The notes: generated from the sequence alone by a model not told the origin. Counted from the whole stretch's first letter, positions 1-60,223 are shown. The stretch: DNA of 60,223 bases, filler included, from Coriobacteriales bacterium (GCA_031263105.1; 7 parts of 7 records of this genome joined end to end with filler, not necessarily neighbours in it); one strand, 5' to 3'. Numbers and translations: made by a program.

Positions 1-143
1 CGCGCCCCCCCGCCCCCGGCGCCCCCCCCGCGCGGGCGCCGCCCCCCCCGGGCCGCCCGCGCCGGGCACGGGTAGATGACAGTGGGGGGGTGGACACAAT
101 AACTTTTGCACAACGCGAACGAGAGGATCGAGAGGACCCGACG

Positions 144-1322
144 ATGCGTACAGCTGCGATACTGCCCGTTGCGGGCCTCTCCTCGAGGATGGGCGACTTC
201 AAGCCCCTGATGGGGCTCAACGGCCTCCCCTTGGTGTGCATGACGGCCCAAAGCGCACTCGACGGAGGGGCGTCCCCTGTCTGCGTCGTCCTCGGCCGGA
301 AGGCTGCCGAGGTGGAACACGCCCTGCGGACGGGCGTCGCCGCCGACGGAGAGGGAGGCGCGCCCCTCGTCGTCGTGCGGAACCCTGACTTCGCATCGAC
401 GGACATGTTCTGCTCGATACGCCTGGGGCTGCGCCGGCTCCTGGAGGACGGAAGGGGCGACGGCGTGCCCGATGCCGTCTACGTCCTCCCCGGGGACATG
501 CCGGGCGTCTCCCCGAGGACCTTCGGCGCGCTCCGAAGGCAGGCGGAGCAAGGCGACGCCCCCCTGCTCTGCCCACGCTTCCATGGGCGACGCGGGCATC
601 CCCTCCTCGTCCGACGGGCCTGCTTCGATTCGATCCTCGGCTTCGGAGGCGGCGGCGGGATGCGCGGGGCCTTGGGCGACCTCGACCAGAGGACGGTCGA
701 GGTCGAGGTCGATGACGAGGGCGTGCTCCTCGACGCCGACGAGCCTGCGGCCTTCTCAAGACTGGCGGCCTTCGTGCACAGGACGAAGGGCATCGCTCCG
801 GGGCAGGTCGAGGAGATCCTCGAGACGAGCGGCACGCCCCCGCATATCCGCGACCACTGCAGGGCTGTGAGCAGGCTGGCGGCGCAGATGGCACAGCGCC
901 TCGACGCGCAGGGCCTCTGCCTCGACACGGGGCTCTGCCGCTCGGCCGCCGCGCTCCACGACATGCTCCGCCTGCAGAAGGACCACGCGCGGGCGGCCGC
1001 CGACAGCCTGTGCGCCTTAGGGTACGAGGCCCTTGCCGCAGTCGTCGGCAGCCATCAGGGCTTCCCGCCCCTCCCGCCCTCGGACGACGCCGCCTTCACG
1101 GAGGCCTCCGTCGTCTGCCTCGCGGACAAGCTCGTGCAGGAGACCCGGATCGTGACGCTTGACGAGCGGTACCGGGCCGCGCTCGAACGCTTCGACGTGA
1201 CGACCGACACGGGGCAGCGCATCAGGCGGGACAAGGGCATCTGCGAGGCCCTGCTCGCCCGTTACGAGGAGCTGACGGGCGACAGGATCTTCGCTGGAGC
1301 ACCCGAAAAAGGCACCGGCTGA
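144..1322 (+). CDS. MobA/MocA-like NTP transferase fused to a C-terminal HD domain
   Basis: N-terminal AGLSSRMGDFKPL and LPGDMP NTP_transf motifs; C-terminal HCRAV, ALHD and LADK HD-domain motifs; ATG at 144 after GAGGA. Confidence 0.85.
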   Translation: MRTAAILPVAGLSSRMGDFKPLMGLNGLPLVCMTAQSALDGGASPVCVVLGRKAAEVEHALRTGVAADGEGGAPLVVVRNPDFASTDMFCSIRLGLRRLLEDGRGDGVPDAVYVLPGDMPGVSPRTFGALRRQAEQGDAPLLCPRFHGRRGHPLLVRRACFDSILGFGGGGGMRGALGDLDQRTVEVEVDDEGVLLDADEPAAFSRLAAFVHRTKGIAPGQVEEILETSGTPPHIRDHCRAVSRLAAQMAQRLDAQGLCLDTGLCRSAAALHDMLRLQKDHARAAADSLCALGYEALAAVVGSHQGFPPLPPSDDAAFTEASVVCLADKLVQETRIVTLDERYRAALERFDVTTDTGQRIRRDKGICEALLARYEELTGDRIFAGAPEKGTG

Positions 1323-1338
1323 GCACCGCTGCCACCGC

Positions 1339-1509
1339 GTCACTGGCTCCCTTAACGGACACCCCACTGTCATTCCGAGCCTGCCGAGGAATCCTCGACC
1401 GCGCAAGCGGCCGACCGCAGGTCGAAGGACCCCCTGACCTGCCGTTGGACACTGCGTGTCCAAAGATTCCTCGGCGGGCTCGGAATGACAGTGGGGTGCG
1501 GACAGTAAC
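1339..1509. repeat. Palindromic MITE/REP-like element, copy 1
   Basis: Inner inverted repeat CCCCACTGTCATTCCGAGC...GCTCGGAATGACAGTGGGG (1362-1496); outer ends GTCAC...GTAAC. Confidence 0.9.
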
Positions 1510-1533
1510 TCGGCTGTGGCCGCAGGCCCCGCA

Positions 1534-4500
1534 TCACTCCAAGCGGCCCAGATAGTCGTCTATCAGCCACTGCTCGAAGGCGGACTGGAGCTTGCGGTGC
1601 TCGGGGGGCTTGGGGTCGCCCTTCCTGTGGCCTCCCTCCCCTTTGGCGCTGCTGGCGTAGACCGATGCCGCCTTGAGCTGCGCGAGCTGCGGGGAGCCCT
1701 CGAAGGCCGAGGTGTCGAACAGGCCGTTCTGGATGCGGTGCCAGACCGCCCGTATCAGGAGCCGCAGGTGCTCCAGCTCCTCGTCCGACGCCTCGACGAA
1801 AAGCGGTTCGACGAGCCGCCCGTCGAGGTCCCGGTGCGGCTCGACGTACAGGTCGGCGACGCCTCGCACCGTCCAGCCTGCGTACTCGGCCGAGTGCTCT
1901 ATCAGCAGCTTGTAGAACTGCAGCTGGCGTCGGTAGGCGCCGCTCGGCTCCTTGGGTCTGCCCGCCTCGTCCAAGGCGTCCGGCCTGCCGGTCTTGAAGT
2001 CGTAGACCCAGACGGCCCTGGCCTCGTCGTCGAACTCCAGCAGGTCGCACTTGCCGACGAGCGGCACGCCGTCCAACTCGGCGCTCACCCACTGCTCGGC
2101 GAGGAAGCGCGCCTTCAGGCGCGCGCCGAGGGCAGGGACGAAGACCTCGGCGACCCGGTCGAGGCGCTGGCGCATGCGCTCGCGGTCGATCGCGTCGAAA
2201 TCCATCCAGTCGATGCGCTCGCGGCAGCCCCGCACCAGCTGCGCCAGGTCCAGGTCGCCCGCCTTGACGACGTGGTCGAGGTAGTCCTCCATGAAGCTGT
2301 GGACGAGCGAGCCGAACTCGAGGCTGTAGCTGGGCGCCGTCGGAAGCCCCAGCAGGCTGTCCAGTATGAAGTCGAGCCCGGCCGCCCCCTCGTCGGCAGG
2401 GGCCGAGGCGGCGCCCTCCGGGTCGCCTGCCCGGTACTCGACGAAGCGGTTCAGGCGGGACGCCGCCATCTTGAGGTCCTTCAGGTACGGCGTTATGAGC
2501 GCGAGCAGGTCGGGCCCGCTGGGATAATAGCGCTGCTCCCAGCCCTGCTGCGCCTGCAGGACGATGTCCTGCACGTCAGGCTCGACGTCTCTGACCTCCA
2601 CCTCCTCCGCCAGCTCCCGGACCACCTCCCCTCTGCCGAACGACAGCTCGAGCAGGGTGCGCGCCCGCGTGAGCGCCACGAACAGGAGCCGCCGCGCGTC
2701 GTCGTCGTCCTTCTCGTTGCCGAACAGGAGGTTGGCGCTGCGCAGGCCGGCGCTCCTGCCCTTGTAGTGCCAGGTGGCGTTGTCCAGGTCGATCAGGTAG
2801 ACCAGGTCGTACTCGAGGCCCTTCGAGCCATGGGCCGTCGTCAGCGTTATCGCGTCCTTGCGGCCTATCGGGATGTCGGCCTCGACCTTGAGGTCGAAGC
2901 GGTCCGCCTGGTCCATCAGAGCGACCGCATCGGACAGCCGCGCATTGGGGCCGAGCACGCCTGCGGTGCCGAGGTTCTCCTCCACGAAGCCGAGAAGGGC
3001 ACGCAGCCCGTAGTTGAACTCGATGAGGGGGAAGGGGTCCTCCTTCCCGGCTGCGACAAGGGGGCGCCCCACCCGCGCGGCCATCTCGTGGAGCACCTCG
3101 CGGACGGGACGGGCCAACGCGTGCGCCGCAAGCTCGACGAGCCAGGCATGCAGCGCACGCATGTCCTTGTCCGGGCAGGATGCGAGGGCGTCCATCCACG
3201 TCATCCTGTGGCGCTTCGTCTCCAGCGCGAACGTGAAGCAGGCCGTCGGCGCGATGCCGAACACGGGGTCGGCGACGATCTGCGGGAGGAAGGACTCGGC
3301 CAGCTCCGCCTTGCGCTCCGCCCAGGCCGCAGCGAAGCGCATGAGCGCGAACAGGGTCTGAAGCGAGGGTATCTCGGAGACCGCCGAGGTCACGCGGTAC
3401 TGGAAGGCTATGTCGAAATGGTTGAGATAGGGCAGCAGGTCACGGAGGCTCCTATGGGATGCGGCGATGACGGCTATCGCCTCCTGCGGCCTTGCTGCGG
3501 TGCGCAGGAAGCCCTCGTCGATCCTCTGGCGGATGGAGCGCGCGACCATGAGGTACTGGAGGTCCCTGTTCGGGTAGCGCCGTGCCGTGAAGGGGCGCGA
3601 CGCGGCCGACGGAGCGCACTCCTCCCCCGCGCCCCCGTCCTCCCGAAAGGCCACGAGCCTCTTCTCCGTGGCGCTCGCCGCCGAACGGGTCTCGATCTGA
3701 CGCGCCACCTGCTGGCCGAGCGCCACCAAGGGCGGCGTCGAACGGTAGTTGGTCTTGAGCACGATGCGCGCCACGTCGTCGTAGTGCTCCTCGAAGTGGT
3801 TGAGGTAGGCGACGCTCGCCCCCTGGAAGCGCATGATCGCCTGGTCGTCGTCGCCGACCGCCAGGACGTTGGGACGCGTGTCGTAGTCGGTCAACAGGTT
3901 GAGGATGCGCATCTGGGAGCTGTTGGTGTCCTGGAACTCGTCCACGAGGACGTACCGGTAGCGCTCCTGCAGCGCGTACTTCAGTTCGGGATGTCCCTCG
4001 ATGGCGTCTATGGCATCGAGGACCATGTCGTCGTAGTCGTACTGCGCGCGCTCCTTGAGCCGTGCGCGGTAGCCGTCGTAGAGGGCAAGCGCCGAAAGCT
4101 GGCGCTCGGCCACCTTCCGGTCCCTGAAGACGAGGCGCTTGGCGCCGTCCCGCCTGAAGAAGCGGTCGCGCAGGTCCGCGAAGCCCTGGGTCCTGCCCGT
4201 CTCCCCGTCGTAGAGCCTGGTCGTGGCAAAGGCCTCGGAGAAGAGCGCGACGTAAGGCCGATAGGCCCCCGTCCCCTTGTCCAGGTCGTCCTGCCAAAGC
4301 CCTGCGGGCGCCTGCGCCGAGGCCGCTGCCACCTGCTCCTGGAGCGCGTCGAGCAGCTCCCGCTTCTGCGCCTTGCCGAGGGCAAGGCTTACGCCCATCC
4401 GCTCCATGAGGGCGTCCTGACGCTCCATGTACGAGAAGAACGCCTGGTTCTGTTCGACGATCGCCCTGAACTCCTCGGAGCGCAGGCCGGATCTCCTCAG

Positions 4501-4974
4501 ATCGCTCATGAAGCCCTGCACGTCCTTCAGGTTGCCGGGCACGCCTTCCCGGAACTCCTGATAGAGCGGGTCCTTGACGGAGAGGCCGCCGAGGAGCTCG
4601 TTGAGCAGGAGGTCGGCCTGGAGGTCGGTGACCTGCGTGTCCCCGGCCCTGCGGGAGAAGCACTCGGGGTACCGGTTGCGCACCTGGCTGGCGAAGCTGT
4701 GGAAGGTCGAGACGGTCACGCCGTAGGCGTCGCGGCCGATGAGGCCCGCCAGCCGCTTGGTCATCGCCTCGGCGCCTGCGTTCGTGAAGGTGAGGCAGAG
4801 GACGTTGCGCGCCTGCACGTCGCGCTTGGCGAGGATGTTGGCCACGCGCAGGCTGAGCAGCTGCGTCTTGCCGGTGCCGGGCCCCGCCACGACGAGCACG
4901 GGGCCGTCAAGGGCCTCGACCGCCTGGCGCTGCTCGTCGTTGAGCCGCGCGAACGCCTCCTCAAGGTCTCGCAT
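1534..4974 (-). CDS. UvrD/REP-family ATP-dependent helicase with C-terminal PD-(D/E)XK (RecB-like) nuclease
   Basis: AGPGTGKT, VDEFQD, VGDDDQAI, TNYRS, HGSKGLE and FVALTRA helicase motifs; GKCD, DFKTG and QLQFY nuclease motifs. Confidence 0.92.
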   Translation of the reverse strand: MRDLEEAFARLNDEQRQAVEALDGPVLVVAGPGTGKTQLLSLRVANILAKRDVQARNVLCLTFTNAGAEAMTKRLAGLIGRDAYGVTVSTFHSFASQVRNRYPECFSRRAGDTQVTDLQADLLLNELLGGLSVKDPLYQEFREGVPGNLKDVQGFMSDLRRSGLRSEEFRAIVEQNQAFFSYMERQDALMERMGVSLALGKAQKRELLDALQEQVAAASAQAPAGLWQDDLDKGTGAYRPYVALFSEAFATTRLYDGETGRTQGFADLRDRFFRRDGAKRLVFRDRKVAERQLSALALYDGYRARLKERAQYDYDDMVLDAIDAIEGHPELKYALQERYRYVLVDEFQDTNSSQMRILNLLTDYDTRPNVLAVGDDDQAIMRFQGASVAYLNHFEEHYDDVARIVLKTNYRSTPPLVALGQQVARQIETRSAASATEKRLVAFREDGGAGEECAPSAASRPFTARRYPNRDLQYLMVARSIRQRIDEGFLRTAARPQEAIAVIAASHRSLRDLLPYLNHFDIAFQYRVTSAVSEIPSLQTLFALMRFAAAWAERKAELAESFLPQIVADPVFGIAPTACFTFALETKRHRMTWMDALASCPDKDMRALHAWLVELAAHALARPVREVLHEMAARVGRPLVAAGKEDPFPLIEFNYGLRALLGFVEENLGTAGVLGPNARLSDAVALMDQADRFDLKVEADIPIGRKDAITLTTAHGSKGLEYDLVYLIDLDNATWHYKGRSAGLRSANLLFGNEKDDDDARRLLFVALTRARTLLELSFGRGEVVRELAEEVEVRDVEPDVQDIVLQAQQGWEQRYYPSGPDLLALITPYLKDLKMAASRLNRFVEYRAGDPEGAASAPADEGAAGLDFILDSLLGLPTAPSYSLEFGSLVHSFMEDYLDHVVKAGDLDLAQLVRGCRERIDWMDFDAIDRERMRQRLDRVAEVFVPALGARLKARFLAEQWVSAELDGVPLVGKCDLLEFDDEARAVWVYDFKTGRPDALDEAGRPKEPSGAYRRQLQFYKLLIEHSAEYAGWTVRGVADLYVEPHRDLDGRLVEPLFVEASDEELEHLRLLIRAVWHRIQNGLFDTSAFEGSPQLAQLKAASVYASSAKGEGGHRKGDPKPPEHRKLQSAFEQWLIDDYLGRLE

Positions 4975-5147
4975 CTCTCATCTCCTCAATCGGGAACGGA
5001 ACAAGTCAGTGTTTCCCTCGGCACTTCCCTAGGGAAGCGCCGATTTATTCATTGTGCACCATCTCACGCCTGATCTGCCCCAGCTCTGCCCGTGAACGCA
5101 ACGCCATTACCGCAAGTAGTGGCGTTGCGCCCCCGAACAGACCTGGG

Positions 5148-5247
5148 NNNNNNNNNNNNNNNNNNNNNNNNNNNNNNNNNNNNNNNNNNNNTTAATTAAT
5201 TAANNNNNNNNNNNNNNNNNNNNNNNNNNNNNNNNNNNNNNNNNNNN
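5148..5247. other. Artificial contig linker
   Basis: 100 nt of N with central TTAATTAATTAA (stops in all frames). Confidence 0.99.
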
Positions 5248-5360
5248 CACTGCCGCCCCGGGCCCCGCTGCCGCCCCGGGCCCCCGCTGCCGCCCCGGGC
5301 CCCGCTGCCGCCCCGGCCCCCCGCTGCCGCCCCGGGCCCCCGCTGCCGCCCCGGGCCCCC
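5248..5360. repeat. GC-rich 18-19 bp tandem repeat abutting the MITE
   Basis: About 6 units of CCCC(C)GCTGCCGCCCCGGG. Confidence 0.85.
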
Positions 5361-5507
5361 ACTGTCATTCCGAGCCTGCCGAGGAATCTTCGACCGCGCA
5401 AGCGGTCGACCGCAGGCCGAAGGGCCCCCTGGCCTGCCGTTGGACACTGCGTGTCCAAGGATTCCTCGGCGGAGCTCGGAATGACAGTGGGGGGTGTGAG
5501 CAGTAAC
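5356..5507. repeat. Palindromic MITE/REP-like element, copy 2
   Basis: Same inner inverted repeat; right end GGGTGTGAGCAGTAAC. Confidence 0.9.
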
Positions 5508-5613
5508 CCCTTGCCTCCGTGCGATACCATGTTCCCTTCTCATCCGAACCCCGACCGCCTTATTGATATATGATAGGGATATCTGATAGGGAGCGAGACA
5601 GAGATGAGGGGAC

Positions 5614-8016
5614 ATGCACCCAGAGGAGAAGGCTCGGCAGGTCATAGACGAGAAGTTGGCCCGTGCCGGATATCTCGTCCAAGACGTCATCGAACTTGAT
5701 CTGTCCGCTGCTCTCGGAATAGCCGTCAGAGAGTACCAGACCGACTCCGGGCCAGCCGACTACCTGCTGTTCATCGACAGGAAGCCGGTCGGCATCATCG
5801 AGGCCAAGGCCCACAACAAAGGCGAGACCCTGCTGTCGGCCGCAGAGCAGACGAGGCGGTACGCAGGCAGCGGATTGCAGTATATCAAAGGTCCTGTCGA
5901 TATAAGGTTCGCTTACGAAGCAACCGATGTCCTCACGCATTTCTGCGACTACCACGACAAGAAGTACCGTTCCCGTGAAGTATTCTCGTTCCACCGGCCC
6001 GAACAGCTCAAGGCATGGCTTGACGACGAAGAGACTCTCAGGAACCGCATGAGGGGCTTCCCGGCGTTCGACCCAACAGGGTTTCGCGATTGCCAGACCA
6101 GGGCGATAACCAATTTGGAGAACTCGTTTGCCGGCGGTCGCCAAAGGTCGCTTATTCAGATGGCCACCGGCGCCGGCAAGACCTTTGCGGCAATCACCAG
6201 CACCTACCGCCTTCTGAAGCATGCAAAGGCCAAGCGCATCCTCTTCCTTGTAGACACAAAGAACCTTGGGGAGCAGGCCGAGGAGGAGTTCAGACGCTAC
6301 CGGCCCACCGATGACGCGAGGTTGTTCCCAGAGCTGTACAACGTCTGTCGATTGTCCTCTTCGTCGATACCGCCGGACACCGATGTCTGCATCAGCACGA
6401 TACAGAGGATGTATTCGATTCTCAGACAGGAGGACCTGGACGAATCGCTGGAAGAAGTCTCTCAGAACGAGTTGACCTTGAGCGGCACGGTGCAGGATGT
6501 CGTCTATAACAACGACTACCCGCCGGAGTACTTCGACTTCATTGTCATCGACGAGTGCCACCGTTCCATCTACAACGTCTGGCAACAGGTGCTCGACTAC
6601 TTCGATGCATTTCTGGTCGGCCTTACCGCCACGCCGGACAAGCGCACGTTCGCCTTCTTTGCAGAGAACATCGTCAGCGAATACACCCACGAAGAGGCAG
6701 TCATCGACGGGGTGAACGTCGGTGGCGACATCTACCTGATAGAGACCGATATCTCTAAAAACGGCGCACTCATCGTAAAGCAGGTGGTGGAGAAACGCGA
6801 CCGCCTCTCCCGGAAGAGACGCTGGGAGCAGATCGACGAGGACATCCAGTACACTTCCTTCAACCTGGACAGGGACATCGTGAGTCCTTCACAGATACGA
6901 ACCGTCATCCGTGCCTTCAAAGACAAGGTGACGACAGAGATATTCCCTGGGCGCCAAGAGGTTCCAAAAACATTGGTCTTTGCCAAGACCGACAGTCACG
7001 CAGACGACATCATCAGGGTCGTCCGCGAAGAGTTCGGCGAGAGCAACGAGTTCTGCAAGAAAATCACGTACCAAGCAAAAGACCCCAAGGACGTGCTCTC
7101 CTCGTTCAGGAACGAATACTATCCACGAATCGCTGTGACCGTCGATATGATAGCCACCGGCACCGACGTGAGGCCTTTGGAGTGCCTGCTGTTCATGCGC
7201 GACGTGAGATCCAAGAACTACTTTGAGCAGATGCTCGGGCGAGGTCGCAGGGTGCTCGGCTACGACGACTTGAACCGCGTCTCGCCTTCGGCCAAGACCC
7301 CGAAAATCAGTTATGCGATAATCGATGCCGTCGGTGTGACCAAAAGCATCAAAACAGAGGCCAGGCCGTTGGACCGCAAGCCCTCCGTCTCTATGAACGA
7401 GCTGATGAACAGCGTTGCGGTTGGGGCAAGGGACGACGACACGGTTACCACCCTCGCCAACAGGCTGTTACGGCTGAACGTCGCCATGACCCCAGTCGAA
7501 CGTGACAGGGCACAGGAGCTGGCTGGCGGTACCCCGCTGAACCTGGTGGCGAAGCGGATGCTGGATGCCTATGACGAGGATGTCGTCGCAGGGAATGCAC
7601 GGGAAAGAGCCGTTGGCGAGCCGACCGGGCAGGAGATGCTCTGGAGTGCCTATGAGATAGCCCAAGGCGACAAGGTCGGAGAGAAAGGCCTCGTCAACAA
7701 GCTTGTGGACATCATCGCCTTGCTCCGTTTCGAGCTGGGACAATCCCAAAAGCTCGTGTCGTTCAAGTCGTTCGTTGACAGCAGGTTCAAGGATTGGGTG
7801 TTCGCAAAGAACGCCGGTCACGTCCACTTCACCGATGAGCAGATGCAGTGGCTGAGGATGGTGCGCGACCATATATCCGTCTCAGCCCATATCGAGACGG
7901 ACGACCTGGAGCTTACGCCGTTTGACGACGAAGGAGGGCTGGGCCGGTTCTACAGTCTATTTGGCGAGCACTATCAAGCCACGCTCGACGACCTCAACTA
8001 TTCGCTCGTTGCCTGA
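5614..8016 (+). CDS. hsdR: Type I restriction enzyme subunit R (EcoEI/EcoAI-like), possibly with an internal deletion near the C-terminus
   Basis: ADYLL...IIEAK nuclease motif; MATGAGKT, IDECHRS, LTATP, ATGTD and QMLGRG helicase motifs. Confidence 0.92.
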   Translation: MHPEEKARQVIDEKLARAGYLVQDVIELDLSAALGIAVREYQTDSGPADYLLFIDRKPVGIIEAKAHNKGETLLSAAEQTRRYAGSGLQYIKGPVDIRFAYEATDVLTHFCDYHDKKYRSREVFSFHRPEQLKAWLDDEETLRNRMRGFPAFDPTGFRDCQTRAITNLENSFAGGRQRSLIQMATGAGKTFAAITSTYRLLKHAKAKRILFLVDTKNLGEQAEEEFRRYRPTDDARLFPELYNVCRLSSSSIPPDTDVCISTIQRMYSILRQEDLDESLEEVSQNELTLSGTVQDVVYNNDYPPEYFDFIVIDECHRSIYNVWQQVLDYFDAFLVGLTATPDKRTFAFFAENIVSEYTHEEAVIDGVNVGGDIYLIETDISKNGALIVKQVVEKRDRLSRKRRWEQIDEDIQYTSFNLDRDIVSPSQIRTVIRAFKDKVTTEIFPGRQEVPKTLVFAKTDSHADDIIRVVREEFGESNEFCKKITYQAKDPKDVLSSFRNEYYPRIAVTVDMIATGTDVRPLECLLFMRDVRSKNYFEQMLGRGRRVLGYDDLNRVSPSAKTPKISYAIIDAVGVTKSIKTEARPLDRKPSVSMNELMNSVAVGARDDDTVTTLANRLLRLNVAMTPVERDRAQELAGGTPLNLVAKRMLDAYDEDVVAGNARERAVGEPTGQEMLWSAYEIAQGDKVGEKGLVNKLVDIIALLRFELGQSQKLVSFKSFVDSRFKDWVFAKNAGHVHFTDEQMQWLRMVRDHISVSAHIETDDLELTPFDDEGGLGRFYSLFGEHYQATLDDLNYSLVA

Positions 8017-8050
8017 CGGGCGACCCTGAAGACACTGAAGAAAGGCACGT

Positions 8051-9043
8051 ATGGTACCGAACACCTCTAACATCAATGCCAAGATCTGGTCCATGGCGAC
8101 CGTCCTTATGAACGACGGCGTCTCGAACAGCGACTACTTGGAGCAGCTGACCTATCTTCTCTTCCTTAAGATGGCCGAGGAGTACAGCAACCCGCCGTTC
8201 AACCGTGACATCGGAATACCGGATGACTGTCGTTGGCAGACCCTTGTCAGCAAGAAGGGAGACGAGCTGGACAGGCACTATACCTACATCCTCACCACGC
8301 TGGCAGAGCAGAGGGGCACCCTTCAGCAAATCTACACCAATGCCAAGAACATGGTCAGCACTCCGGCGATGCTCGCCCGCATCATCAAGATGATTGCCGA
8401 TGAGAACTGGTCGTCGATGTCTGCCGACGTGAAGGGCGACATCTATGAGGGCTTGCTGCAAAAGGTCGCCGAAGACACCAAGAGCGGAGCGGGGCAGTAT
8501 TTCACTCCGCGTTCGCTGACAAGCACGATGGTCGCATGCGTTCGGCCGCAGCCGAACCGTACTGTCGCCGACCCCTGCTGCGGCAGCGGGGGCTTTCTGT
8601 TGGCCACAAAGGACTACATCGAGGACAACTTCTCGCTCGACCGCGACCAGAAGCAGTTCTTGAAGTTCAAAACGTTCAGAGGCTGGGAGATTGTGCCGCG
8701 TACCTATCGGATGTGCCTGATGAACCTCTTCCTGCATAACATCAGCGATTTCGACGGCGTGCCGCCCATCGAGCGCAACGACTCCCTTACTGCTGACCCG
8801 GGCGAGCGCTTCGACTACGTGCTCACCAACCCGCCTTTCGGCAAGAAGTCATCGCTCACCTACACCAACGAGGAGGGCGGGCAGAGCACCGAGGACCTCG
8901 TTTACAACCGTCAGGACTTTTGGGCCACCAGCTCCAACAAGCAGCTGAACTTCGTCCAACATATCCACACGTTGCTGAAGACCGGCGGCACCGCTGCCGT
9001 TGTCGTGCCGGACAACGTGTTGTTCGAGGGCGGTGCATTATGA
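8051..9043 (+). pseudogene. hsdM: Type I R-M methyltransferase subunit M, 3'-truncated
   Basis: GAGQYFTPR, DPCCGSGGFL and NPPF motifs; ends just after VVVPDNVLFEGGA at 330 aa, missing the usual C-terminal part; no hsdS follows. Confidence 0.85.
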
Positions 9044-9045
9044 GG

Positions 9046-9216
9046 GTTACACGTCACACCCCACTGTCATTCCGAGCCTGTTGAGGAATCTTCGGCCGCG
9101 CAAGCGGTCGATCGCAGGTCGAAGGGCCCCCTGACCTACCGTTGGACACTGCGCGCCCAAAGATTCCTCGGCAGGCTCGGAATGACAGTTGAGGGTCTGA
9201 GGGTGTGAACAGTAAC
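9046..9216. mobile_element. Palindromic MITE, copy 3, with perfect 8-bp target site duplication
   Basis: GTTAC...GTAAC termini flanked by TTATGAGG at 9038-9045 and 9217-9224. Confidence 0.9.
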
Positions 9217-9239
9217 TTATGAGGAGATTGGGAGTAACG

Positions 9240-10316
9240 ATGAATCAGGACAGGCTCCGCAAGGCAATCGCGAAATACAGCGAGGATACTGCTGTTAACC
9301 CAATGGCATTCGAGGACGCGCAGAGAGAAAGGAGCGAACGGAAGGAGTACTACCGTAGCTTTGACAAGAAGAAGCTGGCCCAAATCAGCGAAGAGGAGTT
9401 CGCGGAGTTCTATGGCAAGCTTTGGGCAATGAGAATGTGGGGCAACAAGCAATATAGGATTGACGAAATAATCAGAAAGAATGGCTTTGAGAAGATTACG
9501 AGTTCCTTGGCAGAGCTTCTTTATGGCCCAGCATCGCTTGCTCGACGCTGGGACACCTTTCTTGATAAGGTTAAAGGGGTCGGGCCGGCTACAATCAGCG
9601 AGCTGCTTTCCTACATAGACTCGGATACGTATGCGATTCTCAACAGGACAACGATTTCGAGTTTGGAATACTTGGAAGTCAAGTCGCTCCCAAAGCACAA
9701 CTATCAGAACACCGGCGAAAAGTATGAGGAGATTTGCGGCATTGTTGTCAAGATCGCCAAAACCATCACTGAGCAGACCGGGCAAAAGACGGATTTGCTT
9801 GCTGCCGACTACTTCTTCTGGGATATACTCCTTCCACTTTCAAAGAGCGAGGCATTGGCTGCCATTGGAGAGCGGGAGATTTCTGACACGTTGCCAATAG
9901 CAAAATCAAAGCATGACGAGCTTATAGAAAAAATCGTTGAAATCGGTGCGCTCCTTGGATTTGAGAGCAGAAGTGAGATAAAGGTCGCGAAAGGGGCGAA
10001 GGTGGACGCAGTCTGGGAAGCAAAAATCGGCAACATGGGAAAGGTCATATACGTTTTTGAAGTGCAGTCGCGCGGATCGATTGACAGTCTGATTCTCAAC
10101 CTTAAAAAGGCCCAGAGCAATGCGGCGGTGCAGGCTGTTGTCGCCGTATCGGACGAACAGCAGATAGAAAACATAAGAGAAGAGAGTATCGGGGTCATTG
10201 AAGAGCGATCCTTGCGCACGTGGAGTGACAAGGAGGTATCGTTTGTCTATGATTCGCTCATAAGCGCCCATGAGTCTATCAACAGGCTGCAGCTGGTGCC
10301 CGAGAGCTTCCTGTAG
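9240..10316 (+). CDS. Hypothetical protein, putative restriction endonuclease-like (helix-hairpin-helix-like N-terminus, PD-(D/E)XK-like C-terminus)
   Basis: Lower-GC ORF, GGAG RBS; VKGVGPATISELL motif; E...KVDAVW...VFEVQ motif. Confidence 0.55.
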   Translation: MNQDRLRKAIAKYSEDTAVNPMAFEDAQRERSERKEYYRSFDKKKLAQISEEEFAEFYGKLWAMRMWGNKQYRIDEIIRKNGFEKITSSLAELLYGPASLARRWDTFLDKVKGVGPATISELLSYIDSDTYAILNRTTISSLEYLEVKSLPKHNYQNTGEKYEEICGIVVKIAKTITEQTGQKTDLLAADYFFWDILLPLSKSEALAAIGEREISDTLPIAKSKHDELIEKIVEIGALLGFESRSEIKVAKGAKVDAVWEAKIGNMGKVIYVFEVQSRGSIDSLILNLKKAQSNAAVQAVVAVSDEQQIENIREESIGVIEERSLRTWSDKEVSFVYDSLISAHESINRLQLVPESFL

Positions 10317-10475
10317 AAGACGAGCTTGTGGCTTTCTGCTGCAAGACTGTGACGAAAACCCGAGGATGCGTCGTCTCGATGCGTTCGGTACACAATGCCC
10401 TGTTTCGTTACACTTTTCTCCAGAAACATACTAAAATGGCCTGTAACCGATAGGCCGTACCGAGAAGGAGGCATC

Positions 10476-11006
10476 ATGTTCGATTCGAAGGTCGAGCGGC
10501 TGCTCAACGAGCAGGTCGTTGCGGAGATGTATTCGGCGAACCTCTACCTTTCCATGTCCGCCTGGTTTCGCGAGAAGAGCCTCGACGGCTACGCCAGCTG
10601 GTTCTACGTGCAGTACAAGGAGGAGATGGACCACGCTCTCATCATCTACAACTTCATCCTCAACGCTGGTGGGCAGGTGAAGCTCGGGCAGATCGACGCG
10701 CCTCCTGCCGAGTTCGCGGACGTCAGGGCGATACTGGCGGAGAGCCTTGCGCACGAGCAGCTGGTGACCTCGCTCATCTACGCCATCAATGAGGCGGCGG
10801 CAGAGGCGAAGGACTACAAGACGGTGCAGTTCCTCGACTGGTTCGTCAAGGAGCAGGTCGAGGAGGAGGACAACGCCTCCACGAACCTCGGTCGCTACGA
10901 CCTCTTCGGTGCCGATCCGAAGGGGCTGTTCTCGCTCGACGAGGAGATGGGCGGCCGCAGCTACACCCAGACCGCACAGGTCGCCGTCTACGAGGGGGCG
11001 GCCTGA
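10476..11006 (+). CDS. ftnA: Non-heme ferritin
   Basis: [23 protein letters not shown] and [13 protein letters not shown] ferroxidase motifs; AAGGAGG RBS. Confidence 0.93.
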
Positions 11007-11122
11007 CGCAGGGACGGGCCGAGGCCGTCCTGTCCTTTACGGAGTTTCAAGGAACGTGTATTGTGATGAACGTAGGGCGCAGGACACGAGCAGGGCAATC
11101 CTTTCATGCAAGGAGGCTAGGT

Positions 11123-12682
11123 ATGACCGAGAGCACAGGGCCCCAGGCCCCCGCACCGCTCCCCACCCCCGAGACCGACCACAAGCTCACCACCACCGCA
11201 GGTGCGCCGGTTCCCAACAACACCGATGCGATAACCGTCGGCCCCCGTGGCCCCATGCTGGTACAGGACACGTGGTTCATGGAGAAGCTTGCGCATTTCG
11301 ACCGTGAGGTCATCCCCGAGCGCCGCATGCACGCGAAGGGCTCGGGTGCCTTCGGCACCTTCACGGTGACGCACGACATCGGCGCGTACACGGCCGCAAA
11401 GGTGTTCGACGGCATCGGCAGGCAGACGCCGGTGTTCGTCCGCTTCTCCACCGTCGCCGGCGAGCGTGGCGCGGCGGACGCCGAGCGCGACATCCGAGGG
11501 TTTGCGACCAAGTTCTACACCGAGGAGGGCAACTGGGACCTCGTGGGCAACAACACCCCGGTGTTCTTCATCCGCGACCCGCACAAGTTCCCCGACCTCA
11601 ACCACGCCGTCAAGCGCGACCCCAAGACCAACCGCCGCAGCGCCCAGAACAACTGGGACTACTGGTCGAGCCTGCCGGAGGCGCTCCATCAGGTGACCAT
11701 CACGATGAGCGACCGGGGCCTGCCCGTGGGCTACCGCAACATGCACGGCTTCGGCTCGCACACCTTCTCCTTTATCAACAAGAGCAAGGAGCTCGTGTGG
11801 GTGAAGTTCCACTGGGTGTGCAGGCAGGGGATCAAGAACTGGACCGACGCGGAGGCCGCCGAGGTCATCGCACGCGACCGCGAGAGCTCGCAGACCGACC
11901 TCTTCGACGCGATCGAGGCAGGCGACTTCCCCCGCTGGGACCTGTCCGTGCAGATCATGACCCAGGAGCAGGCCCATACGCATCCGGAGAACCCCTTTGA
12001 CATCACGAAGGTGTGGAGCCACAAGGAGTACCCGCTCATCCCGGTGGGCACCTTGGAGCTCAACAGGAACCCCGAGAACTACTTCGCAGACGTCGAGCAG
12101 GCGGCCTTCAACCCCGGCAACGTGGTGCCGGGCATCAGCCACTCGCCCGACAAGCTGCTGCAGGGGCGCCTGTTCACCTACGGCGACGCGCACCGCTACC
12201 GCCTCGGCGTGAACCACGACCTCATCCCCGTGAACAAGCCCACGGTGCCCGTGCACTCCTACCATCGCGACGGCCTCATGCGCGTGGACGGCAACTTCGG
12301 CGCGGCCAAGGGCTACACGCCCAACAGCATCGGCGAGTGGCTCGAGCAGGGTGACTACACGACCCTGACGGATCCTGAGCTCGCATGGGAGGGCGCGGTC
12401 GGGCGTTACTCGCAGTACGACGGGGACGACCCCTACAAGCAGCCGGGTGACCTGTGGCGCCTGCTCACACCCGACAAGAAGCTCGTGCTCATCGACAACA
12501 CCGCGCGCAACATGGACGGCGTGACCGAGAACGTCAAGCTGCGCCACGCCGCCCACTGCTGCCTCGCCGACGAGGACTACGGCACGGCCCTCGCCGAGGC
12601 CTGCGCCCTCGACCTCGCGAAGGTCAAGGAGCTGGCCGCACTGCCGCTGGCAGACCGCCTCGCCGCGACGGTGACGGCGTAG
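11123..12682 (+). CDS. katA: Monofunctional heme catalase
   Basis: [15 protein letters not shown] and [12 protein letters not shown] catalase signatures; AGGAGG RBS. Confidence 0.96.
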
Positions 12683-12735
12683 GGACAGCCTGCTGCCGGG
12701 CGCACGGCCCACAGCAACGAGAGAAAGGCAACATC

Positions 12736-12945
12736 ATGAAGATATCGGCACGCAACCAGCTCAAAGGAACGATAACGAAGGTCGAGAAGGGCGCGGTCTC
12801 AAGCATCGTCACGCTCGACGTCTCCGGCAACGCCATCACGGCCACGATCTCGAACGCGGCCGTCGACGACCTCGGGCTCGAGCCCGGCATGGAGGCCTAT
12901 GCGATCATCAAGGCGACCTCGGTCATGGTAGGCGTCGACCACTAG
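12736..12945 (+). CDS. TOBE/Mop molybdate-binding protein
   Basis: MKISARNQLKG...AIIKATSVMV, 69 aa. Confidence 0.92.
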   Translation: MKISARNQLKGTITKVEKGAVSSIVTLDVSGNAITATISNAAVDDLGLEPGMEAYAIIKATSVMVGVDH

Positions 12946-13058
12946 GGAGGCGCCGATTAATCCACTTTCGCGCCGTTTTTAGTCGTGTTATGCCGAGCGC
13001 TTCAGCGCTCGGCACTGTCTTAGTCTCACATCGCGTCCAATTCACGCATCTGGGCGCT
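12946..13058. mobile_element. IS5-family-like element end (113 bp, at contig edge), inserted at CTAG
   Basis: CTAG then GGAGGCGCCGATTAAT; identical to 17921-18033 and 26397-26509. Confidence 0.75.
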
Positions 13059-13158
13059 NNNNNNNNNNNNNNNNNNNNNNNNNNNNNNNNNNNNNNNNNN
13101 NNTTAATTAATTAANNNNNNNNNNNNNNNNNNNNNNNNNNNNNNNNNNNNNNNNNNNN
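13059..13158. other. Artificial contig linker
   Basis: N-TTAATTAATTAA-N. Confidence 0.99.
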
Positions 13159-13192
13159 TAACCGGCGCGCGGCGCGGCTCCTGCCCTTCTTT

Positions 13193-14263
13193 TTACGAAG
13201 TCAGCTCGATGACCGGCTTGATGAGGTCGCGCGGCTTGTCCTTCATGAGGAGCAGGCCCTCCTCCAGATCCTCGAAGCGGCTGAAGCGGTGCGTGAGCAG
13301 ACGGCCCACGTCGAGGCGCTTGTTGACCAGCACCTGCGCAAGGTACTCCATGTTCTTGCGCCCGCCGGGCATCAGGCCGCCGACGATGCGGATGTGGCCC
13401 ATGCCGAGGCCCCATTCGACACGGGGGATCTGGATGTACTCGCCGGTCCCCAGGTAGTTGATGTTGGCGACGATGCCGCCGGGACGGACCATCCGCACGG
13501 CCTGGTCGAAGGTCTCAAGGCCGCCGCCCGCAAGGATGACCTTGTCGACGGGCTTGCCGTGCTGGGCCTCCTTGACCTGCTCGACGATGTCGCCGTCCTT
13601 GTAGTTGACAAGGTCGGTCGCGCCGTAGGCCAGGGCGACCTCCTGGCAGCGCTTGCGCGAGCCGACCGCATAGACCCTGCCGGCGCCGCGCAGCACCGTG
13701 CCTGCGACGGCCATGAGGCCGACGGGGCCGATGCCGATGACCACGACGGTCTCCCCGTAGGCGACCTCGGCAAGGTTCGCGCCGTGGAAGCCCGTGGGGA
13801 CCATGTCCGACAGCATGACGGCATCGGCGGCGGATATCTCGTCAGGCAGGTGCGCGAGGTTGCCGTCCGCCTGGTTGACGTGGAAGTACTCGGCGAAGGT
13901 GCCGTCCTTCGAGTTCGAGAACTTCCAGCCGTTCAGCATGCCGTAGGAATGCTGCGAGAAGCCCGCCTGCGACTCGACGGCCTCCCAGTCCGGGGTGATG
14001 GCGGGGATGATGACCCGGTCGCCCGGCTTGAAGTCCTTGACCAGGGAACCGACCTCCACGACCTCCGCGCTGGCCTCGTGCCCCAGTATCAGGTCGTGGC
14101 GGTCGCCGATCGCATGCTCCCAGACCGTGTGCACGTCCGAGGTGCAGGGCGAGATGGCCAACGGCCTGCAAAGCGCGTCGTTCGGCCCGACCTCGGGAAC
14201 CTCCTTCTCTATCCAGCCTATCTTGTCGAAGCCGAGCATCGCAAGACCCTTCATGGTAGCCAT
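13193..14263 (-). CDS. adh: Zn-dependent secondary (isopropanol-type) alcohol dehydrogenase, probably NADP-dependent
   Basis: PCTSDVH, LGHE, GIGPVG, VGSR and KDKPRDLIKPV motifs as in Clostridium/Thermoanaerobacter secondary ADHs. Confidence 0.9.
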   Translation of the reverse strand: MATMKGLAMLGFDKIGWIEKEVPEVGPNDALCRPLAISPCTSDVHTVWEHAIGDRHDLILGHEASAEVVEVGSLVKDFKPGDRVIIPAITPDWEAVESQAGFSQHSYGMLNGWKFSNSKDGTFAEYFHVNQADGNLAHLPDEISAADAVMLSDMVPTGFHGANLAEVAYGETVVVIGIGPVGLMAVAGTVLRGAGRVYAVGSRKRCQEVALAYGATDLVNYKDGDIVEQVKEAQHGKPVDKVILAGGGLETFDQAVRMVRPGGIVANINYLGTGEYIQIPRVEWGLGMGHIRIVGGLMPGGRKNMEYLAQVLVNKRLDVGRLLTHRFSRFEDLEEGLLLMKDKPRDLIKPVIELTS

Positions 14264-14437
14264 ACGCGTGATCCCTTTCTCTCGTGTCAAAGCAGGAAAT
14301 GAACAAGAAGTCTCAAAGTATACCTCTATGTGTCGGCAGAAGGGAAGGCAGAGCAGAAACAGAGACAGCCGGAGGACGAGGGTTCTCGCCCGGGTTCTCG
14401 CCTGGGTCGCCTGCGTGCCCCGGCAAAGGGCTTGGAG

Positions 14438-14625
14438 CACTGTCATCCCGAGCCTGCCGAGGGAGCTTCGGCCGCGCCAGCGGCCGACCGCAGTCGAAAG
14501 GCGCTTCGGCCTGCAGTCGGCTGCTTCGCGTCCCGTGGGCCTGTCGGCCCGTCCTCGCTGAAAACGCGGTGCGTTTTCCGGGCGCTCGGACCCAAGGATC
14601 CCTCGGCAGGCTCGGGATGACAGTG
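14438..14625. repeat. Palindromic MITE/REP-like element, copy 4 (inner inverted repeat only, variant core)
   Basis: CACTGTCATCCCGAGCCTGCCGAGGGA...TCCCTCGGCAGGCTCGGGATGACAGTG. Confidence 0.88.
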
Positions 14626-14668
14626 GGCAGACGCACCAAGCCGCTGACGCCGTGGTACAATCGCAGGC

Positions 14669-14818
14669 ATGGGAACGCCTCGAAAGACAGCCCTCCTCGC
14701 CGGTGCCGTGCTCGTCCTTGCACTGTTGCTCGTCGTCTTGGGCGTGGCGCAGGGGGACCCCCTCGACGTCTACCGCAAGGCGGCGCGCATCTGCTTCGAG
14801 TGCATCGGGATCGGGTGA
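14669..14818 (+). CDS. Small CXXC membrane protein (CD1871A-like family), 49 aa, not in the ORF track
   Basis: Manual translation MGTPRKTALLAGAVLVLALLLVVLGVAQGDPLDVYRKAARICFECIGIG; GTGA overlap with the next gene. Confidence 0.85.
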   Translation: MGTPRKTALLAGAVLVLALLLVVLGVAQGDPLDVYRKAARICFECIGIG

Positions 14819-15900
14819 GCCGGGTGGGCCGCGCGACCCGGGGAACCCAAGGGGCAGGGCGCTACAAGCGACGAGTGGTCCAGGTGCTCGCGGCGCTCCT
14901 CTACAACCTCGATGCCCCGGGCTTTGCCGCAGGCCGCATCTCCCAAAGCCCCACCAAGGCCGTCTGCGTCCCGGGCCTGAACTGCTACTCCTGCCCGGCC
15001 GCCGTCGGCGCCTGCCCCATCGGCTCCCTCCAAGCGGCGCTCGGGGCGGTCGACCACAGGCTCCCCTTCTACCTCGTCGGCACGCTGCTCGCCTTCGGTG
15101 CGCTGTTCGGAAGGACCGTCTGCGGATGGCTCTGCCCCTTCGGGCTGCTGCAGGAGCTCCTCGCCAAGATACCCGTCCCCCTCCTACGGAAAGGCCGCCT
15201 CACGAGGAGGGCAAGCTCGGCGAAGTACCTCGTCCTCGGCGTGACGGTGATCCTCGTGCCGCTCGGCATCGCCTTGGCGGGACGGCCGCCCCTCCCCTTC
15301 TTCTGCGCCTGGCTCTGCCCCGTGGGCACCTTGGAGGCAGGCATCCCGCTGGTTCTTGCCGACGAGCGGCTGGGGGAGACCTTGGGCTGGCAGTTCGTCT
15401 GGAAGGCCGCCCTCCTCGCGGCGGTCCTTGTGGCCTGCGCCTTCGTCTACCGGCCCTTCTGCCGCTTCCTCTGCCCGCTGGGCGCGCTGTACTCGTTCTT
15501 CAACCGCTTCGCGCTGCTGCGCTACCGCGTGGACCCTGTGCGCTGCACGCACTGCGACACCTGCGTCGAGACCTGCCGGATGGACGTCAAGGCCGTCGGC
15601 GACCGCGAGTGCATACAGTGCGGGGCCTGTGCGCCGCATTGCGAACAGGGCGCCATACGGTTTACACTGACGGATATGCTCAAGAGGAGAGACGGGCGCT
15701 CATCCCTTCCCGAGGTAAGGAGTGACGATGAGAGGGCTATGGAGAACACCGGGCACGAACAGGACGGCCGCCGCCTCGCGAAGGGCGGGCGCACGGCTGC
15801 TCGTCACTGTGCTTGCGATGCTTGCGGCGCTCGGCCTCCTCGCCGGCTGCATAGCGCTGCCGACGGTGGGGGCGGACTCCCCCGAGAAGGACGCCCCTGA
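14815..15900 (+). CDS. 4Fe-4S binding membrane protein (NapH/YccM-like polyferredoxin)
   Basis: CVPGLNCYSCP, CGWLCPFG, CRFLCPLG and two CxxCxxC motifs; the 3' end overlaps tlpA. Confidence 0.85.
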   Translation: MSRVGRATRGTQGAGRYKRRVVQVLAALLYNLDAPGFAAGRISQSPTKAVCVPGLNCYSCPAAVGACPIGSLQAALGAVDHRLPFYLVGTLLAFGALFGRTVCGWLCPFGLLQELLAKIPVPLLRKGRLTRRASSAKYLVLGVTVILVPLGIALAGRPPLPFFCAWLCPVGTLEAGIPLVLADERLGETLGWQFVWKAALLAAVLVACAFVYRPFCRFLCPLGALYSFFNRFALLRYRVDPVRCTHCDTCVETCRMDVKAVGDRECIQCGACAPHCEQGAIRFTLTDMLKRRDGRSSLPEVRSDDERAMENTGHEQDGRRLAKGGRTAARHCACDACGARPPRRLHSAADGGGGLPREGRP

Positions 15901-16405
15901 CGCCGCACAGCCTGCCGGTGCCGGGAGCGCGGCCGCTGCGGACGGCACCGCCGTGCCCGCCCCTGCCGCGCCTGCTGCCGTCGCCCTACAGGAGGGCGCT
16001 GCGGCGCCCGACTTCCCCTACACCGCCGTCGACGGAACCGCCTCGACGCTCTCGGCGCATCGCGGCTCCGTCGTGCTCATAAACCTCTGGGCGTCCTGGT
16101 GCGGCCCCTGCGTCGCCGAGATGCCCGAGATCGACCGCCTCGAACAGGAGAACCCCGACCTCGTGGTCCTCGCCGTCAACGTGAGCGACAGGGCCGACGA
16201 CGCCCGCAGCTATATCGACGGGGCAGGCTACGGCTTCACGTGGATACTCGACACGAGCGGCGAGATCGGCTTCCTCTACCCTTCCAGCGGCATACCGTAC
16301 ACCGTCATCGTCGACAAGGAGGGCGCCATAAGCTCGATATACATGGGCAGCCCCCGCGACCCCTTTGCGACCTACGGCGACGCGATACGGAAGGCCGGCA
16401 TCTGA
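15728..16405 (+). CDS. TlpA-family thiol-disulfide reductase lipoprotein
   Basis: Lipobox LAGC; WASWCGPC; GIPYT; AAGGAG RBS. Confidence 0.88.
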   Translation: MRGLWRTPGTNRTAAASRRAGARLLVTVLAMLAALGLLAGCIALPTVGADSPEKDAPDAAQPAGAGSAAAADGTAVPAPAAPAAVALQEGAAAPDFPYTAVDGTASTLSAHRGSVVLINLWASWCGPCVAEMPEIDRLEQENPDLVVLAVNVSDRADDARSYIDGAGYGFTWILDTSGEIGFLYPSSGIPYTVIVDKEGAISSIYMGSPRDPFATYGDAIRKAGI

Positions 16406-16696
16406 GGATCCACTGCGCCCGAGTAACATCGGCAAGGCTGAACACGGCAGCTGGAGGTGCTGTTATGGGCGACGAGCGACCTCGCCTTGCCAGCATGGGG
16501 CTTTCCTCTACATGCGCACGGTCGTCCTTCTTCGGAATCCTGCAAAAGACGAGCTGCCTGCACATGGACAGGGAGCCGTCCTCTGTCCATGCGAAAAGTT
16601 TGACTCAGACAAATCGAGATAAATGGCCGTACCTATACAAAACTCTCGATGTATCGAGTATAGTGGTTTGGTCACCCTACTGTCTGGAGGAAGCCC

Positions 16697-17920
16697 GTGT
16701 TCATCCAACGTCCGGTCTATCTGCGGAAAATCGAGCCCTTTATCGACAAGGCGGTCGTCAAGATCGTCACCGGAGTGCGGCGCTGTGGAAAGTCTGTGCT
16801 GATGCTGCAGGTAATGGATCTGCTCAAGAGCCAAGGGGTGGAGGATGGCCGTATCGTCCTGATGAACTTCGACACCTTCGAGACAGGCGAGCGCCCGGAC
16901 GCCAGCGAGGTATACCAAGCACTGAAGGCCCGGTCCCGGGCAGCAGGTGCCAGGATCTATGTCTTTCTTGACGAGATACAGGAGCTTCGAGGGTGGGAAA
17001 AGCTGGTGAACTCCTGCATCACCGAACTCGACGTCGATGTATACCTGACAGGCTCGAACTCAAAGATGCTCTCCCGGGAGTATGCCAGCATGCTGACCGG
17101 GCGCTACGTCACCATCAACGTCTACCCGTTCTCATTCTCGGAGACCTTGGCCATGCGCCAGCTGCACGGGCAGGAAACGACGAGGCAGGAGGCCTTCAAC
17201 GGGTATCTGCTGTACGGCGGCATGCCGTTCGTCTGTCAGTTGGACGACGGGCACTCAAAGCTGCAGTACCTGCGCGATGTGGCCGAAGCCATCATCTCCA
17301 AAGACATAACCGAACGCTACAAGGTTCGCGACCTTGACTTGCTGAAACGCACGGTGGCGTTCCTTATGTCCACCATCGGCAACATGTCCTCAGCCAATAA
17401 CATCGCAAACTATTTTCGGGCCCAGGGACGGGCGGTGTCCTGGGAGACGGTATCCAACTACGTCGAATACCTCAAGACCGCCTGCCTGTTCCTCCCAGCG
17501 GCTCAGATCGACGTCAGCGGCAAAGCCATTCTACGCGCCTCCGAAAAGCTGTATCTCACCGACCACGGTTTCCGCGAGGCCATCTACGGAAAGAACCTGA
17601 CCAACGCCTCTCAGGTGCTGGAAAACATCGTCTATCTGGAGCTCCTGCGTCATGAGTATCAGGTCAACATCGGCAGGGTCGGCAGACAGGAAGTGGATTT
17701 TGTTGCCAAGAGGGACGGCCGGGTGCTTTATGTCCAAGTCTGCTACCTGCTTGCCAGCGACGAGATAGCACAGCGGGAGCTTCGGCCCCTGCAACAGATC
17801 AAGGACAACTACCCCAAACTGATCCTGTCCCTTGACCCCATAGACTTGAGCAGAGACGGGATACAGCACCTGAGCATCATCGACTTTCTCGCAGAAGACT
17901 ACGCTGCGAGGCAGCACTAG
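16697..17920 (+). CDS. AAA_14/DUF4143 ATP-binding protein
   Basis: GVRRCGKS, FLDEIQ, LTGSN, LENIVY and EVDFV motifs. Confidence 0.9.
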   Translation: MFIQRPVYLRKIEPFIDKAVVKIVTGVRRCGKSVLMLQVMDLLKSQGVEDGRIVLMNFDTFETGERPDASEVYQALKARSRAAGARIYVFLDEIQELRGWEKLVNSCITELDVDVYLTGSNSKMLSREYASMLTGRYVTINVYPFSFSETLAMRQLHGQETTRQEAFNGYLLYGGMPFVCQLDDGHSKLQYLRDVAEAIISKDITERYKVRDLDLLKRTVAFLMSTIGNMSSANNIANYFRAQGRAVSWETVSNYVEYLKTACLFLPAAQIDVSGKAILRASEKLYLTDHGFREAIYGKNLTNASQVLENIVYLELLRHEYQVNIGRVGRQEVDFVAKRDGRVLYVQVCYLLASDEIAQRELRPLQQIKDNYPKLILSLDPIDLSRDGIQHLSIIDFLAEDYAARQH

Positions 17921-18033
17921 GGAGGCGCCGATTAATCCACTTTCGCGCCGTTTTTAGTCGTGTTATGCCGAGCGCTTCAGCGCTCGGCACTGTCTTAGTC
18001 TCACATCGCGTCCAATTCACGCATCTGGGCGCT
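17921..18033. mobile_element. IS5-family-like element end (113 bp, at contig edge)
   Basis: Identical repeat following CTAG at 17917-17920. Confidence 0.75.
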
Positions 18034-18133
18034 NNNNNNNNNNNNNNNNNNNNNNNNNNNNNNNNNNNNNNNNNNNNTTAATTAATTAANNNNNNNNNNN
18101 NNNNNNNNNNNNNNNNNNNNNNNNNNNNNNNNN
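18034..18133. other. Artificial contig linker
   Basis: N-TTAATTAATTAA-N. Confidence 0.99.
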
Positions 18134-18982
18134 CCGCGGGCACGTTACGTTTGGTCCCCGGGGCGACGCCACCCCTCGCCCCCCCCCCCCGCCCCGCTGC
18201 CGCTCGCCTTGTGCCGGGGTCGCATCCTGATGCAGGCGGAGGATCCGGGCAAGCGTCTCGCGCAGCCGCGCTCGCTCGACCACCGCGTCCACGAAGCCGT
18301 GCTCGAGCTGGAACTCGGCGCTCTGGAAGCCCTCGGGCAGCTTGGTGCCGATGGTCTGCTCGATGACGCGCGGCCCCGCAAAGCCGATGAGCGCCCGTGG
18401 CTCGGCGAGGGTCACGTCCCCCAACGAGGCGAAGCTCGCCGTCACCCCGCCGGTCGTGGGATGTGCGAGCACGCTGACATAGAGGACGCCGACAGCGTTG
18501 AGCCGCTGTATGGCCGCAGAGGTCTTGGCCATCTGCATGAGCGAGAACATCCCTTCCTGCATGCGCGCCCCGCCGCTGGCGGAGAAGACGACGAGGGGGA
18601 CGAGGTGTGCCGCCGCATGCTCGGCGGCGCACGTGACGGTCTCGCCCACGACGACGCCCATGCTCCCCATGAGGAACTCGGGCAGGAGCTCGACGCAGAC
18701 GACCTCGATGCCCTCGATGGTGCCGGCCTTGCACAGGACGGCATCGGGGCGGCCGCTGCGCCGGGCGAGGTCCGCGACCTTCTCCCCATATCCAGGGAAC
18801 CCAAGGGGGTCCTGGGTGCCGAGGCCGTCGAAGAGAAGGGTGCCGCTCTTGCGGTCGAGCACCTCGTCGATACGGCTGTCGATGACGATTCTCGCGTTCG
18901 CCTTGCGGCGCGCCTTGCGCTCGGCGGCAAGGGCCTCGAGCTGGGCCTTGCGCTCGCGGAAGAAGTCGAAGATGGTGGCCAT
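18134..18982 (-). CDS. accD: Acetyl-CoA carboxylase carboxyltransferase beta subunit (3' end unreliable at contig edge)
   Basis: FLMGSMG, SGGARMQEG, PTTGGVTASFA and IGFAGPRVIEQT motifs. Confidence 0.9.
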
Positions 18983-20445
18983 CAGGGCAGCGCTCCTTGG
19001 TCAGGCGTCAGGCCCCTGACCCCTCCGAGCAGGGCCGAGAGCTTGCGTTCGATGAAGCCTGTGTCGATATGGTTGTTGAGGAAATCGGGGTCGTACATGA
19101 GGAGGTAGTGCATTCCGATGGTTGTGGGGATGCCGGTGACGAGGGTCTCCTCCAGCGCACGGCGCATGCGTAGGATGGCCTCGTTGCGGGTGCGTCCGTG
19201 GACGATGACCTTTGCGATCATGGAGTCGTAGAAGGGGCCGACCTCGTAGCCGGGGTGGATGACCGTGTCGACGCGGACGCCGAAGCCGTTGGGCAGGTGC
19301 AGGTGGCCTATGGTGCCAGGGCAGGGGCGGAAGTCCTCCTCGGGGTCCTCGGCGTTGATGCGGCATTCGATGGCATGGCCTTGGATGTGGACGTCCTCCT
19401 GCGCGAGTTGCAGGGGCAGGCCGGAGGCGATGCGGATCTGCTCGCGCACGATGTTGACCCCCGTGACCATCTCGGTGACGGGGTGCTCCACCTGGATGCG
19501 GGTGTTCATCTCGATGAAGTAGAAGCCGTCGTCTGTGGCTGCGGGCTTCCTGTCCGCCGCCCCTGCCGCCGCCGCCGCTCCCGCTGCCCCTGCCCCCGCG
19601 CGGCCTGCGTCCACGATGAACTCCACCGTTCCCGCGTTCGTGTAGCCCGCGCTGCGGGCGGCATTCAGCGCAGCCTGGGCCATGCGCCCCCTGAGTTCGC
19701 TGCTCAGGGCCGCTGCGGGCGCCTCCTCGAGCAGCTTTTGATGGTTGCGCTGCACGGAGCAGTCGCGCTCCCCAAGGTGCAGGCAGGTGCCGTGGGTGTC
19801 GGCAAGGATCTGGAACTCTATGTGACGGGGCGACTCGATGAGCCTTTCAAGGTAGACGCTGCCGTCTCCGAAGCAGGCCAGTGCCTCCGCGCTCGCCTCG
19901 TCGAAGGCGCGCGCCAGGTCCTCGGCGCCGTCCACCCGTCGCATGCCGCGTCCGCCGCCGCCGTTGGCCGCCTTGACGAGCACGGGATACCCGATCCTCT
20001 CCGCCCACCTTGCTGCCTGTTCGGCGCTGGCGACCAGCCCGTCCGAACCGGGAACCACGGGCACGCCGGCCTTTCGCATGAGTGCGCGCGCCGCATCCTT
20101 GTTGCCGAGCAGGGCGATGACCTCGGGTTTCGGGCCGATGAACGTCAGGCCTGCGTCCCTGACCCGCGCGGCGAAGCCCGCGTTCTCGGAGAGGAAGCCG
20201 AAGCCGGGATGGAGCCCGTCGCAGCCGGTGCCCAGCGCTGCGGTGATGACGGCGTCCTGGTTGAGGTAGCTCTCGCTCGAGCGCGCGCCGCCCACGCAGA
20301 CGGCACGGGTCGCCAGCGTCGTGAACAGCGAGCCACGGTCAGCCTCCGAGAATATGGCGACGGTCTCGATGTTCATCTCGCGGCAGGCGCGCAGGATGCG
20401 TGCGGCTATCTCCCCACGGTTGGCGACAAGGATGCGTTTGAGCAT
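18982..20445 (-). CDS. accC: Biotin carboxylase
   Basis: ANRGEIA, GGGGRGMR, EMNTRIQVEHPVTE and YDSMIAK motifs. Confidence 0.95.
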   Translation of the reverse strand: MLKRILVANRGEIAARILRACREMNIETVAIFSEADRGSLFTTLATRAVCVGGARSSESYLNQDAVITAALGTGCDGLHPGFGFLSENAGFAARVRDAGLTFIGPKPEVIALLGNKDAARALMRKAGVPVVPGSDGLVASAEQAARWAERIGYPVLVKAANGGGGRGMRRVDGAEDLARAFDEASAEALACFGDGSVYLERLIESPRHIEFQILADTHGTCLHLGERDCSVQRNHQKLLEEAPAAALSSELRGRMAQAALNAARSAGYTNAGTVEFIVDAGRAGAGAAGAAAAAGAADRKPAATDDGFYFIEMNTRIQVEHPVTEMVTGVNIVREQIRIASGLPLQLAQEDVHIQGHAIECRINAEDPEEDFRPCPGTIGHLHLPNGFGVRVDTVIHPGYEVGPFYDSMIAKVIVHGRTRNEAILRMRRALEETLVTGIPTTIGMHYLLMYDPDFLNNHIDTGFIERKLSALLGGVRGLTPDQGALP

Positions 20446-20464
20446 GGCTGCGGTTCCTGCTGCC

Positions 20465-21115
20465 TCAGCTGGCAGACGCCGGTGTGGGGGAAGGTGCGCT
20501 GCCTTGGGCGGGCGGCGCGGGGGCGAGCGGGGTCGTCGATGCAGGCGAGGACGGGGTCGTCGGCGTGCCTGTGCCTGCCGTGCCCGCCGCGCTGCCCGGC
20601 CCTCCTGACGGGTCGGGGCGCAGGGTCACCAAGGCAGCGCCGTACTCGGCCAACATGCCGTCCTCGAACAGTATCGAATCGACGGTGCCTGCGGTGGGCG
20701 CGGTTATCTCGTTGAACAGCTTCATGGCCTCGATGAGGCAGAGCACGTCCCCTTTGGCGACGCGTTGCCCGCACTCGACGAACGGTACGCCGTCCGGCTC
20801 GCGCGAGCGGTAGACGATGCCGACGAGCGGTGCGCTTACCGTGAGAAGGTCTGCTGCGGCAAGGTGCGCGTCGGACGTGATGCCGGGGGCGGCAGAAGCG
20901 GTCGAGCCAGGGGAGGCGGTGCCAGCGGCACCCCCAGCGGCGGCGACGGCAGAAGCAACGTCGCCTCCAGCAGCGCCTGCGCCCGAAGCTGCCTGCCGGT
21001 TGCCCGCTGTCGGGTTGCGCTCCATGACGACACGCATATCGCCCTGCTCGTATTCGAGCCGGGTCAGGTTATGCGATTCGAGGAGGACTGCCAGGCTTTC
21101 CAGCTCGGGCGTCAT
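20465..21115 (-). CDS. accB: Biotin carboxyl carrier protein
   Basis: IEAMKL biotinylation motif; Ala-rich linker. Confidence 0.9.
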
Positions 21116-21351
21116 GCTCTCAACGAATCGACAAGGGCCACGACATCGCCAACGGTCTTGAGGGCCTCGGCGTCGGGCGTCTCGATGCTCAGGTCGAACT
21201 CCTCCTCCAGCGCCATGATAAGCTCCACGGCATCCAGCGAGTCGGCGCCCAGGTCGTCGTTGATATGGGCCTCAGGCGTGACCTCGTCCTCGTTGACACT
21301 CAGCTGGCTGACCAGCACCCGCTGTACGACCTCAAATGTAGTTTCCGACAT
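21112..21351 (-). CDS. acpP: Acyl carrier protein
   Basis: [15 protein letters not shown] motif, 79 aa; ATGA overlap with accB. Confidence 0.95.
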
Positions 21352-21454
21352 CGAACCATCCTTAGAACGAGAGATACTTAAAAAATCTGAAGTATATTTT
21401 CCAACAGTCCGCAGATTTGTCAAGGGACACGATGCCTGTCTCCCAGGAAAAGTA

Positions 21455-21564
21455 GTTACCGTTCACACCCACTGTCATTCCGAGCGGAGACGCTGCCGGA
21501 GGCAGCGCCGCAGCCGAGGAATCCTCAGTGGGCCTCGGGATGACAGGGAGGTGTGAACAGCAAC
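21455..21564. mobile_element. Palindromic MITE, copy 5 (short core), near-perfect 7-bp flanking duplication
   Basis: GTTACCGTTCACACC...GGTGTGAACAGCAAC; flanks AAAAGTA and AAAAGCA. Confidence 0.8.
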
Positions 21565-21600
21565 AAAAGCAACCCCGCACAAGGCGGAGTGAGTTGTCGA

Positions 21601-21645
21601 TGGTGGGCGATAACGGATTTGAACCGTTGACTTCTGCCGTGTGAA
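21601..21645 (-). pseudogene. 3' fragment of tRNA-Val(CAC), the att site of an integrated element
   Basis: Minus strand TTCACACGGCAGAAGTCAACGGTTCAAATCCGTTATCGCCCACCA gives anticodon loop, T-arm and CCA; the 5' half is absent. Confidence 0.85.
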
Positions 21646-22661
21646 TTCGTATTTGGGGCATTTTAGCATGTTTGCCCGCGTCTGTCTGCGTTGCCATCGT
21701 CGCAGGTCAGACATAGTTTTTCGTATGTTCGCGTTTTTCCGTGTCAGTCCGCGTCCTGAATTCACCATGATAGTTCCATGATAGTAGCGCTGTTAGGGGT
21801 CATTGGTTCGTCATGTCGCAAAGCCGCAGGTTGTAGGCTGTGCTGACGTATTGCTGACCTGTTCCTCAAAACACCAGAGGTCAACGGTTCGTTTGTGCAT
21901 AAGAGTCTCATCTGAACGCTACATGAGCAACATCTGAATCACATACGACACATCTGAAACCACATGCGACCATGCCATATGTGACACACCATATGAGCAT
22001 AGTTCTACACATCAGCCGACAGACACCATCCAATCATCCTATTCTACTTCTAAGCCCTTCTACTTCCCTTCCCGCACCCTGATACCACTTCGCCATAGAA
22101 AAGCCCCTCAGCGTTGCCCAGCGTTGGCTGAGAGGCATTCACGCGAGCGAGGCTGCCAGCCCTCGCGGCTGCTCGTCCATGACACCTGCATCATCCGCAG
22201 ACCTTCTCCTCATCTATGCCGTCCCTCCCCGGCGCTGACGACTCATGCACCAGTGCGGCAGGTCGCCGGGTTCCGGCTGGGTCGTAGTGCCACTGTCACG
22301 AGCAGGCGACGCTTCCGGCTCACATGCGGGGCAAGCCGTCCTCGCTATGGCTCGGAGTTCACCGGTTGCGCGTCGTCTCTCGGCTTCGTAAATGATTCGG
22401 GCACAAAGCTCGGGGCACCAATCATCGGGCGCCTCGACCAGCCGGGCGGGTGGGTGGGGGTGGTCGGAGGTCAGCCCAGTTTCTCTTCAGGGCGGGAAGC
22501 GTCGTGAAGCTCAGGCATATAGAGAACATGGTCAATAGGCACCCAGGAAGAACGCTTCACGATGCAGGGCGGGATACCCCCTACCGGGGGGATGTATACT
22601 ATACTTTATATAGTGTTATTTTATTTAGTAATATGCTCCCCCTCCACATTTTTTCGTGCTC

Positions 22662-22766
22662 CTATGGCTCCTTCCATGGCAACCATATAGCAGCTTCGTA
22701 CTGTTCACGCTGCTTGCGCAGTCTGCGTCGCTCGGCCTCGGCGACACGTTCTTTGAGGCTCATCAT
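22662..22766 (-). CDS. Putative 34-aa basic peptide
   Basis: MMSLKERVAEAERRRLRKQREQYEAAIWLPWKEP; ATGA overlap with the upstream ORF. Confidence 0.35.
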   Translation of the reverse strand: MMSLKERVAEAERRRLRKQREQYEAAIWLPWKEP

Positions 22767-22897
22767 TCGCCTTTCCCTGTCGCCATGCGCACGACAGTCA
22801 CGATCACTGCAATGACTGACCCCGCCAATATCAGCTGTGGAAAGGAATGGAGCATATCCACGAATCCCTTATATATCCAGTCTGTCAGCCATTCCAT
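22763..22897 (-). CDS. Putative 44-aa single-TM peptide
   Basis: MEWLTDWIYKGFVDMLHSFPQLILAGSVIAVIVTVVRMATGKGE; GAGGA RBS. Confidence 0.45.
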   Translation of the reverse strand: MEWLTDWIYKGFVDMLHSFPQLILAGSVIAVIVTVVRMATGKGE

Positions 22898-23141
22898 TGC
22901 CTATCCTCTCGCCGGGTTGTCCGACAGGCGCTCAATGACGTATCCCATCTTCGCTCCTTTCGAACTTCTGACATCAGCTTATTCTGATGTCAGATTTTGA
23001 AACGATTTAAAACATATCGCGTGACTGCGATCCGGCATTCGCCCAGTCAGCTAGGGCTGACTGTCCGCACTCCGCGATTTGAAATATAAATTAAAAATGC
23101 ATGGTTTCTGTTGCCAGGTACCATACAACCCCGAATCTTAG

Positions 23142-23267
23142 TCAATGTGACAGCACGGCCATAACGCACCATGCCATCAATGGTATGACTGCACATGCAG
23201 TCAACACCAGTGGCAATGGTGATGCCTTGACCGGCTTGAAGACATAAGTCTTTCTCCGGCGTCTCAT
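23142..23267 (-). CDS. Putative 41-aa peptide with basic N-terminus and single TM segment
   Basis: MRRRRKTYVFKPVKASPLPLVLTACAVIPLMAWCVMAVLSH; AAGGAGGTG RBS. Confidence 0.55.
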   Translation of the reverse strand: MRRRRKTYVFKPVKASPLPLVLTACAVIPLMAWCVMAVLSH

Positions 23268-23330
23268 TCTTCACCTCCTTAAGGTGAACTCTTCAGGCGG
23301 CTATTGCATAATGGCAGCCTGAAAATTTAT

Positions 23331-23370
23331 AAAAATAAATAAAAAAAGCGCACTGTGGAAGCTGCGCTTT
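23331..23370 (-). terminator. Rho-independent terminator
   Basis: AAAGCGCA/TGCGCTTT stem followed by a long T run on the minus strand, just after the 102-aa ORF. Confidence 0.7.
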
Positions 23371-23373
23371 CGG

Positions 23374-23682
23374 TCAAATTCCGAGGAACGTCCTCGTTGC
23401 CTGTCCAATCGTCTCACCGGCTGGACCCATCAGCCGATCTATGGCCTTGGTACGTCCACCCAGATCGCCCATAGACTTGGCAAAATCAGACTCCTTCAGA
23501 ACCTTTGACATTCCCTCTTTGTAATTGCGATCAAATTCTTTGGTCGCTTCAAACAGTTCCTTGTCTATTTCTGCGTCTGCCTTTCCGAGTTCAGTAGCTT
23601 CGGATGCCACTTTGGCCAGAGCACTGTTCTTTCCGAGCCTATGGAACTTTTCGAGCAATTCAAAACCTTCGTCGATTGCCAT
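23374..23682 (-). CDS. Hypothetical protein (102 aa, helical)
   Basis: GGAG RBS; TAATG coupling to the upstream ORF; terminator downstream. Confidence 0.6.
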   Translation of the reverse strand: MAIDEGFELLEKFHRLGKNSALAKVASEATELGKADAEIDKELFEATKEFDRNYKEGMSKVLKESDFAKSMGDLGGRTKAIDRLMGPAGETIGQATRTFLGI

Positions 23683-23798
23683 TACTCCATCTCCTTCAGG
23701 TCGCCGAGGAGCTTTATCAGCAGCTCCAATTGCTGAGGATTCAGACTGTAGGCTATATCAAGAAACTTGATGACCTCTTGCTTGTCTGCATTATCCAT
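23682..23798 (-). CDS. Putative 38-aa peptide
   Basis: MDNADKQEVIKFLDIAYSLNPQQLELLIKLLGDLKEME; its stop overlaps the next start. Confidence 0.45.
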   Translation of the reverse strand: MDNADKQEVIKFLDIAYSLNPQQLELLIKLLGDLKEME

Positions 23799-24429
23799 AA
23801 TTACCCCAATCTATTACTAGCAATAACCCTATTGTTATTACCATTATACCCCATTACTAACACAAAAATGGAAACTTGGAGACCTGGACACCTGGTACCT
23901 AGGGGAGATATATATCTATATATAGTATGTATATATTATATATGATTGTTGCCCTCCGACAGTGCACGCGAGTCAGGTGTCACGGCACCCCAAGGGCTTT
24001 CAAGTCTCCCAAAGCGCCCCTGCGTTAGACATCCGACGTGTCTTAGGGGGGCCTAGAATGGCTCTCGGCGGCGTTTCCGGCATCGGCGTACCGGGTCGTC
24101 GCCGAGCATCGCTGCGCCATCATGGTCACCTCCCGCTTTAGCCTCTGCCCATCTGAACGAGGAGGATGACCCTTGGGTCTTTGGCAACCGACGAAGAAGG
24201 GCATCCGTCCTATGTCGCCAAACATATCAGCTGTGCACATAAATACACATCCGGTGGGACAGATGCCCTTCCGCATGAGTATTCATGTGTCTCGAAACGA
24301 GGACACTGATATGCTTGGCGGGTCAAGTATAGCCCAACAGGCGCGTTCGTGCGACACATGCCGCCTATGTGACCTTTCTGTCGCGACCCGGCTCTGTGCT
24401 ATAGTATGCGCAGATGAAAGGACGACGAC

Positions 24430-24564
24430 ATGACGACCATGAAGGACGGCAAACCGGCAGACCTTGGGACAAGGATACTCGTGTTTATCATGTTCCTTCC
24501 GATTGCCGTACCCTCCCTCGCCTTTCTGGCATTTGTGCTGTTCTTGATATTCCACAGAGGATGA
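24430..24564 (+). CDS. Putative 44-aa single-TM peptide
   Basis: MTTMKDGKPADLGTRILVFIMFLPIAVPSLAFLAFVLFLIFHRG; GAAAGGA RBS; TATAGT upstream. Confidence 0.5.
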   Translation: MTTMKDGKPADLGTRILVFIMFLPIAVPSLAFLAFVLFLIFHRG

Positions 24565-24872
24565 CCGCATGGCAGACGACAGCAACGCAGGCATCGCGGT
24601 AGACAACAAGTACAGCAGTTGAAGGAGCACGGGGTCTTCCCAATGCGAGGGCCTTGCCGGTCGCCACAGGTGGCCATCCTCATATTCACGCCCCGTGCCT
24701 CCTTCCTCAGAACCACAGCTCTGTCTGTTGTCCACCTATAAGGGAATGGACAGTTGGACAGTTCCTGCACGAGCGCCCAAGAGATATAGAATCTCTCTTG
24801 GGCAGGCGTTCAGGGGATGCACCTGTGCAGGTGTGCAGAAGGCGTTTTGGACAGTTGGACAGTTGTGCAGCT

Positions 24873-26036
24873 TCACTCATGGAAGTCGTCTTTTCTGATA
24901 ATCCTGTTAGCCTTCCCGGACGTGATTATCATGTAATCAGCCGACTTTTCGACATACCTCTGTATGGTCTGTCGTGACAGGCCGGTCTCCTTTTCAAGCT
25001 CCGCATAAGTCGGCTGCGTGTTACCGGCTTCCGCCAGAGCGTCCATGGTCTCGTAGAGCTGCCCCATCTTCTTTTCTGTCCGACTTGTGGCTTTGCCGCC
25101 GAGCGGCGTGAGGTACTCTGCCGCCGCCAGCCTCCCGGTTTCGTCAACATAATGGAGCGGGTAGTCAAACCAGATGTTCACAGGCGGGGGCTGCGCGGTG
25201 TGCCGGCAGACCGCCTCGGCCCTCCAAGCCGCCAACCGGGCCTCGGCATGTTGCCGGAACCCATAGCGGGCCTGTGCCTGCTCATGGTTGCCGAGGCCCC
25301 TGAAGTGCTCGGGCTCGCGTCGCGCTATCTCCTCGTCCATCGCCTTCGATGCGTCCAGCTGCATGAGGTCGAGGATGCAGTCGAAGTCGCGCCCGAACAC
25401 GCCCGAGCCGCTCGCCCTGTCGATGGCGCTCTTGTGCCCTTGGGAGTACTTGGGGTGGTGATGGACGACGGCGACGCTTGCCCCGGTCACGTCGGCGACC
25501 TCGTCTATCCGTCGCAGCACCCTGTGGACATCGCCCGCTGCGTTCTCGTCCCCCGCGCCCAGCTTGTAGAAGGGGTCGATGACTATCAGGGAGGGCGCAT
25601 CATCCAGAGTCGCCAGCCTCTCAACCAAGGCATCGACGAAAGAGGGGCCATCCCCTGCGCAGTCCGCGCCGCGAAGGTTGAGCGCGAGGAGCCTGCCGCT
25701 GTCCGGGGCCAGTCCTCGGGCCTTCTGAATCTTGTAGGCCCTGTCCGCGAAGGCATTGGCACGTATCTCGAAGTTGACATAGACCGCCGTGCCTTGGGCG
25801 CACTGATACCCCAGCCACTCAGTGCCGGTCGCCACGGCATATGCCAGCTCAAGCAGCAGGATTGACTTACCGGCCTTTGACGCGCTCGACACCAGCAGCT
25901 TGTCGCCCTGATAGAGCAGCCCGTCTATCAGGAAGGGCGGCAGTGTCGGCGGTATCCTCACCTGGGACAAGTCAACGAAATCGGGCAGGGCCATGCGGGG
26001 TTCCTCCGGGGAGCCACCGAACGTGATGTCATCCAT
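24873..26036 (-). CDS. AAA_25 / RepA-like replicative helicase with C-terminal HTH
   Basis: SASKAGKS, VYVNFE, IVIDPFY, DEN, VHH and ASGSGVF motifs; C-terminal LSRQTIQRY HTH. Confidence 0.85.
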   Translation of the reverse strand: MDDITFGGSPEEPRMALPDFVDLSQVRIPPTLPPFLIDGLLYQGDKLLVSSASKAGKSILLLELAYAVATGTEWLGYQCAQGTAVYVNFEIRANAFADRAYKIQKARGLAPDSGRLLALNLRGADCAGDGPSFVDALVERLATLDDAPSLIVIDPFYKLGAGDENAAGDVHRVLRRIDEVADVTGASVAVVHHHPKYSQGHKSAIDRASGSGVFGRDFDCILDLMQLDASKAMDEEIARREPEHFRGLGNHEQAQARYGFRQHAEARLAAWRAEAVCRHTAQPPPVNIWFDYPLHYVDETGRLAAAEYLTPLGGKATSRTEKKMGQLYETMDALAEAGNTQPTYAELEKETGLSRQTIQRYVEKSADYMIITSGKANRIIRKDDFHE

Positions 26037-26396
26037 GACGGGCCTCCATCTCACGCTTCATAGATGCGAGCCAGTCACGCCTACAGACCTTCCTGACGGC
26101 CTCGCCCGGATAGCTCGAGGTGCTGGCCGCGTCGAGCGTCATCTGCCCGTAGGTGGCCGCGCCGTGCCGCTCGTCCCACTTCGGACGCATGAGGCCAGAA
26201 GTGCGAAAGAGCCTGTCTGCCTGCATCATATCCCCGCCACTCCAATAAAGCAGGCGGGTTACCAGCGCCAAGTCGGCCTCGCTCTGACTGCCGTAATTGG
26301 CATGTTGCCACTGTCCGGCCATGAGTACGCCGACCTTTGCGCCGTCATAGCAACTGCAAAACCTAAGAACTTCGACATCAGGGTTTCCGGGCCTAG
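26029..26396 (-). pseudogene. C-terminal helical-bundle domain of an NrS-1-like primase-polymerase, interrupted by an IS
   Basis: SQSEADLALVTRLLYW...DRLFRTSGLMRPKWD...TYGQMT; IS inserted at CTAG 26393-26396. Confidence 0.75.
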
Positions 26397-26509
26397 GGAG
26401 GCGCCGATTAATCCACTTTCGCGCCGTTTTTAGTCGTGTTATGCCGAGCGCTTCAGCGCTCGGCACTGTCTTAGTCTCACATCGCGTCCAATTCACGCAT
26501 CTGGGCGCT
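26397..26509. mobile_element. IS5-family-like element end (113 bp, at contig edge)
   Basis: Third identical copy. Confidence 0.75.
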
Positions 26510-26609
26510 NNNNNNNNNNNNNNNNNNNNNNNNNNNNNNNNNNNNNNNNNNNNTTAATTAATTAANNNNNNNNNNNNNNNNNNNNNNNNNNNNNNNNNNN
26601 NNNNNNNNN
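26510..26609. other. Artificial contig linker
   Basis: N-TTAATTAATTAA-N. Confidence 0.99.
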
Positions 26610-26725
26610 GAGAATGTTATTCCGATGTTTGTGGCGAGGCGCTTTGCCTATCAGGCGCTTTGCCACAAGCGCGGAATAAGTGAGAAGTCGGAATAATCGG
26701 AGTTATTCCGACAACGGAGTAACTC

Positions 26726-26893
26726 CGAGAGTCTGGGGACATCGAGCATGAGGATGTTGATGGCGGTGCCGCCGTGCATGCAGAGCTTGCCTTTGAGTGC
26801 CGGGTGCCTGCCCAGCTCCTCAAGCACACCCAGCAGCCGCTCAACCTTGTCAAGTGCCCTGTCCTGAAAACCTGTCATATCCATCGCTGTCAC
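26726..26893 (-). pseudogene. AbiEii-family nucleotidyltransferase toxin, N-terminal fragment
   Basis: LCMHGGTAINILMLDVPRLS, stopping before the expected catalytic DxD. Confidence 0.75.
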
Positions 26894-27654
26894 AGCTCCA
26901 TCCATTTCCTGATCTCCTCTGCTCGCGCAGGCAGATTCAGATGCCACCGTGCCGCGTAGCCCTCAAACTGCCTGTACGTGGGGTCGAGCTTGTAGCTTGC
27001 GCGTGCCGGCAGTGTCTGCTCGATGGCAGCAAGCATATTGTCCGCAACCGACCATCTCTTCTGGTTGCCATCCAGATACCAACCGACCCTGGCGGCCACC
27101 GATGGCGGATAGGCTCTCAGGCAAAGCATGATGGCATTGACGTCGGCATAGGGCAGTCCTGCGAAGCTGCGCACGACCTCCTCAAGACCGCCCGCCAAAC
27201 CGACGCGCGCCATGCAGTCAACCAGCGTCTGTTCTCTGGTGGTGACTTTTACGGTGCCAAACGCACGGGAGGTCACTGCCTCGGCCACAGTATCTGGTCT
27301 GGCGGTCAAGCCTTTGTATACGACGCCTTGGAAGCTGAATGACGCAGGCGGGTTGTTGCACATATACTGCACCAGACTTGATGTTGCGTGTGCCAGGCCG
27401 TGCAGTTCCAGTGCCGAGTGATAGACAAACGTTGCATCAGGAAAAAGCGTGGCGGCAACAAGGTGCGGGTCGGCTTTTACCCCTTGGAACCTGCCTGACT
27501 GCGAGACATAAAGACCTGTGCGGACCTTCAGCACCCTGCCCGCCTTAACGGCGCGGGACAGCGCGACGCGGACGCTTGGCTCATTGCCCACGACGTCAAG
27601 CATTCCAGCTGTTGTGAATGTCTGGTTCTGCGAGATGTAATCTGTAAAGAGCAT
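26890..27654 (-). CDS. AbiEi-family type IV antitoxin / transcriptional regulator
   Basis: KVRTGLY, YHSALELHGL and VTTREQTLVD motifs; GTGA coupling to the AbiEii fragment. Confidence 0.85.
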   Translation of the reverse strand: MLFTDYISQNQTFTTAGMLDVVGNEPSVRVALSRAVKAGRVLKVRTGLYVSQSGRFQGVKADPHLVAATLFPDATFVYHSALELHGLAHATSSLVQYMCNNPPASFSFQGVVYKGLTARPDTVAEAVTSRAFGTVKVTTREQTLVDCMARVGLAGGLEEVVRSFAGLPYADVNAIMLCLRAYPPSVAARVGWYLDGNQKRWSVADNMLAAIEQTLPARASYKLDPTYRQFEGYAARWHLNLPARAEEIRKWMEL

Positions 27655-27771
27655 CCGATCCTCTTCTCCATCTTGCAACAGTTTAACATATCTGCTAATA
27701 AATATCAGTTTTTGAGAAGAACCGAGTTCTCGCACGCTGCAGGAACAGATGTTTACGCCTTCCAAGGATTT

Positions 27772-27965
27772 TTACGAGCTTCCAAACAAATAGGATTTGC
27801 CGTATTGCTTGACAAGTCCCAGCAGCTCCCGCTGTTCGGATGTCAGGATTTCGTCATGCATAGCGGTTGAACAGCAGGGTGAAGTAGTTGGCTGCGACGA
27901 GAGAGTAGTTGTTCTTGCGTCTTTCGCTGAGGCCGATGGACTCAAAGAACACCTCGGCAACCCTG
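27772..27965 (-). pseudogene. Remnant of another type IV TA-like pair (antitoxin C-terminus plus AbiEii N-terminus)
   Basis: VAEVFF...NYFTLLFNRYA* overlapping MHDEILTSEQRELLGLVKQYGKSYL, which resembles the start of an AbiEii before its GGT motif. Confidence 0.5.
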
Positions 27966-29456
27966 TCACTCCTCTCCCCGGCCCTCCTCCTCGCGGTCGC
28001 GTTCGACGGCCTCGCTGCGGTAGGACTCCCAGCCGCGCTCGCCGGGCGTGAAGAACGCACCCTTCTCCAGGCCGTCCGGCAGGTACTGCTGCGTAAGCCA
28101 GCCCCGCGCGTCGGTGTGCGGGTAGCGGTAGGGGGCGTAGGCCTCGGCACCTGGGCGGTGGCGGTCGCGCAGATGGTTGGGCACCGTGCGCAAAGGGCCG
28201 CTCTTGACCTCGCCGAGCGCACGGTATATGGCGTTGGTCGCGCTGTTGGACTTGGGGGCGAGCGCCATGTAGAGGGCAGCCTGCGAGAGGTTGAGCTGGC
28301 ACTCGGGATACCCGATGGACTCGGCAGCCTTGAACGCGGCCTGGGCGACGAGCAACGCCTGGGGGTCCGCGTTGCCGACGTCCTCGCTCGCGAAGATGAG
28401 GATGCGGCGCGCGATGAACTTGGGGTCCTCCCCGCCCTCGATCATGCGGGCGAGCCAGTAGACCGCCGCGTCGGGGTCGCTGCCCCGCATGGACTTGATG
28501 AAGGCGGAGATGACGTCGTAGTGGACGTCGCCCTTCCTGTCGTAGGGGAGCATGCGCCGTGGCGACGCCTCGAGGACCGCCCGCGTCGTGATGGCGGGCA
28601 GCGCAGGCGCATCCCCGGTCTTATCCCCATTCCCAGCGTCCGCGCCCCCGGCGTCATCCCCAGCATCGGCATCCGCGCCCCCGGCGTCCCCGGCCTCGGC
28701 CTCTTCGTCCCCAGCGTCCGCGCCCCCCGCATCCCCGCCCTCGAACTCCAGGCGCTCCTCGCTCGTAAGGGCCTCGGGCACACGGGCGACCTCGGCGGCG
28801 AGCTCGAGCGTGGTCAGCGCCATGCGCGCGTCCCCGCCGGACATGACCGCGATGGCGGCGAGCGCCGCGTCGCTGAGGCGGTAGGCGCCGGCCAGGCCTC
28901 GCTCGTCGACGAGCGCGCGTTCGATGACGCGCTCGATGTCCGCACGGGAGAGCTCCTTGAACTCGATGACGCGGGAACGCGAGATCAGTGCGCTGTTGAC
29001 CTCGAAGAAGGGGTTCTCCGTGGTCGCGCCGATGAGGATGACCACACGGTCCTCGACGGCATGCAGCAAGGCGTCCTGCTGCGAGCGCGAGAAGCGGTGG
29101 ATCTCGTCGACGAAGAGGATGGTGCGCAGGTTCTGGAGCGTCAGGCGCTGCGACGCCTCGTGTATCACGCGGCGCAGGTCGCCCACGCCCCCGCTGATGG
29201 CGGAGACCTCGGTGAAATGGGCCTGCGTGGCCCGGGCGACGATACGCGCGAGCGTGGTCTTGCCGGTGCCCGCAGGCCCGTAGAGGATGAGGGGCGAGAG
29301 GCTGTCTGCCTCGATGGCGTTGCGCAGCCACGTGCCCTCGCCGACGACCTCGAGCTGCCCCACCAGCTCCTCAAGGGTGGCGGGGCGCATCCGTACCGCC
29401 AAAGGCGCGACGCTGCCCAGGGCATCGTATTCCAAGGATGAGAACAGGGTTTCCAT
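27966..29456 (-). CDS. rarA: Replication-associated recombination protein A
   Basis: PLAVRMRP, GPAGTGKT, VDEIHRF, GATTENP and ISAFIKSMRGSDPDA motifs. Confidence 0.95.
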   Translation of the reverse strand: METLFSSLEYDALGSVAPLAVRMRPATLEELVGQLEVVGEGTWLRNAIEADSLSPLILYGPAGTGKTTLARIVARATQAHFTEVSAISGGVGDLRRVIHEASQRLTLQNLRTILFVDEIHRFSRSQQDALLHAVEDRVVILIGATTENPFFEVNSALISRSRVIEFKELSRADIERVIERALVDERGLAGAYRLSDAALAAIAVMSGGDARMALTTLELAAEVARVPEALTSEERLEFEGGDAGGADAGDEEAEAGDAGGADADAGDDAGGADAGNGDKTGDAPALPAITTRAVLEASPRRMLPYDRKGDVHYDVISAFIKSMRGSDPDAAVYWLARMIEGGEDPKFIARRILIFASEDVGNADPQALLVAQAAFKAAESIGYPECQLNLSQAALYMALAPKSNSATNAIYRALGEVKSGPLRTVPNHLRDRHRPGAEAYAPYRYPHTDARGWLTQQYLPDGLEKGAFFTPGERGWESYRSEAVERDREEEGRGEE

Positions 29457-29529
29457 GCGCCCCATTATAGACCGTGCGCCGTGCGGCGCATACCGCAGAC
29501 GACAACCGTGCGTTGCAACCGTGCCCCAC

Positions 29530-29706
29530 GTTACTGGTCACACCCTCCACGGACACCCCCACTGTCATTCCGAGCCCGTCGAGGAATCTTCGACCGCGCC
29601 AACGGTCGACCGCAGGTCGGGGGGGCCCCTGACCTACCGTTGGACACTGCGTGTCCAAGGATTCCTCGGCGGAGCTCGGAATGACAGTGGGGGTGCGAGC
29701 CGTAAC
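29530..29706. mobile_element. Palindromic MITE, copy 6, with 7/8 target duplication
   Basis: GTTAC...GTAAC termini; flanks TGCCCCAC and TGCGCCAC. Confidence 0.88.
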
Positions 29707-29869
29707 TGCGCCACATGCCATATGCGGCACCGCGCATCCAAGCGATTGCCTGCATGGGGACAAACGGGTACTATTTCTAGGGAAGCGTCGATCTGCTCAT
29801 TATGCGCCATCTGGCACACAGGTGATTAACCGACACTTCCCCGGGCAACTCCCTAGTGAGGGGTGTCAC

Positions 29870-32710
29870 ATGAGCAACAAAAAACAGAACAGGCTGGCGC
29901 TGATTCTTTTTGTCGGTTCAGCATCCATACTTTTTGCCCTCGCCATCTACACCAGTGTGATGATGGACTCCATCTCGACCTTCCTCAAAGCAGACATCCA
30001 AGAACGGCTCCTCTCCGTCAGCAGGTTGGCGGCCCTGCAGGTAACTCCCGAGGAGCTTGCGCAACTGGACTCGCCGGACGACGTCGGAACGCCCCTGTTC
30101 GCAGATGTCAAAGAGCGCCTCATGGCGTTCGGCGAGGAGAACGACATCGTCTTCGTCTACTACATGCGCAAGACAGACGAAGGGCTGTACCGGTTCATCG
30201 TCGACAACGACACCACGGCCGATACGGTCGACCTCACGACCGAGCCCATCGAAGCGGAACCCGGCCCGGACCTTGCCAGCGAGGGCACGCCGACGACATC
30301 GGGGATCGAGAACTACTCCGTCGGCTACGAGGGCCTGCTCTCTGCCTTTGCCCCTGTCTATGGCCGGCAGGGCGAGGTCGTCGCCGTCGTGGGCGTCGAC
30401 ATAAGCGACGAGCAGATACTCGCGGTGAGCAACCTTACGCGCACCCTCATCATCCTTCTCATCGTCAGCGCTCTGTTCGTCGTGGCAAGCGGCCTGACGA
30501 ACGTCTACCTGCATGTCCGCAGGCAGAACCGCCTGAGCTCGAACCTTGAGCAGCAGAAGCTTATGGCCGACATATCCCAGAGCTTCATCTCTGACGAGCC
30601 GATAGGCATCCTCATCGAGGACGCCCTGCGCAACGTGGGGACCTTCCTCAGGGCCGACCGCTGCCTCATCAGCACCATCGGCGACCCCAGGGCCATGCAT
30701 CCGACAGACGAACATTCGACGGACGATGCCAACGAGAGTACGGAAGATGCCCTCCGCCTGACCCACCTGTGGTCCGCCTCGGAAGACCTTCGCGAGACAC
30801 AGGCATCCGCACAGGCATCCGATGTCCTGAGAGCCCTCTCCGGTGACGTCTTTCCCTCGACGACAGCCGAGGCCGAGGCGGTGCCGCCGTTCTCCTACAA
30901 CGACCTCGACGGCCTCGGCCATGCCGACAGCGCCCAGCGTCTCCTGCTGGAGCGGGCCGGGCTCAAGTCCTTCCTCATGGCCCCTCTCTATATCAAAGGG
31001 AGGCTCTGGGGCATCCTCACCATCGAGTCCCACGAGCAGAGCCGGCACTGGGGCGATACCGAGTCCCAGCTGGTCACCACCGTGAGCAGCGCCATCGTCG
31101 GCTCGATCTCCCGCGACCTCATCGAGAAGGAACGTACCGCCGCACTGGAGCATGCCATGTTGGCGAGCCAGGCGAAGGGCAACTTCCTCTCCAATATGAG
31201 CCACGAGATGCGCACGCCGATGAACGCCATCACCGGCATGTCGACCATAGGCCTGGGCGCCACGGAGATCGAACGCAAGGACTATTGCTTCGAACGCATC
31301 AAAGACGCGTCCATCCACCTGCTCGGCATCATCAACGACGTGCTCGACATGTCCAAGATAGAGGCGAACAAGCTCGAGCTGTCCTACGTGAGCTTCAACT
31401 TCAAGCGGATGATCGAACGGGTCACCAGCGTCATAGGCTTCCGCGTCGAGGAGCGGAACCTGACGCTCGACATCGACCTGGACGACCGCATCCCAGAAAA
31501 CATCGTCACCGATGACCAGCGCCTGGCACAGGTGATCACAAACCTGCTCTCCAACGCAGTGAAGTTCACGCCCGAAGGCGGAAACATCTCCTTGGACACG
31601 GCGTTGGTCGGCGAGGAGGACGGGACCCTCACCTTGCAGGTCGCCGTGAGCGACACGGGCATCGGCATCAGCGCCGAGCAGCAGTCACGTCTGTTCACCT
31701 CGTTCGAACAGGCGGACAGCGGCACGGCACGGCGCTTCGGCGGCACCGGCCTGGGCCTGGCCATCTCGAAGCGCATCGTGGAGCTCATGGGCGGCAGCAT
31801 CTGGATAGAGTCGGAACTGGGCAAGGGCTCGGCCTTCAAGTTCACCATCCAGGTGCGACGTGGGAAGGACGAGGGACACAACTACCTGCCGGCGGAGGTC
31901 AACTGGGACAACGTCCGCATACTTGCCGTAGACGATGCCGAGGAGACCCGCGAGTACTTCCAGAACATGGCCGCGAAGTTCAACGTCTCCTGCGACACCG
32001 CCTCCGACGGGGAGGAGGCGCTTGCCTCCATTGCCCATTCCGGCAGTTACGACATCTACTTCATCGACCTGCGGATGCCCGACATGGACGGCATCGAACT
32101 CACGCGGCGCGTCAAGTCCGATGTCGACAAGAACGCCATGGTGATAATGGCCACGGCGACCGACTGGAGCGAAATAAAAGGCGATGCCATGGAGGCAGGG
32201 GTCGACCGCTATGTGCAGAAGCCGCTTTCGGCCTCCAGCATCGCCGACTGCCTGAACGAGCTGTTCTCACTCAACGCACAGCGACAGATCGGAGAACAGG
32301 ACACCGAGCCTCCCGACCTCAGCGCCTACCGCGTACTGATTGCCGAGGACATGGAGATCAACCGCGAGATCGTCGCAGCGCTGCTGGAGCCCACCGGCCT
32401 GCAAATGGAGTGCGCCGAGAACGGCGAGATAGCGCTGAGGATGTTCGAGGACGACCCCACGCGCTACAACCTCATATTCATGGACATGCAGATGCCCGAG
32501 ATGGACGGGCTTGAGGCGACCCGGCGCATCCGTGCTCTGGGATCCCCCCAGGCAACGGGCGTCCCCATCGTCGCAATGACGGCCAACGTGTTCCGCGAGG
32601 ACGTGGAGAGCTGCTTTGCCGCCGGGATGAACGACCATGTGGGCAAGCCGCTCGACCTTCCCGAGGTCATCTCCGTGCTCAGGAAGTGGCTTGCCCCTGC
32701 AGGAGCGTAG
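29870..32710 (+). CDS. Hybrid sensor histidine kinase (2 TM, GAF, HisKA, HATPase, two receiver domains)
   Basis: MSHEMRTP, NLLSNAVKFT, DTGIG and GGTGLGL motifs; two REC domains (IDLRMP, MDMQMP). Confidence 0.93.
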   Translation: MSNKKQNRLALILFVGSASILFALAIYTSVMMDSISTFLKADIQERLLSVSRLAALQVTPEELAQLDSPDDVGTPLFADVKERLMAFGEENDIVFVYYMRKTDEGLYRFIVDNDTTADTVDLTTEPIEAEPGPDLASEGTPTTSGIENYSVGYEGLLSAFAPVYGRQGEVVAVVGVDISDEQILAVSNLTRTLIILLIVSALFVVASGLTNVYLHVRRQNRLSSNLEQQKLMADISQSFISDEPIGILIEDALRNVGTFLRADRCLISTIGDPRAMHPTDEHSTDDANESTEDALRLTHLWSASEDLRETQASAQASDVLRALSGDVFPSTTAEAEAVPPFSYNDLDGLGHADSAQRLLLERAGLKSFLMAPLYIKGRLWGILTIESHEQSRHWGDTESQLVTTVSSAIVGSISRDLIEKERTAALEHAMLASQAKGNFLSNMSHEMRTPMNAITGMSTIGLGATEIERKDYCFERIKDASIHLLGIINDVLDMSKIEANKLELSYVSFNFKRMIERVTSVIGFRVEERNLTLDIDLDDRIPENIVTDDQRLAQVITNLLSNAVKFTPEGGNISLDTALVGEEDGTLTLQVAVSDTGIGISAEQQSRLFTSFEQADSGTARRFGGTGLGLAISKRIVELMGGSIWIESELGKGSAFKFTIQVRRGKDEGHNYLPAEVNWDNVRILAVDDAEETREYFQNMAAKFNVSCDTASDGEEALASIAHSGSYDIYFIDLRMPDMDGIELTRRVKSDVDKNAMVIMATATDWSEIKGDAMEAGVDRYVQKPLSASSIADCLNELFSLNAQRQIGEQDTEPPDLSAYRVLIAEDMEINREIVAALLEPTGLQMECAENGEIALRMFEDDPTRYNLIFMDMQMPEMDGLEATRRIRALGSPQATGVPIVAMTANVFREDVESCFAAGMNDHVGKPLDLPEVISVLRKWLAPAGA

Positions 32711-32750
32711 GAGAGGCGGCGGAACCGGGGCTATGGCCCCGAAACCAATA

Positions 32751-32784
32751 AACGCCTCCGGCCCTGTCTCATGCCGGAGGCGTT
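32751..32784. terminator. Hairpin between the convergent kinase gene and 6S RNA
   Basis: AACGCCTCCGGC / GCCGGAGGCGTT 12-bp stem. Confidence 0.6.
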
Positions 32785-32790
32785 GTCGTC

Positions 32791-32958
32791 AAAACCCCAT
32801 CCTCAAGCCGGAAGGATGAACCCACCTAAAAAGGTGGGTACCCGAACAACGGTTTCCAGCTTCCTCAGCAAAGGAGGATTCCTGTACGCCGCCGTATCCG
32901 GGCTCCCTATTCGCGCATGTCGGTCCATCGAATGAACCGGTCTTGAGAATGAGGCTGT
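32791..32958 (-). ncRNA. ssrS: 6S RNA
   Basis: Closing stem GCCTCATTCTCAAGACCGG pairing with CCGGCTTGAGGATGGGGT; conserved GGGAGCC, GGCGGCG and GGGTACCCACCT motifs; upstream TTGCGG-16-TATACT promoter. Confidence 0.8.
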
Positions 32959-33005
32959 TAAGAGTATAACGCGAAACGCGGTTTCCGCAAGCACCTTTCG
33001 CCCGA

Positions 33006-33623
33006 TTAACGACCCGCGTCCGACTCCGAGGGAGATTCCGAGGGAAGCACCGGCCGATGCCTGTGTCCGCCCGGAGCCGTGCGGCCCAGGGCGACGCGTA
33101 TGGGCTTGGCGCAGGCAAAGGCGGCGGCAGCCTTGACGACATCCGGCACGAGGAAGGGCAGCACACAGGCGGCCAGGGCGGCAGGAAGCGAGGTGTCGGT
33201 CGAAAAGGCGAACCACCAGGTGCCTGCCGCATAGTAGACAATGGCCGCCACTGCGACGAGCAGCACGTCGAGCGCCACGGCCAGACGCGGGCCCAACTCC
33301 CAGCGCACGAAGAGGACACGCAGCAGGACGACGAGGAGCGCGGCGACGAGATAGCCGAGGAGAAAGCCGCCCGTAGGGCCGAGCAGCACACCGAAGCCGC
33401 CGCGCAGACCCGAGAAGACCGGCAGCCCCACGGCACCGAGGACAAGGTAGCCCCCCACCGCAGCAACTGCCTCGGCGGGGGTCAACACGAGCAGGAGAAG
33501 GAAGAGCATCAGGGTCTGCAAGGTGAACGGGATGGCACCGAGCGGAACCTGTATCGCCGCGCCGACCGACAGCAGGGCTATCGAGAGCCCGCAGAGGGCC
33601 ATCGAGCGGGTGCGGCCGTGCAA
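33006..33623 (-). CDS. bioY: Biotin ECF transporter S component
   Basis: IPFTLQT, GLPVFSG, GPTGGFLLGY and PFLVPDVVK motifs. Confidence 0.92.
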   Translation of the reverse strand: MHGRTRSMALCGLSIALLSVGAAIQVPLGAIPFTLQTLMLFLLLLVLTPAEAVAAVGGYLVLGAVGLPVFSGLRGGFGVLLGPTGGFLLGYLVAALLVVLLRVLFVRWELGPRLAVALDVLLVAVAAIVYYAAGTWWFAFSTDTSLPAALAACVLPFLVPDVVKAAAAFACAKPIRVALGRTAPGGHRHRPVLPSESPSESDAGR

Positions 33624-33625
33624 AG

Positions 33626-37528
<3,903 letters not shown>

Positions 37529-37578
37529 AGTGACTGCCGGGGGCCGCACAGCGAATGCGAAGCCCCCGGAATGGCGCT

Positions 37579-37678
37579 NNNNNNNNNNNNNNNNNNNNNN
37601 NNNNNNNNNNNNNNNNNNNNNNTTAATTAATTAANNNNNNNNNNNNNNNNNNNNNNNNNNNNNNNNNNNNNNNNNNNN
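37579..37678. other. Artificial contig linker
   Basis: N-TTAATTAATTAA-N. Confidence 0.99.
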
Positions 37679-37839
37679 CCATCCCATGCCCTCACGATAA
37701 TCGTTTGGTACCTTAACGCTAACGTGGCGGACATACTCGCGTTCTGGGTGGGGTTATTTAAGGGTGGCGGCAACGACCCTCTATAACGTTGGAAGCCCCC
37801 CCCCCCCCCCCCTGCCACCAATCACGACCTGCTACAATC

Positions 37840-38154
37840 GGCCTCTCGAACCTTGCGCTCCGTCAGTGGATGCGGGAGAACGGCATAACCGCTCGGGGCA
37901 CGGGGCGGGAGCCCGAGGACCACATAGGCAAGATGCTGCTGCTCGCAGGCTGGCTGGCCGTCGAGAAGCCCGAGCTTGTGGACGGATTTCTGGCCGAGCA
38001 TCTTGCCCCCTGGGCCTTCCGCTACCTCGAGCTGCTCGAAGAGGATGCGGCCCAGCCCTTCTATCGCGGTCTTGCGGTGCTCGCCGACACGACGCTTCGC
38101 GCGATCGTGGACGAGCTCGGCGTCAGGATCCACAAGAAGCGGCTGTACCTCTAG
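37840..38154 (+). CDS. TorD/DmsD-family molybdoenzyme chaperone, 5'-partial
   Basis: EPEDHIG, FLAEHLAPW and FYRGLA motifs; the 5' part is lost in low-quality contig start. Confidence 0.8.
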   Translation, partial: GLSNLALRQWMRENGITARGTGREPEDHIGKMLLLAGWLAVEKPELVDGFLAEHLAPWAFRYLELLEEDAAQPFYRGLAVLADTTLRAIVDELGVRIHKKRLYL

Positions 38155-38285
38155 GGAGACGGGTGGGGCAGGGGGGCGCGTGCCCGCAGGCGCGTGCCCG
38201 CCCTCATCCCGCTTTCCTGCCTCTCCCTCATGGTGCCGCCCCGTGCTGTCCCGTGTCGTCTTGAGAAGAGGGGAGTGTAGGCAGT

Positions 38286-38987
38286 ATGTCTCTGATTGTA
38301 TCGCTCGTTACGGCGGCAGCGCTGGCGCTCGTCCTGCGCAGGCCGCTCAGCACGGTGTCGGCTTCCTGCTATGTGGCAGCGGCGCTGCTTGGCGCCGCCG
38401 GCACCTACTTCACCTTGAACCCGCAGCCGTTCCCGGCGATGAGGGCGGGCGTCTCCGTCATACAGAGGGGTCAGCTGGGATTCGGCCTCTTCGCCGTCGT
38501 CATGTTCGTCGGGGCCTTCGGGAAGGACTCCGCCGTCTATGGGCGCCTCGCCCCCGTGCGGGCTGAGCTCTCGATTGTCGCGTCGATTCTCACCATCGGG
38601 CATTTCGCCCTCTACCTGGGGAACTACCTGCGCCTGCTGCAAGGGCTTCTCGGCCTGCCTCCGAGCGTCGTGTCCTCGCTTGCTGTCGCCCTCGTCCTGC
38701 TCGTTCTCTTGACGGTGCTGAGCGTGACGTCACTGAGAGTCGTCAAGAAACATATGGGTGCCGTCGGCTGGAAGAGGCTGCAGCGCCTTGCCTACCCGTT
38801 CTTCGCCCTCATCTGGCTGCACCTGCTTGGCTTCCTCGCAGTGCCCGCCTCCCACGGCTCGATGCCCGCCCTCCTCGACCTCTGCACCTACACGCTCGTG
38901 TTCCTCGCCTATGCGGCACTGCGGATCCGGCAGGCACTCATCGCCCGAGAGGCGCGCATGCCGCACACAGGGAGAGTCGGGAGCTGA
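38286..38987 (+). CDS. Ferric reductase-like / MsrQ(YedZ)-like heme membrane protein
   Basis: Multi-TM; RAELSI...GH, SVTS and WKRLQRLAY...H motifs. Confidence 0.8.
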   Translation: MSLIVSLVTAAALALVLRRPLSTVSASCYVAAALLGAAGTYFTLNPQPFPAMRAGVSVIQRGQLGFGLFAVVMFVGAFGKDSAVYGRLAPVRAELSIVASILTIGHFALYLGNYLRLLQGLLGLPPSVVSSLAVALVLLVLLTVLSVTSLRVVKKHMGAVGWKRLQRLAYPFFALIWLHLLGFLAVPASHGSMPALLDLCTYTLVFLAYAALRIRQALIAREARMPHTGRVGS

Positions 38988-38997
38988 CGCAGAGCGC

Positions 38998-39393
38998 CTA
39001 TCGTCTGCCCACGACCCTGACGGTCTGGCCGTAGGCGGCAAGCGCCTGGTCGGTGGTCACGAGCAGCATGCCCTCGCAGATGCTCTGGGCGACCATGATA
39101 CGGTCGAAGGGGTCCTTGTGCCCCGGGACGTCAATGAGGAAGGCCGTCTGATGGGCGTGCTCGGGGGCGATGCCAAGGGGCCGGTACCCCTGCCGCAGCA
39201 GTTCGTTCTCAAAGGCCTTCGTGGGCATATTGAGTTCGAGCTTGCCGGATCTGGCTTTTATGGTGATCTCCCAGATCGCCGCAGAGCTGTAGTGCACCTC
39301 GTTGCCCAGGTCGTTGATCAGCGCGTCCGCTTCCTTGGGGAGCTCCCCCAAGGCCCCGAAGAGCAGCACGTTGGTGTCCAGGAGCAGCCTCAT
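38998..39393 (-). CDS. VapC-family PIN-domain toxin
   Basis: LLLDTN, WEITIK, HKDPFDRIMVAQ and LVTTD motifs. Confidence 0.92.
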   Translation of the reverse strand: MRLLLDTNVLLFGALGELPKEADALINDLGNEVHYSSAAIWEITIKARSGKLELNMPTKAFENELLRQGYRPLGIAPEHAHQTAFLIDVPGHKDPFDRIMVAQSICEGMLLVTTDQALAAYGQTVRVVGRR

Positions 39394-39396
39394 GGC

Positions 39397-39642
39397 TCAC
39401 TCGCCCTCGAACATCGCGGCGATCTCGTTCTGCATCGCCGTGTCGAAGTCCTCCGGCACGGTGAATGCGCCCTTCAGGAAGCCCGTGCGCCTTGGGCTGC
39501 GTGCATCCGGCGTCTCGACATAGGGGCTTACGAGGGCCACCGGCTTGCCTGCCTTGGCGATGACGAAGGACTCGCCGCCCCTCGTCTTTTCCAGCAGGGC
39601 CGAGAGGTTCGTCTTGGCCTCATGGGTGTTGACCTGTCTCAT
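39397..39642 (-). CDS. Phd/YefM-family antitoxin
   Basis: VNTHEAKTNLSALL...IAKAGKPVA. Confidence 0.92.
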   Translation of the reverse strand: MRQVNTHEAKTNLSALLEKTRGGESFVIAKAGKPVALVSPYVETPDARSPRRTGFLKGAFTVPEDFDTAMQNEIAAMFEGE

Positions 39643-39721
39643 GGCATCTTCCTTAGTCTAGCTAACAGAACTAAGTTTAAGTGCCGCAAGCAGCCCTGTC
39701 AACTCGTCGTACTCTTAGGAA

Positions 39722-39928
39722 GTTACTGTTCACACCCCCAGTTACTGTTCACACCCCACTGTCTGTTCACACCCCACTGTCATCCCGAGCCTGCCGAGGG
39801 ATCCTCGGCCGCGCCAGCGGCCGACCGCAGGTCGAAGGCCATCCTGATCTGCGGTTGGACACTGCGTGCCCAAGGATTCTCACGCTGCGCGCCCTTGCGG
39901 GCGCTCCGCTCAGAATGACAGTAGTAGC
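39722..39928. mobile_element. Palindromic MITE, copy 7, with triplicated left terminus
   Basis: GTTACTGTTCACACCCC twice plus a third CTGTTCACACCCC; flanks CTTAGGAA and ATTAGGAG (6/8). Confidence 0.82.
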
Positions 39929-40091
39929 ATTAGGAGCTGCATTAGGAGCTGTCGGGGCATTGGAAAGTGCCTTTGTCGCTGGGCAAGGCGGGGAAGTGTG
40001 GTACTATCAACCTGCTGCTCCACGGGAGCTTTTGGAGCGCTTTTGCAAAAGGCATCTCGGTGATGTCGCAAAGAGAAGAGAGGGGATCAAG

Positions 40092-40871
40092 ATGACACAA
40101 TCGATCAAGAAGAAGGCCTTGGCGTTCGTGGTCAGCGCCTGCCTTGTGCTGGCAGTGCCCGGCACGGCTTTGGGCGCCTCGCCAAGCCCCGAGACAGCCC
40201 CAAGTGACGCCGTCGTCACGTTCAGCGCCCAAGATTCCGGGAGCCTGTCGACGCTGGCAGTCGCCAGCAAAAGGGTGTCCGGCAGGGGCGCCAACAGCTC
40301 GAAGACCGTCGCCCTCACGAAGGGAGTATGGGCGGTCTCATACCAGTACACGAGAAACTACGCCAGCTACGGTAGCGGCGGCACATACTTCTCGGCCTAC
40401 CTTGACAGCAACAAGTTGAGCTACAGGAAATCCTTGACAGACAACAGAAGTGCCGTGACGGGAAAGGGCAGGCACAACATCCTCATCACTGATGCAGGCA
40501 GATATTGGGTCGATGTCTCTTCTGCGTCTGCACGCGCGAACTGGGTCGTGGTCTTCACCAAGGTCGGCCTGACGACAGCCAAGAAGTTCAGCGGCGTTGG
40601 CGAGGCCGACACCAAGCGCTTCAAGCTGCAGGCTGGGAAAACCTACCGATTCACGGTCAAATACAGCGGCAACCGGGACACCTTTGGAGCATCGAACTTC
40701 ATAGTCTGGCTGACGGGTAGCAGCAGCTCGTCATACGGCAAGCTGTTGGTAAACGACATCAGGGTGGGCAGGACCGTCACAAAGCTCATCAAGATCACCA
40801 AAACCGACTACTATTGGCTCAACATCGATTCGGCGCTCCCAAAGGCCAAATGGACGGCTGCATTCAGATGA
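40092..40871 (+). CDS. Secreted hypothetical protein with two similar beta-rich modules
   Basis: Signal peptide KKK-h-region-ALGA; repeated pattern (ITDAGRYWVDVSSA..ANW and ITKTDYYWLNIDSA..AKW). Confidence 0.75.
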   Translation: MTQSIKKKALAFVVSACLVLAVPGTALGASPSPETAPSDAVVTFSAQDSGSLSTLAVASKRVSGRGANSSKTVALTKGVWAVSYQYTRNYASYGSGGTYFSAYLDSNKLSYRKSLTDNRSAVTGKGRHNILITDAGRYWVDVSSASARANWVVVFTKVGLTTAKKFSGVGEADTKRFKLQAGKTYRFTVKYSGNRDTFGASNFIVWLTGSSSSSYGKLLVNDIRVGRTVTKLIKITKTDYYWLNIDSALPKAKWTAAFR

Positions 40872-40902
40872 TGAGACGCCGGCTCCCCTCCTTTTGGCGT
40901 TT

Positions 40903-41622
40903 TCATAGGTAGTGTGCCAGCTTGTAGCCTATGCGCCAGACGGTGACGAGGTATCTGGGCTCGGAGGGGTCGTCCTCTATCTTCTCGCGTATCTTGCGGA
41001 CGAATACCGTGACGCTGTTGGGGTCGGCGACCTCTTTGTCGCCCCAGACGTGCTCGAGTATCTGCTCGCGTGTGAAGACGCTGCCGGGGTCGGTTGCCAG
41101 CAGCTCCAGGAGCTCGAACTCCCGTGACGACAGGGCGACCGGCTCTCCGCGCAGGCGCACGTCGTACTTCCCGAAGAACAGCTCGAGCTCGCCGATGCGG
41201 TAGCTCCTCGGCCTCTGTGGCTCCGTGCCTCCTGTGCCGCCCTCGCCGGTGCCGCCCGTGCGCTTCCTGCGCAGCTGGGCCTTGATGCGCAGCAGCAGCT
41301 CCTCGGCCAAGAAGGGCTTGACAAGGTAGTCGTCGGCGCCCGCCTTGAAGCCGATGCTCTTGTCGACGATGTCGCCTTTGGCGGTGAGGAAGATGATGGA
41401 GACCTTGCGCTTCTCCTCGCGGATCATCTCGCAGAGCTCGAAGCCGTTGACATCGGGGAGCATGACATCGAGGATGAGGAGGTCGGGACGCTCCTTGCGC
41501 ACCATCTCCATGCCGGTCCCTCCGTCCGAGGCGCAGCAGAAGTCGTAGCCCTCGCGCTGCACGATCTGCTCGATGAGCGTCTGCAGGCTCCGGTCGTCAT
41601 CGATCAGCATGATCTTCGTCAT
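40903..41622 (-). CDS. OmpR-family response regulator
   Basis: IDDD, LDVMLP, GADDYLVKPF; winged helix TVWRIGY. Confidence 0.93.
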   Translation of the reverse strand: MTKIMLIDDDRSLQTLIEQIVQREGYDFCCASDGGTGMEMVRKERPDLLILDVMLPDVNGFELCEMIREEKRKVSIIFLTAKGDIVDKSIGFKAGADDYLVKPFLAEELLLRIKAQLRRKRTGGTGEGGTGGTEPQRPRSYRIGELELFFGKYDVRLRGEPVALSSREFELLELLATDPGSVFTREQILEHVWGDKEVADPNSVTVFVRKIREKIEDDPSEPRYLVTVWRIGYKLAHYL

Positions 41623-41703
41623 CGGTGTCTCCTTCTCGGGCGGGCCTGTCCGGTTTGGGCGGGCCTGTCGTGCCGCACCCGGCCCAAACCCGGCCAACCC
41701 GCT

Positions 41704-43572
41704 CTATTCGGCATCGAACAGGTCGATACCGCCGTCTCCTTCGTGCGCGGGCAGCCTCAGCGTGAACGTGCTCCCTGTGCCCGGTTCGCTCTCTACCAGT
41801 ATAGTGCCTCCCAGCATGGCTGCGAGGTCGCGTGCAAGTGCCAGGCCCAGCCCGCTGCCGCCGTACCGGCGCACCGTCGACATGTTCTCCTGCGTGAAGC
41901 GCTCGAATATCAGGTCCTGCTTGTCCGCAGGGATGCCTATGCCGTTGTCGGCCACCTCAATGACCACGGCAGGCCCCACGGCAGGAGGCGCAGCAGGTGC
42001 CCCGTCCGCCCCCGCCGCAGCGACGGCAGGCCCCACGGCAGACGGTGCAACAGGCCCTGCGGCAGGCGGCGCAGCGGTTGCCGCAGCGGATCCCATGGCA
42101 GGCGGCACGTCGTCATACGAGGCGCTTATCTGGACGAGGCCGCCCTCGCCAGTGAACTTTATGGCGTTGCTCACGAGGTTCACGAGGATGCGCCTGACCT
42201 TCTCCCAATCGCTGAGGATGAGCGGGACCGAAGGGTCGATGCGCGTGGTGAGCCTGATATGCTTCTTGAGCGCCAGGGACTCGCTCGCGTCCTTGATCAT
42301 GCCTATGATGTCGTTCAGGTCGACCAGCTCCAAGTTCACCTGTTCATGGCCTGCTTGGATGCGGGCCGTTTCGAGCACGTTGTTGACGAGTTCCAGCAGT
42401 ATCTGTCCGTTGGTGTCTATCTCGTCGAGCTGTTTGTGCGCGAGCTTGTCGTCGGGCGGGATGTTCTGCTCCATGAGGTCGGTGAACGCGAGGATGGAGG
42501 TCAGCGGCGTGCGCAGCTCGTGGCTGACGATGGCCAGGAAGTCGGACTTGTAGCGGTTCTCCTCCGTGAGCCTGCTGTTGACGCGCTCGACGTGGTGCTT
42601 CTGCTTCTCGAGCTCCTCGTTCGCCTGTGAGAGTTGCTCGGTGCGTTCGAGGACCTGGGCCTCAAGGCTCGCATAGAGGGAGGACAGGCTTTCCGCCATG
42701 GTGTTGAACTGCACGAACAGCTCCTCGACCTCGCGCGTCGCGTACAGGCGGCCGCTCTTTTCCAGAGGCGAGAACGACCCGCCCCCCATCTGCTCGAGCG
42801 AGCTGCGCAGGCTGGTGAGCGGCTTGGTGATGAGGCGGCTCAAGGCGAGGTAGATGATGAGCGCCATGCTCAGTACGATGAAGAAGAAGAACAGGACGTT
42901 GTTGATGATGGAGCTGTTCATGTTCGCGAAGTAGACGCTGGTCGGCACCGTGACGCTGACGGCGCCCGCAAGGTCGCCGACCCCCCAGCCCTCCTTGGCG
43001 TAGCCCGTCACGTCCGTCTCCCCCAGCGGGGTGCCGTGGCATTCCACGCAGTCCTCGGAGACCTTCATGGCCGAGACGTACCGGAACAGGGGCTCCCCGT
43101 CGGACTCCCCGTCGTCGTCGAAGAAGCCGTACTGCTCCGTCACCGCGCCGTCCGAGGCTGCGAAGCCCTCGAGCGCCGTCCGCTCGTAGGCATCGGGCGC
43201 GTTCTGCTCGTTGCGCGGGTTGAGGTTGGTGAAGCGTATGCTGTAGTCGGAGTTGCGGGAGAACAGCGCGGCGACCGCCTTGCCGGCGATGGCGCAGTGA
43301 AGGCTCTTGTACTCGTAGACTCCGCTCGACGTGTAGTTGATGGTGTCTTGGTTGAGGGAGATGAAGTCCCATACCGCGTCCATCTCGGTCACGAGGACGC
43401 GCGACTCCTCCAAAAGCTCGGTGGCGGTGTTGGCCTTCTGGACCTGGTAGGCCCAGAAGATGTCGGCCATCAGGAGCACCATCAGCACTGCGAAGAGCAG
43501 GCCGATGATCTTCGTCCTCAGTCCGATGGTCCTTGAAGGGCTTATCGTGTCGTTTCCCGTATCGATGGGCAT
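41704..43572 (-). CDS. Sensor histidine kinase with extracytoplasmic c-type heme (DUF3365/Tll0287-like) domain
   Basis: PRN...PD, CVECH; HAMP; VSHELRTP; NAIKFT; GSGLGL. Confidence 0.88.
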   Translation of the reverse strand: MPIDTGNDTISPSRTIGLRTKIIGLLFAVLMVLLMADIFWAYQVQKANTATELLEESRVLVTEMDAVWDFISLNQDTINYTSSGVYEYKSLHCAIAGKAVAALFSRNSDYSIRFTNLNPRNEQNAPDAYERTALEGFAASDGAVTEQYGFFDDDGESDGEPLFRYVSAMKVSEDCVECHGTPLGETDVTGYAKEGWGVGDLAGAVSVTVPTSVYFANMNSSIINNVLFFFFIVLSMALIIYLALSRLITKPLTSLRSSLEQMGGGSFSPLEKSGRLYATREVEELFVQFNTMAESLSSLYASLEAQVLERTEQLSQANEELEKQKHHVERVNSRLTEENRYKSDFLAIVSHELRTPLTSILAFTDLMEQNIPPDDKLAHKQLDEIDTNGQILLELVNNVLETARIQAGHEQVNLELVDLNDIIGMIKDASESLALKKHIRLTTRIDPSVPLILSDWEKVRRILVNLVSNAIKFTGEGGLVQISASYDDVPPAMGSAAATAAPPAAGPVAPSAVGPAVAAAGADGAPAAPPAVGPAVVIEVADNGIGIPADKQDLIFERFTQENMSTVRRYGGSGLGLALARDLAAMLGGTILVESEPGTGSTFTLRLPAHEGDGGIDLFDAE

Positions 43573-43705
43573 ACCTCTTCGAAGTGTTCTTGTCGTGGGT
43601 CTGTGCGACTCCGTCGTCGCGGTATCGTCGTCCCAGTATAGTGAGTCTTCGTTGCATGAGGCAAATCAAGGGGGTTCATCCCACTGTTGGCAAATCAAGG
43701 GGGTT

Positions 43706-43825
43706 CACCCCACTGTCATTCCGAGCGCAGCGAAGCGGAGCCGAGGAATCTTCGGTCGCGGAGCGACCGACCTCAGGCAGAGGCGCCCCCCGGTCGCGAT
43801 CGGTCGCTCCGCGACCGAAGATTCC
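43706..43825. repeat. Palindromic MITE/REP-like element, copy 8 (cut by contig end, different core)
   Basis: CACCCCACTGTCATTCCGAGCG...GGAATCTTCGGTCGCGGAGCGACCGA...TCGGTCGCTCCGCGACCGAAGATTCC. Confidence 0.85.
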
Positions 43826-43925
43826 NNNNNNNNNNNNNNNNNNNNNNNNNNNNNNNNNNNNNNNNNNNNTTAATTAATTAANNNNNNNNNNNNNNNNNNN
43901 NNNNNNNNNNNNNNNNNNNNNNNNN
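43826..43925. other. Artificial contig linker
   Basis: N-TTAATTAATTAA-N. Confidence 0.99.
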
Positions 43926-44115
43926 TTGGTCACCGACATCCCCCGCGTCGCCGCCCAGGCCCAGGCCCAGGCCCTCCCCATCTTCTCCTTCGACGACCCT
44001 TGTCCTCTGGCAGACTTCCTCATGGCGCTCAGAAGGCAGAGCGGACAGCGGCGGGCCGCCCCCGCCCCCCCCCCCCCGCGCCCGCGCGCGGGGGGGGGGG
44101 GCCCGCGCCCGCCAG

Positions 44116-44679
44116 TCAGCTCTTCCTTATGAGCGCCATGAGGAAGTCTGCCAGAGGACAAGGGTCGTCGAAGGAGAAGATGGGGAGGGCCTGGGCCTGG
44201 GCCTGGGCGGCGACGCGGGGGATGTCGGTGACCACGGCGATGACCTCGTTGTCCTCTGCACCCAAGTCACGGTTGCAATCCTTGGGGTTCGCGGCACGGA
44301 ACAGCTCGATGGTCGGCAGCTCGCCATGGCGGTAGCCTTCGACGAGCACGAGATGGGGGGCGTCGCCCAAGATCCGGGACTCGAGGGCCATCATCTCGAT
44401 GAGCTCGACGACCTTGGGCTCGCAGGCAGGGTCGAGGCTGCGCACCGAGGCCATCTGGTCGGGGGCGGCAACGATGGTATGGACGCTGCCCGCCCGACGA
44501 TGACGCCAGGAGTCCTTGCCCTCGATGTCGAACTCGAAGCCTGCATGTGAATGATGCTTGATGGTGGCGACGCGCACCGCACGCTCCGTGAGCTCGGCAA
44601 CGACCTTCTCCAGCAGGGTCGTCTTGCCCGAGTTCTGCTTGCCGACGAACGCGACTGCGGGCAGGGCTGTCTGGGTCAT
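44116..44679 (-). CDS. mobB: Molybdopterin-guanine dinucleotide biosynthesis protein B
   Basis: GKQNSGKTT, IKH, GKDSWRH and VLVEGY motifs. Confidence 0.92.
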   Translation of the reverse strand: MTQTALPAVAFVGKQNSGKTTLLEKVVAELTERAVRVATIKHHSHAGFEFDIEGKDSWRHRRAGSVHTIVAAPDQMASVRSLDPACEPKVVELIEMMALESRILGDAPHLVLVEGYRHGELPTIELFRAANPKDCNRDLGAEDNEVIAVVTDIPRVAAQAQAQALPIFSFDDPCPLADFLMALIRKS

Positions 44680-44722
44680 GTGCGCTCCTTCCACTCCATC
44701 ACCTGTCTGCTCCCGGAGGGCG

Positions 44723-44814
44723 CGGGACGTCGAGGACGCCGTCCCCTACGGATGCGACCATGCCGCCGCGCACGCGCTGCCACGTCTGTAGGGGACGGCA
44801 TCCTCGACGTCCCG
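44723..44814. repeat. Inverted pair of GTAG-class REP sequences
   Basis: GTAGGGGACGGC(A/G)TCCTCGACGTCCCG at 44788-44814, reverse complement at 44723-44749. Confidence 0.8.
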
Positions 44815-44836
44815 CCGTTCGGTCTCGCCAGCCCGG

Positions 44837-45382
44837 TCATTCCCCCCGCTCCACGGTCTGGCCTGCGGCAAGGGAGGCGGGGACGTCGATGAGGCGCTGG
44901 TTCGAGGAGCCGCGCCAACGCAGGCCGAGGGTCTTGAGCGGCTCGACGAAGCGACCGTCCACGAGCACGTCCACCTGCTCGAGGAGCGGCACTGCCGCAC
45001 CGTCCGGCCCCCCTGCCAACAGCTCTTCGAAGCGGTAGCCCGAGTAGGCCCAGACATCCAGCCCCTTCTCGCGGACGCGCCGTGCCAGCTCGACGAGGGC
45101 GGCGGCCTGCTCGAAGGGCTCGCCCCCCGTCAGCGTGATGCCCGAGAGCAGCGGGTTCGCCTCGACCTTCTCCCCCAGCTCGTCGATTGTGGTGGGCGTG
45201 CCGCCCTCGAAGGGCTGTGCGTCGGGGTTGTGGCAGCCGCAACAGGCGTGCCGACAGCCCTGCGTGAAGACGGCAAGGCGAATGCCGGGGCCATCGACGA
45301 TGGAATCGTCGGCGACCCCGTACAGATCGACCGTGCGGGCGACGCCCGCCGGAGGAGCGACCGCTTTTGTCCCTTCCCCCAC
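44837..45382 (-). CDS. nrdG: Anaerobic ribonucleotide reductase activase
   Basis: DSIVDGPG, CRHACCGC, TGGEP and WRGSSNQR motifs. Confidence 0.93.
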   Translation of the reverse strand: MGEGTKAVAPPAGVARTVDLYGVADDSIVDGPGIRLAVFTQGCRHACCGCHNPDAQPFEGGTPTTIDELGEKVEANPLLSGITLTGGEPFEQAAALVELARRVREKGLDVWAYSGYRFEELLAGGPDGAAVPLLEQVDVLVDGRFVEPLKTLGLRWRGSSNQRLIDVPASLAAGQTVERGE

Positions 45383-45383
45383 C

Positions 45384-47825
45384 TCAGGAGAGGGGCGCCC
45401 CGTGGGCGGCGGGCGCGGCAGCGGGCACGGTGGCCTCGGTGGCCTCGATGGCCGCAGCGGCGCCCCCGGCAGCCACAACTGCGTGAGGGGTCACGCCGTG
45501 CTTCACGCGGTCGCGTTCCTCGGCGCGCTTGCCGTTGTTGAAGCGGTCGAGCGTCCCCACGAGGTAGCCGGTGATGCGGCGGATGCGCTCAAAGGGGACA
45601 TCGCCCTCCTCGCGCCCGCATTTGGGGCACCGGTCGCCGATGATGCCGTTGTAGCCGCAGATGGGATCGCGGTCGACGGGGTGGTTCACGCTGCCGTAGC
45701 CGACGCCGCACTCCTTCATGTGGCGGATGACGGTCTCGAAGGCCTCGAGGTTCTCCGTAGGATCGCCGTCCAGCTCGATGTAGCTGATATGTCCTGCGTT
45801 GGTGAGCGCGTGGTAGGGCGCCTCGATCTCTATCTTCTTGAAGGCGTTGACGTCGTGGTACACGGGGACGTGGAAGCTGTTGGTGTAGTAGTCGCGGTCC
45901 GTGATGCCCTCGAGCGCGCCGAAGCGCTCCCGGTCGATCCTCACGAAGCGGCCGCTCAGGCCCTCGGCGGGCGTGGCCAACAAGGTGAAGTTCAGGCCGG
46001 TCTCGGTCGACTTCGCGTCGAGGTAGCCGCGCATATGGCCGATTATCTCCAGCCCGAGGTTCTGCGCACGTTCACTCTCCCCATGGTGCTCGCCGATGAG
46101 CGCCTTGAGGGTCTCGGCCAGGCCGATGAAGCCGAGAGACAAGGTCCCGTGCTTGAGCACCTCGCCCACCTCGTCGTCCCACGCGAGGTCGTCGGACTTG
46201 GTCCACACGCCCTGGCCCATGAGGAAGGGCATGTTGTAGACCTTCTTGTGCCGCTGGATCTCGAAGCGCGCGAGCAGCTGGTCGCAGACGAGGTGCAGCT
46301 TGCTGTCGAGCATCTCGAAGAACAGGTCCACGTCGCCCTTGGCACGGATGGCCAGGCGCGGCAAGTTGATGGAGGTGAAGCTCAGGTTGCCGCGTCCGGG
46401 CGTGACTTCGTTCGTGGGGTCGTAGGAGTTGGAGACGACACGGGTGCGGCAGCCCATGTAGGCGACCTCGGTCTCCGGCGTGCCATGGTAGTAGCGCACG
46501 TTGAAGCTCGCGTCGAGGAAGCTGAAGTTGGGGAACAGCCGCTTGGCACTCACGGCGCAGGCCTGCTTGAACAGGTCGTAGTTGGGATCCTCGGGGTTGT
46601 AGCTCACGCCCTCCTTCACCCGGAATATCTGGATGGGGAAGATGGGCGTCTCGCCGTTGCCGAGCCCCTCCTCGGTCGCCAGCAGGATGTTCCGTATGAC
46701 CATGCGCCCCTCCGCCGAGGTGTCCATGCCGTAGTTGATGGACGAGAACGGCGTCTGAGCGCCTGCACGCGAATGCATGGTGTTGAGGTTGTGTATGAAG
46801 GCCTCCATCGCCTGATGGGTCGCCTTGTCCGTGTCGGCCTTCGCCTGCTTGGCGGCCCAGGACTGTATGTGGTCTATCGTCTCCTCGGGCAGCTCGAAGG
46901 CGGCGATAAGGGCGCTGCGCTCGGCGGCGGTGTAGTTCACGTCCATCGTCAGGGTCGGCCAAAGGCCGCACTCGCCCTCCACCCGGGCACAGAGCGCGTC
47001 GAGCTGCTCCTTGGGAAGCTGGAGCCCTCCGAGCAGGTCGAGCGCCGCGTTGAGGTTCTTGCGATAGAAGCGGCGGAAGGTCTTCTTCACGCCGACGGCC
47101 ATGCCGTAGTCGAAGTTGCTGATGGACTGGCCCCCGTGCTGGTCGTTCTGGTTCGACTGGATGGCGATACAGGCGAGCGCCGAGTAGCTCGTGATGTCGC
47201 TCGGCTCCCTGAGCACGCCGTGGCCGGTCGAGAAGCCGCCCTCGAAGAGCTTGACGATGTCGATCTGGCAGCAGGTGGTGGTCAGGGTGTAGAAGTCGAG
47301 GTCGTGGATGTGGATGTCGCCTTCGCGGTGCGCCTTGGCATGGGGCTCGGAGAGCACGCTCATCTGGTAGTACTGCTTGGCGGTCTCCGATCCGTACTTG
47401 AGCATGGTCCCCATCGCCGTGTCCGCGTCGATGTTCGCGTTCTCGCGTGCGACGTCGAAGTCCCGCGCATCGGAATGCGTGATCTTGTCGATGGTCTGCA
47501 TGAGCTTCGTGTTCATCTCGCGCGCACGGCTGCGCTCGGCACGGTACTTGATGTAGGAGCGGGCGATCTGGACAAAGCCGTTCTCGGCCAGCACCTCCTC
47601 GGCAAGGTCCTGGACGCCCTCGACCGTCGGGACGCCTTCGATGGCGCCCTCCTCGATCTTCCTCACGACCTGGAGCGCAAGCCGGTCCGCGACCTTGCGG
47701 TCCTTGAGTGCACCGGAGGCGGAGAACGCCTTCTCGATGGCATCCGCTATCTTGGAGGCCTCGAAGTCCACCGCCCTTCCGTCGCGTTTGACGATACTCG
47801 TGACTGTGTCTGTGTCTGTAAGCAC
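45384..47825 (-). CDS. nrdD: Class III anaerobic ribonucleoside-triphosphate reductase with ATP cone
   Basis: IVKRDG cone; IHIHD; ATPAEG; RRITGYL glycyl-radical motif; AGGAG RBS before GTG. Confidence 0.96.
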   Translation of the reverse strand: MLTDTDTVTSIVKRDGRAVDFEASKIADAIEKAFSASGALKDRKVADRLALQVVRKIEEGAIEGVPTVEGVQDLAEEVLAENGFVQIARSYIKYRAERSRAREMNTKLMQTIDKITHSDARDFDVARENANIDADTAMGTMLKYGSETAKQYYQMSVLSEPHAKAHREGDIHIHDLDFYTLTTTCCQIDIVKLFEGGFSTGHGVLREPSDITSYSALACIAIQSNQNDQHGGQSISNFDYGMAVGVKKTFRRFYRKNLNAALDLLGGLQLPKEQLDALCARVEGECGLWPTLTMDVNYTAAERSALIAAFELPEETIDHIQSWAAKQAKADTDKATHQAMEAFIHNLNTMHSRAGAQTPFSSINYGMDTSAEGRMVIRNILLATEEGLGNGETPIFPIQIFRVKEGVSYNPEDPNYDLFKQACAVSAKRLFPNFSFLDASFNVRYYHGTPETEVAYMGCRTRVVSNSYDPTNEVTPGRGNLSFTSINLPRLAIRAKGDVDLFFEMLDSKLHLVCDQLLARFEIQRHKKVYNMPFLMGQGVWTKSDDLAWDDEVGEVLKHGTLSLGFIGLAETLKALIGEHHGESERAQNLGLEIIGHMRGYLDAKSTETGLNFTLLATPAEGLSGRFVRIDRERFGALEGITDRDYYTNSFHVPVYHDVNAFKKIEIEAPYHALTNAGHISYIELDGDPTENLEAFETVIRHMKECGVGYGSVNHPVDRDPICGYNGIIGDRCPKCGREEGDVPFERIRRITGYLVGTLDRFNNGKRAEERDRVKHGVTPHAVVAAGGAAAAIEATEATVPAAAPAAHGAPLS

Positions 47826-48020
47826 GTTTCTACTCCTTTTCATCTACGTTTCTGCCGCGTTTCTTCTCTTGTAATGAGACTGCCCCTTGTGTGACGCCGC
47901 CCACCACCCTGTCTGTTCTTTGTCGGGCCTCGTCCTCAGACGCAACAGACTCAAAACCACAACAGGCAAAGGCACTTACTGCCGTTTTCACAGGTTACTT
48001 ACAAGTTGCCGACAAGTAAT

Positions 48021-48067
48021 CCACAACATGTTGTGGTGACCTCAAAATCGCAGTATAGATATGGTAG
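48021..48067. promoter_or_regulatory. Tandem NrdR boxes
   Basis: Perfect palindrome CCACAACATGTTGTGG (48021-48036) and a degenerate box 31 bp away (48052-48067) overlapping a TTGCAA-17-TACCAT minus-strand promoter. Confidence 0.75.
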
Positions 48068-48150
48068 AGCTATGGAGTCGTATTTGCAAGGGGTGAAACG
48101 AGGGTTTTTGAGCTTTTCCGCCACCGGCTGTCACCGTGCTCAGAGCTCCG

Positions 48151-48396
48151 GTTACTGTTCACACCCCACTGTCATTCCGAGCTCCGCCGAGGAATCTTTG
48201 GACACGCAGTGTCCAACGGCAGGCCAGGGGGCCCTTCGACCTGCGGTCGGCCGCTGGCGCGGCCGAGGATTCCTCGGCCGGCTCGGAATGACAGTGGGGC
48301 TCGGGGCGGCAGTGGGGCTCGGGGCGGCAGTGGGGCTCGGGGCGGCAGTGGGGCTCGGGGCGACAGTGGGGTATCCGTGGGGGTGTGAACTGTAAT
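48151..48396. mobile_element. Palindromic MITE, copy 9, with internal 18-bp tandem array
   Basis: GTTACTGTTCACACCCC...GGGGTGTGAACTGTAA; CAGTGGGGCTCGGGGCG(G/A) four times at 48292-48363. Confidence 0.88.
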
Positions 48397-48568
48397 CCGG
48401 ATGCCGCAAACGAACGACAGGAGCTTTTTGTAATCATATTGTGATATGATGTTGTGACAAGTTTACCCCTGAACCTCAGTCGGACTTGCAGCTTGGAACG
48501 CTGCGCCCAGGGAGGCGCCGGTTCACTCGTTGTGCTTCCAGAGGGCAACGGGGTACCGGAGGTATGGG

Positions 48569-49453
48569 ATGCTCAGTTCGTATATCGTGTGGTATCTGTT
48601 CCTGGCGGGGGCCGGCAGCGGAGCCTATGTGCTGGCGGCGGCGTTCAGCCTTGCCCGGAGATGGTCGCAGGCCGAAAGCGTGAAGGAGTACGGGGAGATC
48701 ACCCGGGGAGGCTTCTACCTCGGCCCCCTCCTCGTGATGCTCGGCGTCGTGTTCCTGATATTCGACCTTGGCTCCCCCGAAAAGGCATACCGCCTGTTTC
48801 TCAGTACCAAGTTCACCTACCTCACGTTCGGCTCCTGGACCGTCCTGCTGTTCTGCCTGTTCGCAACGGCGCTTGCACTCTTGCGCTCGACCAGCCTCAT
48901 ACGGCTTCCCCGGCTTGCCTTCAAGGCGCTCGAACTGTTTTCCCTCGCCTGTGCGCTCGGGATCATGGCCTACACGGGCATGCTCCTCTCAAGCATGCCC
49001 TCGATACCCTTCCTCAACAGCCCGCTCGTCGTCGTGCTGCTTGTCGCCTCGTCGCTTGCCACGGGCTCGGCGCTCATCACGCTCTACGGGTTCTTCAACC
49101 AGCAGCGCAAATCCATGTTCTTCGGCTTGAAGGTCATCCCACGCATCGACCTTGTCCTTATCGCCATCGAGATCCTTGCCCTCGCCGGCCTGGTCGTCAG
49201 CAAGTACTTCGAAGGCCCTGTGGCCCTCGCATCCGTCAGGACGCTGCTCACCGGTGAGGGCGCCTACGTGTTCTGGTTCGGCACCGTGCTGATGGGCGTC
49301 GTCGTGCCGTGCTTCGCCAACCTGCTGAACCGCCAGACCCTGCACATGGTGAACCAGGCGATAAGTTCGGTGGCAATCCTGATAGGCGGCTTCGCGTTGC
49401 GCTATGCCCTCGTCACCTCCGGCCTGCACGTGGAGGCACTGCCGTCTCTGTAG
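48569..49453 (+). CDS. NrfD/PsrC-family molybdoenzyme membrane anchor
   Basis: YLFLAGAGSG, DLGSP, AYTGMLL and GGFALRY motifs; multi-TM. Confidence 0.88.
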   Translation: MLSSYIVWYLFLAGAGSGAYVLAAAFSLARRWSQAESVKEYGEITRGGFYLGPLLVMLGVVFLIFDLGSPEKAYRLFLSTKFTYLTFGSWTVLLFCLFATALALLRSTSLIRLPRLAFKALELFSLACALGIMAYTGMLLSSMPSIPFLNSPLVVVLLVASSLATGSALITLYGFFNQQRKSMFFGLKVIPRIDLVLIAIEILALAGLVVSKYFEGPVALASVRTLLTGEGAYVFWFGTVLMGVVVPCFANLLNRQTLHMVNQAISSVAILIGGFALRYALVTSGLHVEALPSL

Positions 49454-49590
49454 GCCGCAGACAGACGTGCAGACCTGCGCAGCTTTCCAAAATGAGGGAG
49501 ACGATGATTAATCATCGTCTCCTGAGTTCTGACGCATATCTGACGAGCACTCTGTGCCCCAGCCTTGGCCCTGCCCGTTCCGCGTGCTGC

Positions 49591-50850
49591 CTATTCACTC
49601 CAAAGCATCTGGGCGGGAAGCACCAGGCGCTTGTCTCCGAATGAGTATGTCCTGGTTCCCGTGTAAACAAGCAGGCAGCGCACAATGCGTTCTGGGTGAA
49701 GCTCCTGCAGGTAAGCCATGGTCTTGAAGTCCGCTGCCTGCGCGGTTGAACTGGCCTTTACTTCTACAAGCACAATCTCGCCGACATCGTTCTCGATGAC
49801 GAGGTCGACTTCTCTCTTGCGACTGTCCCGATAATGGCTGAGAGAATAGTGTCGACTGTGATAACTCAGTTGTTTATATATCTCCGAGAATACAAAGGTC
49901 TCGAAAAGGGTTCCGGCGATGGGCGAGAGAAGATCGGTAGGCATCGTGCTGCTGGACTTAAGAAGTCGTGCCGTCAGACCGGAATCCGTCACATACGCCT
50001 TGGGTTGCTTGATGGCACGGTTGGTGATGTTCGACGACCAGGCAGGCAGGAGCTTTACCAAAAACATGCTCTCCAAGAGCGCAAGATAGCCGCCCAATGA
50101 CGAATAGGACTCTTGCATGTCCCTCGCAGCGCTGGCAAGCACAAGTTGATGCCCGCTTACCGATGCAAGGTAGGCAATGAGTTTAGGCAGCAGGGACAAC
50201 CTGCGCAGCGAGGAGACAGAGGCAGCGTATTGCTCGAACAGGAGCTTGAGGTAGTTGTCGAACCATACGTCGCGTCGCACCTTCGATGTCCTGAAAACAG
50301 CCTCGGGGTACGCTCCCACAAGCGCAAGCTCCAGATAATCCGCCCTGCCAAGCGTAGCCGACGTACCGAGAAAGTCAAGATTAGGACGATTGGAGAAAAC
50401 CGACTCTATCAGAGCTGGCGACGTGCCGCGAAGCTCCTCTTGGCTGAACCCACAGAGCTCGACAGTCTCCATGCGACCAGCCAATGACTCTTGGATTGCG
50501 CTGATGCCTGACAGGTCGCTGGATCCTGTGATCAGAAACCTGCCGGGACGGGCATCTTCGTCAACCACCTCCTTGATGCTGAGGATAATTTCCGGGACAC
50601 GTTGAACCTCATCGATAATCAGCAGGCCATGAGGGACTTGCCGCACAAAGTCGTCGGGATTGGCCGCCGCGCTGTTGCGGATGCCGGTATTGTCCAAAGA
50701 AAGATAAAGGGCATCGCGTTCCTTGGCTATTTCCTTTGCGAGCGTCGACTTGCCTGTCTGCCGGGCACCTTGTATAGCAACAACTCTGGTATCGGCCAGC
50801 GCAGCCACAAGGGCAGCTTTAGCCTTCCGGCGTATCACTTGCACACCCAC
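49591..50850 (-). CDS. AAA_14/DUF4143 ATP-binding protein
   Basis: GARQTGKS, IDEVQ, LITGS, FETFV and EVDLV...EVK motifs. Confidence 0.9.
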   Translation of the reverse strand: MGVQVIRRKAKAALVAALADTRVVAIQGARQTGKSTLAKEIAKERDALYLSLDNTGIRNSAAANPDDFVRQVPHGLLIIDEVQRVPEIILSIKEVVDEDARPGRFLITGSSDLSGISAIQESLAGRMETVELCGFSQEELRGTSPALIESVFSNRPNLDFLGTSATLGRADYLELALVGAYPEAVFRTSKVRRDVWFDNYLKLLFEQYAASVSSLRRLSLLPKLIAYLASVSGHQLVLASAARDMQESYSSLGGYLALLESMFLVKLLPAWSSNITNRAIKQPKAYVTDSGLTARLLKSSSTMPTDLLSPIAGTLFETFVFSEIYKQLSYHSRHYSLSHYRDSRKREVDLVIENDVGEIVLVEVKASSTAQAADFKTMAYLQELHPERIVRCLLVYTGTRTYSFGDKRLVLPAQMLWSE

Positions 50851-51042
50851 AGGGCGCTCCCTTCAAAAACCTGCGACCATCAGTACTGTCGTAGATTTTA
50901 CCACAGGGATGCCGTTATTTTTGCCAGTGCCCTGCCGTGATTTTTGCCAAGATGTCCTTGGTCAAGATGCCCCGCCGTCCCTTGCGTGCCTTCCTCCGCT
51001 TTGATGGCGCGAGAAAGGCGTTGGCCCCCGGAGCGCGCAAGC

Positions 51043-51082
51043 GGGCGTGGACGGGGATTTTGCAACAGCCCCGTCCACGCCC
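51043..51082. terminator. Hairpin downstream of the DmsB-like gene
   Basis: GGGCGTGGACGGGG / CCCCGTCCACGCCC 14-bp stem. Confidence 0.6.
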
Positions 51083-51093
51083 TGCACCGCTCC

Positions 51094-51720
51094 TCAGCTC
51101 AGGAAGTACACGTTCGGGCCGGTGCCCTGGCCCTCCAGCAGGCGCTCGTAATCGCGCGAGGCGACGAGCCTGGACACCTCGGAGTCAGGGTCGTCGAGGT
51201 CGCCGAAGAAGCGCGCCATCGCACGGCAGAGGTCGGCGCAGGCCGGGCGCTCCCCCCGGTCGATGCGGTGGACGCAGAACAGGCATTTCTCCACCACGTT
51301 GGGGTGGTGCGGCAGCGCGTCGGCGTCTCCGACGGCGAAGTCCAGGTAGAACTGCGGCTCCCCGTCGACGTAGGTGCGCACGCCCTCGTAGGGGCAGGCC
51401 TCCATGCACAGTTTGCAGCCTATGCACTTTTCGTTGTCCTGGACGACGATGCCGTCCTCCCGCTTGGAGATGGCCTCCACGGGGCACACCGCCAGGCAGG
51501 CCGGGTTGTCGCAGTGCTGGCAGGCCAGGGTGTAGTGCTCCATGCTGAGGGCGTCCGGGTAGGTGCCTGCGGGGGTGTACATCTCCTCGCCCCCGACCGT
51601 CCTGGCCTCGTTCCAATGCACGCCGATCGGCAGGTTGTTCTCCATCTTGCACGCCATGGCGCAGTTGTTGCAGGCGACGCAGCGGGCCTTGTCTACCACC
51701 ATCGCATATTTGGTCATCAC
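51094..51720 (-). CDS. DmsB-like 4Fe-4S dicluster subunit (copy 1)
   Basis: CVACNNC, CQHCDNPAC, CIGCKLC and KCLFC motifs; AGGAGG RBS. Confidence 0.92.
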   Translation of the reverse strand: MMTKYAMVVDKARCVACNNCAMACKMENNLPIGVHWNEARTVGGEEMYTPAGTYPDALSMEHYTLACQHCDNPACLAVCPVEAISKREDGIVVQDNEKCIGCKLCMEACPYEGVRTYVDGEPQFYLDFAVGDADALPHHPNVVEKCLFCVHRIDRGERPACADLCRAMARFFGDLDDPDSEVSRLVASRDYERLLEGQGTGPNVYFLS

Positions 51721-51729
51721 GCGCCTCCT

Positions 51730-54171
51730 TTATGCCTTCTCGACTTGGCAGAGCCAGTCGTTGAAGTTGTCGTTGCTGGTGATCGGGTCGAGGCACATGG
51801 CCGTCAGCTGCTGAGGGTGGCCCTCGATGAACTCGTCTTCCTGCCAGCCGTGGGGCATAAGCACGGTCTCTGCTTGGATGCCTTTTGTGACGACTGCCGT
51901 AAGGGTGCAGGAGCCGTGGTCGTTGAAGACGCGCACGGCATCGCCTGTCCTTATCCCGCGTTCCGCTGCCGCGTCCTCGTGTATGCGCATATAGGGCTTG
52001 CCTTCGTAGCCCCTGAACTCGTCCAACAGGGGGTTGTGCGTGAACATGCCCTGCGCATGGTAGTTGTCGTGGTAGCTCAGGCCGAAGAGGGGGTATCGCT
52101 CGCGCAGGGGGTTCGACTGGTACGCCTCGTAGGCATGCTCGTAATAGGGTATCCTGTCGATCGGCCTGACTTCCTGCCCGTAGTCGTCTCTCGGCTCGAA
52201 CTCCTCCAGGTAGAACTGGGTGCGCCCTGTGGGGTTGAACTCCGGCAGCACGCTCTCTGCGTACTCGAACTCGCCGAAGATGATGCCCTTTTCCTTGTAG
52301 TCGTCGTAGGCAACGCCGGCCTCGATGTTCTCAGGAGTATCCAGAATTGCCCGCAGGTACTCCTCGGCTGACTTGGTGTAGAGGTCGTCGTATCCCATAT
52401 GCTCGGCTATTCCCTTGAATATCTCGAAGTCGGTCTGGCACTCGCCGGCCGGCTCGACGGCCTTTTGCATCATATAGGTTCCGATGAAGTCCTCGGACTC
52501 CCACGACAGGGCAACGGGCAGCACCAAGTCTGCCCACTTCGCCGTGTCGGTCATAAAGGGGTCGGCCACGACGACGAAATCGACCTTGCTGATGGCCTCG
52601 CGCAGGTAAGTGGCCCCGAGAGAGCTGTGCAGAGGGTTGCTCGCCAGCGTGTACAGGCAACGTATGGTGAAGTCCTCGCCTGCCCATGTGCCGGTCTCCA
52701 TGATCTCATAGAGGTATTCGCCGGTGATGACCTTGTTCGTTTTTGCATCGGCAATCGTACGGTCGCTCCAGTCGTTCGTAATAGGAGCCTTGGTGAGCTT
52801 GCTGGCCGCAGAGCTAAAGCCGGAGGAATAGCCAGACCCGGGGACTCCAAAGTTCCCGGTCAAGGAGGCAAGCAGGGGGAACGCGAGGTACACGCGCCAG
52901 GAGTTCCACGTGTGCTCGATGCCCCAGTTGTTGGAGAGCAGGGCGGGCTTGTTCGTGGCATAGACCTGCGCTATCTCCTCTATCTGTGCCGCCGGCACGC
53001 CGCATTCCTCGGCGGCCCACTCAACCGTGAACGGCATCAGGTTCTCAAGGACAAGGTCGTAGACCGTGCGGACGCTTGTGCCGTCGGCGTCAAAGCTGCC
53101 GGTCAGGGCCGGGTCTGCCACCGTCCGGGACGAGCCGAAGGTCTGGGTCTTTTCGTCATAGACCGCTATGGAATCCAAGTGCGTAGGCTCGCCGTCGCTC
53201 CCGGCCGACCCCTCTTCGAGGTCCATCCCCAGATCCGACAGCCTGAGGTACCTGCCGTCCTCTTTTATAAGGAGCGGCCCGACCGACTTGTTCCTCATGT
53301 AGTCATAGTCCACGAGGTCGTTGTCGATGATGTAGTTGCACATGGCCAGGGCCATGGCCGCATCCGAGCCGACGCGGATCGGCACCCACGTGTCGGAGTG
53401 GGCGGCCGCGTTGGTGTATTGGGGGTCGATCGTGATGAGCCTGGCCCCGTTCTCTTTTGCCTTGCAAATGAAGGGCCAGTGTGCACGCTGGGCATCGGTG
53501 GGGTTGGCCCCCCAGAGAAGAATGGTCTTCGAGTTCTGGAAGTCCTCTATCGAGTTGAACGGAGCCTGCAGCACCGAAAACTGGAAGAACAGCTGTGCGA
53601 CATCGAAGGACATGGTGAGTATCGTGCAGCCGACCGTTTGGACGAAGCGCTCTTGGGCGATTCCGGCGGTCAGTACGCGTGGCTGGCTGTTGGCACCATA
53701 CGTGGCACTGGTTCCTGCGCCCGTTATGTAGCCGCCGGAGTTCCCGCCGCCTATCCAAACGCCGATGGATTCCGGTCCGTACTCGTCGATTGCCGCCTGG
53801 AACTTCTCGGCCACAAGCGAGAGGGCCTCGTCCCAGCTGACCTGCTCCCAGTTGTCGGAGCCGCGCTCGCCGGTCTGCCTCATGGGGTACAGCACTCGGT
53901 TCGTCGCGTAAAGGCGCAAGGGGTTGGAGTGGCCTTTCACGCAGCCGTTCTGGTGAGTCATGCGAGCTTCTTGCGGGACAACGACAGGCGTACTGCGCAC
54001 GACCTTCCCCTCGCGGACAGTCGCCACCAAAGGGCAGGCACCCCCTCCGCAGTTTCCACGGCATTTGTTGTAGTACACCTTCTCCGCCGCCCCCTGCGCC
54101 TCGCCCCCTGCGGCATCCGGCCCAGCCGGTGCCGTCGGCTCGACCGAACTGCATCCATAGCCGCCCGCTAA
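51730..54171 (-). CDS. DMSO-reductase-family molybdopterin oxidoreductase (copy 1), lacking a convincing start and Tat signal
   Basis: CRGNCGGGAC...GCVKG cluster motif; WGANP, IDP and DLVLP motifs; C-terminal Mo-binding domain; homology to copy 2 starts at LAGGYGC. Confidence 0.88.
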   Translation of the reverse strand, partial: LAGGYGCSSVEPTAPAGPDAAGGEAQGAAEKVYYNKCRGNCGGGACPLVATVREGKVVRSTPVVVPQEARMTHQNGCVKGHSNPLRLYATNRVLYPMRQTGERGSDNWEQVSWDEALSLVAEKFQAAIDEYGPESIGVWIGGGNSGGYITGAGTSATYGANSQPRVLTAGIAQERFVQTVGCTILTMSFDVAQLFFQFSVLQAPFNSIEDFQNSKTILLWGANPTDAQRAHWPFICKAKENGARLITIDPQYTNAAAHSDTWVPIRVGSDAAMALAMCNYIIDNDLVDYDYMRNKSVGPLLIKEDGRYLRLSDLGMDLEEGSAGSDGEPTHLDSIAVYDEKTQTFGSSRTVADPALTGSFDADGTSVRTVYDLVLENLMPFTVEWAAEECGVPAAQIEEIAQVYATNKPALLSNNWGIEHTWNSWRVYLAFPLLASLTGNFGVPGSGYSSGFSSAASKLTKAPITNDWSDRTIADAKTNKVITGEYLYEIMETGTWAGEDFTIRCLYTLASNPLHSSLGATYLREAISKVDFVVVADPFMTDTAKWADLVLPVALSWESEDFIGTYMMQKAVEPAGECQTDFEIFKGIAEHMGYDDLYTKSAEEYLRAILDTPENIEAGVAYDDYKEKGIIFGEFEYAESVLPEFNPTGRTQFYLEEFEPRDDYGQEVRPIDRIPYYEHAYEAYQSNPLRERYPLFGLSYHDNYHAQGMFTHNPLLDEFRGYEGKPYMRIHEDAAAERGIRTGDAVRVFNDHGSCTLTAVVTKGIQAETVLMPHGWQEDEFIEGHPQQLTAMCLDPITSNDNFNDWLCQVEKA

Positions 54172-54291
54172 AGTCGACTCTTCTTGTTCGGACACCTCGC
54201 CATCAAGGGATTCATCGAACAATGGGCTTTGTGCTGGCTGGAGACAGAACGCCCTGAAACACCAATGGTGTCGACAACCGACAGGCGAACC

Positions 54292-54462
54292 TCAAATCCG
54301 ATTAATCAGCTGTTCATGTACTATCTCAAATGCCCTGTGTGGGTCATATTCGATTCCAGGCCTGATCAGTGCATCAACATCCTTGACGAATTCCCCATCA
54401 CCCATTTTCAGGCTGAGGTTTCCCAGATACACCTCACTGGATGGATGGGGCTGCGGAACCAT
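54292..54462 (-). pseudogene. Internally deleted AbiEii-like toxin remnant (56 aa)
   Basis: TGATG-coupled to the AbiEi stop; MVPQ start joined directly to a C-terminal-like segment NLSLKMGDGEFVKDVDALIRPGIEYDP. Confidence 0.6.
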
Positions 54463-55286
54463 CAGCCAACCTCGACCTCCTTATTGGGTACGATCTTCCA
54501 GCGCTCGCTTCTCTTTCCCAGTGCATGACCTGGCTCATTCCTACCTGCAGCCAAGGGAGACGTCCTGAAACGCAAGCCAGCTCGCATTGCCCTTTCAAAG
54601 AAAGCCTCGGAAGCGGCTTTGTCTTTCACCTCTGTTTCAAGGAGATAGCCCAATCGCTGCACCGTAGCTGGTGACGCAAGTGAGAAATAGTCATCGTGCA
54701 CTTTGGTGAAATCCAAGTTCTCGGCCAGTTCCTCTAGAACCTCAACGGTACGGCTGAGTCCTCCTATGTCACTCATGCGAGCGACAACATCAAGAGCAGT
54801 GAGCTCAGGGGCGGAGACTGTCATGTATCCGGTCTTGACCATGACTCTTTCCCTATAGTTATGGGACATCCTCGATCTCGTGAAGAACTTGATCCTGACT
54901 CCGTTCTTCTCTCTTGTCCTGAGGCTCCCACCCTTGACCATCACCATGAATGTCTGGGAGACCTGATGCGCAGCTCCCTGCAATGCCGCCGCCGTCAGAA
55001 GTGCCACATAATAATCTCTCCCGAGATGTTGCATCAGCAGGTCAATGTAGTCAGACACTGGTATTATCTTTCGCAACCCATAGTCATAAACCAGGATCCC
55101 GTAGAATCCGCGCCATAGGGACTGGATGCTCCCCTTGGCTATTTGCCTGCCTATAGCGGTCATGAGCGCATTGCCTGAAAGATCGGGGAAGGCTCCGGCT
55201 ACTTCGTTGAGTGAGAAGAATAGCTTTCCCTGCATAGCAGACATATCTATCCACTCTGCCAAGGTCTGTTTTGCGTGTGTCATCAT
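54462..55286 (-). CDS. AbiEi-family type IV antitoxin
   Basis: RGFYGI, YYVALLTAAALQGAAHQ, SAPELTALD and QRLGYLLE motifs. Confidence 0.85.
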   Translation of the reverse strand: MMTHAKQTLAEWIDMSAMQGKLFFSLNEVAGAFPDLSGNALMTAIGRQIAKGSIQSLWRGFYGILVYDYGLRKIIPVSDYIDLLMQHLGRDYYVALLTAAALQGAAHQVSQTFMVMVKGGSLRTREKNGVRIKFFTRSRMSHNYRERVMVKTGYMTVSAPELTALDVVARMSDIGGLSRTVEVLEELAENLDFTKVHDDYFSLASPATVQRLGYLLETEVKDKAASEAFFERAMRAGLRFRTSPLAAGRNEPGHALGKRSERWKIVPNKEVEVG

Positions 55287-55492
55287 GCACTCATTCTGCG
55301 ATACAGTACCGTATGTGTATGTTAGCGCAGAATTAGCAGCTTGGCAATGCCACCCGAACGTCAGGAATGTGTCTTGACGGGCGCACGTTCGGGCCGACGC
55401 CCTGCTCCTGAACTGGTCGTCCAAGCGCCTGGTGCCCGCCCAAAAGCGGGGGGAGATGGTCTTCGTGCACTATGCCGAGGAGCCCCGGGGCC

Positions 55493-56752
55493 TCATGCAG
55501 TGAGCGCCGTAATCGGAACGACGTTTACGCCGACGGCGCTTGTGGACACGACACCCGACCCGGTGATCACATTGAGCGACGCAGGTGGCAGGCTCTTCTC
55601 GGTGTCAATGGTTTCCGCAAAACGCAACAGCGACTCGCTTGCCTCGCCGGCGGCGTTAAAGCCGAGCTTGATCTCGAAGGCAGCCCACGTGCCGTCGCGT
55701 TTTTCGACGATGGCATCGACCTCCCTTCCGCTTGAGTCCCGATAATGGTAGACCTTGGCATCGTTGTGTTGCGCATATATCCTCAGGTCTCGGATGACCA
55801 GCGACTCGAATAAAAGACCCATATAGAGGATGTCGTCTATGATCCGTTGCTGGTCGAGCCCAAGCACGGCTACCGCAAGCGACGGGTCGGCCAGATGGTA
55901 TTTCCGTGACTTCCTGAGTGTCGCGGAAGAGGTGATATGCGTGCTCCAGGCATCGAGGTTCTCCAGGACCATGATACGTTCAAGCGCTGAGATGTAATCG
56001 ACGATCGTCTCATAGGCAAGATCCGCCTCCGCGCCCCCCACGTCTTTTCTCAGTGTCTCAATAGTCGCCTCAGTCGCGATGTTTCGTGCTATGGCATGCA
56101 TCAGCCGTCTGACCTTCAAAGGGTCACGTCTCTTATGTGAGACCCTGCTTAGGTCAACCTCTGTCATCAGTTCGACATTGTCCCTCATGGCAAGCAGCGC
56201 CTGTTCGCTTGAAAGCCTGAGATTGGCAGGCCAGCCCCCTACGCAAATCCAGTCCGCTATAGCAGAGAGGGCGTTTTCATGCGACTCATATGCAAGCTTT
56301 GGCCGAGATGCCTGCAGCAGGTTGCTCAGAGAAACCGACCCGGTTGAAATCCTGGCCTCATAGAGGGACAAGGGCCTCATGTTGATGACTGCAAAGCGCC
56401 CGAAGCCAGAGTGCAGCTCGGCTTGCTCCTCGGGATTCGCGGAGCCAGTCAAGATAAACTGTCCGCTTTGCCTGCGGTTGTCGACCTCATGCCGAACCGT
56501 GTTCCAAAGACTTGGCTGTTCCTGCCACTCATCGATGAGCCGAGGCGTCTCACCTGCCAACAGTGCCTTGGGGTCGATGGACATGAACTGCGCGATGGAC
56601 TCCGAGTCATCGATGACGACCTCGCTCGTTGCCTGCTGCCGGGCAGTCTCGGTCTTTCCACAGCCTTTCGGCCCGCGAATCAGCACTGCGCCGACCCGCT
56701 CAAGGCGATCATTGAGCTCGATGTCTACGAGTCGTTCATAGTAGTCGTTCAT
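55493..56752 (-). CDS. AAA_14/DUF4143 ATP-binding protein
   Basis: GPKGCGKT, IDEWQ, ILTGS, FESLVIRDL and EVDAI...EIK motifs. Confidence 0.9.
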   Translation of the reverse strand: MNDYYERLVDIELNDRLERVGAVLIRGPKGCGKTETARQQATSEVVIDDSESIAQFMSIDPKALLAGETPRLIDEWQEQPSLWNTVRHEVDNRRQSGQFILTGSANPEEQAELHSGFGRFAVINMRPLSLYEARISTGSVSLSNLLQASRPKLAYESHENALSAIADWICVGGWPANLRLSSEQALLAMRDNVELMTEVDLSRVSHKRRDPLKVRRLMHAIARNIATEATIETLRKDVGGAEADLAYETIVDYISALERIMVLENLDAWSTHITSSATLRKSRKYHLADPSLAVAVLGLDQQRIIDDILYMGLLFESLVIRDLRIYAQHNDAKVYHYRDSSGREVDAIVEKRDGTWAAFEIKLGFNAAGEASESLLRFAETIDTEKSLPPASLNVITGSGVVSTSAVGVNVVPITALTA

Positions 56753-56893
56753 CCTGTGCCTATCTGTTGAGTCAGGAGTGCCGTGGATGGATTCCGTTGA
56801 CTCTGTAGATTATAGGCCATTTACTCTGGAAAATAGAGGACGACCAGTCTGAACCTGGCATGACGACCCAGCAGCGACCAGCAGCGCCCCATC

Positions 56894-57523
56894 TCAGGTC
56901 AGGAAGTACACGTTCGGGCCGGTGCCCTGTTCCTCGAGAAGGCGCTCGTGGCTGCGCGAGGCGAGGGCCTTGGAGACCTCGGAGGCCGGGTCGTCGAGGT
57001 CGCCGAAGAGGCGCGCCATCGCCCTGCATATGTCCACGCAGGCGGGGCGGTCGCCTCGATCGATGCGGTGCACGCAGAACTGGCACTTCTCCACCACGTT
57101 GGGGTGGTGCGGCAGGGCGTCCGCGTCGCCGACGGCGAAGTCCAGCAGGTAGCTCGGCTCCCCGTCCACATAGGTGCGCACGCCCTCGTAGGGGCAGGCC
57201 TCGATACAGAGCCTGCACCCGATGCACTTCTCGTTGTCCTGCACGACGATGCCGTCCTCCGGACGGCGCACTATCGCCTCCACGGGGCAGACGGCCAGGC
57301 AGGCCGGGTTGTCGCAGTGCTGGCAGGCCAGGGTGTAGTGCCCCATGCTGAGGGCGTCCGGGTAGGTGCCGGAGGGGGTGTACATCTCCTCTCCCCCGAC
57401 AGTGAGGGCCCTGTTCCACCAGACGCCGTCCGGCAGGTTGTTCTCCACCCTGCAGGCCATCGCGCAGTTACTGCAGGCGACGCAGCGGGCCTTGTCCATC
57501 ACCATCGCGTACTTGGTCATCAT
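56894..57523 (-). CDS. DmsB-like 4Fe-4S dicluster subunit (copy 2)
   Basis: Close paralog of 51094-51720 with the same Cys motifs; AGGAGG RBS. Confidence 0.92.
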   Translation of the reverse strand: MMTKYAMVMDKARCVACSNCAMACRVENNLPDGVWWNRALTVGGEEMYTPSGTYPDALSMGHYTLACQHCDNPACLAVCPVEAIVRRPEDGIVVQDNEKCIGCRLCIEACPYEGVRTYVDGEPSYLLDFAVGDADALPHHPNVVEKCQFCVHRIDRGDRPACVDICRAMARLFGDLDDPASEVSKALASRSHERLLEEQGTGPNVYFLT

Positions 57524-57531
57524 GCGCCTCC

Positions 57532-59955
57532 TTATGCCTTCTCGACCTGGCAGAGCCAGTCGTTGAAGTTGTTGTTGCTGCTTATCGGGTCGAGGCACAT
57601 CGCCGTCAGCGTCTGCGGATGACCTTCTATGAACTCGTCCCCTTGGTACCCATGGGGGACGAGGATGGTGTCCGAGCGGATCCCCTTGGTGACGACCGCC
57701 CTCAGCGTGCAGGACCCATGGTCGTTGAAGACCTTGACGACGTCGCCGGTGGCTATCCCTCGCTCTGCCGCCGCATCCTCGTGGATGCGCATGTACGGCT
57801 CGCCTTTGAGGCCTCGAAGCTCGTCCAGCCAAGGGCTGTGGGCGAAGATCGACTGGGCATGGTAGTTGTCGTGATAGCTCATGCCGAAGAGCGGGTACTT
57901 CTCACGCAGCGGGTTGCCCTGATAGGCCTCGAAGGCATGTTGATAGTAGGGGATGCGGTCCGTTGCGCTTATCGTCTGCCCGCAGTCGTCCCTTGGCGGA
58001 AGCGTCTCCAGATAGAACCGCGTGCGCCCTGTCGGGTTGGCCTCTGTGCCGACGTTCTCGCCGTACTGGTAGTCGCCGAGGATGATTCCCTGCTCCTTGT
58101 AGTCGTCAAAGGCACAGCCGACCTCGATGTTCTCAGGGGTGTCGAGGATCCTGCGCAGGTAGTCTTCGGCTGACAGGTCGTACAGGTCGGAGTGCCCGAG
58201 CTTCTCAGCCAGGCCCTTCAGTATCTCGAAGTCGCTTTTGCACTCGCCTGCCGGCTCGACCGCCTTCTGCGTCATGAAGGTGCCGTTGAAGTCCTCGTTT
58301 TCCCAGGACATGGCCACAGGGAGCACCAGGTCGGCGTACTGCGCCGAGTCTGTCATGAAGGAGTCGGCGACAACGAGAAAGTCCACCTTGTCGAACGCCC
58401 GTTTGATATAGGTGGCCCCGAGGCAGCTGTGCAAGGGATTGCTCGTCATCATATAGACGCAGCGTATCGGCATATCCGCGCCCGCCCAGGTGCCTGTGTC
58501 CGTGATCTCGCAGATTCTCTCTCCCGTTATTACCTTGTTCTCCTTTGCGTCAGGGATAACCAAGTCGCTGAAATCCGTCTTTACCGGGGACTTCACGAGT
58601 TTGCTCGCCATGCCGCTGAAGCCTGTCGCGTATCCCGAGCCCGCAACGCAGGCGTTGCCCGTGAGCGCGGCAAGGAAGGGCAGGTCGAGATAGATCTGCC
58701 ATGAGTTCCACGTGTGCTCCATGCCCCAGTTGTTCGATATCAGGGCAGGCTTGTTCGTCGCATACAGCAGCGCCAGCTCCTCGATCTGCTCGACGGGGAT
58801 GCCGCACTCCTCGGATGCGAACTCGACGGTGAAGGGCCTGATCTGCTCCCTCACCAGATCGTAGACCGTGCGCACGGAAGTGCCGTTCGCGTCGAAGCTG
58901 CCCTCAAAGGCCGGATCCTCGACAGTCCGGGAGGAGCCGAAGGCGCCGGCCGCCTCGTCCCAGACGACCTCTGAGTCCAACGACGTCGCCTTGCCCTCTG
59001 CGTCAGGTGGGCCCTCCACGGGATCCATGCCCAGATCCGAGAGCCTGAGGTGGCTGCCGTCCTCCTTTATCAGCAGCGGGGCCACCGAGTGGTTCCTCAG
59101 ATAGTCATAATCGACCAGAGCGTTGTCGATGATGTAGTTGCACAGAGCCAGCATGAGGGCACCGTCAGAGCCGACACGAATGGGGATCCACGTATCCGAA
59201 TGGGCTGCCGCATTGGTGTATTGGGGGTCTATGGTGACCACGGTCGCCCCGTTCTCCTTCGCCTTGCAGATCCAGGGCCAATGGTTGCGGGCGGCATCGG
59301 TGGGGTTGGCCCCCCAAAGGAGGATCGTCTTTGCGTGCTGTATGTCCTCGGCCGAGTTGATGGGCGCCTGGAGCACGGTCGCCTGAAAGTACAGCTGGGC
59401 GATGTCATGCGACGAGGAGAAGATCGTCACCCCGGTTTTCTTGAGGAACCGTTCGAGGGCGATTCCAACCGTGGGGACTCTGGGGGAGTTCGCGAAATAG
59501 GTGAAGTTGCCGTTGAGGTATCCGGTTGTGTTGCCTGCACTGAGCCAGAAGGCGATCGACTGCGGCCCGTAGTCGTCGATCGCACCTTGGAACTTCTCGG
59601 CCACAAGCGAGAGGGCCTCGTCCCAGCTGACCTGCTCCCAGTTGTCGGAGCCGCGCTCGCCGGTCTGCCTCATGGGGTACAGCACACGGTTGGTCGCATA
59701 CAGCCTCAGAGGGTTCGTGTGCCCCTTGACGCAGCCCAGCGGCAGGCCCTCCGCCTCTCTCGGGACGACCACAGGTGTGGTACGGACGACCTTCCCCTCG
59801 CGCACCGTTCCCTCAAGCGGGCATTGCCCTCCGCAGTTTCCCCGGCACAGGTTGTAGTACACCTTCTCCACCACCCCCTGCGCCTCGCCCCCTGCGGCAT
59901 CCGGCCCAGCCGGTGCCGTCGGCTCGACCGAACTGCATCCATAGCCTCCCGCTAA
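57532..59955 (-). CDS. DMSO-reductase-family molybdopterin oxidoreductase (copy 2), signal region disrupted
   Basis: CRGNCGGQC...GCVKG motif; paralog of copy 1; frame open back to SATLLLAGGYGC, then a stop at the MITE boundary. Confidence 0.88.
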   Translation of the reverse strand, partial: LAGGYGCSSVEPTAPAGPDAAGGEAQGVVEKVYYNLCRGNCGGQCPLEGTVREGKVVRTTPVVVPREAEGLPLGCVKGHTNPLRLYATNRVLYPMRQTGERGSDNWEQVSWDEALSLVAEKFQGAIDDYGPQSIAFWLSAGNTTGYLNGNFTYFANSPRVPTVGIALERFLKKTGVTIFSSSHDIAQLYFQATVLQAPINSAEDIQHAKTILLWGANPTDAARNHWPWICKAKENGATVVTIDPQYTNAAAHSDTWIPIRVGSDGALMLALCNYIIDNALVDYDYLRNHSVAPLLIKEDGSHLRLSDLGMDPVEGPPDAEGKATSLDSEVVWDEAAGAFGSSRTVEDPAFEGSFDANGTSVRTVYDLVREQIRPFTVEFASEECGIPVEQIEELALLYATNKPALISNNWGMEHTWNSWQIYLDLPFLAALTGNACVAGSGYATGFSGMASKLVKSPVKTDFSDLVIPDAKENKVITGERICEITDTGTWAGADMPIRCVYMMTSNPLHSCLGATYIKRAFDKVDFLVVADSFMTDSAQYADLVLPVAMSWENEDFNGTFMTQKAVEPAGECKSDFEILKGLAEKLGHSDLYDLSAEDYLRRILDTPENIEVGCAFDDYKEQGIILGDYQYGENVGTEANPTGRTRFYLETLPPRDDCGQTISATDRIPYYQHAFEAYQGNPLREKYPLFGMSYHDNYHAQSIFAHSPWLDELRGLKGEPYMRIHEDAAAERGIATGDVVKVFNDHGSCTLRAVVTKGIRSDTILVPHGYQGDEFIEGHPQTLTAMCLDPISSNNNFNDWLCQVEKA

Positions 59956-59984
59956 GAGGAGGGTGGCCGATGGGCAGCAAGAGC

Positions 59985-60092
59985 GCTACTGTACACACCC
60001 CACTGTCATTCCGAGCGCAGCGAAGCGAAGTCGAGGAATCCTTGGATCCGAGCGCCCGGAAAACGCACCGCGTTTTCAGCGAGGACGGGCCG
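59985..60092. repeat. Palindromic MITE/REP-like element, copy 10 (partial)
   Basis: GCTACTGTACACACCCCACTGTCATTCCGAGCG; core is the reverse complement of part of the copy 4 core. Confidence 0.82.
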
Positions 60093-60223
60093 CCAGAGCC
60101 ACGGAACGCGCCAGCGCCCAACTGCAGCCGGGGGGGGGGGGGGGGGGCCTAAGCCCCCCGTAGGGGGGATGGCCCCCCCAAATTAACAAAAAACAACCCG
60201 GGCCCCCCCCACCGCACGGAATT

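Follow-up and report, generated by a model that had tools for sequence, protein, structure and literature searches.

IS66-ended MITEs with REP-like cargo in a Coriobacteriales genome, probably placed by distance from sigma70-type promoters

The window, meaning the whole 60,223-nucleotide stretch analysed here, is composed of seven contigs (C242-C248) separated by N44-TTAATTAATTAA-N44 spacers. It comes from a Coriobacteriales MAG of 2.9 Mb, which comprises 250 contigs and is 86% complete. The genes it carries are ordinary and include those for type I restriction, a carboxylase, RarA, PFOR, NrdD, and molybdoenzymes. No transposase was found among the window ORFs scanned, and searches of the window with Rfam and ARAGORN yielded no matches. 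A sequence-only reading of the window had listed ten copies of a repeat that share an inner inverted repeat, and the inner arms are indeed present at all ten starts. An eleventh, partial copy was overlooked in that count. It consists of a right inner arm and a worn outer end located at a contig start (76..103).

Copy 3 (9046..9216) is complete and is flanked by a perfect 8/8 duplication, TTATGAGG/TTATGAGG, at positions 9038-9045 and 9217-9224. This duplication contains the stop codon of an hsdM-like ORF and an ATG of the following ORF. When folded, the copy forms one long hairpin (z -9.8), and it lacks a promoter motif at 60-64 bases from its ends. Copy 6 (29530..29706) is also complete, with a duplication of 7/8, and has -10-like boxes on both sides: TATAAT (29464..29469, minus strand) is 60 bases off the left end at the head of a rarA-like gene, and TACTAT (29769..29774, plus strand) is 62 bases off the right end. 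Copy 7 (39722..39928) has a tandem-repeated left end, a worn right end, and a duplication of 6/8, and the -10-like box TAGACT (39655..39660, minus strand) is 61 bases off its left end. Copy 5 (21455..21564) is a short form whose flanks agree at 6/7 positions (4/8 if scored as an 8-mer). The hexamer TATACT to its left (21391-21396, minus strand) is at offset 58, narrowly outside the 60-64 interval.

Two copies carry no duplication. Copy 1 (1339..1509), which has the main core type and worn outer ends, is located 17 bases past a stop codon, and copy 9 (48151..48396) includes four tandem 18-bp worn arm copies within its right end. Copy 4 (14438..14625) is an inner dimer without outer ends. Copies 2, 8, and 10 are found at contig edges because the window is made of joined contigs. 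In copy 2 (5248..5507), tandem worn arm copies replace the left outer end up to the contig edge, and a -10-like box, TATGAT (5569..5574, plus strand), is 61 bases off the right end, upstream of an hsdR-like gene that starts at 5614. Copy 8 (43706..43825) is truncated by a contig end, and copy 10 (59985..60130, end approximate) passes into G/C-run sequence at a contig end. The flanking duplications of copies 3, 5, 6, and 7, their absence from copies 1 and 9, the missing outer repeat of copy 4, and the truncation of copies 8 and 10 had all been reported previously and were seen again. Copies 2, 6, and 7 fit the promoter spacing described below and copy 5 is at 58, whereas copies 1, 3, 4, and 9 do not fit.

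Genome-wide, the family has about 512 loci, or one per 5.7 kb, with 1305 inner-arm matches. Both outer ends are present at 167 loci, most of which are 160-260 bp in length, and 146 of these represent one unambiguous pair. With terminal inverted repeats, short length, no coding content, and many copies, the two-ended loci have the characteristics of MITEs. The flanks were then scored against a control wherein left and right flanks were shuffled, a comparison by which the sequence-only reading had proposed its duplications should stand or fall. Among the 143 scorable pairs of the 146, a perfect 8-bp duplication is present in 57 (0.38 in shuffles), and at least 7/8 positions agree in 76 (0.62 in shuffles). 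Lengths of 4-7 and 9-15 each produced only 0 or 1 perfect flank match among the same 143 pairs. The duplication is therefore real genome-wide, with a length of 8 bp rather than the 7-8 bp given earlier. No target consensus was found at the duplications.

About a third of the pairs (49/143) score 4/8 or lower. Ends whose 8-mer has a partner at another locus number 19 (5.4 expected); most are at contig breaks and few are internal. Thus, part of the missing duplications can be attributed to assembly breaks and to exchange between copies. An arm lies within 300 bases of 196 of the 500 contig ends. The two outer ends of one copy agree beyond chance (53/112 versus 25.6). Stacked insertions at one site were seen once in this genome and a few times in G023, a genome of another genus. 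On the basis of simple gene calls, genes contain only 3 of the 167 copies. Of 135 intergenic copies, 61 are located between divergent genes, whereas regions of this kind make up 13% of all intergenic regions by number and 24% by length. Long members carrying an ORF, which the earlier reading had suggested seeking, were not found in this genome, where the largest end pairs flanked by a duplication span 447-557 bp. Beyond these there is one 6.5-kb end pair with worn ends.

Spanning matches were obtained for 13 of the 86 junction queries, mostly to the query itself or to the family; four cases are usable, one of which is weak. The flanks of the copy at C15:8449-8610 match C145 (96.6% over 89) and C232 (95.5% over 88), where the 8-mer is single. 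The copy at C148:6083 has empty paralogous matches in C35 and C57, again with the 8-mer single, and the copy at C172:7345 is inserted in the arm of another copy, whose 8-mer it doubled. The expectation that empty sites hold a single 8-mer is thus borne out at paralogous sites in the genome; no orthologous empty site was found in the relatives examined, none of which belongs to the same genus. An ABC-transporter gene cut by the copy at C197:6315 was rejected as an empty-site case because one duplication does not restore the frame.

The mobiliser had been predicted to lie outside the window, and IS66 elements with the same ends were indeed found elsewhere. A motif search for end pairs in 41 genomes uncovered two such ends in G020 with 2.3 kb between them. 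This element is 2302 bp in length, with GTTAC ends matching at 15/16 positions, a duplication of 7/8, and one 575-aa ORF with PF03050 (E 8.5e-20), zf-IS66, and DUF6444 domains. Its relatives are found in 4 of 401 genomes of the order. The terminal 20 bases of the MITE are identical to the right end of an IS66 element in G392 (20/20), and match the right end of element L036 as well. A metagenome scan with these 20 bases returned 25 loci, including 5 where TnpC adjoins the end (among them a complete 2249-bp element) and 11 that are MITE-like and contain other hairpin cargo. The partner elements have a single ORF with an IS66 DDE domain: PF03050 is detected in L001, P0001, and L008, and the D, D, E motifs are aligned. 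Their duplications are 8/8 in L344, L346, and the G047 end pair, 7/8 in L001, and 5/8 in L036, and are mismatched in L345.

TnpC proteins from GTTAC-ended elements form one clade in a quick, unfinished IQ-TREE run (SH-aLRT 100) and again in a FastTree analysis with three more members (support 1.0). This clade is sister to GTAAC-ended single-ORF IS66 elements. The trees and end analyses were made without G512, and the FastTree alignment without three long or short rows. TnpC in this clade is about 100 residues longer at its N-terminus than its sister proteins, and the predicted structure (pLDDT 82) includes a 90-residue helix at 56-145, a region absent from sister TnpCs. More than 3000 proteins match one clade member at E 1e-40 or better, a set for which clade membership is not established throughout. 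Elements of the ISBst12 group have GTAA ends and a size of 1.35-1.9 kb. We therefore file the partner elements in the IS66 family and outside of the ISBst12 group proper, because their ends (GTTAC or GCTAC) and size (2.2-2.3 kb) differ and they form a sister clade to the GTAAC-ended elements. No IS66 transposase was found in the 86%-complete assembly in searches with tblastn, phmmer, Pfam, and a clade profile, a negative made less certain by the 196 of 500 contig ends located at an arm.

The probable IS66 nature of the mobiliser (as opposed to a GIY-YIG or HUH enzyme) had no place in the earlier reading, and neither did a fixed distance to promoters. Promoters are defined here as motif matches and not as mapped transcription starts. 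A -10-like hexamer begins 61-63 bases from the element end and faces away from it, with TTG at 38-40. In aligned sites this TTG is 23 bases upstream, and the -35 signal is 17 bases ahead of the -10-like box. For the 84 copies with a duplication of 7/8 or better, the strict motif TAnn(A/C)T is present at 60-64 bases from the element end in 46, on one side only in 45 of these, whereas it is present at 3.1% of random non-divergent and 4.0% of divergent intergenic points. A looser motif is found in 54 of the 84 against a background of 6-8%. The motif is missing from 38/84 copies in its strict form and from 30/84 in its loose form; copy 3 of the window is one of these, as is the copy on C15 whose empty site is the cleanest. 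When strong -10 boxes around 506 ends are counted per 10 bases, there are 121 at 60-69 and 26 in each adjacent bin, with no plateau further out, and the peak is four bases wide. The element shows no orientation bias (22 versus 25), and the neighbouring gene is oriented away from it in 72 of 79 cases.

The same spacing is evident beyond this genome. In G023, it is present in 24 of 30 complete copies against a background of 3.7% per scored interval; three of these 30 copies have a 9-bp duplication and one has a 7-bp duplication. Genus g89, from another family, has 10 matches in 38 ends. Autonomous elements carry TAnnnT at 60-62 on one side in 6 of 9 with usable flank (L001, L008, L036, L344, L345, and L346), several of their hosts being AT-rich and thus prone to more chance matches. 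L010, L016, and L017 lack the motif at the single end seen in each, and this scoring does not include the L030 pair. The metagenome loci, a weak set, gave 8 matches in 26 ends with a background of 0.46 per position. No such spacing is found at 90 ends of an IS5-like family that this genome also carries, nor at 21 GTAAC-type sister ends, a small set that includes some chance matches. Viral contigs carry 78 end-motif matches, nearly all of which are due to chance, and served as a control; 4 promoter-box matches were seen where about 2.9 are expected.

These patterns make us confident that the spacing arises when the element inserts rather than through later selection. If this were instead an ordinary IS66 MITE with random insertion, selection might have purged insertions in genes and promoters and spared sites upstream of the polymerase footprint. 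The scarcity of copies in called genes, their excess between divergent genes, and the absence of a promoter motif from at least a third of copies would fit such a history. However, purging predicts an edge followed by a plateau rather than a four-base peak with background on either side, and the IS5-like family occupies the same intergenic space without a peak, which makes this explanation unlikely. Even less probable is a model where an upstream activator site at a fixed phase, formed by the element end or by a host factor that binds there, led to retention of copies at this distance. Class I activators work at about -70, which suits the position of the element, and the next gene is usually directed away from it. 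However, scores of separate beneficial insertions would be required, in several genera, with different cargo and in either orientation, and for autonomous IS66 elements too. Choice of the site by the transposase at the moment of insertion accounts better for these data, and we return to it below.

The inner hairpins are cargo, since these ends are also found around hairpins of unrelated kinds. Eight metagenome loci have GTAG-headed dimers between the ends, two have another hairpin type, and one has a CGTC-like dimer of a different sort, and in genus g6 the ends surround GTCATTGCG-type dimers. Where both ends of such loci are seen, 8-bp duplications are present in most cases. The composite pattern has matches in 15 of 401 genomes of the order, and real composites are confined to G000 and three g6 genomes; the other matches look like chance. 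The proposal of a two-tier element, with a REP-like hairpin riding in a staggered-cut shell, is upheld by these exchanges of cargo together with the 8-bp duplications and the empty paralogous sites.

The inner unit, TGTC-ATTCC...GGAAT, was examined in 536 units. The likeness to CGTC-class REPs claimed for it extends to the CGTC/TGTC tag and the A-T opening of the stem. It does not extend to the 8-9-bp stem, 4-5-base loop, and CCA tail by which families 1-4 are described; the inner unit has five perfect pairs, longer and variable loops, and a CCT or CTT tail. We therefore regard it as partly matching that class, and as CGTC-like only. The stem covaries, with T-A in 348 and C-G in 173 (521/536), and left and right unit types pair at random (45/81, shuffle 45.5). 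These data suggest that each hairpin is under selection or repair and that halves are exchanged between copies.

Such covariation, with only 15 of 536 units discordant, might also be expected if it were the inner dimer that moves, by means of an HUH (RAYT-like) or GIY-YIG enzyme, with the outer repeat as a by-product or preferred landing site. In addition, 45 of 270 scorable complete dimers have no recognisable shell, and a second, IS5-like shell in this genome also houses CGTC-like dimers (9/19 arms), which indicates that REPs entered shells more than once. However, the duplications are located outside the outer ends and never at the inner arms, and most of the 45 shell-less dimers have worn shell remnants. 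No RAYT gene flanked by the same REPs was found among the four Y1 genes of the genome, of which two are IS200 elements inserted into arms and two have unrelated flanking repeats, and the sole GIY-YIG match is the N-terminus of UvrC. We consider independent movement of the dimer improbable, and HUH or GIY-YIG mobility may instead have been a route by which the cargo first entered the shell.

We assign a probability of about 0.75 to the reading that the family is a MITE with IS66-type ends, REP-like cargo, and 8-bp duplications, which is likely moved in trans by TnpC of the GTTAC clade and likely targeted by distance from sigma70-type promoters. From end identity and phylogeny, mobilisation by this clade is very probable. 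Like other DDE enzymes, TnpC would bring both ends together, and its staggered cut of 8 bp would be centred near position -70 relative to the transcription start (if the first base of the -10 box is taken as -12). The target would be set by distance from a sigma70-type promoter and not by target sequence. Because the cut would fall just past the polymerase footprint, promoter and gene would stay intact and hundreds of copies could be tolerated, with the inner hairpins carried along, their stems kept paired, and their halves shuffled between copies. That the distance is sharp although the cut site shows no sequence preference suggests that a protein serves as the landmark. RNA polymerase bound at the promoter is the simplest candidate, and by analogy we slightly favour guidance through contact with it. 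This contact might involve the extra N-terminal helix of the clade. The modelled helix is about 13-13.5 nm, or about 40 base pairs, which is close to the 30-39 bases from the target to the -35 box, and this agreement is suggestive only. A bolder and rather doubtful extension is that a widespread, unnamed IS66 clade added the 90-residue helix as a ruler from promoter-bound RNA polymerase to the cut at about -70. This safe harbour might have allowed MITEs to reach one per 6 kb and IS66 shells to spread CGTC and GTAG REPs.

A close relative of the partner elements is ISDge4 of the ISBst12 group, which the accessible text of PMC12898284 describes as proven to be mobile, with similar ends (GTAAC/GTGAC) and an 8-bp duplication. 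Like the partner elements, it has one TnpC with DDE_Tnp_IS66, zf-IS66, and DUF6444 domains and ends of the form GT.ACT..TCA. The partners differ from it, as far as that text goes, in their GTTAC ends, length of 2.2-2.3 kb, TnpC that is about 100 residues longer N-terminally, and separate clade. ISDge4 was caught within a coding region, in a selected event, unlike the fixed promoter spacing seen here, and sister-type ends show this spacing in 0/21.

Homing to promoters has been described for the TnGBS/ISLre2 (p-MULT 3) and ISKra4 (p-MULT 4) groups, which insert 15-17 bases from the -35 box upstream of sigmaA promoters, in both orientations when their ends are nearly identical, and for which RNA polymerase contact was proposed (PMC3942029, accessible text). 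The family described here resembles these elements in its fixed distance upstream of promoters and its use of both orientations. However, its junction lies 38-40 bases from the -35 box, which would amount to about two helical turns more, and the partner transposase is IS66 by sequence-based family assignment rather than Mutator-like. A Mutator-like mobiliser (ISLre2 or ISKra4), the only kind described as promoter-homing, has that published precedent (PMC3942029) and the likeness of the TnpC model to the Mutator-like ISCth4 transposase (its best structural match, weak at TM 0.31) in its favour, but it is very improbable and largely refuted by end identity, given that all transposases beside these ends are IS66 by Pfam or IS66-query match and that the distance to the -35 box differs (38-40 versus 15-17 bases).

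MITEs with REP cargo are known separately. QMITE2 of Coxiella burnetii (150-190 bp) has terminal repeats around a REP and 7-11-bp direct repeats, occurs in shorter REP-only forms, and has itself been hit by another IS (PMC5896051, accessible text). It shares with the present family the arrangement of terminal repeats around a REP, and differs in its GTAG-type cargo, its mostly 3' location relative to genes, its approximately 10-12 full copies, and the naming of no mobiliser in that text. For CGTC-tagged REPs, H. neapolitanus and A. variabilis have dimers that lie within longer palindromes, and the accessible text of PMC3733652 reports that no dedicated transposase was found for CGTC repeats. 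The inner units are similar in their TGTC tag, A-T stem opening, inverted dimers, and nesting in an outer palindrome. They are unlike these REPs, as described there, in having five perfect stem pairs and a tail other than CCA, and the palindrome around them consists of IS66 ends flanked by target duplications. Our findings partly answer the question, raised by PMC3733652, of how CGTC repeats move: in this lineage, IS66 (and IS5-like) shells carry them.

Promoter-homing transposons were found in print only for Mutator-like elements. IS66 is mentioned 0 times in the accessible text of PMC3942029, and the accessible text of a large survey mentions it solely as being located between syntenic genes (bioRxiv 10.1101/2025.07.22.666184). 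We found no published description of IS66 elements with promoter targeting, nor of IS66 MITEs with REPs, in a search outside of which most subscription journals fall, the main IS66 review included. Aside from the spacing, the family is an abundant but ordinary MITE. If the spacing reflects targeting, a second enzyme family chooses promoter distance, with a longer distance and a candidate ruler helix, and the sister clade lacks both helix and spacing. This pairing makes the polymerase-contact model directly testable, and promoter-distance targeting could yield a tool for non-disruptive insertion.

We see no sign of current activity in the sequence data. Each of the 35 main-type copies differs from every other (88-97.5% to the nearest neighbour), and because the assembly also carries no IS66 transposase, a transposition burst may be over. 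Metagenome contigs from the one public run that carries the stretch, labelled as termite gut metagenome and probably the sample of origin, were compared with a 19-kb stretch, and at the 15 joints listed (of 38) no contig skipped a copy exactly. A single diverged metagenome contig skips 189 bases across an 85-bp copy, imprecisely.

Both IS200-type tnpA elements of the source genome (contig C168, position 12773, and contig C197, position 3704) are inserted in a CGTC-like arm of the MITE, and the arm position hit is the same in the two cases. The genome also carries two Y1 transposase genes of the RAYT-like kind, located at C191:2860-3651 and C165:2223-3080. The former is flanked by tandem-expanded short repeats that are unrelated to the IS66-type MITE family.

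The inner arm, which is the REP-like inverted repeat of the MITE, also occurs as tandem 18-19-bp copies at the hairpin base (window 5248-5359, 39722-39775, and 48298-48371), and 90 such arrays are present genome-wide. Among 337 units, base changes at scored A/T positions comprise 165 A>G, 148 T>C, and 19 transversions. Assembly error may have contributed to the arrays that lie at the ends of contigs.

The target duplication of MITE copy 3 (window 9038-9045 and 9217-9224) holds the overlapping stop and start codons of an hsdM-like ORF and the next ORF, and thus both ORFs survive the insertion. Stacked insertions are found elsewhere. At L060, in a genome of another genus (G023), two MITEs have a common 8-mer that is present three times, and at L030, on a metagenome contig, two IS66 ends lie back to back with 9 bases between them.

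A second repeat family has CTAG-flanked ends (window 5029, 12942, 17917, 26393, 29777-29855, and 48507) similar to those of the IS5 family. It is represented by 90 ends across the genome, and within the window three contigs terminate in identical ends of this kind. CGTC-like REP dimers are present in some members, and on contigs C31, C48, and C154 an IS5-like left end is joined to an IS66-type right end, forming hybrids.

An inverted repeat of 152 bases, centred on a G/C run, lies where a contig begins (window 43927-44234) and is probably an assembly fold-back. Two paralogous molybdopterin oxidoreductase operons (window 51084-54222 and 56884-59955) lie 5.8 kb apart and are 78-95% alike. On the minus strand at window 29456-29469, TATAAT is followed seven bases on by an ATG, a distance suggesting that the rarA-like transcript would be leaderless.
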